Positions 1 through 64,000 of a stretch of 64,000 nucleotides of DNA are shown piece after piece. Each line of letters begins with the position of its first letter. Positions within the stretch are counted from its first letter, which is position 1. The stretch lies in the IMG/VR virus record IMGVR_UViG_3300037524_001600; one strand, 5' to 3'. Origin of the DNA: an uncultured virus (IMG/VR IMGVR_UViG_3300037524_001600). Taxonomy: Duplodnaviria > Heunggongvirae > Uroviricota > Caudoviricetes. The translations under genes were made by a program, and so were the position numbers. Below the pieces are notes generated by a model, which was given only the letters and a program-made list of their open reading frames with translations, was not told the DNA's origin and ran no database searches.

Positions 1-112
1 TCCTCCGTATCTCCCCACGGGCGTCCCTGGGGACCGCGGCGGGGTCGTGACACACTCTGGGGTCGGCCAGCAGCGCGGCCAGCAGCAGGATCTCGGTCAA
101 GTCGCCCTCCGG

Positions 113-156
113 AAAAAAAAAAAAAAAAAGGACCCCTCCCCGCGAGGGGAGGAGGG
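113..156 (-). terminator. Intrinsic terminator (GC hairpin plus 16-nt T tract)
   Basis: Minus strand CCCCTCCTCCCCCTCGCGGGGAGGGGTCC followed by T16, directly after the stop of ORF 160..363. Confidence 0.8.
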
Positions 157-159
157 GTG

Positions 160-363
160 TCAGGCGGCCCTCGCGGGCTCATGATTGGCGCACTCAGCGG
201 TCCTCCACACGGGGTCGAACAGGAGCGGGTAGAAGAACCACCCTTTCCTGACCCCGTGCGGGTCGCCGGTCATGTCCGGGTCCGGTCTGGCGCACCTAAT
301 GTGGGAGTTCCCGGGGACCTCGCGCATGTGCGCGCACTCGTGGCACTCGGTTTTCAACTTCAT
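160..363 (-). CDS. Small Cys-rich hypothetical protein (MKLKTECHECAH...)
   Basis: ATG overlaps the upstream stop (ATGA); CxxC and further Cys/His; GGAGG upstream. Confidence 0.65.
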   Translation of the reverse strand: MKLKTECHECAHMREVPGNSHIRCARPDPDMTGDPHGVRKGWFFYPLLFDPVWRTAECANHEPARAA

Positions 364-719
364 TCGACCTCCGGTGTTTCGCCCCTCAGCTCTCTGAGCG
401 CCTCCTCCGGCCACATCGTGTTCGCGTCCCAGCCGGGGGTCTGGCCGCGCATCCGGTAGCACTCCTCGACTTGGCCATCGATCTCCAACTCCGGGACGGC
501 CCAGATGGACGCCAGGTACGTATAGCTCTCTTCCCTGGATAACGGCCTGCCGTCTGTCAAGATCAGCCCGCCGGTCCATTCCCAGTCGCCCCGCAGCCCG
601 GCGCGGGCGTCCCGGGCGCCGGTCTCTCTGATCCGGCGGGCGGCCCTCTGCCAGTCGAACACCATCGGCTCCCGGCCCCGGGCTCTCTCGGCCATCATCA
701 TCGCGAGCAGTGTATCCAT
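360..719 (-). CDS. Hypothetical phage protein (MDTLLAM...VFDWQRAA)
   Basis: GGAGG SD upstream; protein-like composition; translational coupling to the next gene. Confidence 0.7.
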   Translation of the reverse strand: MDTLLAMMMAERARGREPMVFDWQRAARRIRETGARDARAGLRGDWEWTGGLILTDGRPLSREESYTYLASIWAVPELEIDGQVEECYRMRGQTPGWDANTMWPEEALRELRGETPEVE

Positions 720-736
720 GCCTGTCCTCCTTACTG

Positions 737-928
737 TCATACGATCGTGTCGCCGGACGTCTCCAGCGTGTCCAGGCCCGGCACACAGCCTCTGGCCAGG
801 ATGGTCTCGAAGGGGACCACCTCGTGCCGCCGCAATACCAGCAGGCCGGACAGCGATCCGTTTAAAAACACGAATACAGCGTAATGGTTCTATTTGTTCT
901 CTCTCAGTTCCAAGCGTATCTTCAACAC
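737..928 (-). pseudogene. Small gene interrupted by an in-frame TAG at 890-892
   Basis: GGAGG-act-GTG start; reads VLKIRLELRENK*NHYAVFVFLNGSLSGLLVLRRHEVVPFETILARGC...DTIV*; fills the otherwise empty gap between neighbouring genes. Confidence 0.5.
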
Positions 929-968
929 AGTCCTCCGTCTGTTGATGGGTGTCGAGATGCGCCCCGGC

Positions 969-1391
969 TCACGGCGCCTTCCTTCCGAGGGCCTCCAGGA
1001 ACTCCCCGTAGCTGTCCCGGCTCCTGGCCTCTCCGCGCTCCACCTTGTCGCAGAACTTGTGCGCCGCGGCCTCCAGCCTCTCCAGGCGCCCCGACATCTC
1101 CGCGGACCCGAGTTCCGCCGCCCTCAGGCGGACCATCAGGTTGTTGAGCTGGGACTCCCCCACGGTGGCCAGGCCGTCCTGCAGCGCCACGATCTTCAGT
1201 CCATCGCGCCCGCTCACGAGCGCGCCGGTCCGGCCGGCCGCGTAGGCCGAGGCCACCATCCTCTCAAACTCCAGGAACATCCACTGCGCCGGGTGGCTGG
1301 CCGTCAGCCTGCCCTCCGACACATCGACGCCGCCGGCCCCCGGGTCGGTCCACCACGCGTCGAAGTCCGCGCCGTACTGCGTGTATCTCAT
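969..1391 (-). CDS. Hypothetical protein
   Basis: ORF track; start chosen at the ATGA overlap with the upstream gene. Confidence 0.6.
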   Translation of the reverse strand: MRYTQYGADFDAWWTDPGAGGVDVSEGRLTASHPAQWMFLEFERMVASAYAAGRTGALVSGRDGLKIVALQDGLATVGESQLNNLMVRLRAAELGSAEMSGRLERLEAAAHKFCDKVERGEARSRDSYGEFLEALGRKAP

Positions 1392-1570
1392 GATATAAAC
1401 TCCAGGTTCTCGCACTTGAAAACTATGTACCCGCCGCGGTCCGTGACGTGCCCCGCCACGGCGAAATCACGGCGGTCCACCAGCACCCAGCTGTTGCCCT
1501 CCAGGTCTACGTCCGCCCGGAAGCACTCCATCGGGGAGAACCACGCGGGCCCCGTGTACCTGACTGTCAT
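1388..1570 (-). CDS. Hypothetical protein
   Basis: ORF coupled to both neighbours by ATGA overlaps. Confidence 0.55.
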   Translation of the reverse strand: MTVRYTGPAWFSPMECFRADVDLEGNSWVLVDRRDFAVAGHVTDRGGYIVFKCENLEFIS

Positions 1571-1707
1571 CTCCCCGCCGCCCGCGCGCAGCGCTGCGTC
1601 GCCTCATAGTGGTTGGCCGCGATCTCCACGGCCCAAAAGACCACCAGCACCGACACCACGAGGGCGGCCCCGCACGTGAAACCTCCCCACCAGCTGCTCA
1701 TGCTCAT
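1567..1707 (-). CDS. Small membrane protein (46 aa, absent from ORF track)
   Basis: MSMSSWWGGFTCGAALVVSVLVVFWAVEIAA... contains a hydrophobic helix; GGAG upstream; stop overlaps the next ATG. Confidence 0.5.
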   Translation of the reverse strand: MSMSSWWGGFTCGAALVVSVLVVFWAVEIAANHYEATQRCARAAGR

Positions 1708-1708
1708 G

Positions 1709-1972
1709 TCAATCTCCCGTCGGATCTGTGGGGGGCCACTCCTGTGACCCCATTATTTCAGACGTCCTGTTGGACAGCCAGTTGCAGGCATAGTCGCGCC
1801 CGAATCCCAGTGTTCTGAACTCCTCGAACGCCGCCTGCAGGGCCAGGGCCTGCGCTAGTTTGGTCGCGGCCCTCAGCGCCCCCTCGCCGCCGAATCGCAC
1901 GTGCTGGTTCTCCCCGGGTATCTCCACCCGGTACTCGGTCCTGGTCACCATCCTGAGTGGGCTCGTCCTCAT
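1709..1972 (-). CDS. Hypothetical protein
   Basis: ORF track; coupled start. Confidence 0.55.
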   Translation of the reverse strand: MRTSPLRMVTRTEYRVEIPGENQHVRFGGEGALRAATKLAQALALQAAFEEFRTLGFGRDYACNWLSNRTSEIMGSQEWPPTDPTGD

Positions 1973-2259
1973 CTCCCCTTGAACCTCCGTCTTATCTCAC
2001 CGGCTATCCGCCGGGCGGTCCTGCTCCCCTCCGAGCCGTCGAACGAGTCGAAATCGTCGGCCACCCTGGCGCACTCCTCGGCCACCATTTTCTCTGACCA
2101 ATTGTGGTGGCCTCGCTCGGCAACAGCCTTGCAGATCGCAGCGCACGCCTCCGCGACTGCGCGACCGTAAGCAAGTGCGTATTGCTCTGCCGCTCTGCGT
2201 ACATCAGACGGCGCGTAGAGCAGTCCGTGGCTTGAGATTTCCGGCAACTTCGGCATCAT
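1969..2259 (-). CDS. Hypothetical protein (MMPKLPE family, paralog of 2256..2471)
   Basis: Shared MMPxLPE start and (V/A)EECAR motif. Confidence 0.6.
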   Translation of the reverse strand: MMPKLPEISSHGLLYAPSDVRRAAEQYALAYGRAVAEACAAICKAVAERGHHNWSEKMVAEECARVADDFDSFDGSEGSRTARRIAGEIRRRFKGR

Positions 2260-2471
2260 TTCTCAATCTCCTTGGCGGCTTCTGCAATGTTCTTTGCCAC
2301 TGCTCCGCAAGCGTGGCTCCACGTGCTATCAACTACCGAAGTTCTTTCGGCGATCCTCGCGCACTCCTCCACAACTTCGCGGGCGTACTCGATCATCTGC
2401 GTGCGCGTGTAGGCATCTTCTGTAATCATTTGAGGCGCGAACTGCGCTGGCTCTGGAAGATTCGGCATCAT
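2256..2471 (-). CDS. Hypothetical protein (MMPNLPE family)
   Basis: ATGA-coupled; YAREVVEECARIAE motif. Confidence 0.6.
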   Translation of the reverse strand: MMPNLPEPAQFAPQMITEDAYTRTQMIEYAREVVEECARIAERTSVVDSTWSHACGAVAKNIAEAAKEIEK

Positions 2472-2710
2472 GGTTTGATTTCCTTTACGCCCTTGCGGAT
2501 TGCTTCCGCAGTTGTGCTGCTGACAATAACCGTGTTGTCTGCCAACACAAGGCACACGTCGTTGACCCGAAAAAACGATAAGGCCCATTGCCCCATCTCT
2601 GCCCGCATCTCATCTGAGCAAGCAACTCGCCGCATCGGATCGAACGTGTACCGCCTTTGTCTTGTAACTTGGTCGTTGACAACAAGGCGAACGCCTCCAA
2701 GCGTCATCAT
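2468..2710 (-). CDS. Hypothetical protein
   Basis: ATGA-coupled ORF. Confidence 0.55.
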   Translation of the reverse strand: MMTLGGVRLVVNDQVTRQRRYTFDPMRRVACSDEMRAEMGQWALSFFRVNDVCLVLADNTVIVSSTTAEAIRKGVKEIKP

Positions 2711-2907
2711 GGTTTGTCCTCACCAACGTGAAAATCATGGTCGCCGCAATCACATTCTTGCTTGTATCCAGCGCAACAGTCCTCTCCGATTTGCCCGCAT
2801 GGAGCAAGATCATCGACTAAGCAAGCGCATTCGTTTGGTGAGTACAGGCCGTCGAACCCGTGCGCTGTCAAATACTGCTGAACGATCTTGATTACCGTTA
2901 TGCTCAT
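2707..2907 (-). CDS. Cys-rich hypothetical protein (GFDGLY...CAC...DDLAPC)
   Basis: ATGA-coupled; Cys cluster. Confidence 0.6.
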   Translation of the reverse strand: MSITVIKIVQQYLTAHGFDGLYSPNECACLVDDLAPCGQIGEDCCAGYKQECDCGDHDFHVGEDKP

Positions 2908-3110
2908 GGCTTGCCCCTGAGAAGTTCGTCGGCGCGGCGCATGATCCAGTTGACTCCCTCGCTTCGGCAATCAGCGTTCCTTGCGCGCTCAATCTCAACG
3001 CGTTCGTCCACCGCCTGCGAGACAGCGATGGCGCGGCGGATTTCGTTTGGGTGCATCTCGTCTAGGCTCGCGCCCATTCCATAGTTGTCGAACCGCTCAA
3101 GCAGCGTCAT
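2904..3110 (-). CDS. Hypothetical protein (MTLLERF family)
   Basis: Paralogous to the N-terminal half of 4552..5010. Confidence 0.6.
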   Translation of the reverse strand: MTLLERFDNYGMGASLDEMHPNEIRRAIAVSQAVDERVEIERARNADCRSEGVNWIMRRADELLRGKP

Positions 3111-3715
3111 AGCTTCTCCTTGCCGAGCGCGGCGTCGATTTCATTGCACAACTCGACAATGGCTGTGCCGCCCGAGACTTCATATGTCTGGTAGTCGGAG
3201 TATTTGGTTGTTTCCGGTCCGAGGTACAGTCTCGCTCTTTTAAGCAACTCCCGCAGCGCATCGCGCTCCGCAATCAACTCACGTTCTCGCTGTTCGGCGT
3301 CGCGTCTTGCGCTCTTGTCGTCGCACAATTCGCAGTAAAGGAACTCGCCTGTCTCTGCCGAGTTGATTGCAAGCGACGCCGGGTGCCCGCATGGCAGTGC
3401 CGATTCAGGACGGCCTAAGTCGGCCTTCGGCTCGTCCCATCCTCTTTCCAGCAGCGCATCGCGCTCAGCGCGCAAACCGGACACGATTTTGATCGCATCG
3501 TCTGCCGCCTTGCGGTCGCCATGCGTCTCGCGGTAACTGCCGTCGTCGCCGTGAATGATTGCCATCACATCGCGGCCAGCTTGTACTGCGGCGCGCAGCC
3601 GCTCGATCTCTGCAACGGCCTGCCGCACGTCGCCGTAACAAAGGCCATCTCTAATGATGATGGCATCGTTTTCTCGCGACTCGGCAAATGATCGTAGCGC
3701 GTCAGTTGCACTCAT
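3107..3715 (-). CDS. Coiled-coil hypothetical protein (IHGDDG module)
   Basis: Shares a ~45-aa block with 5007..5516; LRAERDAL repeats. Confidence 0.6.
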   Translation of the reverse strand: MSATDALRSFAESRENDAIIIRDGLCYGDVRQAVAEIERLRAAVQAGRDVMAIIHGDDGSYRETHGDRKAADDAIKIVSGLRAERDALLERGWDEPKADLGRPESALPCGHPASLAINSAETGEFLYCELCDDKSARRDAEQRERELIAERDALRELLKRARLYLGPETTKYSDYQTYEVSGGTAIVELCNEIDAALGKEKL

Positions 3716-4013
3716 ACGCTTTCCTCGCTGTGTCGATTGCTGCGTCAAGCCCCGTCCCTGAGCAGCCAATGGGCAGATGCAGCGTGAGCAGAGAAATTCT
3801 CATCCACCGATACCGCTCCGCATCTTCGCGCAGCGCATCTAGCTCGGTTCGCAGCCACTCTATTTCATCGAGCATCGCGTGCAGGAACCTGCTGCCGGCA
3901 AAGTTTGTCTCCACCACCGGCCAACGCACGCCTTCGCGGAATGCCTTGACGCAGCCGTTATCTGCGCGCTCGACACGGTATTTTCCTGATGCAAACTCAA
4001 AAACTTTGGTCAT
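3702..4013 (-). CDS. Hypothetical protein (EDAERYRW...AIDTARKA type)
   Basis: C-terminal motif typical of Ead/Ea22-like accessory phage proteins; coupled start. Confidence 0.6.
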   Translation of the reverse strand: MTKVFEFASGKYRVERADNGCVKAFREGVRWPVVETNFAGSRFLHAMLDEIEWLRTELDALREDAERYRWMRISLLTLHLPIGCSGTGLDAAIDTARKAYECN

Positions 4014-4555
4014 GCTTTCCTCGCTGCGTCGATTGCATCATCAAGCGATGACGCTTTGCTAGATGCGTTTATGGCAATTTGCATTCGCCTCACGAATGAG
4101 TTTGCATACATAGGCGAGTCGAAGCAAAGACGCACGTCGCCAGCGGTCTGTAGCGCTGCTGCGCCTATCAATCCTTCGGGCCAAAGTTTCTTTGTCAGCG
4201 CTCGCAGTGCATCCCGCTCGGCACGCAACCGCATCTGCTCATCAACGGCTCTGGCAACAGCGTTGCAGGACGCACTCCGGTAGTCATCGTGCATCTTCCG
4301 CGCTTTCTCCGCGGAGTCTGGAGTATTCGCCAGCGCAACAACTCCGCAGGCGACAACGCGCATTTTCTCCCGCTCAAGCTCCGCGCGCAGCCGCTCGATC
4401 TCGTCGAGCATATGCGCCATTTCGAGCAAGTTCGCGTTGTGTGCTTTCGCGGTCTCTGCGTCCAAGGCGCGCAGCCGCTCGATCTCGTACCACAGCTCTC
4501 CCGCCTCGTCCTCCGTCAGGGCGCCTCTTAGGCGCAAGCGCTGTACGTCGCTCAT
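4010..4555 (-). CDS. Coiled-coil hypothetical protein
   Basis: EIERLRA repeats; ATGA-coupled. Confidence 0.6.
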   Translation of the reverse strand: MSDVQRLRLRGALTEDEAGELWYEIERLRALDAETAKAHNANLLEMAHMLDEIERLRAELEREKMRVVACGVVALANTPDSAEKARKMHDDYRSASCNAVARAVDEQMRLRAERDALRALTKKLWPEGLIGAAALQTAGDVRLCFDSPMYANSFVRRMQIAINASSKASSLDDAIDAARKA

Positions 4556-5010
4556 GGCCTGTTCCCCAGCGTCGCCATGGCGTTGTCCGCGATCATCATC
4601 AGGAAATTCGCCGCATCGGCGCACTCGGCGATTACGGCCTCCGGGCTACTGGACGCATCGAGCTCGCGCAGCTCGTCGTCTATCCGCTCGCGCAGCCATC
4701 GAACGCTGCAGCGCGACCACCCGCCCTTGTCTTCGTTCGCCCGCAGCTCTTCCTCCATCCTGTCGGCAAACCAGCGCACGGAAGGTCTGATTTTCGTGCT
4801 GTTCGTCATCGCAGTTTTCCCCCGCAGCAGTTCTTCGGCACGGATAAGAATCGACTCAACGGCGATTGATTGAAGTCGCTTACCCATTCCGTCTTTCCAC
4901 TCATCCACCGCCTGCGCGATTGCGATGGCACGGCGGATTTCCTCTTCAGTAACCAAGCATTGCTCCCCAAAGTGCGGAGGCTCCTCCTCGAACCGCTCAA
5001 GCAGTGTCAT
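4552..5010 (-). CDS. Fusion of an MTLLERF module with a MazG-like/all-alpha NTP pyrophosphohydrolase-like domain
   Basis: C-terminal DDELREL...AECADAANFLMMIAD resembles the ExxE..ExxD all-alpha NTP-PPase motif. Confidence 0.45.
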   Translation of the reverse strand: MTLLERFEEEPPHFGEQCLVTEEEIRRAIAIAQAVDEWKDGMGKRLQSIAVESILIRAEELLRGKTAMTNSTKIRPSVRWFADRMEEELRANEDKGGWSRCSVRWLRERIDDELRELDASSSPEAVIAECADAANFLMMIADNAMATLGNRP

Positions 5011-5516
5011 GGCGCCTCCTTCAGCGCGGCGGTCGCCTTTTCAATAGCTAGCACGAGCTTTTGATAACGACCTGGTGCTGGCGCGACTCCAGCTGCTCTG
5101 TAGTCGGCGTATCTGTCGCAGATGCAGGTCAGCAACTCCCGCAGCCGGTCGCGCTCACCAGTAAGGTCTCCAGCGCGATTCGCATAATCGACACGTTGAT
5201 AATCAATACGCCCAATCTCAGCGCGCAGCTTTCCAACGACCTCGATCGCGTCGTCGGCCGCCTTCCGGTCTCCGTGCCGCTCCCTGTAGGCGCCGTCGTC
5301 GCAGTGGATGACCGCCATCAGGTCGCGGCCGGCCTGCGCGGCCTTCAGGAGCGCATCCCGCTCTGCCCTGAGAGCCTTTTCCTTTCTGTCGCATGCCATA
5401 ACTGCGTCTCTCCAGGCGGCAGTCTCCGAGCGCAACTTGGCTATCTCCTCGCAGTTGGGGTGCGACTCCCCGTCGAACGACACATCCGTCCCGCACCTGC
5501 CGCATCTCGCGCTCAT
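5007..5516 (-). CDS. Coiled-coil hypothetical protein (IHCDDG module)
   Basis: Paralog of 3107..3715. Confidence 0.6.
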   Translation of the reverse strand: MSARCGRCGTDVSFDGESHPNCEEIAKLRSETAAWRDAVMACDRKEKALRAERDALLKAAQAGRDLMAVIHCDDGAYRERHGDRKAADDAIEVVGKLRAEIGRIDYQRVDYANRAGDLTGERDRLRELLTCICDRYADYRAAGVAPAPGRYQKLVLAIEKATAALKEAP

Positions 5517-5734
5517 TCGACACCTCCGTCATCGCGCAGATCCCTGTCCAGGCGCACCACCTCCGAGCCCCTCTCGGCGTCCGCCGCCATCAGGTGTCTC
5601 ATCAGGCGCTCCGCCTCCCCCGCTGTTTTGTACGGCCACTCCACGCGCTGCCAGAGCAGCCACAGCGTCATCCAGCCCCTGAACTCCACGTAATATAGCC
5701 CCGCGGGCTCCGTTCTTACCACCCTGAACCTCAT
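5513..5734 (-). CDS. Hypothetical protein
   Basis: ORF track; coupled. Confidence 0.55.
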   Translation of the reverse strand: MRFRVVRTEPAGLYYVEFRGWMTLWLLWQRVEWPYKTAGEAERLMRHLMAADAERGSEVVRLDRDLRDDGGVE

Positions 5735-5737
5735 GCG

Positions 5738-6115
5738 TCACCCGCCGTATCCGAACAGCTCGCCCACCTGGGCCAGCGACGTGGCGCCCCTGCCGTGCCC
5801 GGCGCGCTCCCGGACCTGCCTCACCGTCAGCACCTCCCCGTACTCGCTGACCAGCGTCGTCTCCGGGTCGAGAGCGGAGTTCTCCGTGACCACGCACCCG
5901 ACGGCGGAGCCGCCCCAGTGCGTGCGCATAGGACAGTCGGAGTCGCAGGTCTGGTCCGCGAAGCCGAGCACCGTGTCCCTGGCGGCGACGGTCTGTACCG
6001 CCAGCGCCCCCAGCGGGCCCTCGGCGTTCCAAAGTTTTACCCAGGTGCGCTCGCCGTCGGTCTCGGTCTCTATCCTGGTGAACGGCGCCCTGAGGCGGTA
6101 GTAACTGGTGCTCAT
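5738..6115 (-). CDS. Hypothetical protein
   Basis: AGGAG SD; protein-like composition. Confidence 0.6.
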   Translation of the reverse strand: MSTSYYRLRAPFTRIETETDGERTWVKLWNAEGPLGALAVQTVAARDTVLGFADQTCDSDCPMRTHWGGSAVGCVVTENSALDPETTLVSEYGEVLTVRQVRERAGHGRGATSLAQVGELFGYGG

Positions 6116-6273
6116 CTCCTACTCCTCCAATTCTTGATACGAAGTAGCACATATCTGGGCCACGCGCGGAGCAGTGCGAACGCCCACCAGCGGGCACGCC
6201 GCGCCGGCGGCATCGCGTCGTAGTCCCAGTACCTCTTGCTCTCTCTGATGAACCAGCCGAACTCGCCAGGCAT
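6112..6273 (-). CDS. Small Trp/Arg-rich hypothetical protein
   Basis: GAGG SD before MPGEFGWF... Confidence 0.45.
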   Translation of the reverse strand: MPGEFGWFIRESKRYWDYDAMPPARRARWWAFALLRAWPRYVLLRIKNWRSRR

Positions 6274-6604
6274 CGCGGTCACCTCATCCAGTCGCGCACG
6301 CGGCACCCCGCCACGTACGCGTTGAATCTGGCCTCCGGGTAGCTGCGGTGGCCCGGGCCCCCGCCGGACCAGCGACTGGCAACCCAGCTCCACCAGCCCC
6401 AGGAAGACGCCGCCGACACCAGCTCCCACACCGCCCGCAGATCACTCATGGGTCCCTCCCCAGCGCGGCCCTGCTCTCCTCCGCCGAGATCGTCGCGTCG
6501 CTCATTCCGCCTCCCCGCCGCGCTCCCTGACTATCGCCCGCGCCCACGCGCCGAGGCGGTGGTTGTCTTTCAGGTCCGTCAGCTCCGCCGCCCTCAAGTA
6601 TGTA

Positions 6605-6820
6605 TCATCCATCGCCGTAGTCTCCCGCAAATTCGGAGGCCGCCCGCAGGATCGTTCGGATCACCTCCCTCTTGTCCGGCCTGGAATCGCCCGGGAAATC
6701 CCGGTCCACCCGCATGGCGACGGCCTCGGCGACCGCCAGCCCGTACCGGAGCAGCCAGGCCTTCAGCTCGGCCGGGTCCGCGGCCTCCATGCCGGGCGGC
6801 ATCCTGGGCAACTCTATCAT
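6605..6820 (-). CDS. Hypothetical protein (MIELPRMPP...)
   Basis: ATGA-coupled start; distant similarity to the 1969/2256 family (YGLAVAEAVA). Confidence 0.5.
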   Translation of the reverse strand: MIELPRMPPGMEAADPAELKAWLLRYGLAVAEAVAMRVDRDFPGDSRPDKREVIRTILRAASEFAGDYGDG

Positions 6821-7026
6821 CTCAGGCCCCGCTCTAGGTTCTGTCTGTATCGGGTTTTCTTTTTGGCCCTCACGTATTCTTCCAGCTTTCCTCCCCAGTG
6901 TCTGCGGACGAACTCCAGCTCCTTGTCCGACAGACCCATCCTGGATCGTCTCCACGCCGCCACGTGCGCGTCGTGTATCCCGCGCTTGATCCTCGCCGAC
7001 CTCGAGAGTGTGTCCAATGATCTCAT
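6817..7026 (-). CDS. Basic hypothetical protein
   Basis: Starts just after the T-tract terminator; coupled to the next gene. Confidence 0.45.
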   Translation of the reverse strand: MRSLDTLSRSARIKRGIHDAHVAAWRRSRMGLSDKELEFVRRHWGGKLEEYVRAKKKTRYRQNLERGLR

Positions 7027-7035
7027 GGTTTCCGG

Positions 7036-7070
7036 AAAAAAAAAAAAACGGGAGTCTAGGAGACCTCCCG
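7036..7070 (-). terminator. Intrinsic terminator (hairpin plus T13)
   Basis: Minus strand CGGGAGGTCTCCTAGACTCCCG followed by 13 T. Confidence 0.75.
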
Positions 7071-7400
7071 GATTGCTTTGTTCATGTCGGCCACGGGCCG
7101 CTTCGCCGCCGCGGTGGCGGCGCTCAGGAGCTCTTTGTCTTTTTCTTCCAGAAACATGACGGCGGCCATCATCACGATGTAGTCGGTGAGATCCAGGACG
7201 TGCCTGGAGAACGCCTCCCTGACGTCCGGCCTGGAATCCATAAGTCCGGCGATCGCCGAGACCTGGGCCAGGCACAGATACGCGGAGCCGTACAGAGACG
7301 CCTTGTCCCTGGCCGGCCTGCCCCATCTGGCCTCGATCGCGTCCAGCATCTCTTCCGTGGCCATCCTGGACTCTTTCGCCAGCCTGATCGGATCTGTCAT
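7056..7400 (-). CDS. Hypothetical protein
   Basis: AGGAGG SD; ATGA-coupled. Confidence 0.6.
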   Translation of the reverse strand: MTDPIRLAKESRMATEEMLDAIEARWGRPARDKASLYGSAYLCLAQVSAIAGLMDSRPDVREAFSRHVLDLTDYIVMMAAVMFLEEKDKELLSAATAAAKRPVADMNKAIREVS

Positions 7401-7642
7401 GCCGCCTCCTTTTCTCTGCTTTCCAGGCCCAATTCCTCCGCCGGGGGGATCCGCCGTATGCTTTTCTCGTCCGCGTACAGCACATGCCCGTCGTCGGTGT
7501 AGAACTGCGGCTCGTACGTCCAGCACGTGGGGTTGTCGAAGCGGGCCTCCAGACGGATTATTCTTCCGAGATACTTCACGTGCGCCGGCCCGGTGCTGAC
7601 GATGATGCAGAGGTCCCCGCGCTGCAGTGGTCGGTCGACCAT
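7397..7642 (-). CDS. Hypothetical protein (SH3-like beta content)
   Basis: GAGG SD; MVDRPLQRGDLCIIV... Confidence 0.55.
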   Translation of the reverse strand: MVDRPLQRGDLCIIVSTGPAHVKYLGRIIRLEARFDNPTCWTYEPQFYTDDGHVLYADEKSIRRIPPAEELGLESREKEAA

Positions 7643-7643
7643 G

Positions 7644-7910
7644 TCAGCACCTCTCCAGGGCGTCGAGTCTGTTCTTCTCGAGCTCTCGGAGCCAGTTGGC
7701 CAGATCCACGCCGCCACCGTCTCGCCTCTCGAACGCCCCGAAGTAGCACGTCTCGCCGTCCTCGAAGTAGCCGAGTATTTCGCCCCGCTCGACTCCCCTG
7801 TCCAGCATGCGCCTGACAGCCCCCTCCGCGGCGACCGGGGCCGGGTGGTATCCGGGCGGCAGGTGCACGAGTTTGCTGAGCGCGATCTCTCCGTAGAATC
7901 TGACTTCCAT
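7644..7910 (-). CDS. Hypothetical protein
   Basis: AGGAG SD before MEVRFYG. Confidence 0.55.
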   Translation of the reverse strand: MEVRFYGEIALSKLVHLPPGYHPAPVAAEGAVRRMLDRGVERGEILGYFEDGETCYFGAFERRDGGGVDLANWLRELEKNRLDALERC

Positions 7911-7951
7911 GGCTCTCTCCTGTGTGAGATTGGTGTCACTTCCTGCGCTTC

Positions 7952-8359
7952 TCACCGGCCTTGCCGGTCTTCCCCTTCTGCTGCTTCTCCTTCTCCCAGC
8001 GCTTCGCCATCTCTGGCTTCTGGCTGTGCATCCACCTGCGCTGCTTCTCGCTCCTGAACGGCATTCTCGTCCTCCCCGATCTCGGCCACCAGAATATCCT
8101 CCGCCTCACGCAGGGACAGCGTGAAGTACTCTCCGAAGCCGTACTTCATCGGTATCTCGACGCGCCCAGGGTCCCGTTTCCAGGTCCTGATCGCGCCGTT
8201 CACCCTGGCTTCGCCCACCCTTCCGCTCCTGAGCACCGCCAGCACGCGCTCCCCGGGGCCCAGGGCCATGATCTCCGCCGCGGTCAGGCGCCTGTACGGG
8301 CGCATCTCGGGTCTCTTCCTGCGGTCCGACTGCCGGGCCAGCATCAGTGTCTCAATCAT
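7952..8359 (-). CDS. Hypothetical protein (RVNGAIRTWKRDP...IPMKYG motif)
   Basis: Motif recurrent in small phage proteins; GGAG upstream. Confidence 0.6.
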   Translation of the reverse strand: MIETLMLARQSDRRKRPEMRPYRRLTAAEIMALGPGERVLAVLRSGRVGEARVNGAIRTWKRDPGRVEIPMKYGFGEYFTLSLREAEDILVAEIGEDENAVQEREAAQVDAQPEARDGEALGEGEAAEGEDRQGR

Positions 8360-8660
8360 CCGGAGTCTCCGCGTGCCTTGGGAGCAGCAGCAGTCCGCGC
8401 AGCTCCGGGTACCACCTGTCGATGTGCGCCGCGAAGTCCTCCGACACCGACACGATACGGTCGAACCTGTAGTCCGTATATTCCCCGCGCTCCCGAACGG
8501 GGCTCAGTCCTGAGACCACGGCGTCCGTCGGTCCCACGCGCCATCCTCGGGGGGAGCCGGTGAGAGCCCACTCCAAGCCGTCGAACTTCAGGTCGCCCAC
8601 CAGTCCCGTGCGGAGGCTCCCGTCAGAGACCACCGCTCCCGTCTTCACGCACTCGTTCAT
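8352..8660 (-). CDS. Hypothetical protein
   Basis: GAGG SD before MNECVK. Confidence 0.55.
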   Translation of the reverse strand: MNECVKTGAVVSDGSLRTGLVGDLKFDGLEWALTGSPRGWRVGPTDAVVSGLSPVRERGEYTDYRFDRIVSVSEDFAAHIDRWYPELRGLLLLPRHAETPDD

Positions 8661-8676
8661 AGCGGTCCTCTCTTCG

Positions 8677-9033
8677 TCATGTTCTGGCCTTCGACGCGTA
8701 GCACTCGGCCGGGTTGCTTTCCCGCAGCCACCTGGAGTGGAAGCAGTGCGCACACCGGTCCAGTCTCCAGGTGCCGTTGCGGCCCAGCTCCTCCGCGACG
8801 CGCGCCTCATTGCCCGGGTTGAACAGGTCGCAGAGGTCCTTGGCCGCCTCCGGGCAGAGCCCGGTCATTTTGCGCACCACCTTAACGCGCTCCACCCTGT
8901 CGGCCGGCAGCAGCGCGACTAGGTCCCGCGCCAGCTCGATCCACCGCGGCTCGATCGAGAATTCGTCGAAGTACAGCGCGGATATCCTGCCGTCCGCCAT
9001 GCTGATGCCCACTATGCTGCTGCCGATGTGCAT
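8677..9033 (-). CDS. Hypothetical protein with a C-terminal CxxC..C motif
   Basis: AGGAG SD; central segment resembles L7/L12 CTD-like 'VKVVRKMTGLCPEAAKDL'. Confidence 0.55.
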   Translation of the reverse strand: MHIGSSIVGISMADGRISALYFDEFSIEPRWIELARDLVALLPADRVERVKVVRKMTGLCPEAAKDLCDLFNPGNEARVAEELGRNGTWRLDRCAHCFHSRWLRESNPAECYASKART

Positions 9034-9113
9034 TTCTATTCTCCTATCTCAGATGTGGTCTCGGCGCGCAGGGCGCGCGTCTACTCCAGGTATCTCCTCA
9101 GCTCTCCGTCCAG

Positions 9114-9419
9114 CTAGTCCTCCTGCTCTTCGTCCTGCTCTTCTTCTTCGATGTAGCCGTCTTCCTGGTAGTCATCCCGGGTCTCCCTGTTGCGCTGGCA
9201 GAATAGCTTTGAGTAAGGGTCGCAGGTGTAGCGCCTGCAGTCCACGCGCTCGTGGTACGGCTCGTCGGGGAACGCCCTCCGCGCCGCCATGTTCGCCGAC
9301 TGCCTGGTGGGGTACAGGGTGCCCTCTATCCCATCCACCCACCACAGCTCGACTGAGAAATCGTCCTCCGGTATCTCGATCTCTCGTAGCAGGAACTGCG
9401 TCTTGGACTTGGCGGTCAC
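9114..9419 (-). CDS. Hypothetical protein with an acidic tail
   Basis: GTGA-coupled start; EEEEQDEEQED C-terminus. Confidence 0.55.
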   Translation of the reverse strand: MTAKSKTQFLLREIEIPEDDFSVELWWVDGIEGTLYPTRQSANMAARRAFPDEPYHERVDCRRYTCDPYSKLFCQRNRETRDDYQEDGYIEEEEQDEEQED

Positions 9420-9637
9420 TTGATCACCCTTATATTGAACTGTTTTGCCTTGAAGTGCCGCTCGGTGTACGCCTCCAGTCGCGCGTTCAGCGCCGTGTAC
9501 TCTTCCATCAGCGCGTCCAGCTCTGGCCCCGAGTCTATGGATGTCAGAATATCCGCTATCAGACATTTCGAGCGGAAGACCTCTACGATGATTCTGTCCT
9601 GCGTGTTCATGATACCCTTCAAACGTTCCGCGGACAT
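9416..9637 (-). CDS. Hypothetical protein
   Basis: AGGAG SD within a repeated leader. Confidence 0.55.
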   Translation of the reverse strand: MSAERLKGIMNTQDRIIVEVFRSKCLIADILTSIDSGPELDALMEEYTALNARLEAYTERHFKAKQFNIRVIK

Positions 9638-9675
9638 GGCCGCTCCTTCGTGTTGAGATGTCGTCTGAGGTATTA

Positions 9676-9972
9676 TCAGATGAAAATACCGGAAGCGGCC
9701 TCGGCGCTGGCTTTGATGCGGCTTTCCCTTGTCTGCCCGCTGACTAGTTGTCTGGCGCATTGCCTGCACGCGTACAGCGAGCGGTGGGCGTCATACGTCT
9801 CCTCGCAGCACTCGGCGTAGCACTCCAACGTGCACACCGCCTTACCCCAGCCGCAGAATTCGCATTTCTCGCCGGTTGCAGCGATCTTTCTTTTTTCGTA
9901 GAACATGCTGGACCCCTCGTCGAGCCTGGCGGACAGCCCATGGATCGCCTCGAGTATTTTCTTCGCCTTCAT
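9676..9972 (-). CDS. Cys-rich (Zn-binding) hypothetical protein
   Basis: Several CxxC pairs; AGGAG SD within a repeated leader. Confidence 0.6.
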   Translation of the reverse strand: MKAKKILEAIHGLSARLDEGSSMFYEKRKIAATGEKCEFCGWGKAVCTLECYAECCEETYDAHRSLYACRQCARQLVSGQTRESRIKASAEAASGIFI

Positions 9973-10019
9973 GCTGTCGCTCCTCGCGTTGAGATGTCGG
10001 TCGAGACGTCGTAAATCAG

Positions 10020-10325
10020 CTTATCCGAAGGACCCTCCTGGGAGGACGCTTCGGATAGCCCGTATGGCCTTCGTGCCTGAGGGTTGCCCGGGCTATGGTT
10101 TACACACCCAGCGCGGAGGCTGGCTCACTAAGACTATGACGAAGTGGCTAATGCTCTACCGGACTGAGCTACCCGCCCGTGATTTTGTGGGGGGCGGGGA
10201 GGGATTCGAACCCCCGACACTTAGCCGCATAGGTAATACCTTCCGCGCTGCCTTATTATGAGGATTTGTGGCGAGACGATGCTGCGTGACTCACAGTTCG
10301 ACGCTTACGAAGACGATTGCCACAT
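10020..10325 (-). ncRNA. Structured ncRNA containing a circularly permuted tRNA-like module (core 10146-10226; YrlA/Y-RNA-like topology)
   Basis: Minus strand order: GGCTAA-GTGTC-GGGGG TTCGAAT CCCTC-CCCGCCC-C-CCA-CAAAATCAC-GGGCGGG-TA-GCTC AGTCCGGTA GAGC-A-TTAGCC; further flanking helices; RNA ends are approximate. Confidence 0.75.
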
Positions 10326-10330
10326 TTCGC

Positions 10331-11095
10331 TCATTCGAACGGTCCCATCAGGATGTCCCTGATGGCCTTTCCTATCCTGACCTGCGTGACCTCCACGCTG
10401 TTCGCGCGCTGCCTGGCCCGCTTGATCTCGACGATCAGCTCGTCGAGAGCGGTCAGCACGTCGGCCTTCTGCAGAGTGGTGGCAGCCCCGCTTCGATGCG
10501 TGGTCTCGAACGTGCCGACCACCTCGTCGCGTGACGCCTCCTTGACCTGCGCCGGGTGCTTGTCGGTGGCCGGGGCGAGCACCACGGGGAACAGAACCTT
10601 CTGCGTCTTCGCCGTGCGGTCGGGCCCCGACACCCACACGCCCTTCGGGTCGGTCTCGTCGTGCGCCCAGCGCCGGGTGGCGTCCAGGGTGGGCATGTGG
10701 CTGAACACGTCGGCCTTCATCCGCTCCAGCCGCGCCTCCAGTCCCATCAGCTCGTCGACCGGGACGCCGGAGGCCACCACGCGCCCGCGGAACTCGATGT
10801 CCGCGAGGGCCTTCGTGTTCGTCACGTTCTTGGAGGCCAGCAGATCCTCCGCGTCGGCCCACATTCCGAGAGCGTACTCCAGCGTGGCCCCCACCGTGGA
10901 GGGCAGCGCGCGGTGCTCGGCGGCCGCCGCCTCCATCGCCGCGTTCTCGGGGCTCTCGACGATCATCCTGAGTGACTTGTCCTGGCCCCGGAAGAAATTC
11001 TCGTTCCTGAACTTGTCCCCCGTCTCCTTCATGACGGCGTTGGCGGACCCGACCACGGTCTTCTCCGCGGCGAGCAGTTCGTGCAGTTTACCCAC
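10331..11095 (-). CDS. Conserved uncharacterised protein (KLHELLA...PTLD...APATDKHPAQV...ARQRAN family; I recall it as DUF7873, unverified)
   Basis: GGAG SD before GTG at 11095; motif pattern recognised from phage/actinobacterial proteins. Confidence 0.75.
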   Translation of the reverse strand: MGKLHELLAAEKTVVGSANAVMKETGDKFRNENFFRGQDKSLRMIVESPENAAMEAAAAEHRALPSTVGATLEYALGMWADAEDLLASKNVTNTKALADIEFRGRVVASGVPVDELMGLEARLERMKADVFSHMPTLDATRRWAHDETDPKGVWVSGPDRTAKTQKVLFPVVLAPATDKHPAQVKEASRDEVVGTFETTHRSGAATTLQKADVLTALDELIVEIKRARQRANSVEVTQVRIGKAIRDILMGPFE

Positions 11096-11236
11096 GGCTA
11101 TTCTCCGATGTGTGAATGATAACATTACCGGTTACGATGCTCCGGCGCCGATAGTCTTTGCGCCCGCACCTCTCGAAAGACTGCGGGTGACCTCGGCCGG
11201 TTTCACGGGAAGGGCCAGCGCCCTTCCCGCTTGATT

Positions 11237-11413
11237 CTACAGCCAGATCCGGCGGTTGTACACGCTGCCTGCGTAGCGCGACAGGCCGCGCAGCAGCTTG
11301 TCGCCCCTCCGGCACTCGAAGTTCGACCTGGAGTCCGCGCGGCGCTCCATGCGATTGCCCCCGAGATTCTTCCTTTTCGGTACGAACTGATATTGCTTTC
11401 TTCCCTTGTACAT
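11237..11413 (-). CDS. Small basic protein (58 aa, absent from ORF track)
   Basis: GGAGGAG SD; MYKGRKQYQFVPKRKNLGGNRMERRADSR...RIWL*. Confidence 0.6.
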   Translation of the reverse strand: MYKGRKQYQFVPKRKNLGGNRMERRADSRSNFECRRGDKLLRGLSRYAGSVYNRRIWL

Positions 11414-11428
11414 GTCAGCTCCTCCGGG

Positions 11429-11662
11429 TCAGGCGCACTGCGACTGCGGGACCAGCTCGCGGCATTCGGTGTGCGAGATGACCAGCTTGGAGCCGTCGTC
11501 GAACGCCCAGGTGTCTGTGGGCGACGGCGACGGGCAGGGGTCGATCCAGTTCGTCGACCACACCAGCGTGCCGTCCAGTTCCCCCGCCATCCTCTCGGCG
11601 AGGGCCCGGCTGAACTGGCCGTGCGGAAAGGCGCGGATCTCGATCTGTTTCGCGATACTCAT
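11429..11662 (-). CDS. Hypothetical protein
   Basis: AGGAG SD (leader CACAGGAGACGCAA). Confidence 0.6.
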   Translation of the reverse strand: MSIAKQIEIRAFPHGQFSRALAERMAGELDGTLVWSTNWIDPCPSPSPTDTWAFDDGSKLVISHTECRELVPQSQCA

Positions 11663-11686
11663 TTGCGTCTCCTGTGGAGTGGGTCG

Positions 11687-11736
11687 AAAAAATTCGGGAA
11701 CCCGAGAGACTCTTTACTGGAATCTCTCGGGTTCCC
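11687..11736 (-). terminator. Intrinsic terminator-like 14-bp hairpin plus T6
   Basis: GGGAACCCGAGAGA/TCTCTCGGGTTCCC perfect stem followed by GAATTTTTT on the minus strand. Confidence 0.6.
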
Positions 11737-12066
11737 CTCTGTCGCCAGAGGGTGCCTACGCGGCACGGGGAGGCTCCCCCGATCTGGATTACGCGCGGGC
11801 CGCGCTCTCGTCGCTATCTCTGTAACTGCGGGTACCGAACACCGGTGCCAGATCCACCGGATATCAGAGCCCGCGGCTGCCGCGCCTTTGAATGGCGCGC
11901 GGCGTCTCGCCTCCTGCAGACCCGACTATCAAGACAATCGACCGGGTCTGCTGCGTTATAGCGGGCCTTTTAAAGACGTGCCCAGGTCTTCACAGGAGTC
12001 ACCGCGGGAGGACCCCCTTTGCGAGAGGCCCTCCCGGCAGCCCCCTCTCGTGGAGGGGAGCTCCCG
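11737..12066 (-). ncRNA. Candidate structured intergenic RNA (serial hairpins, two pseudoknots)
   Basis: No credible ORF; many adjacent inverted repeats; loop-complementary 7-mer; one copy of the repeated pseudoknot. Confidence 0.5.
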
Positions 12067-12068
12067 CC

Positions 12069-12191
12069 TTACGACAGCCGACCGAGTGCCTGTAGGCACT
12101 CTCTCAGCGTGTAGAACTCGCCGGCGATGACGCCCGCGTCAGATACAGCTATCCACCTTGTGCCGTGCTCCGTGACCTTCCTGCATGCCAT
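12069..12191 (-). CDS. Small protein (40 aa, absent from ORF track)
   Basis: AGGAG SD directly behind the hairpin promoter; MACRKVTEHGTRWIAVSDAG...RLS*. Confidence 0.55.
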   Translation of the reverse strand: MACRKVTEHGTRWIAVSDAGVIAGEFYTLRECLQALGRLS

Positions 12192-12208
12192 CTTGCGTCT
12201 CCTGTGAC

Positions 12209-12251
12209 GATAGGCATCTGCCTATCATATAAGATGGCGCGATCAGCGCGG
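12209..12251 (-). promoter_or_regulatory. Class I (hairpin) putative phage promoter
   Basis: GCGCCATCTTATAT-GATAGGC AGAT GCCTATC; near-identical to the copy at 36041. Confidence 0.7.
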
Positions 12252-12479
12252 GCGAACGCCGCCCTCCGGCCACAGATCGTTGAGCACGATGGCCTCTCCC
12301 CGCCTTATCCAGGAGCTGTGTAGCACGCACTCCTCTCCCCCGGCCCGGTTCCTCACCACCAGGTGTATCAGAGCGCCGCTCCTGGTGGCGGCTCCGAGCT
12401 CTACCTCCAGGCTGAATGGTCCCGCGATCAGGGCCTCCTTCTGGGCGCGCGTGAGCCTGACGAACGTCTTCATCCCCAT
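12243..12479 (-). CDS. Hypothetical protein
   Basis: ORF track; GGAG upstream. Confidence 0.5.
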   Translation of the reverse strand: MGMKTFVRLTRAQKEALIAGPFSLEVELGAATRSGALIHLVVRNRAGGEECVLHSSWIRRGEAIVLNDLWPEGGVRPR

Positions 12480-12721
12480 ACAACATCCGCTCCCCTGTCG
12501 TGTGCGACCTTGACCACCTCCAGGATCTCTGCCGCCTCCTCCCTGCACCGCCCCCCGGCGTTGGCCAGTATTATCAGCCTTCTGCGCACCGCCGGCAGAG
12601 TCTCATTGGGCCACATGCCGGGAGACTCCGGCGCCGCCCCCATGGTCTCCAGCAGGCCATACGCCTGCAAGTCCGTCAGGGAGCGGCACTCGCCGGCGCC
12701 GTACGCGAAGAACGTAACCAC
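12470..12721 (-). CDS. Hypothetical protein
   Basis: ORF track; adjacent to upstream stop. Confidence 0.5.
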   Translation of the reverse strand: MVTFFAYGAGECRSLTDLQAYGLLETMGAAPESPGMWPNETLPAVRRRLIILANAGGRCREEAAEILEVVKVAHDRGADVVWG

Positions 12722-12724
12722 GAT

Positions 12725-13288
12725 TTACGCTGCGACCTCCGGGGGCGCCGCCTTGGCGGTATTCTCCAGCCGCCACGAGCGCAGCCTCCGCAGCATCGGC
12801 GCGGCGGCCAGCGCCTGCCTCTCGGCGTCGTCCCTGGCGTTGTGCCTGGTGTGGACGGATCTCTCCGGCCACTTGTCGTCGGGGAACAGGGCCGCCAGCG
12901 TCCTGAAGCATCTGTCGTCCCGGAAGTGCCACGGGCATTTCAGCTCGGTTCTGCTGTACGCGTTCCGTATGATTATGTTGTCGAACGTCGCCCCGAAGCC
13001 CCAGACGCCCTTGCAGCCGTGCAAGCAGTAGAAGTTGGTCAGCTTGGTGAGGGCCTCGTGCAGGGTGTCCGTCCCCGCGGTGAGGATGGTCCGGGCCTCC
13101 TCCGACTGGCCCATCCACCACCTGATCGTCACGGCGTCCATCTTGCCGTGCCGCGCCGCGCTCTCGAAGGATACCTGCGACAGGAACGAGTCGAACATGC
13201 CGTCCTCGTTGAACGAGGCGGCCCCTATCTGCACGACGGCGGCGAACGGTCCGTTGCCCAGCGTCTCCAGATCCAGCATCATCTCCAT
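12725..13288 (-). CDS. DEDD-family 3'-5' exonuclease/exoribonuclease (RNase AS/exonuclease VIII-like)
   Basis: MLDLETLG (ExoI), WGFGATFD (ExoII), RCFRTL, HNARDDA (ExoIII). Confidence 0.85.
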   Translation of the reverse strand: MEMMLDLETLGNGPFAAVVQIGAASFNEDGMFDSFLSQVSFESAARHGKMDAVTIRWWMGQSEEARTILTAGTDTLHEALTKLTNFYCLHGCKGVWGFGATFDNIIIRNAYSRTELKCPWHFRDDRCFRTLAALFPDDKWPERSVHTRHNARDDAERQALAAAPMLRRLRSWRLENTAKAAPPEVAA

Positions 13289-13325
13289 CAGATTCTCCAG
13301 TCTCTCGGATGTTACTGCAGGCCCG

Positions 13326-13547
13326 TCACGACATCATGCCCATCTTTTTCAGAGCGTCCCGAATTATCAGATCGTTGACGGGATCGAAGCTGCGCTGCAG
13401 CAGCGCGTACGCGCGCACCACCGCGCCCGCGGACTCGTCGCCCGCACGGAACAGCTGCCCGATCTCTGGGCCCCTCAGTCTGAGCACCGGCATGACCTCT
13501 CTGTGAAAATTCTCGGCGGCCTCATGCCAGTTGCCGTTGATCTGCAT
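13326..13547 (-). CDS. Hypothetical protein
   Basis: GGAGGGAG SD; directly behind a class II motif. Confidence 0.6.
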   Translation of the reverse strand: MQINGNWHEAAENFHREVMPVLRLRGPEIGQLFRAGDESAGAVVRAYALLQRSFDPVNDLIIRDALKKMGMMS

Positions 13548-13564
13548 TCTCTCCCTCCGGTCTT

Positions 13565-13584
13565 GGGTTAAAATAACGGGGGAC
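13565..13584 (-). promoter_or_regulatory. Class II putative phage promoter (variant)
   Basis: Minus strand GTCCCCCGTTATTTTAACCC; intergenic. Confidence 0.5.
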
Positions 13585-13607
13585 CGCCGAACGGTCGCGA
13601 TCGAATG

Positions 13608-13844
13608 TCAGCGGGACTCCCGGAGCTTCGAGGCCACCGCCACTATGAGAGAGGCCAGCACGTCGAAATCTGTCTCGCGGCCCAGATGCACCACCTCCTC
13701 CACCATAGTGGCCGGTATATCGGTCGGCCCGCGATTCTTGCGCAGCGCCGCGCGCCCCTTTGCCAGATTCCTCCGGATGGCGGAGAGCCGCGCCTCGGTC
13801 ATCGCGCGCCCTCTGCTGTCTTTCCTGACGGATGCTTCCTCCAT
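13608..13844 (-). CDS. Hypothetical protein
   Basis: ORF track. Confidence 0.5.
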   Translation of the reverse strand: MEEASVRKDSRGRAMTEARLSAIRRNLAKGRAALRKNRGPTDIPATMVEEVVHLGRETDFDVLASLIVAVASKLRESR

Positions 13845-13847
13845 TTT

Positions 13848-14081
13848 TCACCCCTTGAATATGGATATCGACGCGGGCCCCCTGCGGTACTGCGCGTGCA
13901 GGCGGCCGTTCCTCACGTCGTACACCTCGAAGGACTCGCCCGGGACGGCCCATTTTACCAGCACCAGCGCGGAGTCCATCGCGTGCCGCAGGTGCACGTA
14001 GTTGCGCCCCCTGGCGTGCCTTCTGTGCTTGGCCTCCCAGATTCTGAACGGCCTCTTCGCGGAGCTTTTCGCCCTTTTCAT
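13848..14081 (-). CDS. Basic hypothetical protein
   Basis: GGAG SD; ATGA-coupled. Confidence 0.55.
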   Translation of the reverse strand: MKRAKSSAKRPFRIWEAKHRRHARGRNYVHLRHAMDSALVLVKWAVPGESFEVYDVRNGRLHAQYRRGPASISIFKG

Positions 14082-14299
14082 ACTCTCTCCAGTAGTCGAA
14101 GATTTCCTAGATCGTCCATCACGGCGTGGATATTCACGGACCAGGCACCCGGGTCCACCACGAGAGTCACCAGCCACTTCTCCGGCTCGCAGACCTCGTG
14201 CCACCTGTGGTATATCCAGTGCACGCCGCCGCCGTGCGTGCTGCCGGAGGCCCGGAAGTCCTCCCGGTACCCGAACACGGCGTCATATTCGCACGTCAT
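14078..14299 (-). CDS. Hypothetical protein
   Basis: ATGA-coupled. Confidence 0.5.
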   Translation of the reverse strand: MTCEYDAVFGYREDFRASGSTHGGGVHWIYHRWHEVCEPEKWLVTLVVDPGAWSVNIHAVMDDLGNLRLLERV

Positions 14300-15042
14300 G
14301 CGATCTGGTCCAGGATTTCCGTCATGCCCAGCGTGCGCTTCCAGTTGGACAGTACGGTGGGGGACTTGCCGTCGCCCTTCAGGGACTCGGTGATGGCGTT
14401 GTGGAGGCCCCACAGGTTCTTCTCGTGAGAGAATTCCGACCGGCTCGGGATCGCCCACTCGTCCAGCGCGGTGTGCAGGGACCGCGCGCCCAGCACGCCG
14501 GCCCTGTACAGCTTCGCGATCACCTGATCCCCCTCCTCCAGCGTGAGCCGCGCCCGCCTGTACCGCCCGAACCTCTGGGACTGCCTCCCGGCCAGCTCCG
14601 GCACGCGCTCGCAGGCTCTGGCGACCAGCCTGGGCATTCGGGTGTCGATGTTGCTGGTCTGCCGCGTGTGCAGGTCCACCTCCCCGGAGAAAGCCAGGTT
14701 GTCGCACACGAACACCCGGCTGCCGACCGCTATGCCCCTAGGCAGGGACTGATCGTAGCTGCCCCTCAGGCCGACCATCAGGGCGAAGTCGCCCTCGTCC
14801 CCGAGCTCCAGCAGTCCGAAGAATTGCGTGGGAACCGAGAACTCGCCGATCTGGCGGGTACGGACCCCGTAGGACTCGTCCCTGACCCGCAGCCCGAGCC
14901 CCTCCAGACTCTCCAGGACCAGTTCCACGTCCTCGATGAACGGCCGCGTCTCGTGGTTCGGACCGATCGGCATCGGGACGGGCATCCCGGCTAGCTGGTC
15001 TCTGGTAATGGCGCCGGCGCCGCAGTGCAGTAGCAGGCTCAT
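14296..15042 (-). CDS. DUF932-domain protein
   Basis: LLHCGA start; GLRGSYDQS...GSRVFVCDNLAFSG...HT; NLWGLHNAITE. Confidence 0.8.
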   Translation of the reverse strand: MSLLLHCGAGAITRDQLAGMPVPMPIGPNHETRPFIEDVELVLESLEGLGLRVRDESYGVRTRQIGEFSVPTQFFGLLELGDEGDFALMVGLRGSYDQSLPRGIAVGSRVFVCDNLAFSGEVDLHTRQTSNIDTRMPRLVARACERVPELAGRQSQRFGRYRRARLTLEEGDQVIAKLYRAGVLGARSLHTALDEWAIPSRSEFSHEKNLWGLHNAITESLKGDGKSPTVLSNWKRTLGMTEILDQIA

Positions 15043-16169
15043 TGGCCCTCCTTCGTGTTTGATCTGTTGTCTATGGTGTAGTCTTTGGTCACGGAGCCCC
15101 TCTCGCCGCTGCCTTTGATGTAGGCACTCTTCCAGACGAGCTTTACGCCGCTTTTCGTGTGATACCGTTGCGAGTGACCTCTCGTCCAGTGCTCGACGGG
15201 GCTGGCGTGGGTGCCTCCTCTGGGCTCGTACGAGACAGGATCGCTGGGCACCTCCAGCTTCAGGATCCTGAACTCGTGACACGGCACGGGCTCGTTCTCC
15301 AGCTTCCCGCCCGGCTCTCTCGCCTTGTTCTGCGGAGTTACGAACACGTTGCGACATCTGAGGGCGTCTATCAGGCTGCATACGGCGAAAATCTCCGCCT
15401 GCAGATTCTTATAGGCCAGCTCCAGCATCCCATTCATGTCCAACGGCGCAGTCGTAAACGACGTCATGGGTCTCTTGAACATGTTCAGGTATTTGACCGC
15501 GTTTTTGTCGGACCAGACCCTGTACCGAGCTGTGCCTGGTTTGCTAATGTCTCCTTCGAAGAAGATCGGCGCGTTTACGATGGACATCATGGAGAAATTC
15601 AGGCTCTTGTTGTTAAGCGCGCTGGCGATGTTTTTGACCATATTTACGATCTTGCTCTTGTCCGCCGCCAGATCTTTCAGAGAACCCAGCGGTCCGCCCT
15701 GCACTCTCTCCATCAATTCCTGATGCGTGTGTGTCCTATCGCAGATCTCCACCTGGAAGTCGCACGGCGCCCACACCGGGCCGAACTGCGTGACCGCCGG
15801 ATCGCGCATTCTGGAGATGGAATTTATGGTCACGATACGCTCTCCGTCCTCGGTGACGCTCTCCTCGGCCAGGACTATGATGTAGTCGCAGCCCACCAGC
15901 CCGGCCTCGCGGTCTCCGAACAGGTCCACCTCCATTTCCAGTACGGTCGTGGGGAACGGCAGCCTGAACGGCATCGGGAAGACCGCGTGCCTCTTGTCAC
16001 CAATCACGGCGTTTCGGGGCATCTTGAACTTGTGCGCCGTTCTGATCCGCTCAAGCAGGCTATCCCCGTAATCGGCCTCCTGCACGGCCCCGGCGGCGCG
16101 CAGTTTTTTGTTGAGGACATTATGCATGAATTTCGCTGCTTCCTTATACTTGCTGAACTCTACGTCCAT
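15039..16169 (-). CDS. Conserved hypothetical phage protein (RLPFP...GGTHASPVEHWTRGH motif)
   Basis: C-terminal SPxxHxxRGH motif recurrent in phage proteins; more AT-rich than flanks. Confidence 0.7.
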   Translation of the reverse strand: MDVEFSKYKEAAKFMHNVLNKKLRAAGAVQEADYGDSLLERIRTAHKFKMPRNAVIGDKRHAVFPMPFRLPFPTTVLEMEVDLFGDREAGLVGCDYIIVLAEESVTEDGERIVTINSISRMRDPAVTQFGPVWAPCDFQVEICDRTHTHQELMERVQGGPLGSLKDLAADKSKIVNMVKNIASALNNKSLNFSMMSIVNAPIFFEGDISKPGTARYRVWSDKNAVKYLNMFKRPMTSFTTAPLDMNGMLELAYKNLQAEIFAVCSLIDALRCRNVFVTPQNKAREPGGKLENEPVPCHEFRILKLEVPSDPVSYEPRGGTHASPVEHWTRGHSQRYHTKSGVKLVWKSAYIKGSGERGSVTKDYTIDNRSNTKEGQ

Positions 16170-16180
16170 ACCGTTTCCTG

Positions 16181-16257
16181 TGGTGGGCCGGGCGGGGCTC
16201 GAACCCGCGACCCGCGGATTATGAGTCCGCCGCTCTGACCGACTGAGCTACCGGCCC
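16181..16257 (-). tRNA. tRNA with anticodon CAT, probably tRNA-Ile2 (lysidine) rather than Met
   Basis: GGGCCGG TA GCTC AGTCGGTCA GAGC G GCGGA CTCATAA TCCGC GGGTC GCGGG TTCGAGC CCCGC CCGGCCC A CCA; paired 1:72 excludes initiator; C4:G69 and C5:G68 are TilS determinants. Confidence 0.92.
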
Positions 16258-16261
16258 CAGC

Positions 16262-16468
16262 TTAGTTTGCTGTTCTGGCCCTCCCGAAGCATTTGTCTCT
16301 GGGTCCTTCGCAGCCGTGGCACGGGTCGCGGCCCGCGTTGACCTCGTGCATCACGACCGTGCCCCCGAGCAGGCAGCGTGGAGGGACGTACCCCTGGCCC
16401 TTGGCCATTTCCAGCAGGATGTCGTCGGCATCCGGCACTCCCCGGTCGAAATAGTGCGGCTTCGTCAT
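16262..16468 (-). CDS. Cys-rich hypothetical protein (QGYVPxxCLLGG...PCxGC)
   Basis: ATGA-coupled; Cys motif. Confidence 0.6.
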   Translation of the reverse strand: MTKPHYFDRGVPDADDILLEMAKGQGYVPPRCLLGGTVVMHEVNAGRDPCHGCEGPRDKCFGRARTAN

Positions 16469-16650
16469 GGCGTGCACTTCGACTGCGGATTGCAGACTTC
16501 CTGCATGAATGCCCACACGTCCTTTGCCGAGTCGAACGGGACGTGGAGCCGGCTACCGTTGGTGAAGGTGACGGAGGCACCCGTCGGGGTCTCCTGGATG
16601 TGCGTCACATGATCCAGGTTCAGCACCGCGTTCCTGGTCAGGTACATCAT
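16465..16650 (-). CDS. Hypothetical protein
   Basis: ATGA-coupled; GGAGG upstream. Confidence 0.55.
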   Translation of the reverse strand: MMYLTRNAVLNLDHVTHIQETPTGASVTFTNGSRLHVPFDSAKDVWAFMQEVCNPQSKCTP

Positions 16651-17075
16651 TTCTTCGCCTCCGTCCTCTCGTGGGCCCCGCTCAGCCTGCCCGCGCCCGC
16701 CTCCAGGATCGGCAGCCCCGCCTCCGTCGGCACGTACACCACCTGCATCTGGTTGGTCTGCAGACCCTGTATCCACAGGTAGCGGAGGTAGCCCTCGTTG
16801 CCGCGCAGGCTGTCTCCGATGATCCTGTTGGCCTCGGAGACGCCCTTGGCCCTCTCCACCTCGGCGTCCCCGAGCATCTTGGCGGACTCCAGTTTGGCCC
16901 TGGCCTCCTGGATGGCTATCTGCCTGTTCTGCTCGGCCCTCTTCAGCTCGGCCTCGCCAGCCAGCTGCTGCTGGTAGACGTTGTACTGCGGGCATCCCCA
17001 CATGCCCACCGCCGTCAGCAGGCCCAAAACTAACAGGCCCACCACGGAGTACGACACCATCGTTCTGTCTTCCAT
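16647..17075 (-). CDS. Membrane-anchored protein resembling the C-terminal part of SPFH/band-7 proteins
   Basis: N-terminal TM helix; PQYNVYQQQLAGEAEL...AKGVSEANRIIGDSL...YLRYLWI...YVPTEAGLPILEA. Confidence 0.75.
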   Translation of the reverse strand: MEDRTMVSYSVVGLLVLGLLTAVGMWGCPQYNVYQQQLAGEAELKRAEQNRQIAIQEARAKLESAKMLGDAEVERAKGVSEANRIIGDSLRGNEGYLRYLWIQGLQTNQMQVVYVPTEAGLPILEAGAGRLSGAHERTEAKK

Positions 17076-17092
17076 CGGATCTCCTTGAGTGA

Positions 17093-17136
17093 GACAGACT
17101 TCTGTCTGTCTGATAAGATTACAGGATCAGCGCGGC
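17093..17136 (-). promoter_or_regulatory. Class I (hairpin) putative phage promoter (variant)
   Basis: CCGCGCTGATC..AATCTTATCA-GACAGAC AGAA GTCTGTC followed by AGGAG and ATG. Confidence 0.6.
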
Positions 17137-17171
17137 GGGGCGGCGCACCGGCGTGCCGCGCACGGGTGGGA

Positions 17172-17402
17172 TTATGACCTGTTACCCGCGCCGCCCCTTT
17201 TCATTGTCAGGTACTCCGTCTCCGGCGTCCTGGGCCGTGGGTCCCTGTAGCCGTGTATCTTGCAGCGCTGCTGCGGCAGTAGTACCGACGGCGCGGCCCG
17301 GGGCAGCAGGCGCACGCACTCCGGGCAGGGCACGCCGTGTTTCTCCCTGGCCTCCCTGCGGCCGTCGCGGATGTATCGGCACATCTCCCCGTAGTCACTC
17401 AT
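17172..17402 (-). CDS. Hypothetical Zn-ribbon protein
   Basis: CPEC..CKIH; ATGA-coupled. Confidence 0.6.
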   Translation of the reverse strand: MSDYGEMCRYIRDGRREAREKHGVPCPECVRLLPRAAPSVLLPQQRCKIHGYRDPRPRTPETEYLTMKRGGAGNRS

Positions 17403-17863
17403 GGCATCAGCACGATCCCGCGCATCCACGGGATCACCTCCACCTTCAGCCCCAGGATCCGGCGTCCGAATCCCACCTCGGCGTCGAACGTGAACCAGCC
17501 GGGCTCGGCCTCGTCCATGATCTGCGAGTAGTCCTCGGATCCCACCAGGAGACGCTGCCCCTCCCTGTCGAAGTTCTCCAGCAGGTCCTTTTTCTGCGCG
17601 AACACCCTCTCTATGAACTTCGGCGGGTCCACGACGTGTTTCGTGAAGGTGACCCTCTCCAGGAAGCTGTTCTCAAGCGCCCCGGTCCTCTGTAGGAACC
17701 ACCAGGCGGCGCGCTGCGCGGCCGACAGGCGACCCCGCGGCCTGAAGTGGTACGAGTCGGGCTGCAGCTCCCTCGCGATCCGGCTCTCGTGCCGTATGAA
17801 CTCCACCCTCTGTTTCACGCGTAGTCTCCTGAATGAAGATTCGGTGCGGACACATCGGCTCAT
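17399..17863 (-). CDS. Hypothetical protein (LLVGSEDY...LGLKVEVIPWMRGIVLMP)
   Basis: GGAGG SD; protein-like C-terminal motif. Confidence 0.65.
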   Translation of the reverse strand: MSRCVRTESSFRRLRVKQRVEFIRHESRIARELQPDSYHFRPRGRLSAAQRAAWWFLQRTGALENSFLERVTFTKHVVDPPKFIERVFAQKKDLLENFDREGQRLLVGSEDYSQIMDEAEPGWFTFDAEVGFGRRILGLKVEVIPWMRGIVLMP

Positions 17864-18240
17864 CGGGCCTCCCGCCGCTCCGTTTAGCAATCGACGACCA
17901 AGCATTTTCCGATTGATGGTCGGTACTACTCTTTCGCCGCCCTGCTCCGGCTTCCCACTGCCGTCTGCTCCTTCTCTCCATGTTTGGCGGGGCGCACTGG
18001 TTTCACTTCCCCGAAATTTACTTCCACGTCTGTTCCTGGTTCCGCCCGCGATTCATGACTTCGCTGCTGTGCATCCACCACGATGCTTAACTTCGGCGTC
18101 CACGCTTCCGCAGTGCTTGGGCCTCGGGGTGAGCGGGCCACGTTCCCCTTGCGAAAAGTAGGCTACTCGCTGCACCACCGCGCCTGTTCCTGTAACAGTG
18201 CCGGCATGTCCCTACGGTGGCATCCGCTTTCACCCGTGTG

Positions 18241-18354
18241 TCATCCCATGAAGAACAGGTAGCTGCGAACGGCCACGGACGCCCAGAACCCGGCGAACAC
18301 CGCCAGGGCGACGCTTAACGCGGCCGCCACGACCGACTCCATTGCGTGTTTCAT
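18241..18354 (-). CDS. Small membrane protein (37 aa, absent from ORF track)
   Basis: AGGAG SD; single hydrophobic helix. Confidence 0.5.
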   Translation of the reverse strand: MKHAMESVVAAALSVALAVFAGFWASVAVRSYLFFMG

Positions 18355-18374
18355 CCCGTCTCCTGCAAATCCGT

Positions 18375-18695
18375 CTACAGCACCTCACTGAGGATCCTCC
18401 AGGACACGAGTCCCGTGTCGCCGAAGATCATCACTACCGGTTTGCCGACCAGACCGTTGAAGTAGACGGTCCTCGCGTCCTGCATCAGCTGGTACAACGC
18501 CTCCCCCACGGGCCGCCCGCTGGGCGGGTGCAGCCAGTCGCCCGGTACCAGCGGCCAGAATTCCGACACGCTCCTGCCCTGTCCAGACAGGTAGAAGTAG
18601 AAGCCGAGCTTTCCGTCCTGCGACGTCACGACCGCCGTGGTGATCTTACCGTACACCGTCTCCATGCGCCCCCCAGACTCTAGTGCGCGGCTCAT
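18375..18695 (-). CDS. Hypothetical protein
   Basis: LMQDA...LVGKPV...SWRILSEVL; coupled start. Confidence 0.65.
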   Translation of the reverse strand: MSRALESGGRMETVYGKITTAVVTSQDGKLGFYFYLSGQGRSVSEFWPLVPGDWLHPPSGRPVGEALYQLMQDARTVYFNGLVGKPVVMIFGDTGLVSWRILSEVL

Positions 18696-18847
18696 TCCGG
18701 TTTCACCTCCAGCTGCCCGTCGATGTCCAGCACGCTGTCGCCACCCTCGGACAGGGACTGGAAGTGGGCCGCCAGCAGCGCGAACGCCTCATCGACGTTC
18801 TCCGCGTCCATCTTGAAGCTACCCTCGAACACGAACACCATCTCCAT
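18692..18847 (-). CDS. Small acidic protein (51 aa, absent from ORF track)
   Basis: GAGGTG SD; MEMVFVFEGSFKMDAENVDEAFALLAAHF... Confidence 0.55.
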   Translation of the reverse strand: MEMVFVFEGSFKMDAENVDEAFALLAAHFQSLSEGGDSVLDIDGQLEVKPE

Positions 18848-18856
18848 CACCTCGCG

Positions 18857-18885
18857 AAAAAAGACCCCGGGCGGAGTGCCCGGGG
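18857..18885 (-). terminator. Intrinsic terminator
   Basis: CCCCGGGC ACTCC GCCCGGGG TCTTTTTT on the minus strand. Confidence 0.75.
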
Positions 18886-18898
18886 CGGGGTTGTGGGA

Positions 18899-19170
18899 GA
18901 GCCTTTTATACTGGACATGCTCAGGTCCGTTGCGCCGGAGTCTTCTGATACTCCGTCCGTGTCATGCGAGGCCCATCCGGTCTCCCGGGCAGGACCTCCG
19001 GCCGCAGCGGTAGCCGTTGCTGGGAGCCTTTTTACGACATGCTCGGGTCGGGGCCTTTTTGACGGCCGACGTGCCCAGGTCGGCTGGGGCGGAGCCGGAG
19101 AGGTCCCCTGACTCCACCCGGATTGGTCCGGCCGGGATGACATCCCTCTCGGGAAATGGTCCCGGCCCGC
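18899..19170 (-). ncRNA. Candidate structured RNA with three copies of a small pseudoknot
   Basis: Intergenic; copies at 18899-18928, 19024-19050 and 19051-19084 plus further hairpins; ends at a terminator. Confidence 0.6.
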
Positions 19171-19175
19171 CGTCG

Positions 19176-19739
19176 TCAGGCGGCCTTGGCGGCCTCTGCG
19201 GCGGCCTTCTCGGCGGCGCGCTTAGCGCGGTACGCCGCGAGGGCCTCCTGCGCCTTCTGGTTGACGACCTTCTTCTCGATGCCGGCGCCGTACGCGATCT
19301 GGATCTGCTCCTTATGCGAGAGGACCCACTCCGCCAGCTCGGCGTTGTTGTCCGAAGCGCCGAGCAGGGTGTTCCTGGCGGCTGTGGCCTTCTCCTCCTC
19401 CGTCATACGCTTCACGGTGGGCCAGCGGAACACCTCCAGGATGACGTCCGCGTGCTCGGAGACGAAGGCGAACTTCGGGTCGTTGGCCTCCTTGATCGCC
19501 TTGAGCGACTTGGCGAGCTTGTTCTGCTCGACCTTGGTGACCCGGCGGATCGTGCCGATGTCGAATGCGTTCTCGACGACGTCGCGATTGTCCAGGAGCC
19601 ACGTGGCAAGCTCGGTGTTGCCCTCGGTCAGGGGGCGGAGCGCCTCCAGGATTTTCGGGCGGCGCAGGTACTCGTTGGCCTCGGCCTTCGTGTTGAACTG
19701 CTTCCCGTCATCCGTGATAAATACCGATCTCACTTCCAT
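19176..19739 (-). CDS. Conserved hypothetical protein (FITDDGKQFNTKAEA...)
   Basis: Strong codon bias; AGGA SD; internal repeat 'NxELAxW'; Ala/Lys-rich tail. Confidence 0.8.
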   Translation of the reverse strand: MEVRSVFITDDGKQFNTKAEANEYLRRPKILEALRPLTEGNTELATWLLDNRDVVENAFDIGTIRRVTKVEQNKLAKSLKAIKEANDPKFAFVSEHADVILEVFRWPTVKRMTEEEKATAARNTLLGASDNNAELAEWVLSHKEQIQIAYGAGIEKKVVNQKAQEALAAYRAKRAAEKAAAEAAKAA

Positions 19740-19803
19740 TTATTGCGTCCTTTTGTTGTGACCGCCTGGTCGCCGGCGGCACGCGCCCTTCCAACCCGTT
19801 TCC

Positions 19804-19823
19804 GGGTTAACTCAACGGGTTCC
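19804..19823 (-). promoter_or_regulatory. Class II putative phage promoter
   Basis: Minus strand GGAACCCGTTGAGTTAACCC upstream of 19176..19739. Confidence 0.65.
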
Positions 19824-20066
19824 GGCAGCTGCACCGCGGTGCGCCGGCCCGCCTCTGCCGGGCACGAGGTGACGCCGGGCGGGGCGCGCCGCCCCTCCGG
19901 AGTCCCCCGTGCCGCCCGCGCCCGCGGTGCCACGCCGGGCGCGTCTGCCGCGGCCGGGGGATCGTCCCCGGCGGGCCGTGCCGGGTCGCACCTGTGGCAC
20001 ACCCAGCCCATTCTCAGATGATTCTCTCCTGTCCTGTACGTCCCCCTCTCCGATTGTGTCTTGCAC

Positions 20067-20321
20067 CTACTGCACCACGTCACCGCCGGGCTCCTTTTCG
20101 CTCAGATGCGCCTCGAACTTCTCCTTGAACTCGGCGGCGATATCCTTCCACGCGCTCGCGGATATCAGCTGATTCACGGCCAGCCTGGACTCGTCGGTCG
20201 CCAGCACAGCGTCGGCGTAGGTCTCCAGCGCGGCCATGACGAACAGCTGCACCAGAGCGCCCCTCCTGGAGTACGTCATCAGCTCCGTGACGAACTCGAC
20301 GTTGCTCAGTCTCTTCTTCAT
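20067..20321 (-). CDS. Hypothetical protein (SNVEFVTELM..S..GALVQLFVM)
   Basis: ATGA-coupled ORF. Confidence 0.65.
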   Translation of the reverse strand: MKKRLSNVEFVTELMTYSRRGALVQLFVMAALETYADAVLATDESRLAVNQLISASAWKDIAAEFKEKFEAHLSEKEPGGDVVQ

Positions 20322-21316
20322 TCGAAAATCTCGTCGATGACCTTCGCGATGTATGCCACGTCAGCCCTCCTGGGGTCCTCCGCCCTGAGCGCGTTTATGA
20401 GCTGGTGCATGTACGCCTGATCCACCCCTATCAGCTGTTCCCCGAGCACGGAGATATCCTCCAGATCCAGCTTGGACACCTGCAGCATCATCTTGAGGGC
20501 CTGTCCCGCCGTTATCCTCCAGCCCCTGGCTATGAATTTACGCATCCGGAACACCGACGCCAGCGGGTACAGGCTCCCCGTGTACACCAGGGTTTTGGAG
20601 AGTATCGCCGCGAGGGCCTCCCGCGGCACCTCGATCCTGTCCGCCCTGTAATCGTACCAGCACCGGCAGTGGTCGTAGTCGTAATTGTCGAGGATCTTGT
20701 CCGGCTCCCCGTAGAATCGGATGACGATCTGCACCCTGTCGGACAGAGTAACGGCATTCTCGGAGAAAAATATCGGTCTGTACTTCCCGCGATCCTCCTT
20801 GATCTTCTCCACGAACATCTCCGCGCTGCGGATGGGGTCGGACGCCACCATATCGTACAACTCGTCCGTATGGCGCAGTGTCTCCACGAACGCGTCGGCG
20901 GCTCTCTCCGGGGCGGATTCGAAATAGGCGTACTGCCCGGCGCCCTCGGAGGCCACTCCGGCGCTCTTCATATAGATGACGATCCTGTCCTCCAGCTCTC
21001 CGCGGATGTTCTCCCTGGTTTCCTCCCTAATCACCGGATTATGCGGCAGCGCTACGGCGGACGGCAGCTTCCCGTTATCCGCGTTGAACTTGTCCACGTA
21101 GTACCCGGCCACGAGCCTCGCGGACTCCTTGGTGCGCATGTACACGTCGTAATCGTTTACGCGCTCCTCCGACAGCATGCTGACAATGCACCCGCCGGAC
21201 ACGATCGCGTCATCGCGCACGGCGTCGCGAACGATCTCGCTCTCGATGGACTCTATCCACTCGTCTAGCTTGCGTCTGATCACCCTCTTTATGGTGCTCT
21301 GTTTCATTCCAGGCAT
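20318..21316 (-). CDS. Conserved phage protein with a nucleotidyltransferase-like motif
   Basis: IVSGGCIVSML...VNDYDVY (GG..DxD), SENAVTLS, YDYDHC, GSLYPL. Confidence 0.6.
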   Translation of the reverse strand: MPGMKQSTIKRVIRRKLDEWIESIESEIVRDAVRDDAIVSGGCIVSMLSEERVNDYDVYMRTKESARLVAGYYVDKFNADNGKLPSAVALPHNPVIREETRENIRGELEDRIVIYMKSAGVASEGAGQYAYFESAPERAADAFVETLRHTDELYDMVASDPIRSAEMFVEKIKEDRGKYRPIFFSENAVTLSDRVQIVIRFYGEPDKILDNYDYDHCRCWYDYRADRIEVPREALAAILSKTLVYTGSLYPLASVFRMRKFIARGWRITAGQALKMMLQVSKLDLEDISVLGEQLIGVDQAYMHQLINALRAEDPRRADVAYIAKVIDEIFE

Positions 21317-21335
21317 TGCATCTCCCGAGTTAAAT

Positions 21336-22241
21336 CTAGCCGTCTATCGTCATGTCCCTGAAACCGATGGCCCTGGGGAATCTGGGCAGATTTTTCGCGC
21401 CCCTCCCGAAGAATCGGAACTTCAGGCGGACACTCTCGTTGCCGATGTACATCTCCTTGTTCAGCCATATCCTGCGGCGCTCCTCGTGATCGAACACGCC
21501 GGGCGCCACGGACACCGCCTGCCCGTCCAGGTCCACCACGAATGCCCCGAGCGTGCCGGCCGCGAACAGACCGTCCTTTGTGGTGGACCGCTCCGCGTAG
21601 CCCAGAGCGTCGTGCTTCAGCTCGTTGAGGTTGGTCATCTGCTCCTCGACGCCCACGATAACGCCCTCGGTGTCCTCGAAGCGCTTCAGCTTGTAGATAA
21701 GGCCCTCCCCCCACGTGCCCCTGCCTTGCTTGTATACACCGACGGGGTCGCGCATCACTAAGCCCTCGAAACCGGCGGCCAGCATCCGCTCCTCGTAGTC
21801 CAGGAGTTCTTCCTCCCGTTCCACTAGATGATGCTCCAGGACCTCAATGTCGTCCTGCCGTCCGATTATCTTTTGGATCTTCTCCAGGCGCTCGTGAAAC
21901 GGACGGTGCAGCCAGTCCGGGGCGGTGTAATCGAATGCATAAAGCCTGATATCCCCCGGTTTGTCTTTCGACATCACATGACTCTGCGTCCTGTTACACA
22001 CGTCGTGATCCGCCGGATTTCCCTCCGCGATCTCCCCGTCGAAATGTTCATACGGCCCGAACTGGAACTGGACCTGGGCCGACGGCAGGGGCTTGAATTT
22101 ACGGGACATGACCACCCCGCCCTTCACCACCGCGCGTATCCCATCGATTTTCGGGGAGCATAGCAGGGGATACCGCAATTCCCTGAAATAGTTGGCGTAC
22201 CCCATCGGATCCTTCTGGGGGCACAGCATCGGTCTGAACAT
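21336..22241 (-). CDS. ATP-dependent DNA ligase
   Basis: SPKIDGIR (motif I), FDGEI, YAFD, GFEGLVMRD, KLK, PRFP. Confidence 0.92.
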   Translation of the reverse strand: MFRPMLCPQKDPMGYANYFRELRYPLLCSPKIDGIRAVVKGGVVMSRKFKPLPSAQVQFQFGPYEHFDGEIAEGNPADHDVCNRTQSHVMSKDKPGDIRLYAFDYTAPDWLHRPFHERLEKIQKIIGRQDDIEVLEHHLVEREEELLDYEERMLAAGFEGLVMRDPVGVYKQGRGTWGEGLIYKLKRFEDTEGVIVGVEEQMTNLNELKHDALGYAERSTTKDGLFAAGTLGAFVVDLDGQAVSVAPGVFDHEERRRIWLNKEMYIGNESVRLKFRFFGRGAKNLPRFPRAIGFRDMTIDG

Positions 22242-22249
22242 CGGCCTCC

Positions 22250-22537
22250 CTACATTGTTGGGTTGTCCGCCAGGATGTCCCGCAGACGCTGGAATCTCTG
22301 CTGCGGGTGATCCGTCAGGAATATGTCATCCAAATCCACCTCTCCGCCGGTCTGGTCCATGCGCAGGGCGCGCACCCACAGGCCGTGCACGATTAGCCCG
22401 TACGCCTGGAACTGCTGTATCGCGTGCAGGGAGAGCCCGATAAACCCCACCGGGTCCGCCGGCCAGTCCGCCGGGACTACATCGTCCGAATCCAGATACA
22501 GCGCTATTCTGTCGTCCTCCGGGCATTTTACCTGCAT
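22250..22537 (-). CDS. Hypothetical protein
   Basis: AGGAG SD; ORF track. Confidence 0.55.
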   Translation of the reverse strand: MQVKCPEDDRIALYLDSDDVVPADWPADPVGFIGLSLHAIQQFQAYGLIVHGLWVRALRMDQTGGEVDLDDIFLTDHPQQRFQRLRDILADNPTM

Positions 22538-22546
22538 TTGCGGCTC

Positions 22547-24448
22547 CTATCTGATCGGACAGTGCCCTGTCTCGCACTCCTCATTGGATTCATACTCTGC
22601 CTCTTCCACGCCGTATATGGGCGTCGTGACGGATACCAGCCTCTCGTACTCTTCTCTAGTGATCTCCTCGTACGGGGCCTGCGGGAATCCGTGGTCCGAG
22701 TGGAGGAGGAAGGACAGGGACTTGTGATTGTTCCGGTAGTGCTTGTGCAGGTAGTCCCGTATTGCGGGCAGCTCTTCTTTTCTGTAGTACACCGTGCACG
22801 AGACGGAGTTGTCGGACCACACCTCCTGCATCCGCCGGATCGCCTGCAGCTGGTCCAGCGCCGTCATCTGCGAGGCCAGCTTGGTGCCCTCCGGGTACGC
22901 GAACGGGAACGTCACGACCGCCGTGTTGTAGTTGACGGTGCCGTCCAGATTCCTGAGATGCTCCACAGGATAGCCGTGTTTCCTGCAGACGTCCACGAGC
23001 TTGTGGTTGGAATCGATGTTGATCCGGCGGTACATATACTGCGCGTACGCCGGATGTATACCCGGCGTGACCCCGGGCAGCAGCGACAGCGTCCCGGACG
23101 GCTTCACGGTGGTCAGCTTGATCGACGGGTTGACGTCGTGCATGGTGGAGTATCTCTCGTCGAAGTCCCGGAGGTACTCGTAGCACTCCCCGAGCCACGA
23201 CATCTGCTCTTTGGACGCCTGCATGATTCCGGTCAGTCCGATGCCCATCCGCATATTCTTGTGCACCACGGCCTCCGTCTCTGGATGATGCGAAGGCAGC
23301 ATCAGGCTGTGCTTGCAGATTCTGTAGAGCAGCTCGGCGCAGTCGAACAGCTCCTCCTTGGACTCGATGTTCGGCAGGAAGATCTCCGCCAGGCAGCACG
23401 TCTCCTTGTCCTCCAGGCTCTGCTCGGCGCACGGGTTGTATCCCATGACGTGCGGGTCGGGATACTGGTCCTCCCCGAGCCTGCCCACCTTCCTGGACAG
23501 GCGCAGATTGATCAGGCCGTACGGCTCCCCCTTTCCCTCGTATCCGGCCCAGAAGTACTCGTGCAGGTCACGGATATCGTCGCAGGCGACCGAGTTGTTG
23601 GACATCGCGCGCCACCGGGGTATGTTTCCTATATCCCAGCGTTTGGCCAGCAGATACTCGATATCGTCCGGGTCACCGATGGCTATCTGGGCGGAGCGGC
23701 GCACGTTGCCCGCCACGATGATGTCTCCGATGATGTTCATCATGTCCAGCGCGTCTATGGGGCGAATCTTCTTTCCGCGGCGCAGCTCCAGCACCCTGCT
23801 GATCTCGTTGATCCCGGAGCACAGATCCTCCGGGCCGGAGGCGACCCCGCCGAAGCCTTTTATGGGAGAGCCCTTACCGCGCACCACCTGCGTCGAGTAC
23901 GTGAATGTCCCCTTGGATATCGAGTCCGACAGGAACGCCGCCTTCAGGGTCTTTCCGAGGAACTTCACCCATCCTTCTCTGGAGTCCGGAATGATGAAGT
24001 CGGCCCCGCCGTGGTCCACGCGCTCCGGGGCCCTGAACCAGTCACGCACGGCCGGTATCTTCCCCACATGCTCCCTCTGGATGTTGTAGCCCACCCCGGA
24101 GCCCAGCGCCAGCATGTCCATAGTCCAGCAGAAGGGACGTATCGGGTGGTTGACCAGCGTGAAGGCGCAGTTCTGCAGGGAGGCCAGCCCGAGGCGGTCC
24201 ACAGTCTTCGTGCCGAGCTGCCACAGAAAGCGCCCGGCCGGGGTGCCCTTCAGCAGGAGTATGTACTCCAGCATCCGGTACTCCTCGTCCCGCGTAAATC
24301 CCACATTCAGCTGCTCGCGGCACGCCGCTATTACGCGTCTGGCGACCTCCGGCCACTCCTCGGTCCTTCCGGTGCCTTCCACTCTTCGCGAGTACGTCCT
24401 CTTGGCCGTCAGATAGCCGACCGAGCTCCAGGGGGTTACAATATCCAT
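22547..24448 (-). CDS. nrdJ: Class II (AdoCbl-dependent) ribonucleotide reductase
   Basis: KRTYSR, SLQNC, GNVRRSA, GYNPCAE, TTVKPSGT, WSDNSVS, C-terminal CETGHCPIR; no NrdB in the window. Confidence 0.92.
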   Translation of the reverse strand: MDIVTPWSSVGYLTAKRTYSRRVEGTGRTEEWPEVARRVIAACREQLNVGFTRDEEYRMLEYILLLKGTPAGRFLWQLGTKTVDRLGLASLQNCAFTLVNHPIRPFCWTMDMLALGSGVGYNIQREHVGKIPAVRDWFRAPERVDHGGADFIIPDSREGWVKFLGKTLKAAFLSDSISKGTFTYSTQVVRGKGSPIKGFGGVASGPEDLCSGINEISRVLELRRGKKIRPIDALDMMNIIGDIIVAGNVRRSAQIAIGDPDDIEYLLAKRWDIGNIPRWRAMSNNSVACDDIRDLHEYFWAGYEGKGEPYGLINLRLSRKVGRLGEDQYPDPHVMGYNPCAEQSLEDKETCCLAEIFLPNIESKEELFDCAELLYRICKHSLMLPSHHPETEAVVHKNMRMGIGLTGIMQASKEQMSWLGECYEYLRDFDERYSTMHDVNPSIKLTTVKPSGTLSLLPGVTPGIHPAYAQYMYRRINIDSNHKLVDVCRKHGYPVEHLRNLDGTVNYNTAVVTFPFAYPEGTKLASQMTALDQLQAIRRMQEVWSDNSVSCTVYYRKEELPAIRDYLHKHYRNNHKSLSFLLHSDHGFPQAPYEEITREEYERLVSVTTPIYGVEEAEYESNEECETGHCPIR

Positions 24449-24455
24449 GTTTTTC

Positions 24456-26111
24456 CTATAGCGTGACGAACTCTTCGTTGACGTCTTCCTCGCACGCAAT
24501 CAAGCGTCCCGTCTCAGGAATGTATCTGGCGCCTCGCACGCTTCCCGTCTGGCCCATCGTTCTGCTCTTCAGAACACGCATCTTTATCGTGTTCCGCTCG
24601 CGCTCTATCTCGGCCGTCATATTCCTTGCGAAAGAAATAACATCGAAAGAGATCTGTTTGATGGAACCCGAGCCCTTTATGTCATCGAGACTCGGGAGTC
24701 TGCCCTCTTCGAACGACTTGCCTACGGTAGCGGGCGTCTTCCGCAGGTGTGAAACAATCCCCAGCCACAGCGGGTACTTTTTGACCAGGCGCAGCATCCT
24801 GTTCATCACCTTGTCCTGCGCCTCGTTCCCGGTCAGATCCCCGGCCCCCTCCGACACCAGAATCGTAATGTGATCTATGTAGATGTACTGGCAGCCGGAC
24901 AGGCACATGTACTCCATCTTGTCTACGATCGACTCGTCCACCAGAGCTCCCTGGTGATCCAGCAGCATTATCCTGTCGTCCCCGAAAAAGCTGTCGAACC
25001 CCGGCCTGAGCTCCTGCAGCGGTATCTCCTCTAGAGCCGGATTTCGGCCGATCTCCATTCCGGCTATCTTTCTGGCGAACTCCGGCGGCGACTCTTCCAA
25101 AGATATCACACCCAGCCTCACATCCGGTGTCGTCTGCGCCTTCGTCCATATCATGTCCTCCCTGAGCAGCGTGCTCTTGCCGCTGCCGGTGCCGGAGATG
25201 AACAGCGTTATCTCCCCGAGACGCTTCCCTTTTAACTTGGCGTTAACGCCCGCCATGCACGGCGGATACGGCAGGGACGGCAGCTGGTTGTACTGCTCCA
25301 GAGCCTCCCATATCGCCTCCTTGCCTATTATGCCCACAGGCACGTACGGCGCCGCGTCGAAGACGAACTGCAGAACCCGGCCGCCGCCGTGCTTTTTGAG
25401 CACCTCGTTGGCGTCCTTCAGGTCCTCCGGCAATTTGACCAGCTTCGCCTTGTCGTACCCCACTATCTTCACCGCTTCCGCGGTCGCCTTTTCCCCGACA
25501 TCGTCGTTGTCCAGGAACAGCACCACCTCCTGGAATGATCTGACCCAGTCCCTGTTCTCCAGTATTGCCTTGGTCTCCGAGGCCGATGCCAGGGACACGA
25601 CCGGATAGATCTTCCCGTACTTCTCCAGAGAGGCCTGCGCCACGCTCATCGCGTCGATCTCTCCCTCCGTGATGATCAGACGCTTCCCGGCGCCGTTGAA
25701 CAGGTGCTGCCCGAACAGATTTTTGGACTTGGACACCCAGCTGAATGACTTCGGCAGACGGCGCTGTTTGTACGCGCGGCCCTTGTCGTACGGATAGAAG
25801 TGCGAGTCCACGTCTCCATCCTCGTCATACGAGACACGGATTCCGAAGAAGTCGGTCACCTCTTTGCTGATTTTCCGATCCTTTATGCCCAGCGCCATCG
25901 GAAGCTTAGACACGTCATCCGCCGTGATTTTCTGTTCCTTGCTCATATGCTTTACGGCCTCCTTGATGACATCCGCGTCAGAGTATTCCTTTCCGAAAAA
26001 TCGCCGACACGAGAAACAGAAGCTAGTCCCGTCCTCGTATAGCTGTCTCGCATCGTGGCTCCCGCACGATTTATCGGGACACGCCAGATTTTTCTTTACT
26101 ATCTTTCCCAT
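24456..26111 (-). CDS. T7 gp4-like DNA primase-helicase
   Basis: Zn finger CPDKSCGS..CFSC; TOPRIM ITEGEIDA and LDND; Walker A GTGSGKST; DHI; VSHLRK; GSGSIKQ. Confidence 0.93.
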   Translation of the reverse strand: MGKIVKKNLACPDKSCGSHDARQLYEDGTSFCFSCRRFFGKEYSDADVIKEAVKHMSKEQKITADDVSKLPMALGIKDRKISKEVTDFFGIRVSYDEDGDVDSHFYPYDKGRAYKQRRLPKSFSWVSKSKNLFGQHLFNGAGKRLIITEGEIDAMSVAQASLEKYGKIYPVVSLASASETKAILENRDWVRSFQEVVLFLDNDDVGEKATAEAVKIVGYDKAKLVKLPEDLKDANEVLKKHGGGRVLQFVFDAAPYVPVGIIGKEAIWEALEQYNQLPSLPYPPCMAGVNAKLKGKRLGEITLFISGTGSGKSTLLREDMIWTKAQTTPDVRLGVISLEESPPEFARKIAGMEIGRNPALEEIPLQELRPGFDSFFGDDRIMLLDHQGALVDESIVDKMEYMCLSGCQYIYIDHITILVSEGAGDLTGNEAQDKVMNRMLRLVKKYPLWLGIVSHLRKTPATVGKSFEEGRLPSLDDIKGSGSIKQISFDVISFARNMTAEIERERNTIKMRVLKSRTMGQTGSVRGARYIPETGRLIACEEDVNEEFVTL

Positions 26112-26304
26112 CTTTAAAACCCTCGAAGGCGCTCCCGACCCCCTTTGCGAACACGGATCCCACAACCATGGCGACCAGTAGGAACGTCCATTCCTGCAGC
26201 TCCATACGCCTGTCGGACAGCAACAGATACAGAGATCCCACGACCGATATGGCGGAGGCCACCAGCGCCTGTATTATGCTGAGCACGTCCATCAGCTTAC
26301 TCAT
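26071..26304 (-). CDS. Small two-TM membrane protein
   Basis: Two hydrophobic stretches; overlaps the primase start. Confidence 0.45.
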   Translation of the reverse strand: MSKLMDVLSIIQALVASAISVVGSLYLLLSDRRMELQEWTFLLVAMVVGSVFAKGVGSAFEGFKDGKDSKEKSGVSR

Positions 26305-26785
26305 CGAAGTTCTCCCACTTGGTGACTCTCATAAGCCTCTGCTTGTGTCTGTCGGTTATCCGCTCTCTAACGCTCCACGAGACCTTCTCTATCAGGCTGT
26401 TATACCAGCAATTGCTCGTGGGCGCCTCTACGAAGCACAGCGACCAGGTCTCCGAGTAAGATAGAGTGCCTTTAGTACGGTACTGCTCCAGACAGATGAA
26501 ATCGAACTCATCTTTGGGGCGAACCTTCAGCAGCTCGTTCAACACCTTGCTGGAGGAGGTGTATTTTCGCCAGTTGGATTCCTGCCCCCTGTTTATGCGG
26601 CCCATCCCCTTGAACAGCTTTTTACCCAGGTAGAACCGCTCGAGGACTCTGTCTCTTATCACGTAAATGAAGCCCACCAGGTGCGCGTCCGATCCCATCT
26701 GCTCGGGGAACTTCCAGTGCCCGTTGTCGAAGCGCACGGAAGGGGGCGGCATTCCAGAGCCCGGTATAGGACCCCTGTAGCTCAT
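26297..26785 (-). CDS. GIY-YIG-family endonuclease
   Basis: GFIYVI...FYLGKK...ESNWRKYTSSS...E...WYN. Confidence 0.75.
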   Translation of the reverse strand: MSYRGPIPGSGMPPPSVRFDNGHWKFPEQMGSDAHLVGFIYVIRDRVLERFYLGKKLFKGMGRINRGQESNWRKYTSSSKVLNELLKVRPKDEFDFICLEQYRTKGTLSYSETWSLCFVEAPTSNCWYNSLIEKVSWSVRERITDRHKQRLMRVTKWENFDE

Positions 26786-27630
26786 GCCGCGCCCCCATCC
26801 GGCCACCCGTCCAGACTGAAGTAATCCCCCGGATGACGCTGCAGGTACAGCATCTTCCCGTTACTGAGCAGATAGCCGCGCCAGTCGTCCCCGTACACGT
26901 GTCTGTACATGAATAGCACGGTTTCCCTCAGCTCCTCCTCTGATGCGCACCCTTCTAGCAGCTTGTCGGCCGTTTTGGGGCCCACTCCCGGTATCCCGGG
27001 GACGTGATCCACTCCGTCCCCCGTCAGCAGCTGCCTGTAGAAGTACCTGAGGGCCTCCCACTCCGATATCTCGTACAGATTCACATCCGGTATGGCGGAG
27101 TACCGCTCCATCAGATTGAGCTTCTTCATCCGAAAGTGCTTTCCCGGTATGCACCTGAGATCCTTGTCTATCGTGCACACGATGTAGGGATCCCCGGCGG
27201 CGGCCGCCTCCACCGCCCAGGTCCGCATCAGATCGTCGGCCTCCCCGCCGTCGGCCTGCACCGCCATGTCCTCCGCCACCGCCAGACTGCGCAGCGTGGG
27301 GACGAATAGATTCTGCCTGTGCAGATCGGGGTGTCTGTTAATCTTGTATTCCGGGTACATGGCGTTCCGGAAGTTGTTCTCGCCCTTCACGGCCATCAGA
27401 AACTCCGTGCAGAACAGCGTGTCCAGTAGCGAGTCCAGATCCCTCTTGAAGTTGTCCCAGGATTCCTCGAGATATTGCCGATCCTCCTCCGGAGTGAATT
27501 CCAGCGGCAGCTGCTTCCCGGAGGCATCCAATCTGACGAAATTCACGCCGCCCGTCTGCTGCGCTTTTTTAACGTGCCTGGGACGGCAGGCTTGATAGGC
27601 CAGCACGTCGCCGTCGATTATGGCCAGCAT
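26782..27630 (-). CDS. 5'-3' exonuclease (T7 gp6/RNase H-like FEN family)
   Basis: IIDGDVLAY, NFR..YK.NR, EADD, DKDL, GDGVDHVPGIPGVGPKTA (H3TH). Confidence 0.9.
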   Translation of the reverse strand: MLAIIDGDVLAYQACRPRHVKKAQQTGGVNFVRLDASGKQLPLEFTPEEDRQYLEESWDNFKRDLDSLLDTLFCTEFLMAVKGENNFRNAMYPEYKINRHPDLHRQNLFVPTLRSLAVAEDMAVQADGGEADDLMRTWAVEAAAAGDPYIVCTIDKDLRCIPGKHFRMKKLNLMERYSAIPDVNLYEISEWEALRYFYRQLLTGDGVDHVPGIPGVGPKTADKLLEGCASEEELRETVLFMYRHVYGDDWRGYLLSNGKMLYLQRHPGDYFSLDGWPDGGAA

Positions 27631-27658
27631 CTAGAATGCTCCAATTTCATCGTCCATC

Positions 27659-28147
27659 CTACGCGATCCTCGCGGAGACTCTCTTTCCCATCTGGATCAT
27701 CGGCGCCAGCCAGTACGGCGGCTCTCTGCTGGTGTACGTGCACGGGATGGCCGACGCCTTGTAGGCGTAGTATCTGCGGTATGACTCCACGGCGTCCGGG
27801 CCCTTGAACTCGGGCGGCATGCACAGCTCGAACGGGGAGGAGCCGACCGGCACGTGCACAAGAGGCTCCCTCACGTACTCCATCACCTCCGTGCAGGCGT
27901 GCCGTCTCCTGAAGCGCCTCTCGTATTCCAGGCAGATCGCTGTCCCGTGCCTGACGGTCCACTGATAGTTCTGCAGGAACGCTCCGGCCCACAGCACGCA
28001 CGGGTGCATGGCGTGGGTGGGCTTGTACGGGCCGCCGTTCACCGTGGAGAGAATCTGCGCCGTCTCCAGCGCCTGGGATCTCACGTGCTTGTCGAACAGG
28101 AAGCCGGCGGCCTCCTCCGGGTCCAGGCTGAGGACGAATATGTTCAC
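27659..28147 (-). CDS. Pyrimidine-dimer DNA glycosylase/endonuclease V-like protein
   Basis: MNIFVL...DKHV...LETAQILST...YKPTH.MHPCVLW...YRRYY. Confidence 0.8.
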   Translation of the reverse strand: MNIFVLSLDPEEAAGFLFDKHVRSQALETAQILSTVNGGPYKPTHAMHPCVLWAGAFLQNYQWTVRHGTAICLEYERRFRRRHACTEVMEYVREPLVHVPVGSSPFELCMPPEFKGPDAVESYRRYYAYKASAIPCTYTSREPPYWLAPMIQMGKRVSARIA

Positions 28148-28371
28148 TTTTCCAGGCCCTCTATCACGCGCGCGATACTCTTGTACTTGACTCCGGGGAG
28201 GCGCTGCAGCGCCGCCGCGTCCGTGCAGTCTTTGGCTTTTCCGACAGAATAGAACCTGTCCTTCGGCACCAGTACCACATCGCCCGGGCGCACGGGCGCA
28301 CTGTGCAGATACGTGTACGGCTTGGACCAGTAGCCCCTGTCGTAAAAGCAAACGGAAACCGCGAATTCCAT
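28144..28371 (-). CDS. Hypothetical protein (KPYTY...VRPGDVVLVP)
   Basis: ORF track; coupled. Confidence 0.6.
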   Translation of the reverse strand: MEFAVSVCFYDRGYWSKPYTYLHSAPVRPGDVVLVPKDRFYSVGKAKDCTDAAALQRLPGVKYKSIARVIEGLEK

Positions 28372-28638
28372 CTAAATCTCCAGAACGGTGAAATTTCTCG
28401 TGTTTTTCCTGATCAGCAATTCGGTGGCGATCGCCTGATAGTCGGCAAGGTCCCTCCAGTCATCCAGGAGGAAAACCGTCACGTCCGAGTAGCCGCGGAG
28501 CTGGTGCGCCTCCGAGACGAATTTGTACATCCAGGCGTGCCTCGTCACCGATAGGAACTTGTTGAACCTGACCCTGCTCCCGGTGATCACCAGGCGCACC
28601 GGGAGACGGTCAGTGGACGGCGTACCACGTGTCGCCAA
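28372..28638 (-). CDS. Hypothetical protein
   Basis: ORF fills the gap after polA; start uncertain. Confidence 0.4.
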   Translation of the reverse strand: MATRGTPSTDRLPVRLVITGSRVRFNKFLSVTRHAWMYKFVSEAHQLRGYSDVTVFLLDDWRDLADYQAIATELLIRKNTRNFTVLEI

Positions 28639-30478
28639 TTTTGCTCTCCCCTTCCATGATGTTTATTCCGTACAACTTTGGGCCCTCTTTGAAGGAGGCT
28701 TTGCCTATCTCGGCCGCGCGAACTGCGTGCTCATCCGGCACCATGAAATTCTCCTCATCGTGGTACATGATCAGCGGAACGTACGGTATTCCCTCCTCCT
28801 CTAGTTTCTCCATGGTTAGCATAAGAGCGGTGGCGCAGGTGACCTTCTCGCAGGCCTGAAGCAGATAGACCAGGAGTTTGTGGAAGGAGTCCACATATAT
28901 GCGATTGCCGGCTATGGACGGGATGTAGCCGTCCCCGCTCTTCTTGGTGCTGCCGTACACGTTCTCGAGCTTCTCCAGCAGCTTCTTGAATCCAGGGACG
29001 GCCTTCACGAATCCACTCTTCAGTTTGTTGCCTCTCTCCACGTCCAGATTCCCGAAGATGTAGGACCATAACTTGGCCCCGGAGGCGCCGAAGAGGAACG
29101 CGTACAAGATCCGCTTGGCCTGGGCCCTCTCCACCACCCGCTCCACCCCCATCCCGCGGAGCACGTCCGTCAGTATCCCGGCGTTGTGCGTGTGTATGTC
29201 CCCGTTGAGGAGCGTGTCTATATACTCCCGATCCCCCAGATAGTGCGCCAGGCCCCTCGCCTGGTTCCCGGACGAGTCGCAGCCGACTATCTTCCAGCCG
29301 GGCTTGCACCGAAACAGGCTGCGCATCTCCTTGCCCCACGCCGAATCCGCGGTGGGCACGTTGACGATTATCTGGTGTCTGGTGCGCATGCTCGGGGTGC
29401 CTATCGGGAACGACTTTCCGTGCAGCATGCCCTCCTCGTCCACGTTCTCCAGCCACGTCTTGAGTATCCCGTGTCTGGACTTGGTGGTGAGGAACTCCAG
29501 ATACAGTCGCCCGTCCCCGCCGAGGAACTCCAGGCTGTCCTCGGTTATCTTCGGCGAGGTTCTCTCCCTCTTGCCGTCCGGCCCTAGCTTGTAGTTCCAC
29601 TCGGTGGGCTGCCAGCCGTGCCTGAACAGGAACACCTTCACATCCTGCACCGAGTCCAGGCTCAGGGGCTCGAACGTGACCCGGCAGAACGGTCCCAGGA
29701 CCATCCGCTCCTCTCCCTCGTAGCCGGAGCACGGATCTATCCCGAACCAGCGCGCGGTGTTCGCGTCGTAGAAACCCTCCTTTGTCCACCTGGGCCTCTT
29801 TTCCGCCACGCTTCCGTTGGTCTTGTCGACGGCCACGCACTTCATCCCCAGCTTGGACTCCAGCGCGGCGTACGTCTCGGCCATCCTCTTTCCCAGGAGC
29901 TCGAACAGGGCGAGGGCGCCCTCGGTGTCGAACGGCCACCCGTGCTCCTCGGCCCTCGCGTTCCACTCCGACGCGTAGTGCTCCGCCCTGATATACGTCT
30001 TCAGGGCGGGGGCCTTGCCGGACACCCTGCGGAACTCGGCCAGAAGTCGGTCGTAAATCTTCTTGGTGAGCAGCGCGTCCGTCTTGCACCTGACGAGCAT
30101 CTTCTCCGAGTACCTGTCCCACTCCTCGTGTTGAACCTTCGGTGTGCCCAGCTCCCTGCCCCACACCTCCAGGCTGTGTCCGTCGTCCCCGAATCGCCTG
30201 TAGTCCAGCACCTGCGACAGGATCATGGTGTCTAGCCGCTTGACGGACCTAGGCAGCACGAACCCGAATAGTTTTTTCAGGGCCATCAGATCGAACCCGA
30301 CGATGTTGTGCCCAACCACCAGTTCGGCGGACGACAGGAGCTGCTGCCAGCCCGTGTCGCCCTCCTCGAACACCAGCAGCTCCCCGCTGTCGAGATCCAC
30401 GGCCACCATCACCCACATCCGGGTGCAGGTGTCCAGCAGGCCGTCCGTCTCGATGTCTATCAGGTATTTACCGCCCAT
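28610..30478 (-). CDS. Family A DNA polymerase with a 3'-5' exonuclease domain (T7 gp5-like)
   Basis: DIETDG, GHNIVGFD, HSLEVWG; motif A CDSSGNQAR; motif B RAQAKRILYAFLFG; motif C YHDE; GGAGG SD. Confidence 0.93.
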   Translation of the reverse strand: MGGKYLIDIETDGLLDTCTRMWVMVAVDLDSGELLVFEEGDTGWQQLLSSAELVVGHNIVGFDLMALKKLFGFVLPRSVKRLDTMILSQVLDYRRFGDDGHSLEVWGRELGTPKVQHEEWDRYSEKMLVRCKTDALLTKKIYDRLLAEFRRVSGKAPALKTYIRAEHYASEWNARAEEHGWPFDTEGALALFELLGKRMAETYAALESKLGMKCVAVDKTNGSVAEKRPRWTKEGFYDANTARWFGIDPCSGYEGEERMVLGPFCRVTFEPLSLDSVQDVKVFLFRHGWQPTEWNYKLGPDGKRERTSPKITEDSLEFLGGDGRLYLEFLTTKSRHGILKTWLENVDEEGMLHGKSFPIGTPSMRTRHQIIVNVPTADSAWGKEMRSLFRCKPGWKIVGCDSSGNQARGLAHYLGDREYIDTLLNGDIHTHNAGILTDVLRGMGVERVVERAQAKRILYAFLFGASGAKLWSYIFGNLDVERGNKLKSGFVKAVPGFKKLLEKLENVYGSTKKSGDGYIPSIAGNRIYVDSFHKLLVYLLQACEKVTCATALMLTMEKLEEEGIPYVPLIMYHDEENFMVPDEHAVRAAEIGKASFKEGPKLYGINIMEGESKIGDTWYAVH

Positions 30479-31071
30479 CAGGTCCCTCCCAGGATCTTGT
30501 CCACCTCCTCCACCAGTATGTTGCGCCCGGCCCTCTCGTATGCCACCCAGAACTTGAGGTACCAGAGAGCCTTCTCCAGATCCTTCGGGCTTTCCGCCTT
30601 CCTGCCCCTTCTGTCCAGGTAATTCCTGACCTGCCACTCCAGGGCGGCGGCCATGTTCGCCCGGTTGCCGGCGTACGTGGGCAGCGACTGCATGTACTCG
30701 ATCCACTGCTTGTCTTCGAAGAAGTTCTTGTAGTGCTCTGGGCTCACCGGGTCGTCCGCGGAGAGATCGAGCTCCGACGCCGCGCTGGTCATGCGGATCT
30801 CGGTCTCGATCGGATCGAACGGGTCCCACTTGTGTTTCTCCTTGTCGTACCCGCAGGCCCAGGCCCGGTTCCGCTCCTCGGTCACGCGCTGTCCGTGCAG
30901 GTCGTCCAGACTCCTCATCTGGAAGCCCTCTCCCGTGCGATTGTTGGTTACCTGCACGTGTCTCCCGTGCGTGACGTTCTCTTCCACAATTTCGTCGATG
31001 TTTGTGGTGGTGTCGTACCGCTCGGTCCCTCCGGAGGCGGCGGGCCTGTGCTTCTCGTATGTGTAAAGCAT
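30478..31071 (-). CDS. DUF3310 (SaV-like) domain protein
   Basis: DPVSPEHY...YLDRRGRK...DLEKALWYL. Confidence 0.75.
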   Translation of the reverse strand: MLYTYEKHRPAASGGTERYDTTTNIDEIVEENVTHGRHVQVTNNRTGEGFQMRSLDDLHGQRVTEERNRAWACGYDKEKHKWDPFDPIETEIRMTSAASELDLSADDPVSPEHYKNFFEDKQWIEYMQSLPTYAGNRANMAAALEWQVRNYLDRRGRKAESPKDLEKALWYLKFWVAYERAGRNILVEEVDKILGGT

Positions 31072-31097
31072 GTGATCTCCTCTGAGAGCCGTCGAAA

Positions 31098-31583
31098 TCA
31101 GAACGGGATGTCGTCCTCGGACTCTCCCTCTGTGCTGAATTCCTCCTCGGTGAAGTCCTCCATCCCCTGGTACACGTACGGGACCAGCCGGGTCACCTGC
31201 ACCCCCATCAGCGTCGAGGATATGCCCTTGCCGCCGCCCTCCGGCTTCTCGTATTCCTTCTGAAGGATGCGCACGTTCGCGATGCTGCCGTTCCCGATGG
31301 TGTCCCCGTCGAGCGGCCTCATCTTGCCGTCCACGACCTTGATGGGTCTGCTGCTCTCCCCCTGCCGGTTCTTGGTGCGCTTCTTGAGGTTGACCCGCCA
31401 GTACGGATCCCCCTCGTCCGGCGCGATCTTCTTGACGTTCAGCCCCAGCTTCTTCCACTCGTCCTTCACATCAGGATCTTTCGTCCTGATCTGCACCTCC
31501 CACCGCGGGTTGAGTTTGTCGAATTTGTCGCTAGGCCGCGTCAGCTTCGGGTGCCAGATTTCAACGTTTTTGAGTATCGTCAT
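31098..31583 (-). CDS. Single-stranded DNA-binding protein (T7 gp2.5-like)
   Basis: IGNGSIANV, LMGVQV, acidic tail ending EDDIPF; next to polA. Confidence 0.85.
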   Translation of the reverse strand: MTILKNVEIWHPKLTRPSDKFDKLNPRWEVQIRTKDPDVKDEWKKLGLNVKKIAPDEGDPYWRVNLKKRTKNRQGESSRPIKVVDGKMRPLDGDTIGNGSIANVRILQKEYEKPEGGGKGISSTLMGVQVTRLVPYVYQGMEDFTEEEFSTEGESEDDIPF

Positions 31584-31611
31584 CCGCTCTCTCGTTTTCG
31601 AATCGATTTCC

Positions 31612-31631
31612 GGGCTAATCTAACGGGTCCC
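31612..31631 (-). promoter_or_regulatory. Class II putative phage promoter
   Basis: Minus strand GGGACCCGTTAGATTAGCCC upstream of the SSB gene. Confidence 0.6.
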
Positions 31632-31645
31632 GGAGATCCCCGCTT

Positions 31646-31852
31646 CTAGCGACCGGCGGCCAGAAAATCCGCCGGTCTCTTTACCACCGTGATGGCCACG
31701 GGTTTCGCCTGGGCGTCAATCCCGGACAGCTCTCCCTTATAGTCGCGAGACACTTTGACCGGCACGGCGGCTTTGAAATGCTCGAGCAGTTCCGCGCTGT
31801 ATGGCAAAACCACGCCGTCTTCCCCGAGATTCAACAGAATGATGAATTCCAT
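31646..31852 (-). CDS. Hypothetical protein
   Basis: GGAGGAG SD before MEFIILL. Confidence 0.55.
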   Translation of the reverse strand: MEFIILLNLGEDGVVLPYSAELLEHFKAAVPVKVSRDYKGELSGIDAQAKPVAITVVKRPADFLAAGR

Positions 31853-31853
31853 C

Positions 31854-32054
31854 TCACTCCTCCGAAAATGCGGCGTCCCACTCATCCCTGGAGATGCCGG
31901 TCATTATGAATTCCCGATCCTCCGCCGCCACATCCGGCATCAGCTTCTGTATCAGGCCCTCGCCTCGCTCGTACGCGGCCAGCGCCGCGGGATCCACCGC
32001 GATCTCCCTCGTGCGGACCTCTCCGCTGAGTATGCTACGCCTGGTCACCAGCAT
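31854..32054 (-). CDS. Conserved small phage protein (LIQ..MP..AEDREFIMTGI..EWD)
   Basis: Recognisable motif. Confidence 0.7.
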   Translation of the reverse strand: MLVTRRSILSGEVRTREIAVDPAALAAYERGEGLIQKLMPDVAAEDREFIMTGISRDEWDAAFSEE

Positions 32055-32484
32055 CGATGTCCCCGAATCTGCCGGCTTGCTCCCTGTTGCTCTCCTCTGT
32101 CATCAGAATCGAGTCCGTCGCGTTGCTGTTCGCCTCCGCGATGTGCCTGGGCACGAAGTACGTGTTCCCCCCGGCATTGTTGGTTATCAGGAGGAACACG
32201 GCGTACTCCCCGCCCGGCTCGGCCCACTCGGCCACGTCGAACACGGCGGCCACCTCCGCCAGAGAGAAGTATCGCCCGTGCTCCTCGGACCAGGACGCGG
32301 TCTCGATCTCGCCGAGCTCCTGCGCGCTCTCCACGATGAATATGCCGCCGCCGAAATCCGCCTCGATGTCTTCCGAGTTGAATCCCGGCTGCTCCTCCAC
32401 GTCGCCGTACCTCTCCAGGTACCGGAGCACCTCCGCCGGGGCGTTTCTGCGCACCTCCGCGCTGGTATTTCCCAGATCTCTCAT
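32035..32484 (-). CDS. Hypothetical protein (ITNNAGGNTYFVP)
   Basis: ATGA-coupled; AGGAG SD. Confidence 0.65.
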   Translation of the reverse strand: MRDLGNTSAEVRRNAPAEVLRYLERYGDVEEQPGFNSEDIEADFGGGIFIVESAQELGEIETASWSEEHGRYFSLAEVAAVFDVAEWAEPGGEYAVFLLITNNAGGNTYFVPRHIAEANSNATDSILMTEESNREQAGRFGDIDAGDQA

Positions 32485-32690
32485 CGCATCTCCTCTGTGT
32501 TCAGTTCCTTGATCAAATCGGCCAGATCCCGCATGGCCCCCATAGCGCGGGAGATCTCCTCCGCGTCGCAATGCACCCCCGTGCTGATCACCCTTATTGT
32601 CGGTTTTCCGGAGGACTGTAGAACATGCAGCACGAACAATTCCATGTTGTCGCGAGTGAAATACTTTAGCTCCCCCGCTATCATCCCCAT
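32481..32690 (-). CDS. Hypothetical protein
   Basis: AGGAG SD after the RNAP stop. Confidence 0.5.
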   Translation of the reverse strand: MGMIAGELKYFTRDNMELFVLHVLQSSGKPTIRVISTGVHCDAEEISRAMGAMRDLADLIKELNTEEMR

Positions 32691-32694
32691 CTCC

Positions 32695-34959
32695 TCAGCA
32701 GAAGCAGTACTCGGACTGCCGTATCAGCCCCACGTCCAGCGAGCCCACGTCGAGGCCGGAGGCGTCCGTCCGCATGTCACTGAGGAGCGCCCCGAGCGGG
32801 TCCATCTGGTATAGCTGGACGAACGTGTCTCTTATCAGCGGATACAGGGCCTGCATGTCGGCCAGCAGGCACCCGTACGAGTCGTGCACGGTGGTCACCG
32901 GGAAGTCCGCCTGGCACACGGTGAGCATCAGGTGCGCCGCGTCGAGGCTGTGTATCGCGTTGGGGCTGGCTCCTTGCGACTGTTTCCCCTTGGACGGCTT
33001 GAGTTCCTCCACGAAGCAGACCGCCAGCTGCAGCGTGTTGGAATAGTAGCCGGTGCTCAGCCTGGGGCCGGCGGGCGGCCCGTACTGCACGTACAGCTTC
33101 TTCGTGATCCCCTCTGTGTAGTGCTGCACGACCGGGAAGTGCGTCAGCGGGACCACCCAGGAGAGGAATCTGCCCTCACGCTCTGCCTCTCGGCCCGCCC
33201 GCTCCAGCTTGGCCAGCAGCTGCATCGGCCTCCTAAGGGCCTCCCGGCACGTGGTGTACACCTCCCGGCCCAGGAACGCACCCCACCTGTGCTCCATGTG
33301 GTACAGCAGCTCGATCCCGTGCTTCCTGGAGTCGTCGATGATCTGCTGCCCCAGGCCGTACGCCGTGCCCCCGTAGGGGATCGTCATGGTGTTCCTCTTG
33401 ACGATCTTCCTACGGTGGGCGGCGTCTTTTATTCGGCACCAGAACACGGGTGCGGCCATGGCCATCAGCTCCGCGTTCTCGTGCTTCAGCCGGTGGATGT
33501 CACCGGCGAGCCTGCTGCGCCTGTCGGATTTGGGCTCGCATTCGTTGATCTCCTTTTTGAGTTCCACGATATTGTCTATGAGCCGCTCGCAGGCGGCCTT
33601 CTCCTCCTCGGTCATGCCGGACACGTCCTTCTCCAACTTGGCCCAGACGTGGTCGGCGATGTACTTGTACAGATCCCCCGGAAGATCCAGCGGGACCAGG
33701 TTGACGTGCGGTGCCGTGACCTCATCCCTCGTCAGGGCCGCCAGGTGCTGGCTGCCGTTGTTCGACCCATCGATGAACACCTCGAGCCCGCTCTCGTACA
33801 TGTACTCGGCGCCTTCCGCCCAGTGCGAGGGCAGGTAGTGGCCCCTGTGCGAGGCCTGCCAGTCCCGGAATGACTTCAGCTCGAAGCACGTGGCGAGGAA
33901 CTGCCAGGGGTGGTCCGCGCGCATCCACCCCTGATTAACCTTGGGATTCTCAGCGTAGGACAGCAAGATCTCCTCGTTGTCGGCGGCCCACTCCGCCCTG
34001 TCCTTCAGCGGCAGTTTGTCAGTCTTGAGCCTGTCGATGCGGCCCGAGTCTCCCGCCCAGGAGGATGCCAGAGACACCATTAGCCAGAAGAAGCCGGACC
34101 TCCCTATCGGCTTCCTGTCGGCCCTCAGCAGCAGGCCCCTGGCCACGTCGTTGCCCTGCTCGTGCAGATAGGCGGTCGCCGGGTATTTCCTACCGCGGAA
34201 GTCGTAGTAGTACAGGTGGTAGAACACCTTGTCCACGAACCGCGAGGCTATGTCGATCACCGCCCTGGCCTCCCTCAGCTTGGTGTTCCTGGCCTCCGGA
34301 TTGGTCTGCTCCCAGATGTCGGAGAATGCCTCGACCTTATTCCTCAGGGCCCACATTTGGATATTCAGGACGTGCTCGTTTACCGTCCACCCGATGCGCT
34401 GGGCCCTGTTCAGGCACTCGAAGACCATCGGGTGGCTCTGCGGCGACAGGGCATCCAGTACGTCCTTGCTGCCCGTCTTCACCATGTTCCACCCGGTCTC
34501 GTGCCTGGAGCCGCGCCACTGCCCGTACGGCCTGATGTTCGGGAGCTTCTCGATCGAGCCGGGCTCCACGCTGTTCCAGAGCTGGCATATCCCGTCGTCA
34601 TCTAGCACCTGCACCAGGTAGGCATTGTGTCCCTTCTGGCCGTGGCCCATCACGACCTGCAGAAAGCCCAGCTCCTCAAAGGAGTACAGCAGGAAGGCGC
34701 CGGTCTTGGCCGCCAGCGACGAGTCCTTCTTCAGTCTGAACTTCCCCCTTATGGTGTGACCGATGGCACAGATCAGTTCCGTCAGGTAGATCGTGTGCCC
34801 GCCGAAGCCCTTCTTCTGGCGCGTGTAGAGGTACACCACGGATATCAGGTGGTCCGTGTACTCCCTGACGTCATGTCGGAGGAGGTACTTTAGAGGATTC
34901 TGCGGAGATATCTCCGTCCTCAGCCTTGCTCGGATGCTTTCCACCAGAATTTCTCTCAT
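32695..34959 (-). CDS. T7/T3-like single-subunit DNA-directed RNA polymerase (RNAP-2, 754 aa)
   Basis: DFRGRKY, PWQFLA, motif A DGSNNGSQH, DLY, motif B RKIVKRNTMTIPYG, PNAIHSLDA, motif C VHDS. Confidence 0.95.
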   Translation of the reverse strand: MREILVESIRARLRTEISPQNPLKYLLRHDVREYTDHLISVVYLYTRQKKGFGGHTIYLTELICAIGHTIRGKFRLKKDSSLAAKTGAFLLYSFEELGFLQVVMGHGQKGHNAYLVQVLDDDGICQLWNSVEPGSIEKLPNIRPYGQWRGSRHETGWNMVKTGSKDVLDALSPQSHPMVFECLNRAQRIGWTVNEHVLNIQMWALRNKVEAFSDIWEQTNPEARNTKLREARAVIDIASRFVDKVFYHLYYYDFRGRKYPATAYLHEQGNDVARGLLLRADRKPIGRSGFFWLMVSLASSWAGDSGRIDRLKTDKLPLKDRAEWAADNEEILLSYAENPKVNQGWMRADHPWQFLATCFELKSFRDWQASHRGHYLPSHWAEGAEYMYESGLEVFIDGSNNGSQHLAALTRDEVTAPHVNLVPLDLPGDLYKYIADHVWAKLEKDVSGMTEEEKAACERLIDNIVELKKEINECEPKSDRRSRLAGDIHRLKHENAELMAMAAPVFWCRIKDAAHRRKIVKRNTMTIPYGGTAYGLGQQIIDDSRKHGIELLYHMEHRWGAFLGREVYTTCREALRRPMQLLAKLERAGREAEREGRFLSWVVPLTHFPVVQHYTEGITKKLYVQYGPPAGPRLSTGYYSNTLQLAVCFVEELKPSKGKQSQGASPNAIHSLDAAHLMLTVCQADFPVTTVHDSYGCLLADMQALYPLIRDTFVQLYQMDPLGALLSDMRTDASGLDVGSLDVGLIRQSEYCFC

Positions 34960-35016
34960 CTAGTATCCTCGCTATTCGCGGTGCGCACATCAGTATCAGC
35001 AGCCCAAGTATCAGCT

Positions 35017-35154
35017 TTACCACTGTCTGGCACCCCTGTGTTTGTCATAGATCAGCAGGAGTACCCAGGCCAGAAGCAGCAGAAGTTCGATCGGCAGTTT
35101 GGTCAGGAAGAAAAGCGCCGTTGCAAGGAGTAGATAATGTATGGCTCTGTTCAA
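35017..35154 (-). CDS. Small membrane protein (45 aa, TTG start, absent from ORF track)
   Basis: AGGAG/GAGG SD; Leu-rich hydrophobic sequence. Confidence 0.4.
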   Translation of the reverse strand: MNRAIHYLLLATALFFLTKLPIELLLLLAWVLLLIYDKHRGARQW

Positions 35155-35174
35155 TTATCCTCTCCTATTCACGG

Positions 35175-35218
35175 AAAAAAAAAAATACGCAGAGCGGAGA
35201 CGCCCGAAGGCGTCCCCG
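35175..35218 (-). terminator. Intrinsic terminator (UUCG hairpin plus T11)
   Basis: Minus strand CGGGGACGCC TTCG GGCGTCTCCG ... T11. Confidence 0.7.
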
Positions 35219-35239
35219 ATTTGTGCAGTGATTTGAAGC

Positions 35240-35548
35240 CTAGCTCTTTGGAAGTTGCAATTCCAGGCCTTTTTGTCTCTCGACGAAGAACGGGATCAGG
35301 CTACCCTTTGGACCAAGGTCAAAAGCTGCGAACACTTCCAGCGGAGAGAACAGCGAGCCGACGAAGCGCTTGTAGTTCCAGTCGACCCGCACGTCCCCCC
35401 GGTGGAATCTTTTTACGGACCGCACAAAGTTTTCCGACAGGAAAACTCTGCGCAGTTCGGACGCCTCGAAGCCGGACGTCTTCTTCATGTAGTACCACCC
35501 GGCTATGTCAACCGGGTCCTCCGGCGCGTGCCGATTTCCACTTTTCAT
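35240..35548 (-). CDS. Hypothetical protein
   Basis: ORF track; GAGG upstream. Confidence 0.5.
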   Translation of the reverse strand: MKSGNRHAPEDPVDIAGWYYMKKTSGFEASELRRVFLSENFVRSVKRFHRGDVRVDWNYKRFVGSLFSPLEVFAAFDLGPKGSLIPFFVERQKGLELQLPKS

Positions 35549-35696
35549 ACGCTTCGATCGCCAGGATGGAGAGGATGGAAATTGCCAAGAAGGACACGGC
35601 GGCCTTCCCGGTGATGATGGCGTTCCCGAGAATGGTGGGCGCGGTCACGAACATGACGACCGCGTACCCGATTATCAGCAGCGTCCGCTTGTTCAT
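35508..35696 (-). CDS. Small two-TM membrane protein
   Basis: Hydrophobic; ATGA-coupled. Confidence 0.55.
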   Translation of the reverse strand: MNKRTLLIIGYAVVMFVTAPTILGNAIITGKAAVSFLAISILSILAIEAYEKWKSARAGGPG

Positions 35697-36019
35697 CGTC
35701 CTGCCTCGGGCACGTCGACCACGATGGTGTCGCTGTTAGAGTTCACGAAATCGAAGATCTGTTCGATGAGCTCTTCGCGCTGGCGCCGCTCTTCGCGGAA
35801 CTGCTCGATCCTTGCGACGACCTCGTTGAACTTGCCGCGAACTGCCTCGAAGAATCCCTCGATGCCGGAGGCGGCGCGGGCCACGACGGGGCGGGCTGCT
35901 ATCGTCAGGTTCACGAGCGCCCATCCGAGCAGGTACAGCGCCCAGTACAGCGACACGAGCGACACGATGTAGAACCAGCCGATGGCGACGAGCTTGGCGG
36001 TAAAAATGCTTGACAACAT
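35693..36019 (-). CDS. Membrane-anchored hypothetical protein, first gene after the class I promoter
   Basis: AGGAG SD; N-terminal TM helix and coiled coil. Confidence 0.65.
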   Translation of the reverse strand: MLSSIFTAKLVAIGWFYIVSLVSLYWALYLLGWALVNLTIAARPVVARAASGIEGFFEAVRGKFNEVVARIEQFREERRQREELIEQIFDFVNSNSDTIVVDVPEAGR

Positions 36020-36040
36020 GGCTATCTCCTGTGAGGGTTG

Positions 36041-36082
36041 GATAGACTTCTGTCTATCATATAAGATGGCGCCATTTGCGCG
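36041..36082 (-). promoter_or_regulatory. Class I (hairpin) putative phage promoter
   Basis: GCGCCATCTTATAT-GATAGAC AGAA GTCTATC at the junction between the late and early modules. Confidence 0.7.
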
Positions 36083-36117
36083 TTTTTTACCCCGCTCTCG
36101 GCGGGGCTTCCGGTTCC

Positions 36118-36573
36118 TCATGCCATGGTCACTGTGCCTCGGCGGTCCATCACCAGCGACTGCCTGCGGGGGGAGTCCGTGAAGCTCAGGTGGACCCAGC
36201 CGCCCGAGGGCGAGTCGGGGAACTCCAGGATCAACTGGTCGTAGATCATGTGCTCGTCGCGCAGCCTGGCCGCCACGTCGCGCGGGGAGCCGTACCTCGG
36301 CGCCACGAAGTCTACGGCGCAGCCCAGCACGTGCTGCGAGGACGGCTTACTGCCTATCCTCTCGTTGAGCTCCAGGCACCTGTACCAGCTGGTGACCAGG
36401 ACCGGGACGCCCAGCATCGTCCGGACCGTATCCATCCTAGCGGCGGTTCTCCGTATATTTTCCATCACCGCCCCGGGAGGGGGCTCGTTGTTTATTCCCA
36501 GGCGGGCCGCCGTCTGGCTCGCCACGGCCTCCCCGTACGAGAAGAATAGGGACAGCGGGTACGAGTGCTTCAC
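36118..36573 (-). CDS. Endolysin, peptidase M15A family
   Basis: SQTAARLGINN, VTSWYRC..LN..IG...SQH..G.AVD, DQLILE, WVHLS; GTG coupled to the spanin stop. Confidence 0.88.
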   Translation of the reverse strand: MKHSYPLSLFFSYGEAVASQTAARLGINNEPPPGAVMENIRRTAARMDTVRTMLGVPVLVTSWYRCLELNERIGSKPSSQHVLGCAVDFVAPRYGSPRDVAARLRDEHMIYDQLILEFPDSPSGGWVHLSFTDSPRRQSLVMDRRGTVTMA

Positions 36574-37121
36574 GGCCAGGCCTCCAGACAGGCGCGGAGC
36601 TTTATGCCTCTCACTTCCGCAGCTCCTGAAGTTTCCGCTGCCAGCTCTGCGCCTCTTCTGACCAGGTCGCCGCATCTCGAGACAAGTCCCTCGCCGTCGG
36701 CGAGTAGCTCCGCGAGTCTTCCGGCGCGAGCGACACAGGAGGAGAGGGAGTCTCCGGCGGTCGGACCTCCCGCGAATCCGGCCAGGTCGCGGCGCAGCCT
36801 GTCGCGGTCAAGGCGAATAGCACCGACGCTGCGATTGAGCGCATCTATCTCTCCCGTAAGTTTCCTAGAATCGGCCTCGGCGGCCGAGGCGCGGCCCCTG
36901 GCCGCATCCACCTCCGCCTGCATGCCGCGCTCCATCTCCCTGTACTCGGCCTGGCGCCTGCCGGCCGCCTCCGCGGCAGCCAGCAGCGCGGCCCCGTGCC
37001 GGGTCTCCCACCGGTCCCCGCAGAGCTTCCACCCGAGGAGGACCCCTGCGACGAACAGCAGCGCCGCCGCCAGCGCCTTGGCCGCCAGAGTCCCCGCCCA
37101 CACGCCCAGCTGAGCGAACAT
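36570..37121 (-). CDS. i-spanin (Rz-like)
   Basis: N-terminal TM helix, Ala-rich coiled coil, C-terminal Cys; located in the lysis cassette. Confidence 0.75.
   Translation of the reverse strand: MFAQLGVWAGTLAAKALAAALLFVAGVLLGWKLCGDRWETRHGAALLAAAEAAGRRQAEYREMERGMQAEVDAARGRASAAEADSRKLTGEIDALNRSVGAIRLDRDRLRRDLAGFAGGPTAGDSLSSCVARAGRLAELLADGEGLVSRCGDLVRRGAELAAETSGAAEVRGIKLRACLEAWP
36611..36844 (-). CDS. o-spanin lipoprotein (Rz1-like), embedded out of frame in Rz
   Basis: Signal MRSIAASVLFALTATG-C (lipobox); Pro-rich body; GGAG SD. Confidence 0.7.
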   Translation of the reverse strand: MRSIAASVLFALTATGCAATWPDSREVRPPETPSPPVSLAPEDSRSYSPTARDLSRDAATWSEEAQSWQRKLQELRK

Positions 37122-37124
37122 GCG

Positions 37125-37361
37125 TCATCTCCCCGGTCTCTGCTCGTCCCCCGCGTCCATGTTGCCCTGGCGCAGCACGCGCACGAATATGGCGACGGCC
37201 GCCACGCCGAAGGTCAAGAACGCGAAGCTGGCGGGGCCCATCGTGTCCCTGAACAGCGGCAGCGAAAGCTCCGCGGCCGACAGGATCGCCATGAACGCCA
37301 TCAGACGGACGCTCCACGCCTTCAGCAGGACGCTCTTCCATTCGGGTATAAGCTTTACCAT
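37125..37361 (-). CDS. Holin (two TM)
   Basis: MVKLIPEWKSVLLKAWSVRL...RVLRQ pattern; first gene of the lysis cassette. Confidence 0.75.
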   Translation of the reverse strand: MVKLIPEWKSVLLKAWSVRLMAFMAILSAAELSLPLFRDTMGPASFAFLTFGVAAVAIFVRVLRQGNMDAGDEQRPGR

Positions 37362-37435
37362 GAGATATCCTTGTGGGTTTGAACTAGGACAAAACACCCC
37401 GAGTGTCCCCTTAAAGGCCATTATGGCCCCTCTCC

Positions 37436-37455
37436 GGGATAATTCAACGGGGTCC
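37436..37455 (-). promoter_or_regulatory. Class II putative phage promoter
   Basis: Minus strand GGACCCCGTTGAATTATCCC upstream of the holin. Confidence 0.65.
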
Positions 37456-37610
37456 GGCTGCGTCCGCGATCTCGGCGCGGCGCGTTGAAAATAAGTGAAG
37501 ATCTGGGCCCCGTGGCGCCCCCGCCGGCCGCGGCATCCCCTCCCCCGTCGGCCGCCCCGCCCCGCGGCTCCCGCGACCGCCTCGCCCGCCGGCCGGGCGC
37601 GCGGACCCCG

Positions 37611-38636
37611 TCACGGGGCGAACTGGACCCCGCCGTTGGTCTTGGTGCCCAGCTCCGTCTCCTTCACCAGCCACGCGAGCTGGTCGAACTCGAACCTGTT
37701 CCCCTTGATCTCGCAGGTGCCGTTCTGGTCCATCTTGACCTCGTTGACCCTGATGTAGAACATGTCCCCCAGCGCCAGCGAGAGGCTCTCCAGCTTGACC
37801 AGATCCCCCGGCTCCAGTATCTTGTCGCGAACTATGTACCTAAGGCTGATGCCCACCGCGGACCTGCTGGTCCGCACCATCTCCTCGGCCTTGGCCCTGG
37901 CATGGTAGAAGTCGCTGCAGCCCTCCAGGAACACGGTGGTCTCCAGCGGCACCCCGTTGTCCTCGGCCAGCATCAGGTCGTATATCTCGCTGCTCTGCTC
38001 CACGTCCTGGAACGCGGAGTACGAGGTGTCCCTGGTGGTCCAGAAGGTCAGCCCGGACGGGGCTGTTATGCGGGCCGCGGCGCCCTTCCGCTCTCCCGTG
38101 TTCTGGGCCTCTATATTTATGCGGTACGTGACCCCGGCCACCAGTGTGGCGGAGAACGTGACCCTGCCGCCGGAGGTGGCGCTGGCTATCAGCACGTTGT
38201 CCACCGTGCGCCTCAGCTCCAGCGTCCCCGAGTCGTCCGTGGCGAATTCCCCGCCGAAGGAGCCGGACTCCATCGGCCTCACCAGCCACGTCAGGGAGGT
38301 GGCGGTGTCGTCCGGCCCGGTCCACACCGCCGTGCCGTTCATCAGGATCGTGTACGGGCCCGGGGCGCCGGTCCCCGGATCCACGTCCCACGTGTAGGTC
38401 GGCACGCTGTAGTCCACGCCCCCGATGCCCTTGAAGTAGGCCATCGTGGTCTTCAGCGGCCAGGCTGCCGTGTCCTCTTTGAAATTCTCCGCCTCGTTCA
38501 TGAATTTCACTATGCAGTGATTCAGGCGGTCCCCGGACGAGGGCCAGGTGACCATGACGGTCTCCCCGGCCACGATGTCGTCGTCCGTGATCGTGGCGTC
38601 CAGGAAGGGCGCGTAGTCCTCCGTCGTGTACGGCAT
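37611..38636 (-). CDS. Tail tip/central tail protein, C-terminal part
   Basis: ITDDDI..WP..DRLN..V.F.NE..FKED, AE..VRTSR, LEPGD motifs of tip-attachment (gpJ-like) proteins. Confidence 0.7.
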   Translation of the reverse strand: MPYTTEDYAPFLDATITDDDIVAGETVMVTWPSSGDRLNHCIVKFMNEAENFKEDTAAWPLKTTMAYFKGIGGVDYSVPTYTWDVDPGTGAPGPYTILMNGTAVWTGPDDTATSLTWLVRPMESGSFGGEFATDDSGTLELRRTVDNVLIASATSGGRVTFSATLVAGVTYRINIEAQNTGERKGAAARITAPSGLTFWTTRDTSYSAFQDVEQSSEIYDLMLAEDNGVPLETTVFLEGCSDFYHARAKAEEMVRTSRSAVGISLRYIVRDKILEPGDLVKLESLSLALGDMFYIRVNEVKMDQNGTCEIKGNRFEFDQLAWLVKETELGTKTNGGVQFAP

Positions 38637-38639
38637 GGC

Positions 38640-40343
38640 TCAGACCCCGTTGTAGTTCACAAGCACGGACACCTGGGACGGCGCGTAGATCGTGTTGGTG
38701 GCCACGTGCTTCAGATAGATGTTGAAGTTGAACACGTAATTGTAGCCGGACGGCGGCGCCGGGGTGTTGCTGAGCCACATCGAGAATATCCGCTCCGTGG
38801 ACAGTGTGTACCACGTGCCTACGGCGTTCGAGCTGCTCCAGAAGCTCGGCAGCTGCAGCGCGTTCGAGAAGTTGTCGTACCACTCCTCGATCAGCTCGAA
38901 CTTCACCTGGTACCCGTTGCCGACGCCGGCCTCTGCCGCCCCGCTGAGCCACGAGCCGCTGCTGACGGTCGCGAGGTCCGACGCGTCCCAGTTGAGAGCC
39001 TTCTGCACCTGGAACGAGCCGTCGGCCTGGAATCTGATGGCGACGTGCCACCAGTGGGACGGATCCGAGTACGGGTATACCAGACTGTACGCGCCGCCCG
39101 GATACTCCACGGTCCGATCCGGGGGCGTCACGTCCGTGCCGGCCCCTCCGCCGCCGCCGGGCGGGGTCGTCTCGTCCTCCCCGTCCGGATACACCACGGG
39201 GACCTTCTCCAGAAGCGGGTACTTCACGGACAGCTTGTACCTGCCCTGGGACCATACCAGGCGGGCGTCCCCCATCGTGGTCAGCATCGCCTCCACGTTC
39301 TCCCGCATGGGCTTGGATGGGTCCACGACCATGTTGCACTCGTACAGGGGCAGGTCCCTGCTCTCCACGTTCCTGGTCCCGTCGGTGTTGCGGTATATCT
39401 TGCCCACGGTCAGCACGTTCTGCCTTACGATCTGCCCGCACACCCTGGCCGCGTCGTAGAAGCTGGACAGGTTGATCTCCGCCACCGAGCACCGCTTCCC
39501 CGGGTCGAACGCCCTCACGGTGTCCGTCCCGTTGTCGTAGGATAGCTCGCTGGCCGTAAGGTAGTCCAGCAGGCACAGCGCCGGGTTGTTGGAGTACACG
39601 CGGGTGTCCGACAGTTTGTACCATTTCTGCTTCAGCCTGTCCCACTGCGCCCCGTCGACCTGCGCTGCGTACTCCACCACGAAGCGCACCCTGCGCCCCT
39701 CGATCAGATACTGGACCTGCGGGACCATGCTGAACTGCGGGTCCTCCCTGTTCAGCCGAATCACCGTCGTGGCGTAGGCCATTCCGGGAAACTTCGCCGT
39801 GGCCCTGGAAGAGAAATTCGCCACCGCGGTCGAGTTGGCCTGCGGCGCCAGAACCCCCGGGCCGGACTGCTGGCCGAACATCACCTCCGTCCGGAAGGCG
39901 GCCCGCTGGTCCGGCGGCTGATCGTAGTTCAGGGAGCTGTCCAGGGCGTAGTCGTTGATCCACTTGGACTCCTCGACCACCATGTCGTAGCAGGCGTGTA
40001 TGGGGCCGTGGCACAGAACCTGCTGAAAGAACAGGAACCTGTTGGTGTTCCCGAGCTGCGTGGACGTCAGCTCCCCGGACACGAAGCCCCTGTTCGAGTT
40101 CAGGGAGGCGGCCTGGTAGTAGTTGCTGCTGGTCGCGTGCCAGACGCGTACGCCGCCGATCTTCACCCTGCCGTACGCCAGCGGGATCGGCTTCATCTCG
40201 CCCTCGACCACCAGCTCGAACCCCTTTCTGGCTTCGGCGGCCTCCTTCGCAGCCTTCCGCATCTTCTTCGCCTGCACCACCTGGTAGGCGACGGCGGCGG
40301 CGACAATCGCGTAGTAGGCAATCACGAGAGGCAGCGGAAACAT
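38640..40343 (-). CDS. Tail tip/central tail protein, N-terminal part
   Basis: IPLAYGRVKIGG, LCHGPI, YSNNPALCLLDYL, YECN motifs. Confidence 0.78.
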   Translation of the reverse strand: MFPLPLVIAYYAIVAAAVAYQVVQAKKMRKAAKEAAEARKGFELVVEGEMKPIPLAYGRVKIGGVRVWHATSSNYYQAASLNSNRGFVSGELTSTQLGNTNRFLFFQQVLCHGPIHACYDMVVEESKWINDYALDSSLNYDQPPDQRAAFRTEVMFGQQSGPGVLAPQANSTAVANFSSRATAKFPGMAYATTVIRLNREDPQFSMVPQVQYLIEGRRVRFVVEYAAQVDGAQWDRLKQKWYKLSDTRVYSNNPALCLLDYLTASELSYDNGTDTVRAFDPGKRCSVAEINLSSFYDAARVCGQIVRQNVLTVGKIYRNTDGTRNVESRDLPLYECNMVVDPSKPMRENVEAMLTTMGDARLVWSQGRYKLSVKYPLLEKVPVVYPDGEDETTPPGGGGGAGTDVTPPDRTVEYPGGAYSLVYPYSDPSHWWHVAIRFQADGSFQVQKALNWDASDLATVSSGSWLSGAAEAGVGNGYQVKFELIEEWYDNFSNALQLPSFWSSSNAVGTWYTLSTERIFSMWLSNTPAPPSGYNYVFNFNIYLKHVATNTIYAPSQVSVLVNYNGV

Positions 40344-40346
40344 CTT

Positions 40347-40931
40347 TTACCCCGTCTTCTTTCCCCAGAGAAACTCGGCCTTCCCGGACCCCTCGTAGAC
40401 GTGCTCGAAGGAGGTGTCGGATGGATCTATATTACGTATCTCGGTCTTGGAGGTGAACAGCTGCGTTATGCCGTCCAGATCGGCCATCGGGCTGGCGCAG
40501 GCCACCACGGCGCGCACCTCCCCGGCCTCGGCCGTGTCTACCTCGTAGGAGAAGCTGTCGGCCTTGCCCTTGTACAGCAGTATCAGCTCCTCCTCCGCCG
40601 CGCTGACTAGCGGCGTGCCGGCGTCCGTGACGCCCATGTACACCTCCACGTCCTTCCCGACGATGTTGCCGAATACCGACACCATCGCGTAGCCCGGATC
40701 GGCGAGGACCACCCTGTAGATCTCCCTGTCAACGGACGTGGAGATGTGCGGGGGATCCAGCGAGACGATGCGGCCGTCGTGCGTGAACAGGCGCTCCGTG
40801 GGCAGCCCCGGGTCCACGATCAGCGATCTAAAGTAGTTGGTGGCCCTGTAGTCCCCCACCCGCAGGAGGAAGAAGACCTCGTAGTGGTCGGAGGCCAGTA
40901 TATCCAGTACGGATTGGGCTATGCTTATCAT
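40347..40931 (-). CDS. Minor tail/hub protein (DUF2163-like)
   Basis: YKG..D, CASPMADLD, DPSDTSF..V...LWGK; position before the tip gene. Confidence 0.65.
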   Translation of the reverse strand: MISIAQSVLDILASDHYEVFFLLRVGDYRATNYFRSLIVDPGLPTERLFTHDGRIVSLDPPHISTSVDREIYRVVLADPGYAMVSVFGNIVGKDVEVYMGVTDAGTPLVSAAEEELILLYKGKADSFSYEVDTAEAGEVRAVVACASPMADLDGITQLFTSKTEIRNIDPSDTSFEHVYEGSGKAEFLWGKKTG

Positions 40932-41554
40932 GGCAGCTCGTACACGATCTTGGGGACCCGCTCCACCATGCGGATGGCCCCGTTGTCCATCAGGATGCCG
41001 TCCACGTAGGACATGCCGATCACGCTGTCTCCGTCCAGAAACACCTCCATCCTCACGTCGTCCCTGTAGACTATCGCCTGGTTTATCACATCGGTCATCA
41101 GCGGCGGGAACACCTCGATGACCTGCTCTCCCTGCGCCGCCTCCACGTCGTGCGTCAGCATGTACACCTTGGTGTGATTTGCGAAGCGCAGGAACGTTCC
41201 CATGGGTATCAGACCGGTGACCTCGCTTATCTTCAGGCTGCTGTCCCCCGCGTAGCCCAGCACGGCCGTCAAGGTGTCCTCCGCGGTCCTGGCCATCAGG
41301 ACTCCGTAGTTCTGCGGCACCATTATCTGGAAGGACGAGGTGACGCCCTTCTCCACGAGGAACGCGAACAGGTCGTTCGCCTCCCTGTACAGCGGCTCCA
41401 CGTTCGTTTCCATCTCCCAGCGTTGCGGCGGACGCCGCGCCGCGTACCTGCTGAGAGACATAGAGTCCGACAGGTACACCGGCGTGTTGCTCCTGACAGT
41501 CATCGGGGCCACGAACCTGGCCAGCACGTCGTCGCCCCTCAGTATCCCGTACAC
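40928..41554 (-). CDS. Distal tail protein-like, paralog 1 (no C-terminal extension)
   Basis: YGIL..FVAP...SDS.SL...QRWE, GTFLRFANHTKVY, FPPL, DGILMD. Confidence 0.65.
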   Translation of the reverse strand: MYGILRGDDVLARFVAPMTVRSNTPVYLSDSMSLSRYAARRPPQRWEMETNVEPLYREANDLFAFLVEKGVTSSFQIMVPQNYGVLMARTAEDTLTAVLGYAGDSSLKISEVTGLIPMGTFLRFANHTKVYMLTHDVEAAQGEQVIEVFPPLMTDVINQAIVYRDDVRMEVFLDGDSVIGMSYVDGILMDNGAIRMVERVPKIVYELP

Positions 41555-41564
41555 GGCGCCTCCG

Positions 41565-42155
41565 TCAGAACTGCTCCGGGACCACCTCGATCTGCAGGCG
41601 CAGCTTCTCGGTGATCCCGGCCTTGTTGATGCGCCTGTAGTTAACCGGCAGCTGCTTCAGCGCCAGCTCCACCTCGTACCGGTCCCTCTGCTGCCTGTAG
41701 CACAGCATGAAGTCGGAGCGGGTGTACAGGAGCAGGATGTCGTCCACGGGATTGGTTATGCTCCTCACGTCGTCGTGCACCAGCAGCGGCGAGAACATGT
41801 TCCCGAAGGCCGTGGTGACGTACTGCGACACGGTGGAGTCGTACCAGTACAGCCTGGCGCCGCCGTACTGGCAGTACGCCACGGCCACGTTCATGTTCCT
41901 GTCGAACGCCAGAGACAGCTCCGTGAGGCCCGGTATATTCAGCAGACTGTGCATCTCCCCCGTGGTCAGGTTCCGGATCTTCACCAGCCCGTTGTCGTAC
42001 CAGCAGCGCCAGTCGTGCAGGTCTATGCCCTGCGAGGGGTCCGCCAGCGACACGCCGCCCCTGGCCAGATCCACCAGCAGCTTCCTGTCCTGGTGCTCCG
42101 GCGACAGGACCGTCCCCAGCACCGGGGAGGTGGACTCCCTGCTATCGGGGATCAT
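41565..42155 (-). CDS. Virion structural/tail-associated protein
   Basis: GGVSLADPSQG, LSLAFDRNM, LYWYDS, YRQQRDRY; tail module context. Confidence 0.6.
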   Translation of the reverse strand: MIPDSRESTSPVLGTVLSPEHQDRKLLVDLARGGVSLADPSQGIDLHDWRCWYDNGLVKIRNLTTGEMHSLLNIPGLTELSLAFDRNMNVAVAYCQYGGARLYWYDSTVSQYVTTAFGNMFSPLLVHDDVRSITNPVDDILLLYTRSDFMLCYRQQRDRYEVELALKQLPVNYRRINKAGITEKLRLQIEVVPEQF

Positions 42156-43174
42156 CAGGGGTACCTGCCCCAGGACAGGCGGTACACCATCGTGAACGAC
42201 CTGGTGTCATCCTTCGGGACCCCGTTGTCCCACACGAACTGATAATGGCCCATGCCGTTGCCCAGGTACAGGGCGCCTATCAGCCCGCCGGTGACGTTCC
42301 CGCTCGCCGTGCCGAGCGAGACGCGCACGTCCCTATAGAACGAGTCCTGTATGTAAGAGCCCTCCAGGGCGCCTCCGTCTGGCAGATCCGCATGCGCCGT
42401 GTACGTCGGGCCCGCGGCGTTCAAGGCGCCCAGCGTGGATCCGGTGGCGCAAACCATGCCCCAGTAGTTTACGTAGCCCAGCATGGGATGCGTGGCCAGG
42501 GGCCTCGGCGCGCACCTGATGACCGGGGGCGGCCAGGTGTTCCGCCCGGCCCCGTATACGTCCCCGGCCGTGGTCAGCCCGGTGGCCCTGCCGACGCCCG
42601 TTATCTGGGTGCCGGACACATTTATCGAGAAGTTCGTGTCGCCCAGCGGCGGGTACAGCCGGAACTTGTAGTACACGTCCAGCTGGTCTATTGCCGTCAC
42701 GGGGAACGTGGTGGGGTTCCCGCTGCCATCCTTGACCAGCGCCCTGGAGAACAATGTGGTGCCGTCCCAACCGGCGCCGACCTCTGCGAGGTTGCCCACC
42801 ACAGAACCCTGCGGAAACGACCGCGGGTGCTCGTACGTGATGTGGTACGGGGAGGTCTGCAGGAACGTGTAGCCGCCGCCCGACGCCACCGCGTTCGTGT
42901 GCGCCACCTTCGTCTGCAGCGTGGTGTCCGTTATGGCCGGCGTCGCATTCCCCGTGCCGACGGAGATGAAGTTGATGATCGTGGTGTTATAGTCGTCCGA
43001 GTGCGTCCCCAACCTGTTCAGCCCGGCGTTGGTGATCACGTTATCGAACCAGCCGCTGTCCCTGACGGTGCCGTCGGGTCTCCTGGCGATCAGCCTGTAC
43101 TGCCCACCGCCGATCCTGGGGCCAAGGCCCAAGAGATCTATCTCGGCATACCTTCTCTTCAGGATTTCAAACAA
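42155..43174 (-). CDS. Tail-associated structural protein, paralog A
   Basis: GWFDNVITNAGL, VGTGNATP, GNLAEVG, LFSRAL, DQLDVYY, SWGRYP. Confidence 0.7.
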   Translation of the reverse strand: MFEILKRRYAEIDLLGLGPRIGGGQYRLIARRPDGTVRDSGWFDNVITNAGLNRLGTHSDDYNTTIINFISVGTGNATPAITDTTLQTKVAHTNAVASGGGYTFLQTSPYHITYEHPRSFPQGSVVGNLAEVGAGWDGTTLFSRALVKDGSGNPTTFPVTAIDQLDVYYKFRLYPPLGDTNFSINVSGTQITGVGRATGLTTAGDVYGAGRNTWPPPVIRCAPRPLATHPMLGYVNYWGMVCATGSTLGALNAAGPTYTAHADLPDGGALEGSYIQDSFYRDVRVSLGTASGNVTGGLIGALYLGNGMGHYQFVWDNGVPKDDTRSFTMVYRLSWGRYP

Positions 43175-44219
43175 TTGTCGATTCTCCCGATATTACCGTG
43201 GCCCCCGTCGGACCGTACTCTTCCACGTCGTAGACGGAGAGATCCACGTAGTTGATGGTGGTGTAGGACGCCCCGGACAGTAGCACGGCGTGCCCTATCT
43301 GGTACTCCTCCGTGTCGTACTCGTACAGATCCACATAGGCTATCGTCGTGTACGAGGCCCCGGACAGCAGCACCGCGGTGTGCGGCTGGTACTCCTCTGT
43401 ATCGTACAGGGACAGATCCTTGTAGACGATCATCACCGTGGAGGCCCCGGAAACCAGCGACGCCGACACGACCGTGTAGTCCTCCTGGTTCGGGAACCAC
43501 TGGTACACGGCCATGGATGGCAGGTCGGTCCTCACGCCGTTCGTGTCCACCGCCACCGTGTACGGGGTGGACGTGAATACCGCCGGCAGGAGCTCGTCCG
43601 TGTCCCTGGGGATGCTCTCCACTAGAACCAGCTCCCCGGGATCCATCAGGATGCCGTCCGTGTACCGCATGCCCTGCACGGTGTCCCTGTCGTAGAAGCA
43701 CTCCATGACCACGTCGTCCCCGTGGTACATGTAGGTCTCCGCCAGATCCGCCCGCAGCGGCGGGAACACGCTCACGGCCCCGGACCCGTCGAAGTCCGAC
43801 AGAGTCACGTACACCTTCGAGTGGTTCCCGAACCGCAGGAACGTCCCACGCGGCATGAACCCGGAGTACGCCGGGGCGGACACCTGGGACTCCCCGGCCA
43901 GTCCCCCGTCCGTCAGCAGCACCTTTGACAGGGAGCCCGTCCTGCGGAGGATCACCCCGACGCTCTGCGGCACCAGCACCTCCGTCGGGGAGTGGGTGCC
44001 CTTCGTGACGAGGCTCTTCATGAGCTTGTGGCCGCCGTCGGACATCGGCACGATCCCCGCCGATATCTCCCACCGCTGCGCGGCCACGCTCCTGGTGCGG
44101 CGCAGCAGGGACAGGGAGTCCGAGGGGGTGACCGGGACGTTGCTCCTCACGGCGACAGGCGCCGCGAACACCGCTATCAGCTCCCGGTCCTCTCCGTCCA
44201 GAATTCCGTAGAGGGCCAT
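43167..44219 (-). CDS. Distal tail protein-like, paralog 2, with ~29-aa C-terminal repeats
   Basis: Same core as 40928..41554 plus LLSGASYTTIxYVDL repeats. Confidence 0.7.
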   Translation of the reverse strand: MALYGILDGEDRELIAVFAAPVAVRSNVPVTPSDSLSLLRRTRSVAAQRWEISAGIVPMSDGGHKLMKSLVTKGTHSPTEVLVPQSVGVILRRTGSLSKVLLTDGGLAGESQVSAPAYSGFMPRGTFLRFGNHSKVYVTLSDFDGSGAVSVFPPLRADLAETYMYHGDDVVMECFYDRDTVQGMRYTDGILMDPGELVLVESIPRDTDELLPAVFTSTPYTVAVDTNGVRTDLPSMAVYQWFPNQEDYTVVSASLVSGASTVMIVYKDLSLYDTEEYQPHTAVLLSGASYTTIAYVDLYEYDTEEYQIGHAVLLSGASYTTINYVDLSVYDVEEYGPTGATVISGESTIV

Positions 44220-44220
44220 C

Positions 44221-45156
44221 TCAGTCGTTCCATGAGGATCTGTCCCAGCGGAACGTCACATCCAGGTACATGGTCGAGTCGCTCGATTTGCCGATCACAG
44301 GATCCCACACGAACTGGAAGAAGCCCAGCGTGGTGTGGGCCCTGAGCGCCGACAGGCCCCCGGCCAGGTTCCCGGCGGAGGGCGAAGCCACGTACCGCAC
44401 GGTCCTCTCGAAGCTGTTCGCCACGTAGTCCCTCTTGTACGCGCTCCACCCGTTCCCGGCGGAGATCCCCTGCGTCAGGGCGGCCCCGGTGGGGGATCCG
44501 GTCAGCGGTCCCAGGGACGCCCCAGGCCCGTAAATATACCCGAGGAAACCGGAGCCGTCGCTCTTGGTGTCGAAACCATGGCCCGCCGATATATTCGTTG
44601 GGAGGACAGAGGCCCTTACGGCACCCGTATGCGCCGTTCCGGTGGAGAAGGACAAGGTGCCGTCGCCCAGCGGCGGGTCCACCCTTATCAGGTAAAAGAC
44701 GTCCAGGTACTCGTCCGGCAGAACGGTGACGGAGGTCGGCTCCCTGGCGGAGTCGCGTATCCTGGAGCGCGCGAACAGGCCGTCGATCGCCCACCCGATG
44801 CCGACCTCCGACAGCTCGGTGGGCTCCGTGACGAATCCCGCGTAGAATCTCTTGGCGACCACTCGATCCACGTAGAACGGGCTCTCGTCCATCTCGATGT
44901 TCTGCGCTCCGACCGGGCTGTTGGAGCTTGTGAAGGCAACCAGGTCCTGCATCTGCGTGTCCGACGTGGAGGACGGCGCCGTGCCGCTCCCCACGTGGAT
45001 GTGTGTGCACAGGTCTCCGGTATTGGTGCCCATGCGGTTCATACCGAGGTCTGTTATGATATTGGGGCACCACCCGGCCAACCTCCTCACACCCCTCGGG
45101 CCGCCCGCGACCAGCCCGAACGTACCGCGCAACCTAGAGGTGGGTAACACTATCAC
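44221..45156 (-). CDS. Tail-associated structural protein, paralog B
   Basis: GWCPNIITDLG, VGSGTAP, LSEVGIGW, LFARSRI, EYLDVFY. Confidence 0.7.
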   Translation of the reverse strand: MIVLPTSRLRGTFGLVAGGPRGVRRLAGWCPNIITDLGMNRMGTNTGDLCTHIHVGSGTAPSSTSDTQMQDLVAFTSSNSPVGAQNIEMDESPFYVDRVVAKRFYAGFVTEPTELSEVGIGWAIDGLFARSRIRDSAREPTSVTVLPDEYLDVFYLIRVDPPLGDGTLSFSTGTAHTGAVRASVLPTNISAGHGFDTKSDGSGFLGYIYGPGASLGPLTGSPTGAALTQGISAGNGWSAYKRDYVANSFERTVRYVASPSAGNLAGGLSALRAHTTLGFFQFVWDPVIGKSSDSTMYLDVTFRWDRSSWND

Positions 45157-46145
45157 GGGTATCTCCCCCAGGAGACCCGTCTAGTCAGCTTCAGAGTCTT
45201 CGTATTGTCTTTAGGTATTCCCGGCGTCCAGACACACTGGTACACACCACCCATGCCTTCCCAAAGTTTATATCCACCGACACCGCCGGCAAAATTGGCA
45301 TTCCCAGTGGCCCAGTTGTGCTCCACTGTCTGCGTATAGCTGCCATTGACGTACGCCGGCAACGTGGACGGAGCGCCTACCCCGGAGAAAACATTCATGA
45401 ACTCCATACCACTATTATTCGCGTGATCGGCGGTAACCGCCGCCAGAGAGGCCCCGGCCGGGTATAGGTAGCCATAGCCACCGACACCAGTCCACGCCGC
45501 TGCTCCTCCCACATACGTGGCCCCTGTATTGCTGAATTGCCAGTAACTTGAGCCCGCATTCAGTATCCGTCCTTGATAGCTGTAGTCGACACCGGAGATG
45601 TTCACAGTACCGGAGGTGTCCTCGAGTGGTGGGTACATGGTGATCTTGTACCTCACATCCAACTGGTCCAGTGAGGTGATGGAGAGGGTCGTCGGATTCC
45701 CCCCGGCGTCCTTTATCAGGGACCTAGCGAACAGCGAGTTATTAGCCCAACCCACCCCCACCTCTGACATGTTACCGACCACAGCCCCCTGCGGAAATGC
45801 ATATCCGAACTGCCGTGTCACGTAGTAGGTTGGAGACGGCCCGTACACGAGACCGGTAACGGTGGCCGAAGTAGTGGTCCAGGCGGACAGGGCCTGCAAC
45901 TGCGTGTCTGTGAATGCCGGAGTCGAATTACCGGTGCCAATGGCTACCCCGGCTATCATCGGTTGATTCATCGGGGCTACTTGTCCGATTCTATCAAGTC
46001 CTATATTAGTTATCACATTCGGAAACCAGCCCGTATCGACGCGGACAATGCCGCCTCTCTTTAGCGTCAGGTTGAATTCTCCTCGGAGACGCTGGGCTGG
46101 GAACTCCGTCACCAGGTCAATATAGCGTCTGCGTAAAAGAATCAT
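45153..46145 (-). CDS. Tail-associated structural protein, paralog C
   Basis: GWFPNVITNIGL, IGTGNSTP, GNMSEVG, LFARSL, DQLDVRY, SWGRYP. Confidence 0.7.
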   Translation of the reverse strand: MILLRRRYIDLVTEFPAQRLRGEFNLTLKRGGIVRVDTGWFPNVITNIGLDRIGQVAPMNQPMIAGVAIGTGNSTPAFTDTQLQALSAWTTTSATVTGLVYGPSPTYYVTRQFGYAFPQGAVVGNMSEVGVGWANNSLFARSLIKDAGGNPTTLSITSLDQLDVRYKITMYPPLEDTSGTVNISGVDYSYQGRILNAGSSYWQFSNTGATYVGGAAAWTGVGGYGYLYPAGASLAAVTADHANNSGMEFMNVFSGVGAPSTLPAYVNGSYTQTVEHNWATGNANFAGGVGGYKLWEGMGGVYQCVWTPGIPKDNTKTLKLTRRVSWGRYP

Positions 46146-47176
46146 GTCAAAGAACCTCCTTCCAGATTTGAAGTGTTCGTGATATCGTCAGGAATAGCAT
46201 GGTCGTAATCCACATATACAATAGTCACTGTGAGGACGCCCCCGATCAGGTTCGACGTGTTAGTAATCTCTTCCGGTGGCTCATGGTCGTAATCCTTGTA
46301 CACAATAACCACTGTGAGTGTGCCGCCTGTCAGTTCCGATGTGTTGCGAATGTCCTCGGGCACTACGTGATCGTAGTCCAGGTACACAATGGTGGCCGTC
46401 AGGACGCCGCCGACGAGTCTGGAGGTATTTGTTACTGACAGCTCTTCCAGACTCCACAGCACCGCCAATAGCTCCGGCAGGTCCGTCCTCACCCCGTTGG
46501 TGTCCACCGCCACCGTGTAGGGGGTGGAGGTCACCACCTCCGGTAGCAGTTCCGACACGTCCCGCGGAACGCTCTCGACGAACCTGATGCGGTCCACGGA
46601 CATCAGTATCCCGTCCGCGAAATGCATGCCCTGGACCGTGTCCACGTCCGCGTGGCACACCATCACCACGTCGTCCCATCTGTACAGGTAGGTGGCGTCC
46701 GCGTCGGTGCGCAGCTGCGGGAACACCCTCACGGACCCCGGCCCGCTCAGGTCCTCCAGCGTCGTGTACACCTTCGTCCCGTTGCCCAGCCGGAACATCG
46801 TCCCGCGGGGCATCAGGCCGTCGTTGGACGCCAGCGCGAGGGTCCACGAGCCGGCCGCGCCCGCGCCGGACAGGAGCACCTTCCCGGGGGAGTGCGTGCG
46901 CCGCAGCACCACCCCGACGCTCTGAGGCAGCAGCACCCTGTACTCGTCCGAGAGGCCCCTCCGGACGAACTCGTTGAATGCCGCCTGCCCGGACGCGGAC
47001 AGCGGCTCCAGCCCCGTCTCCAGCTCCCACCTCTGCGCCGCCTCGGCCCGCGCGCTCCTGCGCAGGGCCAGGGAGTCGTGCGCGTCGACCGGGACGCGAC
47101 TGACCAGGGACAGCGGGGCCGTCAGTCTGGCGGCCAGCTCGTCGTCCTCACCGTGCAGCAGTCCGTAGACGCTCAC
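46142..47176 (-). CDS. Distal tail protein-like, paralog 3, with ~28-aa C-terminal repeats
   Basis: Immediately after the TMP; same core plus NTSxLxGGxLTxxIVYxDYDH repeats. Confidence 0.7.
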   Translation of the reverse strand: MSVYGLLHGEDDELAARLTAPLSLVSRVPVDAHDSLALRRSARAEAAQRWELETGLEPLSASGQAAFNEFVRRGLSDEYRVLLPQSVGVVLRRTHSPGKVLLSGAGAAGSWTLALASNDGLMPRGTMFRLGNGTKVYTTLEDLSGPGSVRVFPQLRTDADATYLYRWDDVVMVCHADVDTVQGMHFADGILMSVDRIRFVESVPRDVSELLPEVVTSTPYTVAVDTNGVRTDLPELLAVLWSLEELSVTNTSRLVGGVLTATIVYLDYDHVVPEDIRNTSELTGGTLTVVIVYKDYDHEPPEEITNTSNLIGGVLTVTIVYVDYDHAIPDDITNTSNLEGGSLT

Positions 47177-50100
47177 GGCTTGTATCCCTTCTCCTTGTTG
47201 TGCACGTTGACGCCCTCGGCTATCCGGGGCAGCATCTGCATGACCTCCATGCGCGTCTGCCGGCTGACATCGCCCGTTATATTCAGATTGACGATAACCG
47301 GAGAGGCCCTGGAGCCGCCGGACTGCACCGGCCTCACGGCCTCGCCGCGCCTGGTCACCATGCCTCCGTCGGAGAATCCGCGTATGCTGCCCGCGTTAAT
47401 GGCGGTAAGAAGGGGCAGGAACCGCTTGGTCTGGGCGGCGTTCACCACGAACTCCCCGTCGCTGAGCATGGCGGGTATGGAGTCGGAGGTCGGGGTGCCC
47501 GGCCCGGACACGGGGCCGCCGGAGGCAAACACGCCCGCCACCGCCGTGGTGGCCTGCAGGGACAGTATGGCGCCGACTATCATCGACGTGGAGCTGTATA
47601 TGGCCGACGTTATCAGTCCGGTGGAAGCCGTCGTGGCCGCCAGCTGGGCCTGCGCGGTCGCCGTCTGCGCCGTCTGGCCGAAAACCATCGTGGAGAAGAA
47701 TCCCGAGATGGCCGTCAAGATCGGCGCCAGTGCGCCGGTCTGGTCTACGGATCCCTCGGCCTCCCCCGGGGCCGCGCCCGTCCCCATGGCCTCCCCGCCG
47801 GGGGCCCCTGCGCCGGAGAACAGGCCGAACACGCCCTTCACCAGACCGGCCCCCGCGGAGAATATCTCCTTCCCGGCGGCCTCGACGAGTCCCTTTCCGG
47901 CGGTCTCCTTTATGCCCTGGATGAATCCGTCTATGAACTGGTCTATTATCGCGTTGGTGACGCCGTCCATTACGGTGTTCAGGAAATTCCGGAATATGCC
48001 GATGCTCTCGTCCTGCTTCCTCGCCCTGAACAGGTCCGCGAAGGACTGCTTTATGGAGCCCTCTATACCCTCCACGAACCGCCTCCCCGCCCCTAGGAAG
48101 TTCTTCCTGCCGCTGTCCAGGCTCTCCACCAGGTCGGACAGGCCGAACCGAAGCGCCTCCGCCTGGGTGGCGTACAGCCTGCGCGTCTCTTCTGGCAGAG
48201 TCTTGTCGAAACGTATCGCCCTGACCTTGGCGTCTATCTCGTCCGCGTACGAGGACAGAAGAGCGAGCTGGGCGTCCGTGCTGGCGTACAGGACCTCCGG
48301 GTCCAGGGAGACACCGACCTTCGCCAGCTTCAGCCTGGCCGCGTCGAACGCGTCGTAAACGCTCTCCACGCCGCTGGCCACAGCGCCCCTGAGGGCCTCC
48401 GTCCTGGCGGTGATGGACCGCTGTATGGTCGCGTCATCCACGCCTGCAGTCTCGGACGGCACCCCGGGCGCCGCCGGGGACGCGATGTACCCGACGGCCG
48501 GGGCCGGGCCCCTGGAGACACCCCTGAAGGCGTCCTCCAGATGCTTCACGGCGTCGGTCAGATTCTCCATCGCCATTATCTGCTTCGCCTCCGGGCTCTC
48601 GTTCAGGGACTCCAGGCTGCGTCTGAAGTGGTCCTCGAACAAAGGTCCCAGTCTCTCCAGCACCTCTACCGGCGACATCGTGGCGTCCGCCAGGAGGGCG
48701 CGCATCTCCTTCACGCGGGCCAGGCCCAGCGGGTCCGACTCCAGCTCGTCGGTGACGTTCAGCAGGCCGGACTCGAAGACGTCGCCTATGGTCTTTATGG
48801 CTGCGGCCTGCTTCTGGAAGAAGGCTCGCTGCTTGGCGCTCAGGCCCACGTAGTCCTCGAACTCCAGCTGCAGGTCCTTTATGACGGACGACACGCGCTC
48901 GAAGCCGGCCCTGGCCCCCTCGTATGTCATGCGCTCCAGGTCCGCGCGGTAGTTCGCGAGTATACCCTGGAGCCGGAACCCGGCGGAGATCCTGTCCAGC
49001 CGCTGGAACACGGACCGCATCTGGTCCTCGGTGAACACGTCGGAGGCCTTGATGTCCTTCATTACCAGATCGAAGTACTTAGCCGCGGCCGTCATGGCCC
49101 CGCGCAGCCTCGGCGATATCTCCAGAAGCGCCCTCTCGGGTATCTGCGTCTCGAACACGTTGCTGATGAGTCCGGCGATATCCTCAACGGAACTCATTAC
49201 GAGTGTCTTGGCGCGCTCGAACTGGCGCTCTATCCGGGCCATATCCCGCACCGTGGCCGTGAGCCCCCTGTCGTCAGTCCGGCTCAGCGTGCGCTGCCTG
49301 GAGGCTCCCAGCTCGGACAGCTTACGAAGATCACTCTCCCCGATCCGGAGCATCGACCTGTACGAATCTCCGACGACCTCTCTGGCGTTGTTCAGCACCT
49401 TGGAGGGTGTATTGTTGAGCGTCTTTTCGTACTCCGCCCGCAGCTCCCTGAGGGCCTTCTTCTGGCGCTCGGCCAGAGCCCGCAGCTCGTCGAAGCTGAG
49501 GTTCTTCGAATTCTCCCTGGACATCAATTTGTTAACGGTGTACAGCTCCGTGGACAGTTTGCGCAGATCCTCCAGCGTGCCGTCTCCCAGCTTGACCATG
49601 TCCTCGAGCGTGAAGGAGAACCCGCCGGAGGAGAGATCCGACATCATGTCGGACAGGGTCCTCGCGGGCTCCAGTGCGTCCTGGATGGACAGCCGGAGCT
49701 CCTCCATGCGCACGATCTGGGGCCCGGTGGCGTCGCCGAACTTCGTCTTGCTCGTCAGATCATTCAGCTCCATGATCTGGCCGTTCAGGGCGTCTATCTC
49801 GGCCTGAGTCTTGCGCAGCAGAATATTGGCCGGGACGGTGAATCCGAGCCGCGTGGCTATGTCTCTGACGCCCAGGGACACGCCCTCCCGGCCGGAGAAG
49901 GCCCCGGTGACCGCCCGGTCCAGCTCGCGGCTCTTGGCGGCTATGAGATCGTCCAGTTTTCCCTCGGTCACGGCCGACTGTAGGTCCAGACTGTTCCACA
50001 CGTTCAGCTCGGGCACCTGGACCACCAGATTCTTCTCGCGGATCTTCCCAACGGCCTTGTCGACCGCCTCAAGCTGCAGCTCGTTTAGCGTCGCGATGTC

Positions 50101-53100
50101 CCTGGCGATCCGTTCGGTCTCGGCCGCCAGTCCCGCCCTGTTGACGGCCGCCACGGTGTTCTTGCCGAAATCGGCGCCTATCGCCGAGAAGGACAGCTCC
50201 AGATTGGACAGGCTGCTCCTGAGAATCCTCTTGGCGTCCTCGGCTATCTTCTCGATGTTTTCCCGGGATATGGCCAGCTTTATCAGTATCTCATTGCGCT
50301 CCTCCGCGCTCCGAACCTGTTTCAGCCGCTTCGACAGCCTCTCAACCTCCCTCGAGATCTCTCGGATGCGGTCCAGATCGGGGCTGCCCGACACGAACAG
50401 CTCCTTGGTATCCAGAGAGATCCCGCCCTGCTGCAGCCTGTTCTGTATCTCCGCGATGTCCTTGGCGAATGCCGACGCCTCTCGGGCCCTGCGGTCGAAC
50501 TCCACGAGCCTGTTCAGGGCCGCCTCCGCTGCCGAACTGTACAGATCATAGGTCTGCAGCAGCTGCGGGTCCACCTTGGACGGGTCGTAGAAGCCCTTCC
50601 AGTTTACAGCCTGTTTGTTTATCTCGGTCTGAACGGCTTGATACCTCTGTAGTGCCCTGGTGACCTCCTCTATTATCTCCGGGTCTTCCGTCTTGACCAC
50701 TCTGGCCTTCTTTATCAGCTCATCTATCCTGGACTCCTGGCTCGACAAGGGGCGGTACTCGGCAGAGTAGGATTTATTCAGGAACGCCGCATTTATCCGA
50801 TTAATCTCCTGCTGGTAGAAGCGGACCATATCCTTATTGCCGGAGTCCCGCGCCTTACTTTGCAGGTCACGCAAGACCTCTATATCTCGTTTGTACAGCC
50901 TCTGTAGAGGTTTCTCCTCGAATTGCCCGGAAAGGAATCTTTGAACTAGACTGACCCGCTCCAATTTTCTGAACCCATTGGAGATCTCCTGCGTTATCTC
51001 ATTGAAGTCCTTTGCTCCGCGCTGTGCCAACTTTTCTACGAATTTATTGAATGCGCGGTTCTGATTGAGGATTTCCTGTCGGGTGGCCTCCGTGACCGCA
51101 CCCTCGAAATAATCCTCTTTCTTGGCCTTTAAAATGGTTTCCTCGAGTTCCTTTCTCTTCTCCTCGAATTGCTTCTTCTCCTCGGCACCGATCTTACCGA
51201 GATTGACTCTGGATAGATCGTAACCCACCCCGAGACTGAGCTGCTCGTTGGCCTGATAAGCGGCCTCGGACATCCCGAGCGGGTTCTTTGGGGCCGTCTT
51301 CCACAAACCAGTTATCTTACCGACCCAGGCCCAGATGTCCTTCAGCGTCTCTATCGGATTATCCTTGCCGAACAGTAGCAATGCCACCAGGCCGATGCCC
51401 CCCAGTAAGAGAGCCTTGAAACTGAACACAAAGGATGCTATCGCCAATAATATTCTGCCCAGGGCCCCAAATATACCTTTAAATATAGCGCCCGGTAACG
51501 CCTGGGCCAGCATGGAGGCCACTACACCTGCCACGACGCTCCACACCTCGTCCGCACCGAAAACACTGGCCATGAAGCCGACCACCAGACCGGTCAGCGG
51601 TCCTCTCGCGCTAACGAACGCCCGGGCCAGACTACCTAGCACACCCTTACCGGCCATGGCCAGCGCGAACCTGGCTGCGATGTCCTCCGCAAGCTGTTTG
51701 AACGCATTGCCCAGCAGTCTGAAGGTACTGGGTATTGTCTTCAGTAGCACGTCTTTCAGGGCCACCACCATCTCGCCGGATATAGACTGTACCAAGGCAC
51801 CTACGATCACCCCGGCCACCGTGCTCCATATCGCATCTGCCCCCAGTGCGCTGGCCAGCAGTCCCGCCACCGCGCCGGCCAGAGTGCCGCGAAGTGCGGC
51901 TAGTGAGTACAAAAGACCGCCTAATATCCCCTTTCCGGCTAGTACCGCGGCCGCCTTTTCCGCTAGTGTGGACAGCAGAGCCGGGACGGCCTTACGCAGG
52001 AACGCAACAGCAGCCAGTAACCCGGCAATTAGGGTCCTACTGAAACCGAACAGGCGGCGTGTAGCCAAACTCCACGCCACCTCCACCGCGGCGAACACGT
52101 ACAAGGCATAGTCCAGAAAGTCTTGGAAAAGCCACTTCGTTTTGCGGAGCCACGTCTCTGTCGCGGTCTCCTGCGAACGCAGCGCCGATACCCTCTCGTT
52201 GAAACCCTCGAACAGAATGTCCCTATCGCCCAGAGAGCCTTGACCTCCCTTAGCCAGAGCGGCTGTCGACAATAGCGCCAGACCGCCCAGCAGGGCTCCA
52301 CCCAACAGCCACTTCGCGTTCTTACCGAGTAACAGATTGCCAAGCAGACCGTGGGGACCCGCCCTTGCGGACATGGCCGTGACGCGAGAATTAATCTTGT
52401 CCAGGGCACTGGTGACGGAGGACACGAGGTTAGTGCCGACCCCTCTGTTGAACAGGAAACTCATGTCGGCCAACATCCTGCCAAACCCGCTCCGGACATC
52501 CTTCGCAGCCTCTTTGAATCCTCTGAAGGTGTTTTTCCATAGCCCTCGCGCGCGTGATCCCACCATGTCTAATGTCTTAATCCATTCGGGACCGAATATC
52601 AGTTGCATCAGCTTGCCGCCAAATGTTCCGCCCAGCGACGTCGCGGCCTCTATGGACTTTTTGATGAATACGTCTATCGCCGCCTGTCCGAACTTGATAG
52701 CACGGGTGGACACAGACTGACTCGGGTCTCCCCCGAACAGGGCGTCGAACAGGGGGGCGAGAGACGGTCCCGCAAGGAACTTCTTCGCCTGATCTGTTAA
52801 TAGATTTTTCAGAGGTAGTGTGACATTCTCCGCGAACAGAGAAGTGATCTTGTCCAGCCCCCTATTGCCGGTAAGTAGCAGGAACAATGACGCGGTGTCT
52901 AGCATCAACTTGGTAAACGGCGCCTTGGACAGTACCGAGTCGAAGGCACCCAGAGCCGAGGCGATGCTAGTAAGGCCGGCCACGATCCTCACGGGTCCGG
53001 GTCCTCCGTACAGAAATTCCCCGATGGCGCCCCAGTTCTTCCCACGCGAACTCATGAACTTCTGCAGTGTCTCGAACAGGCCCTCGACGCCACCCTTGGC

Positions 53101-56100
53101 ACCCTTAGTGACTTTAAAGAAGTCTTTGATTGTCTTCCCAAATAGGAAGGCCCCAAAAATTCCTAATGGTCCCGACAGTCCGGTGTACTTGTCTAGTACC
53201 TGGAATATGGACTGGAAGACCTTACCGACACTCAGTGGCAGATTCTCCAGCAACCCTCTGCCTAGACCGGAGAAGAATGCCCCCAATGCATTTATAATCT
53301 CCGGGAGTTCCGTGCCTATATTGGAGATCACCAGAGCCACGAATTTCCCAGCCTTCTTGGCGGCCACCTCCAGAAGGCTCTCGCCGAACAGGGCCAGTCC
53401 TAGTCGCTCCCCGATAACCGCCAGGTGCGGAAGCATGGCCCCTCCGAGGGCGGCGCTAAGTGACGCCCTTATCAACCCAGGTTCGAACAAGCTGTTAACG
53501 AGAACCAAACCGGCACCCTGCAAAGACACCTGCAGTAGTGATGGAAAGGTCTCGAACACCTTCTGTGCCACAGCCCTGATTTTCTGGAAGACGTCTACAA
53601 CGGCCTTCACGACGGGCTGCGTCTGCACCAGCTCTCCCACGTCCACCCGACGCACATCCTTCAGACCTATAACATCAAGACTGAGTCTGCCGCTTTTGGC
53701 CTTCCTATAGATCTCCGCGAATACGTCGGACACACCGGTCTTGAATCTCATGAAATCGGGCGCGACACTGTTCCACAGGCTCTTGGAGTCGGATTTGACA
53801 CTGTCGATAGTGTCGGTCCACCAGGAACCTCCGATCACGTCCTCGTAGATATCCTCGAAATACCCTATCACTCTCTCGGCAAACCGCTCCACGTAGTCGG
53901 CCGCGGAGGCAAGTTTCTCCCTGGCCAGTTTCTCCATATCAGGGAAGAACTTGTGTAGAAAATACATTCCGGCGAATGCCGCAGGTATCAGGGTGCCGAA
54001 CACCAAGACCGCCATTGACAGCTGTCCTAAAAGACCCAGAGCAGACTTCAGGCCAACTTGCAGTGGCAGCAGGGCCAGTGCGAACAGCCTTCCCGTCTTC
54101 GGAAGGTCCCTCAAACCGGCCTTAAGTTGCCTGAACATCCCGCCCAGCAGTCCGGATGCGGCGAAAAGCGGTATAAACACCTTGGAGGCGTCTCTTACCA
54201 CACTTCCGAAGTCCCTGAAGTATTCCTCCACGTCCTCTACACCGCTCTTGATCCCCTCCACAGTGTCCGTCCACCAGGAGTGCCCTATCACCTCGTCGTA
54301 GAGATCCCGGAAGTATCCGATGAAGTCCCGAGTGAATCTGCGGACAGAGCGAGAGATCCCGCTGAAATCGAAGTCGAGCAGGGACGACTCTTTCAGCAGT
54401 CCCAGAGAGCGCAACACACGCTTGGTGCCCGCGTTTATCGTGTCGACGAACGTGTCGAAGAAGGTCCTGTTCGCCTTCATCGTGAAACCGAGTGTGAAGG
54501 CCAAATCCAGGAATTGACCTTTCATGTCCTTCAGCAGCCAGGCGGCCGCCGTGAGGATCTCGGCACTACCGAAAGCCTCCTCCAGGATCAGTTTGAGTCT
54601 GTTGAGCATGGTCTCTATGATCGCCAGTGTGGCGTTAACCAGCTGCAGCAGCAATCCCGGGAGTTTGAACACTACCTTATAGGTGGTCAAGATCAGCGCG
54701 GCCAGCGCGGGACCGAATATCTCGGTGAACAGACGGCCTATTTCATACAGCCGTACCCCGGTGTCCGTGAGACCCTGGAGTATATTATTTATGGAACCGT
54801 AGATCGGCGACAGTAGACCGGTCTTGACGGCCACCAGTGTGTCAGGAATGAGACCGAAGTACCTCAACATCCTCCTCCAGACGATCCCGATGTCCCTGTC
54901 TAACGTGGCTATATTGACGCGTATCGCCCTGGAATCCTCTGACAGACCCTGTGTGAATCTGGAGAACACGGCCAGGAAGGCGTCTAGGTACTTCCTGCTG
55001 AATATGCGCTCGAAAGTCTGTCTGTCGAAACCGCCGGAGGCTATCCAATTCGCCGGTAGGAGACGCCTGAACGCACGCACGGCCTTCTCGGTGGTGGACT
55101 CGATGGTCCACAGGTAGGACAGGCGAAAGTTCCTGATGATCGTCAAGGCGCCGCCGAGGGAATCATCCAGAAGCCGTATGTACTCCCTGGTCTCGCCCCT
55201 TAGGGTGTTCGTAACGAAGAAGCCTGGTACGGCCAGTTTCACTTTCTCTCCCAGGGTCCCCAGGAAATCTAGAACGGGACCGCCGACAGATTTTATCGAG
55301 GCTATACCACCCACTACCTTAGTCCTAATCGAGCCCCCGAGGTCCTCCGCGGACTCGGCCGCCAGTCTCATCTTGACGGTCAGATCACCGACACCGGCCG
55401 ATATACCCCTGGTGAGACCCAGTCCCTTGTCCAGGTTGTACACGTACGTCCTGAACGCGGAGGACAGCGCCCCCTCCAGCTGCTGCAGTGTCGGAGTGAA
55501 CTTGGCAAACTCCGCCCCGAGTTTGTCCGCGTTGTTTATCAGCGATGTGAAGATGAAGTCGGACGTCAGTTTGCCCTGCTCGGCCACAGTCCGGAGCTGT
55601 CCCACACTGATATCCAGCTCCTCCGCCAGGAGCTGCGCGAACCTCGGCATCTGCTCCATCACGGACGCCAGCTCCTCCCCGCGGAGCGCGCCCGCCGAGA
55701 GCCCCTGCCCCAGCTGGATTATCGCCCTGGAGGCGGACTCCGCGCTGCCACCGGAAATGGCTATGCTTTGATTCAGGGCTTGTGTCGCCTGCATCAGACG
55801 GCGCTCGGATACCCCGGCTCTCGACAGCGCCGTGCTTAGCTTGTAGTAGACGTCTACCGTGTCCCCAACGGAGGTCCTTGTGTCTCGCGCTATTCCGGCC
55901 AGGCGCTTTTCCACGCGGCCCAGGTCCTCCAGGTCCTTCGTGATTAGCGACAGCCTGTTCTGGATGGAGGTGAACTCCTGATTCACACTCTTCAGCACCG
56001 CGTACGTTCCGCCCGCAATGAACGCCGAACCTATCGTCTTGCCCAAAGCCGCCAGCGCCGCCGCGGCCTTATTTGTGGACGTCTCGATGTTTTTGACGGA

Positions 56101-56172
56101 ATCGCTGACCTTATTGAGCTCGCGCGCAGAGTCGTGCGTTCTGGCGTTTACATCGATCAGGATACCGGACAT
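47173..56172 (-). CDS. Tape measure protein (2999 aa)
   Basis: N-terminal tape-measure domain (QLGQGLSAGALRGEEL); helical/TM-rich middle; C-terminal FASGG..GPGTPTSDSIPAMLSDGEFVVNA. Confidence 0.92.
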   Translation of the reverse strand: MSGILIDVNARTHDSARELNKVSDSVKNIETSTNKAAAALAALGKTIGSAFIAGGTYAVLKSVNQEFTSIQNRLSLITKDLEDLGRVEKRLAGIARDTRTSVGDTVDVYYKLSTALSRAGVSERRLMQATQALNQSIAISGGSAESASRAIIQLGQGLSAGALRGEELASVMEQMPRFAQLLAEELDISVGQLRTVAEQGKLTSDFIFTSLINNADKLGAEFAKFTPTLQQLEGALSSAFRTYVYNLDKGLGLTRGISAGVGDLTVKMRLAAESAEDLGGSIRTKVVGGIASIKSVGGPVLDFLGTLGEKVKLAVPGFFVTNTLRGETREYIRLLDDSLGGALTIIRNFRLSYLWTIESTTEKAVRAFRRLLPANWIASGGFDRQTFERIFSRKYLDAFLAVFSRFTQGLSEDSRAIRVNIATLDRDIGIVWRRMLRYFGLIPDTLVAVKTGLLSPIYGSINNILQGLTDTGVRLYEIGRLFTEIFGPALAALILTTYKVVFKLPGLLLQLVNATLAIIETMLNRLKLILEEAFGSAEILTAAAWLLKDMKGQFLDLAFTLGFTMKANRTFFDTFVDTINAGTKRVLRSLGLLKESSLLDFDFSGISRSVRRFTRDFIGYFRDLYDEVIGHSWWTDTVEGIKSGVEDVEEYFRDFGSVVRDASKVFIPLFAASGLLGGMFRQLKAGLRDLPKTGRLFALALLPLQVGLKSALGLLGQLSMAVLVFGTLIPAAFAGMYFLHKFFPDMEKLAREKLASAADYVERFAERVIGYFEDIYEDVIGGSWWTDTIDSVKSDSKSLWNSVAPDFMRFKTGVSDVFAEIYRKAKSGRLSLDVIGLKDVRRVDVGELVQTQPVVKAVVDVFQKIRAVAQKVFETFPSLLQVSLQGAGLVLVNSLFEPGLIRASLSAALGGAMLPHLAVIGERLGLALFGESLLEVAAKKAGKFVALVISNIGTELPEIINALGAFFSGLGRGLLENLPLSVGKVFQSIFQVLDKYTGLSGPLGIFGAFLFGKTIKDFFKVTKGAKGGVEGLFETLQKFMSSRGKNWGAIGEFLYGGPGPVRIVAGLTSIASALGAFDSVLSKAPFTKLMLDTASLFLLLTGNRGLDKITSLFAENVTLPLKNLLTDQAKKFLAGPSLAPLFDALFGGDPSQSVSTRAIKFGQAAIDVFIKKSIEAATSLGGTFGGKLMQLIFGPEWIKTLDMVGSRARGLWKNTFRGFKEAAKDVRSGFGRMLADMSFLFNRGVGTNLVSSVTSALDKINSRVTAMSARAGPHGLLGNLLLGKNAKWLLGGALLGGLALLSTAALAKGGQGSLGDRDILFEGFNERVSALRSQETATETWLRKTKWLFQDFLDYALYVFAAVEVAWSLATRRLFGFSRTLIAGLLAAVAFLRKAVPALLSTLAEKAAAVLAGKGILGGLLYSLAALRGTLAGAVAGLLASALGADAIWSTVAGVIVGALVQSISGEMVVALKDVLLKTIPSTFRLLGNAFKQLAEDIAARFALAMAGKGVLGSLARAFVSARGPLTGLVVGFMASVFGADEVWSVVAGVVASMLAQALPGAIFKGIFGALGRILLAIASFVFSFKALLLGGIGLVALLLFGKDNPIETLKDIWAWVGKITGLWKTAPKNPLGMSEAAYQANEQLSLGVGYDLSRVNLGKIGAEEKKQFEEKRKELEETILKAKKEDYFEGAVTEATRQEILNQNRAFNKFVEKLAQRGAKDFNEITQEISNGFRKLERVSLVQRFLSGQFEEKPLQRLYKRDIEVLRDLQSKARDSGNKDMVRFYQQEINRINAAFLNKSYSAEYRPLSSQESRIDELIKKARVVKTEDPEIIEEVTRALQRYQAVQTEINKQAVNWKGFYDPSKVDPQLLQTYDLYSSAAEAALNRLVEFDRRAREASAFAKDIAEIQNRLQQGGISLDTKELFVSGSPDLDRIREISREVERLSKRLKQVRSAEERNEILIKLAISRENIEKIAEDAKRILRSSLSNLELSFSAIGADFGKNTVAAVNRAGLAAETERIARDIATLNELQLEAVDKAVGKIREKNLVVQVPELNVWNSLDLQSAVTEGKLDDLIAAKSRELDRAVTGAFSGREGVSLGVRDIATRLGFTVPANILLRKTQAEIDALNGQIMELNDLTSKTKFGDATGPQIVRMEELRLSIQDALEPARTLSDMMSDLSSGGFSFTLEDMVKLGDGTLEDLRKLSTELYTVNKLMSRENSKNLSFDELRALAERQKKALRELRAEYEKTLNNTPSKVLNNAREVVGDSYRSMLRIGESDLRKLSELGASRQRTLSRTDDRGLTATVRDMARIERQFERAKTLVMSSVEDIAGLISNVFETQIPERALLEISPRLRGAMTAAAKYFDLVMKDIKASDVFTEDQMRSVFQRLDRISAGFRLQGILANYRADLERMTYEGARAGFERVSSVIKDLQLEFEDYVGLSAKQRAFFQKQAAAIKTIGDVFESGLLNVTDELESDPLGLARVKEMRALLADATMSPVEVLERLGPLFEDHFRRSLESLNESPEAKQIMAMENLTDAVKHLEDAFRGVSRGPAPAVGYIASPAAPGVPSETAGVDDATIQRSITARTEALRGAVASGVESVYDAFDAARLKLAKVGVSLDPEVLYASTDAQLALLSSYADEIDAKVRAIRFDKTLPEETRRLYATQAEALRFGLSDLVESLDSGRKNFLGAGRRFVEGIEGSIKQSFADLFRARKQDESIGIFRNFLNTVMDGVTNAIIDQFIDGFIQGIKETAGKGLVEAAGKEIFSAGAGLVKGVFGLFSGAGAPGGEAMGTGAAPGEAEGSVDQTGALAPILTAISGFFSTMVFGQTAQTATAQAQLAATTASTGLITSAIYSSTSMIVGAILSLQATTAVAGVFASGGPVSGPGTPTSDSIPAMLSDGEFVVNAAQTKRFLPLLTAINAGSIRGFSDGGMVTRRGEAVRPVQSGGSRASPVIVNLNITGDVSRQTRMEVMQMLPRIAEGVNVHNKEKGYKP

Positions 56173-56188
56173 CTGCTACTCCGATTTT

Positions 56189-56524
56189 TTACCCGCCGGG
56201 ACGATCGGCGGGCGTTTGTTTCTCGGTTACGATGGTTCCATTCGGCGACACTCCTGGTTGCAACAGAAGTGTTTTCTCTATGAAGTACGGGGGCGCCTGG
56301 CGCGATGTCCCTCTGTTGAGATCATCCACGTACTCCACGTCATTGCAGATGGCCCCGCCACTCGCATACCATCCGTCCCTGGCTCTCCCGGTGTCCACTG
56401 GGGTGGCGTCTCTGAGCTCAGACACGAGAGAGGCCGTCTTGCGCGACAGCTGCTCCGCCACCGCCCTGTCCGCGAAGGAGCGCAGTTCCAGAAGCGTCTT
56501 CTTCACCCCTGTAATTTTGACCAT
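56189..56524 (-). CDS. HK97 gp10-like tail completion protein
   Basis: TPVDTGRARDGW, NDVEY..LN.GTS.QAP..F. Confidence 0.82.
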   Translation of the reverse strand: MVKITGVKKTLLELRSFADRAVAEQLSRKTASLVSELRDATPVDTGRARDGWYASGGAICNDVEYVDDLNRGTSRQAPPYFIEKTLLLQPGVSPNGTIVTEKQTPADRPGG

Positions 56525-56859
56525 ATGTCGAGCTTATCCCCTCCCGTTGCGGAAATCATCTTGGAAAACATGACGGAGGATCTGAAATTGCGCATGTCCA
56601 GCACCCCGGCCGCGGCCGGCGGGGACTCTCTCACGGCGGCCAGAGATGGGAATATCTCCTCCGGCCGCTGCTTAACGCCCTGGGCTTGCAGCAGACGCAT
56701 GGTGCGCTCGTCGTCGCGCCAGCCCACCGGGCGCCTCTCGAAATAGGCCATCCACCCCAGGAACTCGTCGTAGGGCATTCTCTCCATGAGCTCGTGCACG
56801 GTGATCCCCACATTGAAGGCCAGCTCGTACACGGCGAGTTCCTCCGAGGAGAGCATCAC
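56503..56859 (-). CDS. Tail assembly chaperone, second ORF (gpT-like), probably expressed by -1 frameshift
   Basis: MPYDEFLGWMAYF..RPVG; lies in the -1 frame at a GGGAAAG site. Confidence 0.75.
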   Translation of the reverse strand: MMLSSEELAVYELAFNVGITVHELMERMPYDEFLGWMAYFERRPVGWRDDERTMRLLQAQGVKQRPEEIFPSLAAVRESPPAAAGVLDMRNFRSSVMFSKMISATGGDKLDIWSKLQG

Positions 56860-57164
56860 TTTCCCTGGTCTTGGGCGATCCCGGAGTGCTTCATGATCTC
56901 GCTGGACAGCTTGGTCAGCTCGTCCAGAGGAAACGCCGAGAAGTCCTCATCGGACAGGTCCTTGGCGCCCTCAACGCTGGCCCGGATCACCGTCCGCAGC
57001 ACCTCCAGGCCCTTGTCCTCCCCGCCGCTCTCCATCTCCCTGACCCTGGCCTGCACATCCATCACCTCCGCCACGCTCATCTTGTGTATCTTCACGTCCT
57101 CGCCCATGAACTTCACCTGCTTGGACATCTTGCGCCCCACGAGACGCTTTAGATCGTCGGCCAT
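56856..57164 (-). CDS. Tail assembly chaperone (gpG-like)
   Basis: Between the tail tube and TMP; ends QGK* on GGGAAAG; AGGA SD. Confidence 0.8.
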   Translation of the reverse strand: MADDLKRLVGRKMSKQVKFMGEDVKIHKMSVAEVMDVQARVREMESGGEDKGLEVLRTVIRASVEGAKDLSDEDFSAFPLDELTKLSSEIMKHSGIAQDQGK

Positions 57165-57399
57165 ATCTGTATTCCTTTCCGCTCTGATTTTGGGAACCAT
57201 TTGATAAGCTCTTCCTCAATCCGTGCAACAGGGCCAGAGTCTCGAAGACCTCCCGGGACTTGTCCCTGTCATCGACGAATTCCGGCAGCCTCTCCATCGT
57301 CTTCTCGATGCTGAAATCCACACTACGTCTCATGTGATGCAAGGTGACACGCATCACGAAGTCGAGAGTGAAAGGCCTCTTGTACTGGAATTCGCCCAT
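56971..57399 (-). CDS. Hypothetical protein between tail tube and chaperone (only the first ~75 aa look protein-like)
   Basis: RPFTLDFVMRVTLHHMRRSVDFSIEKT...; the tail overlaps the chaperone out of frame. Confidence 0.5.
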   Translation of the reverse strand: MGEFQYKRPFTLDFVMRVTLHHMRRSVDFSIEKTMERLPEFVDDRDKSREVFETLALLHGLRKSLSNGSQNQSGKEYRYGRRSKASRGAQDVQAGEVHGRGREDTQDERGGGDGCAGQGQGDGERRGGQGPGGAADGDPGQR

Positions 57400-57407
57400 G
57401 GCATCTA

Positions 57408-57437
57408 TCGGGCGGGGGGAACGATGTCCCCCGCCCG
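57408..57437. other. GC-rich hairpin after the tail tube gene (no T tract)
   Basis: CGGGCGGGGG...CCCCCGCCCG inverted repeat. Confidence 0.45.
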
Positions 57438-57444
57438 CCCGGCA

Positions 57445-58029
57445 TTACGCCGCCGTGTACGCGCCGAAGAACGACGACTGCAGCGAGATCGTCAAAGTCG
57501 CCGTGTTGGCGTCAGTGAGCTGCGGGTTGACCAGCAGCGCCTCGATCTTGCCGACCCAGTAGTAGTACGTGTTCTCGTTCGCGGGGGTGCCGGCGGTGCC
57601 GCCCTTAGCCGTGCCGAGCCCCGCTACGGCCGATCCGTACGCCGCCGGCTCCGAGTTCAGCAGCGCGAAGCGGAACGCCTTCTGCTTGCCGTCGCCGACC
57701 ATCGAGCCCAGCACGGTACCACTGGCCCATGCGGACGGGATGTAGTTGATGGTGATTTCCATCGTGGGCGCGTCCGCCTGTCCCTGAATCTGCTGCGAGG
57801 TCTTCTGGCCGTACGTCGGGACGTTCACGATGTTCGGCGGGGTGCCCATCGCCGGGAACTCGCGGACGTTCTTGATGCGGCTGAACGTTCCCACGGCCGG
57901 CGTGTCCGTCTCCGTGACGAACAGCGCATCGAACTCGGCCTGAGTGTCGAGCCCCGTGAGCGACGTGGTGTGGTTGTGAACGGCGAGGTCCGAGAACATG
58001 CCCGCGCCGATCGAGGTGATGTGTGCCAT
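57445..58029 (-). CDS. Major tail (tube) protein
   Basis: VREFPAMGTPPNIVNVPTYG..QIQGQADAP; strong codon bias; position. Confidence 0.85.
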   Translation of the reverse strand: MAHITSIGAGMFSDLAVHNHTTSLTGLDTQAEFDALFVTETDTPAVGTFSRIKNVREFPAMGTPPNIVNVPTYGQKTSQQIQGQADAPTMEITINYIPSAWASGTVLGSMVGDGKQKAFRFALLNSEPAAYGSAVAGLGTAKGGTAGTPANENTYYYWVGKIEALLVNPQLTDANTATLTISLQSSFFGAYTAA

Positions 58030-58437
58030 CTAACTTGCTCCGTAGTGGTTGAATTGGACTGAGTACCGCGACCGGTGCAGCGCGGGGTTGTCCCTGTCCG
58101 CCCCCGAGTGGCCCAGCGCGCTATTTCCGAACTGGGTCACCCTCCCGGGCTGCGTGGACAGGCTCTTCCCCACGAGGAACTGGTCTAGCTTGTCGGCGAT
58201 TAGGCTGGCCCTGGACGGGCCCATGCCTGCCTCCGTGAATATGTCGACTATCATCAGGCCTGACGCGGACCGGAGATTTAGACCGGCGCCGGACGGCACG
58301 ATGGACACGCGGATGAACTCCGCCCCGGCATCGTCGGGGACAAAGTTGGACGGGTAGGTGTTTATCTTCTCGGCCTTCCAGGGCGCTCCGCCGAATACCG
58401 AGAACACATCGGACTCCAGCGTGGCGTACTTGGACAC
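58030..58437 (-). CDS. Tail terminator-like protein
   Basis: FIRVSIVP, GLMIVDIFTEAG.G, ADKLD; position before the tube gene. Confidence 0.65.
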   Translation of the reverse strand: MSKYATLESDVFSVFGGAPWKAEKINTYPSNFVPDDAGAEFIRVSIVPSGAGLNLRSASGLMIVDIFTEAGMGPSRASLIADKLDQFLVGKSLSTQPGRVTQFGNSALGHSGADRDNPALHRSRYSVQFNHYGAS

Positions 58438-58438
58438 C

Positions 58439-58792
58439 TCAGATCTCCCGGGTGACGTACGCCAGGGTGACGTAGCCGTCCGACTGAAGGACCGGGCCGA
58501 ACTTCCACGGGTTCCCGTCCAGGATCACCGTGTCGTACACGCCCAGATCGGCGTGGTCTTTTGTCTTCATGAGGATCTGTCGGCGGGCGGAATTGTGCTC
58601 CCGGGCCAGCTTTTCGTGCTCCGTGACGACCACCCGCGCCGGGACGGACGTGCTCCCGGACTTGCGCAGGGCCCCCTTGGAGAAGTCGAAGGACACCGTG
58701 TCCCTGGACACCAGCTCCGTGTCCACGGCCAGGTCCCCGAGCAGCCTGAAGGCCAGATCCAGGTTGCTGTTGATCAGCTGCCTGTAGCCCAT
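58439..58792 (-). CDS. Head-closure/head-tail joining protein
   Basis: MGYRQLI... coupled to the adaptor stop; position. Confidence 0.6.
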   Translation of the reverse strand: MGYRQLINSNLDLAFRLLGDLAVDTELVSRDTVSFDFSKGALRKSGSTSVPARVVVTEHEKLAREHNSARRQILMKTKDHADLGVYDTVILDGNPWKFGPVLQSDGYVTLAYVTREI

Positions 58793-59268
58793 CAGTTCGC
58801 CCTCCACCAGACGCGGGCGCCCGAGTTGACCAGAAGAGGCCTTATCAGGTTCTTCACGTCCGACGGGATGCGGCTGGCCTTCTGGATGAATTCCAGACGT
58901 ATCGAGCCCACCGACAAATTGCGGACCTCGCCGGACGACTCCAGGGCGGAGTCCTCGGACAGGTAGTGGCTGGCCAGCTCGAACGCGGCCTTGACCACCC
59001 TTCCGGGCACGCCGGCACCCATCTCCACCTCGGCCCCGACGAACGGGTCGAAGAACCACCCGTTCCTAGGGAACGCCATCTTCTGGTCCTGAGACACAGC
59101 CTCACCGGACCAGGACATGCCGTCGAGAATGGACGAGGCCGTCACGAGCGCCTGGGCCTTCTGCTCATCCGACGCCTCTCCCCAGGCGGCGGCGCCGAGT
59201 CGGTCCGCGAAGTACGCGTCGGCCTCGCGGACCGTGGCGTACGAGTTGGTTCCCTTCGACAGCGCCAC
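58792..59268 (-). CDS. Head-tail adaptor (DnaT-like annotated family)
   Basis: NSYATVREADAYF, ALVTAS, Q.MAFPR, VP..V.KAAFELA; follows the MCP. Confidence 0.8.
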   Translation of the reverse strand: MALSKGTNSYATVREADAYFADRLGAAAWGEASDEQKAQALVTASSILDGMSWSGEAVSQDQKMAFPRNGWFFDPFVGAEVEMGAGVPGRVVKAAFELASHYLSEDSALESSGEVRNLSVGSIRLEFIQKASRIPSDVKNLIRPLLVNSGARVWWRAN

Positions 59269-59277
59269 CGCCTTTCC

Positions 59278-60486
59278 TCAGCCGTGGAAGACCGGGAGGA
59301 TTCCCAGAGACAGCGCCGAGTTGGACTTGCGCACCCAGGTGCCGGTCGCGTTCGCGATCGTGGTGACGTCCGTGATGGCCTTGGCCGTGCCGCTCTCCAC
59401 CGCGTAGCCGTACTCGGCGTCCGAGGGGAACTTGTCGGCGCTGCCCGCCCAGTTGTACCCGGCCGGCGCGAGGATGTAGCCCCAGCGGTACCAGACCGTG
59501 GTCGTGCCGCCGCCCCTGTAGGCCCCGGCGTTGCGGTCGATCTCGACGGGCTCGGGCATCACCAGAGGCACCATCGCCAGCGCGCCGGGCAGCACGATGA
59601 ACGAGGTCTTCGTGCCGACGATGTCCACGCCCGCCCCGGTGTTCACCTTGGTCAGGTCGGCCGTGGCCATGCCCTGCGCGGCGCGGGTCTGCAGCAACCG
59701 GAACTTGCCCTGGAAGATCGTCGGGAAGTCGAGGTTGCCGTCGCGGACGCGGTCGCTGTCGACCAGGTTGGCCGAGCGCAGCGACGCGAGGACCTCGGGA
59801 CTAGTGACCAGATACGCCCACTCGGGCTCGTGGTCCTTGTACGCCTTCCCGAAGGCCTCCAGGAATCCCTCGGCGCGCTGGGCTCCGACGTAGGCCGCGT
59901 TGGCCGTGGTGCCGTCCGCCTGGTACCCCACCTTGTTGATGAGGCGGGACGCGCCCATGTCCACGTAGAAGCCGTACTTCTTGTCCGTGGGATCGTTGGT
60001 GAAGGTCTGACCGCCCAGACCGGTTCCGCCGCCGGCCGACGCTGCGCCGTTCAGCGCCTCCGCCAGCGCGACACCCTTCAGCACCGCCAGGATCGCGTTG
60101 TGCTCGTCCTGGGTGCGGTGCTCCACGAAGTCCCGGGAGATCTTCGCCAGCCCGTCCTTCTGCGTCACCAGCTGCTGCAGATTGACCTTCGTGCCGCCAT
60201 AGGTGCGGGCGGTCTTGACGTACGTCAGGTAGTCCGAGGCGTACGTTGAGGTCGTTCCCGCGGTGCTGTCCGTCAAGGACGCGACGTTGATCGTCGGGTT
60301 CATCGGCTTGAACCAGCGGAGCTGACCGACGTAGGTCTCGGTGTCGCGGTTCACGTTCGGGTTGTCGCTGACGATGCCTGTGCCCGAGAGCTTCTTGGCA
60401 TTCGTGTATGCTTCATCGGTGTAAGCGCCGATCGCCTCCTGGAGGACGAAATTCGTGGCGCCGCCGACGTCGGTGCGAGCGGTCAT
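59278..60486 (-). CDS. Major capsid protein
   Basis: 402 aa with strong codon bias; AAAGGA SD; between scaffold and adaptor; WYRWGY..PAGY.W motif. Confidence 0.85.
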   Translation of the reverse strand: MTARTDVGGATNFVLQEAIGAYTDEAYTNAKKLSGTGIVSDNPNVNRDTETYVGQLRWFKPMNPTINVASLTDSTAGTTSTYASDYLTYVKTARTYGGTKVNLQQLVTQKDGLAKISRDFVEHRTQDEHNAILAVLKGVALAEALNGAASAGGGTGLGGQTFTNDPTDKKYGFYVDMGASRLINKVGYQADGTTANAAYVGAQRAEGFLEAFGKAYKDHEPEWAYLVTSPEVLASLRSANLVDSDRVRDGNLDFPTIFQGKFRLLQTRAAQGMATADLTKVNTGAGVDIVGTKTSFIVLPGALAMVPLVMPEPVEIDRNAGAYRGGGTTTVWYRWGYILAPAGYNWAGSADKFPSDAEYGYAVESGTAKAITDVTTIANATGTWVRKSNSALSLGILPVFHG

Positions 60487-60509
60487 TCTGGTGTTTCCTT
60501 TAGGTTAGG

Positions 60510-61175
60510 TCATGTGGGCGCACGCCTTAGCTGCCCGGCGGCGGCGCGTCGTAGTACTTCGTCCTGCGGTAGAGCGAATAGCGAAGAGCTGGATCCGGAC
60601 GTATCGGGCGGCAAAGAGTCCCCGGCCGAGCCCGTTCCGGTAGATGTTTTGGATTTGAACAGAAAGGAGTTGTTCTCGTCCTCGGCGAAAGTCTTGATGA
60701 AGTCAGGCACGCTGACGCCGGATTTGTGCACCCACTCGCCCTGCTCGTTCTTGACGAGTAATGCCGTTATCTCCTTGAAGGCCATGTCGAACGACCTCGC
60801 GTTTCTGAAGGGCAGAGCCTGCATCGCGCCCTTCACGGTGATGTCCCGCGTAAGCTCGATGTTCCTCTGCTCCAGCTCCTGCCTTGCCGCGCGCTCGGCC
60901 GCCAGCTCCTGCTCGAAGGCCTCGCGATGCTTCCCCTCATCTTTCAGCCGCTGGACCTCGGCCGCGCGCAGATCCGCCTCGTACTTGGCCAGCTTCTTGA
61001 TGGCCTCGTCCCGGGCTGCGTACGCCTTGTCCAGATTCGCCTTTATCGGCGCCAGCTGCGCTTCCACGAGTTTCTGGAGGCGATCCTGCGAAGGGTCGCC
61101 TCCGGTATTCTCGCTCGAGCTCTCAGCGGACGATTCCGCCGCCGATTCTTCCGGTTTGCTCTCTGTATCGCTCAT
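60510..61175 (-). CDS. Capsid scaffold protein
   Basis: Acidic N-terminus, coiled coil, FLFK..S.G.G C-terminal motif; directly before the MCP. Confidence 0.78.
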   Translation of the reverse strand: MSDTESKPEESAAESSAESSSENTGGDPSQDRLQKLVEAQLAPIKANLDKAYAARDEAIKKLAKYEADLRAAEVQRLKDEGKHREAFEQELAAERAARQELEQRNIELTRDITVKGAMQALPFRNARSFDMAFKEITALLVKNEQGEWVHKSGVSVPDFIKTFAEDENNSFLFKSKTSTGTGSAGDSLPPDTSGSSSSLFALPQDEVLRRAAAGQLRRAPT

Positions 61176-61270
61176 CTGTATTCCTCTGAGTACAACTCGA
61201 TGTGACCGACGGCACAGCCGCGGCCGGCTTGTTTCCAAGGCACAGTCTGTTTTTGTGCAGACTCTCGCCT

Positions 61271-61290
61271 GGGTTAATTCAACGGGGTGC
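61271..61290 (-). promoter_or_regulatory. Class II putative phage promoter
   Basis: Minus strand GCACCCCGTTGAATTAACCC upstream of scaffold/MCP. Confidence 0.65.
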
Positions 61291-61292
61291 GA

Positions 61293-64000
61293 TCAGTTGA
61301 CTCCATACCACCCGAAATTCTCGAAGAAGTCGTCGGGAATTTCCCTGAGCACATCTTCCCTCGTCAAAATGTCCGAATCTTTCATCAGTTTCCCCCCGAT
61401 TCTGGACTTGCCGGGGACCGGTATCAGGCCCAGTTCTATGGCCTCTTCCAGATACGCGTCGTATTTGGCCTTCGGCAGCCCCCTCGCCCTCATCTCGTCC
61501 AGAGTCAGCCTTATGACGTTTCTATCCATAGCCCTGGCATATATTTCCCGCAGGGCCGCCCGGGCCTTGATCATGTCGGCCGCGTTGGTGAAGAAAGCGT
61601 CGTGCACCGTGGACGTCTGCACGCCGCTGCCCCGGCCCCACAGATGGAACCGTTTGACCAGCACCGCGTCGTTGGAGTGATTGCCGTTCACCGCGAACGC
61701 CGTGCGGGCCTTGGTTGTGTCGGCGATGTCGTTGATCTTGCCCGACTTGTTGATGGCCTGCTCCCACCAAGTGGCCTCCGTCTTCTGCGGCACCTGTAGG
61801 ATGTTCTTTATCCAGTTGCCGGCCTCGTCGCGGTAATTCAGCCGCTCCTCGAAGGACTGCGTGAAATGCTGCTCCAGCACTTTCCCGTCGAAATTGACCC
61901 AGGGCACGTTAGTCCAGCTCTTCGGGAGCTTGTTGGCATACAGGACCGGCACGCCGTCGAATCCGACCTCGCGGCCCAGCGCCCTCTTCTCGAAGTCGGG
62001 TATCGGTACGGGAAAGTCGAATTTGAGATAGGTGGCCCCGGTGCGCCTGGTCTCCGGAAGCTCCACGCCGTAAACTATGTCCCTCAGAGTGCCCTGCGGG
62101 TTCCAGAAGGCGAGCCGCTTGAGCAGCTTCTCGCTTACCGGCTCACCCGCCTTCAGGCCCAGCATCTCGCTGAGCCTGTCGGGCAGAACGTACCCCTTCT
62201 TCCTGGTGCCGAGCACGGCTATCTTTCCGATGGACTCCCAGTCGAATGCGGCCTGCGACGGCTTGGCCTCGTTCAGGAACTCCTCGGCCAGTCTTCCAAG
62301 GAACCGCGTGAAATTCTTCAGCACAGGGACCTGCTCCTGCAGGTGCTCGCTCATTATGGCCGCTATCTGCTTGAAGTCGTCCGGCGTCACGACGCGATCG
62401 TACGCGGAGGACATTTTGTCGACCAGGTCGCGCGTCTTGGAGTCCAGAAACCAGAGCTCCTCCATGATGTCCTCGCCGGGGCTCACGCCCCTGTCGAAGA
62501 TGTCCTTGACATTCTTACGCAGCTGGGAGAGCTCCTCGTACAGCTCTGGGTCCAGCTTCTCGTACCTGGCCATCCTGGCCGATATCTCCGCCAGCACCGT
62601 GTCCCTGTCCGACGTCTTCACGACGAGAGTTCCCGTGTCCTTCTCCAGGACCTTCGACAGCTTCCCCTCGACGTTCAGGGTGCCGGTGCGCTCCCCTGCG
62701 CCGTACAGAGTGACCATGTTCTGCGCCTTGGCGGCCTTCCGCAGGTCTTTCTCCGTCAGGCCCAGCCGCTCGTTCATGCGTCTGAACCTCGGATCGTTGT
62801 ACGTGGCCGCCGCGATCTCGTCGTACAGGCGCTTCTTATAGGACGTGGGCACCACGTTGCTCAGCTCCGCCAGCTGCTTGTTCCGCGTGGTGAGGGCTAT
62901 TATCTGCGCGCCGGAGGACGAGGCATCCTGCTCCAGGGCCAGCGCGGTCCTATAGCCGGACAGCGTCTCAAGGGCGCCCTTGGTGTAGTCCCCCCTGAGA
63001 AAGTTGTCCAGTTTGGCCGTCTCCATGGCCAGACGGAAGAACTTACCCAGCTCCTCCCCATCCACTCGGGCCACCAGATCGGAGTCCAGCACGGCGCGTA
63101 TGTCGTTGGGCTTTCCCCTGAGCATGTGATTTCCCAGGCGGACCAGCTCCGGCCTCCATCTCTCGGCGATCTTCTGCCTCCCCGTGAAGGTCAGCGAGTC
63201 GTGCCTCCCCTCGAAGTAATCGCTCAGCCCGCCGAGAAAAGAGCCCACCTGGTCCTGGAAGTTTCGGAAGTCCCTCGGGCTGAACGCCTTCGCCTCCGCC
63301 GTGTTCAGGAACGGTCTGAACGTCTCGCCCGCCTGCGGGCCGACCAGCCCGCGCTCGTAGATGCGCGCCCTGTGGTCCAGGAACGGCATGCTGGAGAACT
63401 TCTTGTCGCCGTCCACGAGCCATTCCATCGCCTTGAAGCGCTCGTAAGAGTCCCCGCGGGAGGCGATGTACTTCCGGTACGTGTTCAGGTCCTCGTACCT
63501 CTGCGCCGCGCCCCTGTCGTCCCGGAAGTATAGGAGCTTTCTCACGAAATCGTAGTAATCGCGGTCCACGCGGAACTCCGCCCTCGCGGCCCAGTTCAGG
63601 GCGTCCGCCATCTCCCGGTCGACGGCGGACTCGGGAAACTCCGAGAAGCTGGAGGAGGACACGATCGGGATACGGGTGTCCTCCAGGCCCAGAACACCTC
63701 TGTCCATGAAGTATGTCTTGTATCCGGGGCGCACTATGAGCCTGTTCTTCGGGTCCACGATGTTCACGCGCAGGCCCAGCTCCACCCGCCTGGACAGCGC
63801 CGCGTATTCCAGCAGCCGCTTGTCCCTGAGCTCCACGTAGTACGACAGCGTGTCGTAGTACGGACCGAAGTACTTGCCGCTCATTCTGCTCTTCATCCTG
63901 CGCTTCTGCACGCCGAAGGTCCCGAGCGAGAACAGCTTGTCCATCTTCTTGGCCTCCATCAGACGGAGACCCAGATTGAACCACTGATTCCTTGACCCGT
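61293..64000 (-). CDS. Large T7-like single-subunit RNA polymerase (RNAP-1), N-terminus beyond the window; candidate virion RNAP
   Basis: DHRARIY, motif A QDASSSGAQ, motif B RKAAKAQNMVTLYG, VNGNHSNDA, motif C VHDAF; the frame stays open from 63959 to the window edge. Confidence 0.88.
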   Translation of the reverse strand, partial: GSRNQWFNLGLRLMEAKKMDKLFSLGTFGVQKRRMKSRMSGKYFGPYYDTLSYYVELRDKRLLEYAALSRRVELGLRVNIVDPKNRLIVRPGYKTYFMDRGVLGLEDTRIPIVSSSSFSEFPESAVDREMADALNWAARAEFRVDRDYYDFVRKLLYFRDDRGAAQRYEDLNTYRKYIASRGDSYERFKAMEWLVDGDKKFSSMPFLDHRARIYERGLVGPQAGETFRPFLNTAEAKAFSPRDFRNFQDQVGSFLGGLSDYFEGRHDSLTFTGRQKIAERWRPELVRLGNHMLRGKPNDIRAVLDSDLVARVDGEELGKFFRLAMETAKLDNFLRGDYTKGALETLSGYRTALALEQDASSSGAQIIALTTRNKQLAELSNVVPTSYKKRLYDEIAAATYNDPRFRRMNERLGLTEKDLRKAAKAQNMVTLYGAGERTGTLNVEGKLSKVLEKDTGTLVVKTSDRDTVLAEISARMARYEKLDPELYEELSQLRKNVKDIFDRGVSPGEDIMEELWFLDSKTRDLVDKMSSAYDRVVTPDDFKQIAAIMSEHLQEQVPVLKNFTRFLGRLAEEFLNEAKPSQAAFDWESIGKIAVLGTRKKGYVLPDRLSEMLGLKAGEPVSEKLLKRLAFWNPQGTLRDIVYGVELPETRRTGATYLKFDFPVPIPDFEKRALGREVGFDGVPVLYANKLPKSWTNVPWVNFDGKVLEQHFTQSFEERLNYRDEAGNWIKNILQVPQKTEATWWEQAINKSGKINDIADTTKARTAFAVNGNHSNDAVLVKRFHLWGRGSGVQTSTVHDAFFTNAADMIKARAALREIYARAMDRNVIRLTLDEMRARGLPKAKYDAYLEEAIELGLIPVPGKSRIGGKLMKDSDILTREDVLREIPDDFFENFGWYGVN

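Follow-up and report, generated by a model that had tools for sequence, protein, structure and literature searches.

A MuF-fused T7-type RNA polymerase, probably carried in the capsid, and a second, free RNA polymerase in a clade of uncultured siphophages

Introduction

Why would a long-tailed phage encode two single-subunit RNA polymerases, one of them set amongst its head genes? The question is raised by a 64,000 nt stretch of uncultured virus DNA (IMG/VR record IMGVR_UViG_3300037524_001600; Caudoviricetes), hereafter the window, which is most of the ~74-kb genome of a virulent siphophage. This phage belongs to a large uncultured clade, to which, amongst cultured phages, the Naomviridae roseophages DSS3_VP1 and DSS3_PM1 come closest. 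The original prediction had proposed that one polymerase is packaged and injected, and transcribes the gene of the other. Herein, we conclude that one of the phage polymerases is probably carried in the capsid, and that the gene programme of the phage may depend little on the host RNAP.

Two RNA polymerases in one genome

Both of the predicted T7-like enzymes are upheld by profile searches. The shorter, RNAP-2 (32695..34959, minus strand), is a free T7-type single-subunit RNAP of 754 aa with 13 cysteines, which matches PF00940 at 217 bits (cut-off 22; E 5.8e-64) and finds T7 RNAP and POLRMT at E ~1e-40 in a phmmer search of PDB sequences. Its motif set is complete, comprising DFRGR253, D397 (in DGSNNGSQH), R517/K521/Y529/G530, NAIHSLD667 and H692-D693, and a homologue of this free enzyme is found in all four near-complete relatives searched. 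The other, RNAP-1 (61293..64000, minus strand, 5′ edge open), is the more divergent, with a PF00940 match of 43.7 bits (curated cut-off 22; E 2.2e-11) and a match to phrog_414 ‘RNA polymerase’ at E 5.3e-19. All catalytic residues are present, and the motifs DASSSGAQ and NGNHSND that had been read from the sequence are exact on translation. The gene order also stands as noted, with RNAP-1 adjoining the head scaffolding protein (60510..61238, minus strand; phrog_206 E 2e-6) and then the major capsid protein (59278..60486, minus strand; phrog_247 E 3.8e-18). The tape measure protein of 2999 aa follows at 47173..56172 (minus strand; PF20155 E 9.2e-50).

The window holds the C-terminal 901 aa of a 1553-aa MuF–RNA polymerase fusion, the first 652 aa of which, MuF domain included, are encoded outside it. 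Extension was made with the IMG/VR contig L003, which is identical at 12705/12705 overlapping bases and carries the full-length gene (L003:8045-12706) as a 1553-aa ORF with PF04233 and PF00940 as its only Pfam domains. From this longer ORF it is clear that RNAP-1 starts further upstream than the ATG at 63959. A head-morphogenesis domain at the N-terminus, which had been raised as a question, is indeed present in the form of a MuF domain (PF04233, aa 142-249 on L003; E 2e-14, 54.7 bits; cut-off 29.6), and the polymerase part, ~1000 aa, makes up the C-terminal two thirds of the protein. The fusion gene starts at 8045, where it overlaps the portal stop codon (portal gene L003:6507-8048; phrog_145 E 3e-65). 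The predicted fold of the N-terminus has 31 BFVD matches at E ≤ 0.001, to phage head-morphogenesis and MuF-fusion proteins that include the MuF-ART fusions of Xanthomonas phage Xp12 and Microbacterium phage Percival; a Foldseek comparison of the 560-aa N-terminal model with the PDB returned zero matches at the same threshold.

With regard to conservation, the fusion is kept in 40/40 IMG/VR relatives with a complete 5′ end, at lengths of 1493-1574 aa (45 loci were examined, and five that are cut at the 5′ end were left out). The same architecture occurs in DSS3_VP1 (1463 aa) and EBPR siphovirus 1, and the clade amounts to at least 420 IMG/VR loci. Amongst the genomes of 185,579 species it appears at two loci only (L104 and L105), both in one metagenome bin, and these genomes yielded neither prophage copies nor a host assignment for the MuF-RNAP phages. 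The nearest genome record, a 44-kb fragment, lacks the gene, and public records annotate RNAP-1 as a head protein only. Alignment of RNAP-1 to RNAP-2 is confined to the surroundings of motifs A and C, and a recent duplication is therefore ruled out as the origin of the pair.

Catalytic residues, predicted fold and composition of RNAP-1

The catalytic motifs of RNAP-1 can be assigned residue by residue, with the T7 equivalents taken from the T7 record itself. Motif A, QDASSSGAQ (62904..62930, minus strand), holds D1010, the counterpart of T7 D537, and motif B, RKAAKAQNMVTLYG (62700..62741, minus strand), holds R1072, K1076, Y1084 and G1085, which correspond to T7 R627, K631, Y639 and G640. Towards the C-terminus, H1426 of NGNHSND (61668..61688, minus strand) equates to T7 H784, and the HD of motif C (61599..61604, minus strand), H1451-D1452, to T7 H811-D812. 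All eight residues are invariant in 31/31 aligned RNAP-1 sequences, which share ~52-70 % identity, and the motif A Asp, the motif B R/K/Y/G and the motif C His-Asp lie at T7 spacing in both RNAP-1 and RNAP-2. The sequence DHRAR (63363..63377, minus strand) is the counterpart of T7 DWRGR421, the T/DxxGR motif of the family, with Ala in place of Gly; D860, R862 and R864 within it are invariant in the 31 sequences.

At the sequence level, a profile of RNAP-1 run against PDB sequences reaches T7 RNAP, N4 RNAPII and POLRMT at E ~0.05 only, with an unrelated archaeal regulator as the top match. An AF2 model (pLDDT 77.9, pTM 0.73) has a predicted right hand together with a T7-type N-terminal domain, and aligns to T7 RNAP residues 33-882 with Z 25.1, rmsd 4.7 Å over 543 aa and a Foldseek E of 8e-18. 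In this comparison, T7 and mitochondrial RNAP (Z 25) are closer than the N4 virion RNAP (Z 14.7, 3c2p_A). Given that the catalytic residues are invariant and equivalent to those of T7, and that the model aligns to T7 RNAP, RNAP-1 is probably catalytically active. In relatives, homing-endonuclease insertions hit motif B of RNAP-1, and such insertions are usual at essential conserved sites.

The polymerase part is also distinctive in composition. There are zero cysteines after the MuF domain in the RNAP-1 of the window phage and in 29/31 relatives; counts for other proteins of the phage are 0 in the major capsid protein, 0 in the 2999 aa of the tape measure and 1 in the scaffold, as opposed to 13 in RNAP-2, nine each in PolA and primase and 15 in RNR. 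In being free of cysteine, the polymerase part of RNAP-1 thus resembles virion proteins and is unlike the cytoplasmic enzymes.

Two classes of promoter-like motif

Two short motifs, M1 and M2, are conserved across five genomes that span 37-62 % GC. M1 has the consensus TGCG-N10-ATCTTATATGA and is followed by a hairpin, which shows compensatory changes and lies after the inferred start. The window contains three copies, against 0.02 expected. One (GCGCCATCTTATATGATAGACAGAAGTCTATC; 36041..36075, minus strand; hairpin −8.2 kcal/mol, z −3.6) stands 1.1 kb upstream of RNAP-2 and is separated by ~20 nt (36020..36040, including AGGAG) from an ATG at 36019; a variant with hairpin (17093..17127, minus strand) is intergenic and ahead of small genes to which no function is assigned, and a further intergenic copy with hairpin is at 12209..12243 (minus strand). 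All 14 occurrences of M1 in the five genomes are on the coding strand (shuffle mean ≤ 0.14 per genome), and in each genome the M1 cluster is flanked by the lysis cassette and RNAP-2. At one M1 site, 59486 of genome G002, a Shine-Dalgarno sequence is sited 2 nt past TATATGA, which places the start at that G rather than at sigma-70 distance. An N4-style hairpin promoter was considered for M1 and set aside, as at this site the Shine-Dalgarno sequence comes directly past the conserved block. A scan of 30500-38000 for sigma-70 promoters gave three sites against 1.3 expected, of which the lone minus-strand site overlaps M2, and the M1 at 36070 was not flagged. A hairpin followed by a T11 run (35175..35222, minus strand), terminator-like, lies between this M1 unit and the start of RNAP-2, so that expression of RNAP-2 from M1 would need read-through.

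M2, consensus CCCGTTRAATTAACCC, has a copy in the gap that separates the RNAP-1 stop from the scaffold gene (CACCCCGTTGAATTAACC; 61272..61289, minus strand), a position past the RNAP-1 gene that it occupies on the coding strand in 60/80 related loci and in 5/5 genomes. Other copies on the minus strand of the window precede the holin and lysis cassette (37437..37454), the Gp2.5-like SSB gene (31613..31630, ~30 nt ahead of 31098..31583; phrog_112) and the first gene of the left end of the genome (19805..19822, ahead of 19176..19739). A weaker M2-like site (TCCCCCGTTATTTTAACC; 13566..13583, minus strand) is followed by ~18 nt (13548..13565, with GGAGGGAGAG) and an ATG at 13547. Over the five genomes, 25 copies of M2 are on the coding strand and one on the opposite strand (shuffle mean ≤ 0.14 per genome), and the motif stands ahead of the lysis region in 5/5, directly ahead of SSB in 4/5 and ahead of the left-end gene in 4/5. 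Neither motif was found in DSS3_VP1, where a k-mer search gave nothing promoter-like.

Contigs from RNA libraries, matched at ≥ 99 % identity, lend weak support to transcription from both motifs. Such contigs extend over 35244-36047, with an end that falls within the M1 hairpin, although contigs cannot show starts; they also cover parts of RNAP-2, in libraries of a kind that can hold DNA. In 4/4 runs they cover 19100-19795 and end 9 nt past the CCC of M2, again with starts that are not readable. Cover of 19800-35000 in the four runs is sparse or absent over large parts, and as such is uninformative.

A proposed relay and its alternatives

The layout of the two motif classes supports, at the level of sequence, the arrangement that a transcriptional relay would need. 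In our preferred reading, to which we give a probability of roughly 0.6, the MuF-RNAP would be made late, packaged and ejected, and would read M1 so that RNAP-2 is produced and reads M2 in turn, in a relay resembling that of N4. The fusion would be produced along with the head proteins, and a few copies would be enclosed per capsid because MuF would dock it at the portal. For SPP1 gp7, PMC5576092 gives only 1-2 copies per capsid, which implies that very few polymerase molecules would arrive. When the DNA is ejected, the enclosed enzyme would go with it, in line with proposals for other MuF-effector fusions, and in the new cell would initiate at M1, with a start near the G and the hairpin as the 5′ end of the RNA. 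Its targets would be small genes of no assigned function and, in 5/5 genomes, the region upstream of the RNAP-2 gene. RNAP-2 would then read M2 ahead of the left-end gene, the SSB and replication block, the scaffold–capsid–tail block and the lysis cassette. The components of such a relay would be a T7-type RNAP and a MuF anchor, and its setting a phage whose non-contractile tail is very long. Against it, a 170-kDa protein would need to travel down a tail whose size is set by a 2999-aa tape measure, and DHRAR departs from the T/DxxGR of the family. The broader proposition, that the whole clade transcribes without host RNAP, with a capsid MuF-RNAP that passes a tail of several hundred nanometres, reads M1 and makes RNAP-2 for M2, is more tentative, and we hold it at somewhat below even odds.

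The same two polymerases could be linked with their promoters exchanged, such that the packaged MuF-RNAP reads M2, the left-end copy of which would enter first, and RNAP-2 reads M1 and drives the block from the RNAP-2 gene into replication. We consider this improbable, despite the siting of M2, which is 656 nt from the left end of genome G003 (as defined by its DTR) and precedes the left-end gene by ~50-125 nt in 4/5 genomes. Placed thus, M2 resembles the early promoters used by the first-acting polymerase in T7 and N4. The left region of G003 is without M1, which is present near RNAP-2 only, meaning that, under our preferred relay, the first-entering DNA need not carry the supposed promoter of the virion enzyme. 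A left-end position is, however, no mark of an early promoter, as phiOL of T3, which is read by the phage RNAP, is itself at 366-388 from the T3 left end. The exchange would also leave RNAP-2 with 1-4 promoters, mostly upstream of itself, and a few injected molecules would have to sustain capsid-level expression. In addition, M2 and T3 promoters share ATTAACCC, and it is RNAP-2 that is by far the more T7/T3-like enzyme.

A scheme closer to that of T7 itself, in which M1 is a sigma-70-type promoter for host RNAP, RNAP-2 is made and reads M2, and the MuF-RNAP serves replication priming, DNA pull-in or late transcription prior to packaging, is likewise unlikely in our estimation. M1 in the AT-rich relatives G002, G003 and G005 does read TTGCGG/TTGCGC-N16-TATGAT/TATGAA, which is sigma-70-like, and both T7 and T3 RNAP are made from host promoters (T3 annotation). 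Yet a contiguous 13-mer and the upstream TGCG are kept over the full range of GC, beyond what host hexamers need, whilst copies in the window carry CGCGC instead of TTG, and the one at 36070 escaped the sigma-70 scan. The G002 site would, moreover, lose its Shine-Dalgarno sequence were transcription to start at sigma-70 distance, and a search for a third conserved motif that might serve the MuF-RNAP found none. Still further from our preferred reading, RNAP-1 could be a structural remnant, i.e. a head protein with an inactive polymerase-like fold, or one that is never ejected. Its marked divergence (the E of ~0.05 above), the Gly to Ala change and its annotation in public records are in keeping with this; the metal-binding and NTP-binding residues that are invariant in 31/31 sequences, the complete predicted T7-like fold, N-terminal domain included, and the aim of the homing-endonuclease insertions at motif B speak against it, and we regard it as highly improbable.

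Comparison with known phage systems

The closest functional parallel is N4 (Schitoviridae), in which virion RNAP gp50 is succeeded by RNAPII (gp15/gp16) and then by host RNAP. In both systems the gene for the virion enzyme is amongst the late genes, and a capsid-borne single-subunit-type RNAP, proposed in the present case, starts a programme that a second phage RNAP takes over. N4 virion RNAP uses DNA-hairpin promoters; the hairpin of M1, in contrast, is downstream of the inferred start. RNAP-2 is a single chain, whereas N4 RNAPII has two subunits by annotation. N4 is a podovirus and its gp50, at ~3500 aa, is without a MuF domain, as opposed to a 1553-aa fusion in a siphophage. The hallmark of gp50 is a polyvalent protein of that size with a C-terminal zincin-like peptidase region, and such virion RNAPs are confined to N4-like phages (PMC5512222). 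A relationship of RNAP-1 to gp50 was rejected, since hhalign to the N4 mini-vRNAP gave a probability of 2 % with motif B alone aligned; no gp50 chains appeared in the RNAP-1 profile search of PDB sequences. As RNAP-1 is not a sequence relative of the N4 enzyme, the likeness to N4 is one of function and not of descent.

RNAP-2 is a clear member of the T7 family (E 1e-40 to T7 RNAP), although at 754 aa it is shorter than the 883 aa of T7 RNAP. Like the M2 copies of this phage, phage promoters of T3 are sited close to the left end (phiOL) and, at a distance of 32 nt, ahead of the gp2.5 SSB gene; M2 shares ATTAACCC with the promoters of T3 but not their conserved initiation region. T7 and T3 (Autographiviridae) are podoviruses and, unlike the window phage, have one RNAP, which is made by host RNAP. 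RNAP-1 conforms to MuF fusions (SPP1 gp7 / Mu gpF) in its N-terminal MuF domain, portal-adjacent gene and C-terminal enzymatic cargo. Known effector fusions of this kind carry ADP-ribosyltransferases and toxins (Jamet 2017; Iyer 2017), whereas RNAP-1 has an entire RNA polymerase as its cargo; the word ‘polymerase’ is absent from PMC5576092.

Amongst named phages, the same MuF-RNAP fusion occurs in DSS3_VP1/DSS3_PM1 (35 % identity) and EBPR siphovirus 1 (64 %), and the same free RNAP in DSS3_VP1/DSS3_PM1 (34 %); DSS3_VP1 infects Ruegeria pomeroyi DSS-3. The gene order in DSS3_VP1 is portal, MuF-RNAP, a 248-aa hypothetical protein and coat protein, and the published descriptions of DSS3_VP1/DSS3_PM1 and EBPR siphovirus 1 leave RNA polymerases unmentioned. 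A difference from Naomviridae is that the dCTP deaminase (dCMP-deaminase-family Dcd) and HD-family dTMP phosphatase (Dtm) of the dU-DNA pathway were not found, in that no such Pfam family occurs amongst the 61 window ORFs, with the ~10 kb beyond the window partly scanned. The RNAPs of phiKZ-like and AR9/PBS2 phages are multisubunit β/β′-like enzymes of jumbo myoviruses and not single T7-type chains, but the two-polymerase logic with a packaged early enzyme is shared (PMC10612078).

Implications

Literature searches found no description of this MuF-RNAP two-polymerase design. Should the relay prove true, M1 and M2 would represent two short, orthogonal pairings of promoter and single-subunit polymerase, of possible use in synthetic biology, and MuF would be seen to carry polymerase-bearing cargo of ~1200 aa (aa ~340-1553), in addition to toxins. 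The ‘minor head protein’ of DSS3_VP1 and DSS3_PM1, which are cultured and globally distributed roseophages, would be reannotated. Phages known to have virion-borne RNAPs are the N4-like podophages, the phiKZ/AR9-like jumbo phages and the crAss-like phages. A T7-type enzyme carried as MuF cargo would be a fourth virion-RNAP solution and the first amongst siphophages, with their long tails; its origin would be independent of N4 and apparently of the other systems.

Genome organisation

All convincing genes of the window are carried on the minus strand, to which the coordinates of genes, motifs, hairpins and RNA elements below refer. Reading this strand down from 64000, the divergent T7-type RNA polymerase RNAP-1 (61293..>64000) comes first, followed by the scaffold (60510..61238), the major capsid protein (59278..60486), the major tail protein (57445..58029), a tape measure of 2999 aa (47173..56172), and the tail tip and fibre genes (37611..47176). 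This order agrees with the original prediction, which had placed RNAP-1 directly ahead of scaffold and capsid. Next are the holin (37125..37421) and endolysin (36118..36675), then small ORFs, the free T7-type enzyme RNAP-2 (32695..34959), and, from 31583 down to 21336, genes for a Gp2.5-like SSB, DNA polymerase I, exonuclease, primase-helicase, ribonucleotide reductase and ligase. The last ~20 kb consist of small genes, few of which have family matches. The tape measure would correspond to a tail of ~450 nm, presuming that the usual 0.15 nm per residue applies.

Four near-complete relatives (68.5–76.9 kb) were compared with the window; their GC content is 37–48 %, versus 62 % for the window, and one of them, G003, has 127 bp terminal repeats. 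Window 21316-20369 corresponds to the right end of G003 and window 19736-19263 to its left end, which places the likely physical genome end of the window phage between ~19.8 and 20.3 kb. By this synteny the window would be a permuted read-through of the terminus, and the small genes below 19.7 kb would form the left, presumably early, arm.

A number of further elements are present. The tail-tip region (42155-47176) holds a tandemly duplicated two-gene cassette, comprising three phrog_4176 'tail fiber' paralogues (42155-43174, 44221-45156 and 45153-46145) and two further paralogues (43167-44219 and 46142-47176; repeat spacing 2957 nt), each of the latter with three internal repeats of 84–87 nt. 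A SegE-like GIY-YIG homing endonuclease gene (26297-26806; PF19835, E 5.6e-16) separates the primase-helicase gene from the exonuclease gene, and a tRNA-Met (CAT; 16181-16257) is the sole tRNA detected by ARAGORN and Rfam. A gene-free stretch with tRNA-like pieces contains a sub-threshold match to YrlA (RF02553, Y RNA-like) at 10121-10237 (E 1.4e-7; 42.8 bits, where the gathering score is 69), possibly a Y-like RNA encoded by the phage. On the coding strand, hairpins with exceptionally long T runs behind them (6 to 17 T) occur at ~35175-35222, 18860-18890, 11680-11720, 7035-7070 and 113-150, and are likely terminators dividing the genome into units.

Two divergent T7-type polymerases

The family motifs were searched in T7 RNAP (from its own record), RNAP-1 (numbered on its full-length ORF) and RNAP-2, with window coordinates confirmed by translation. 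The full motif sets A, B and C claimed for both window enzymes were recovered. The counterparts are T/DxxGR (DWRGR421 in T7, DHRAR860 in RNAP-1, with Ala in place of Gly, and DFRGR253 in RNAP-2), the motif A aspartate (D537, D1010 and D397, respectively), motif B (R627/K631/Y639/G640, R1072/K1076/Y1084/G1085 and R517/K521/Y529/G530), the His motif (NFVHSQD781, NGNHSND1423 and NAIHSLD667) and motif C (H811-D812, H1451-D1452 and H692-D693). RNAP-2 is unambiguously a T7-type enzyme (PF00940, E 5.8e-64), matching T7 RNAP and POLRMT at E values of about 1e-40. RNAP-1 is far more divergent, scoring 43.7 bits against Pfam RNA_pol (cut-off 22 bits) and matching the PHROG of T7-like RNAPs at E 5e-19. 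As the two proteins can be aligned only near motifs A and C, recent duplication is ruled out as the origin of the pair. The catalytic residues of RNAP-1 are invariant in an alignment of 31 full-length homologues, 52–70 % identical to the window protein.

With regard to its affiliation, the RNAP-1 family is by sequence remote from all solved structures, a profile search of PDB sequences giving only E values of about 0.05 and hhalign against the N4 mini-vRNAP a probability of 2 %. AlphaFold2, run on the 31-sequence alignment, gave a model for the C-terminal 1100 aa (mean pLDDT 77.9, pTM 0.73), which returned T7 RNAP and mitochondrial RNAPs at the top of a Foldseek search (E 8e-18). VIA-align scored it at Z 25.1 against T7 RNAP 8dh5_M (rmsd 4.7 Å over 543 aa; model residues 113-1099 on T7 33-882), 24.4 against yeast mitochondrial RNAP and 22.7 against POLRMT, versus 14.7 for the N4 mini-vRNAP 3c2p_A and 13.5 for N4 RNAPII. 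Taken with the remote sequence relationship, these scores rule out membership of the N4 vRNAP family, and RNAP-1 is modelled as an enzyme of T7/mitochondrial type with a complete N-terminal domain.

Some relatives have interrupted genes. In EBPR siphovirus 1 the homologue is broken within motif B (L002 21270-22150), the upstream frame reading ...RKAAKAQNMV before it runs into a stop and picking up again at ...GILNVEGKL, past a gene for an HNH/NUMOD1 endonuclease. Five IMG/VR relatives (L041, L054, L055, L072 and L079) carry, by the span of their matches, 0.5–1 kb of extra sequence inside the gene. The pattern would fit a group I intron.

RNAP-1 is fused to a MuF domain

Searching IMG/VR with the 901-aa RNAP-1 fragment gave 420 related stretches, and 80 of these were taken forward. 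One contig among them, L003, matches the window without a single difference across their full 12705 nt overlap and reaches 10 kb beyond it, revealing a complete RNAP-1 ORF of 1553 aa (L003:8045-12706). The suspicion that the N-terminus might be a head-morphogenesis or minor capsid fusion was borne out on this contig: a Phage_Mu_F domain occupies aa 142-249 (E 2e-14), with the RNA_pol match near the C-terminus. The ATG of the fusion gene overlaps the stop codon of the portal gene (L003:6507-8048; DUF4055; phrog_145, E 3e-65).

The architecture is widely retained. An ORF of 1493–1574 aa was found in all 40 complete loci amongst 45 IMG/VR loci examined, the other five being cut at the 5′ end, and the MuF signature residues C222, R225, P239, P240, H242, C245 and R246 are invariant in the 31 full-length fusions. 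Amongst 50,697 deposited phage records, the only relatives were EBPR siphovirus 1 (64 % identity) and the cultured roseophages DSS3_VP1 and DSS3_PM1 (35 %); their homologues share the MuF and RNA_pol architecture and are annotated as 'head protein' or 'minor head protein-like protein'. A survey of 185,579 bacterial and archaeal species (one genome each) yielded the fusion on just two contigs, both from a single metagenome bin (L104 and L105), and no prophage copies; one of these contigs, of 74 kb, resembles a binned phage genome. The phage clade that has the design is widespread and includes cultured members.

Several features point to the fusion being a virion protein, namely the MuF domain, the position of the gene and its coupling to portal, and a cysteine-poor composition. 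The only cysteines in the 1553 aa are the two of the MuF domain, with none in the next 1300 aa, and 29 of 31 relatives are likewise cysteine-free after the MuF part. Amongst virion proteins, the major capsid protein has no cysteine, the tape measure none in 2999 aa and the scaffold one; counts are 13 for RNAP-2, nine each for DNA polymerase and primase-helicase, and 15 for ribonucleotide reductase. The N-terminal 560 aa, modelled at pLDDT 71.6, had no match in the PDB; against BFVD the model retrieved 31 entries at E ≤ 0.001, a 1463-aa phage protein first, followed by head-morphogenesis, minor capsid and MuF-ADP-ribosyltransferase fusions. The MuF protein studied in SPP1, gp7, binds the portal and is present at one or two copies per capsid, according to PMC5576092, from which the word 'polymerase' is absent. 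According to PMC5512222, MuF fusions are thought to carry effectors in together with DNA.

Two classes of promoter-like motif

Repeat finding and reading of intergenic regions yielded two motif classes on the coding strand. M1, in the window GCGCCATCTTATATGATAG followed by a hairpin of 7–9 bp, has three copies there (0.02 expected), at 36041..36075, 17093..17127 and 12209..12243, all intergenic and shortly upstream of a Shine-Dalgarno sequence and start codon. Between the M1 at 36070 and the RNAP-2 start lies a hairpin with a T11 run, which expression of RNAP-2 from M1 would have to read through. The full consensus of ~30 nt comprises TGCG, about 10 nt and ATCTTATATGA. Both motifs are present in the four relatives, and across the five genomes the M1 core (11-mer, at most one mismatch) is found 14 times on the coding strand and not once on the other, shuffle expectations for this AT-rich core being 0.09–2.07 per genome. 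The hairpins (−8.2 to −11.9 kcal/mol; z −2.6 to −3.6) show compensatory changes in their stems among copies and genomes. At one M1 site in the relative G002, AAGGAG lies two bases past TATATGA, from which the predicted transcript start must fall at about the G of TATATGA, as in T7-type promoters. This position argues against a DNA hairpin of N4 type ahead of the start, and the hairpin would belong to the 5′ end of the RNA. Downstream of a short ORF after the M1 copy at 12238, ~500 nt without a convincing ORF (~11690-12190), rich in inverted repeats and ending in a hairpin and T run, may be a non-coding RNA.

M2, (A/C)CCCGTTRAATTAACCC, is located at 61272..61289, 37437..37454, 31613..31630 and 19805..19822, and in the five genomes occurs 25 times on the coding strand and once on the other (at most 0.14 per genome in shuffles). 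It follows the RNAP-1 gene in 60 of the 80 related loci; of the remaining 20, eight end ahead of the stop codon and seven more have diverged GTTnnATTAA forms. The octamer ATTAACCC is common to T3 promoters and M2, which is a lead, though not proof, for pairing M2 with the T7-like RNAP-2.

In a landmark map made by tblastn, all five genomes have M2 immediately behind the RNAP-1 stop and ahead of scaffold and capsid, M2 again before the lysis region, and between one and three copies of M1 in the interval from the lysis cassette to RNAP-2. In four of five, M2 lies 45–60 nt before the SSB gene, and, also in four, before one particular gene, which in G003 is the first after the terminal repeat. M1 thus heads the unit that the RNAP-2 gene closes, and the replication genes that come next are headed by M2. 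The arrangement in T3 is the same, with host promoters and T3 promoters; one T3 phage promoter lies 366–388 nt from the left end and another 32 nt before the gp2.5 SSB gene.

Because M1 always precedes RNAP-2 and never the structural genes, whilst M2 heads every large module, the favoured assignment is that M1 would be read by the presumably packaged enzyme, RNAP-1, and M2 by RNAP-2. Against this assignment for M1, the left end of G003 has M2 without M1. M1 can also be read as a sigma-70-like promoter, TTGCGG-N16-TATGAT in the AT-rich relatives; the TTG is missing from the window copies, however, and a sigma-70 scan of 30500-38000 did not pick out the M1 at 36070. Contigs from four wetland metatranscriptome runs, matching at 99 % identity or more, cover 19100-19795 in all four (the longest stopping 9 nt past the CCC of M2), 35244-36047 (the longest ending within the M1 hairpin, the other boundary near the T-run terminator) and, in three runs, parts of RNAP-2. 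They lend weak support to starts at M1 and M2, as contigs cannot show starts and such libraries can contain DNA.

Comparison with known systems

In function the closest system is N4, whose type of virion RNAP is, according to PMC5512222, confined to N4-like phages. The parts here, a T7-type RNAP and a MuF anchor, are unlike those of N4, and the window phage would follow an N4-like strategy with different and probably independent components. No description of a MuF-RNAP fusion was found in the literature searched, outside which most subscription journals lie, and neither the main text of the Naomviridae paper (PMC8323127) nor that of the dU-enzyme paper (PMC12697855) mentions an RNA polymerase. 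DSS3_VP1 and DSS3_PM1 have dU-DNA chemistry, which is not evident in the window phage, as window 1-20000 yielded neither a gene of the dCMP-deaminase family nor an HD-family nucleotide phosphatase.

The interpretation that RNAP-1 would be packaged and injected to transcribe early genes, RNAP-2 amongst them, is supported by all of the in silico tests that it permitted. Since the clade includes cultured members, the design is directly testable.
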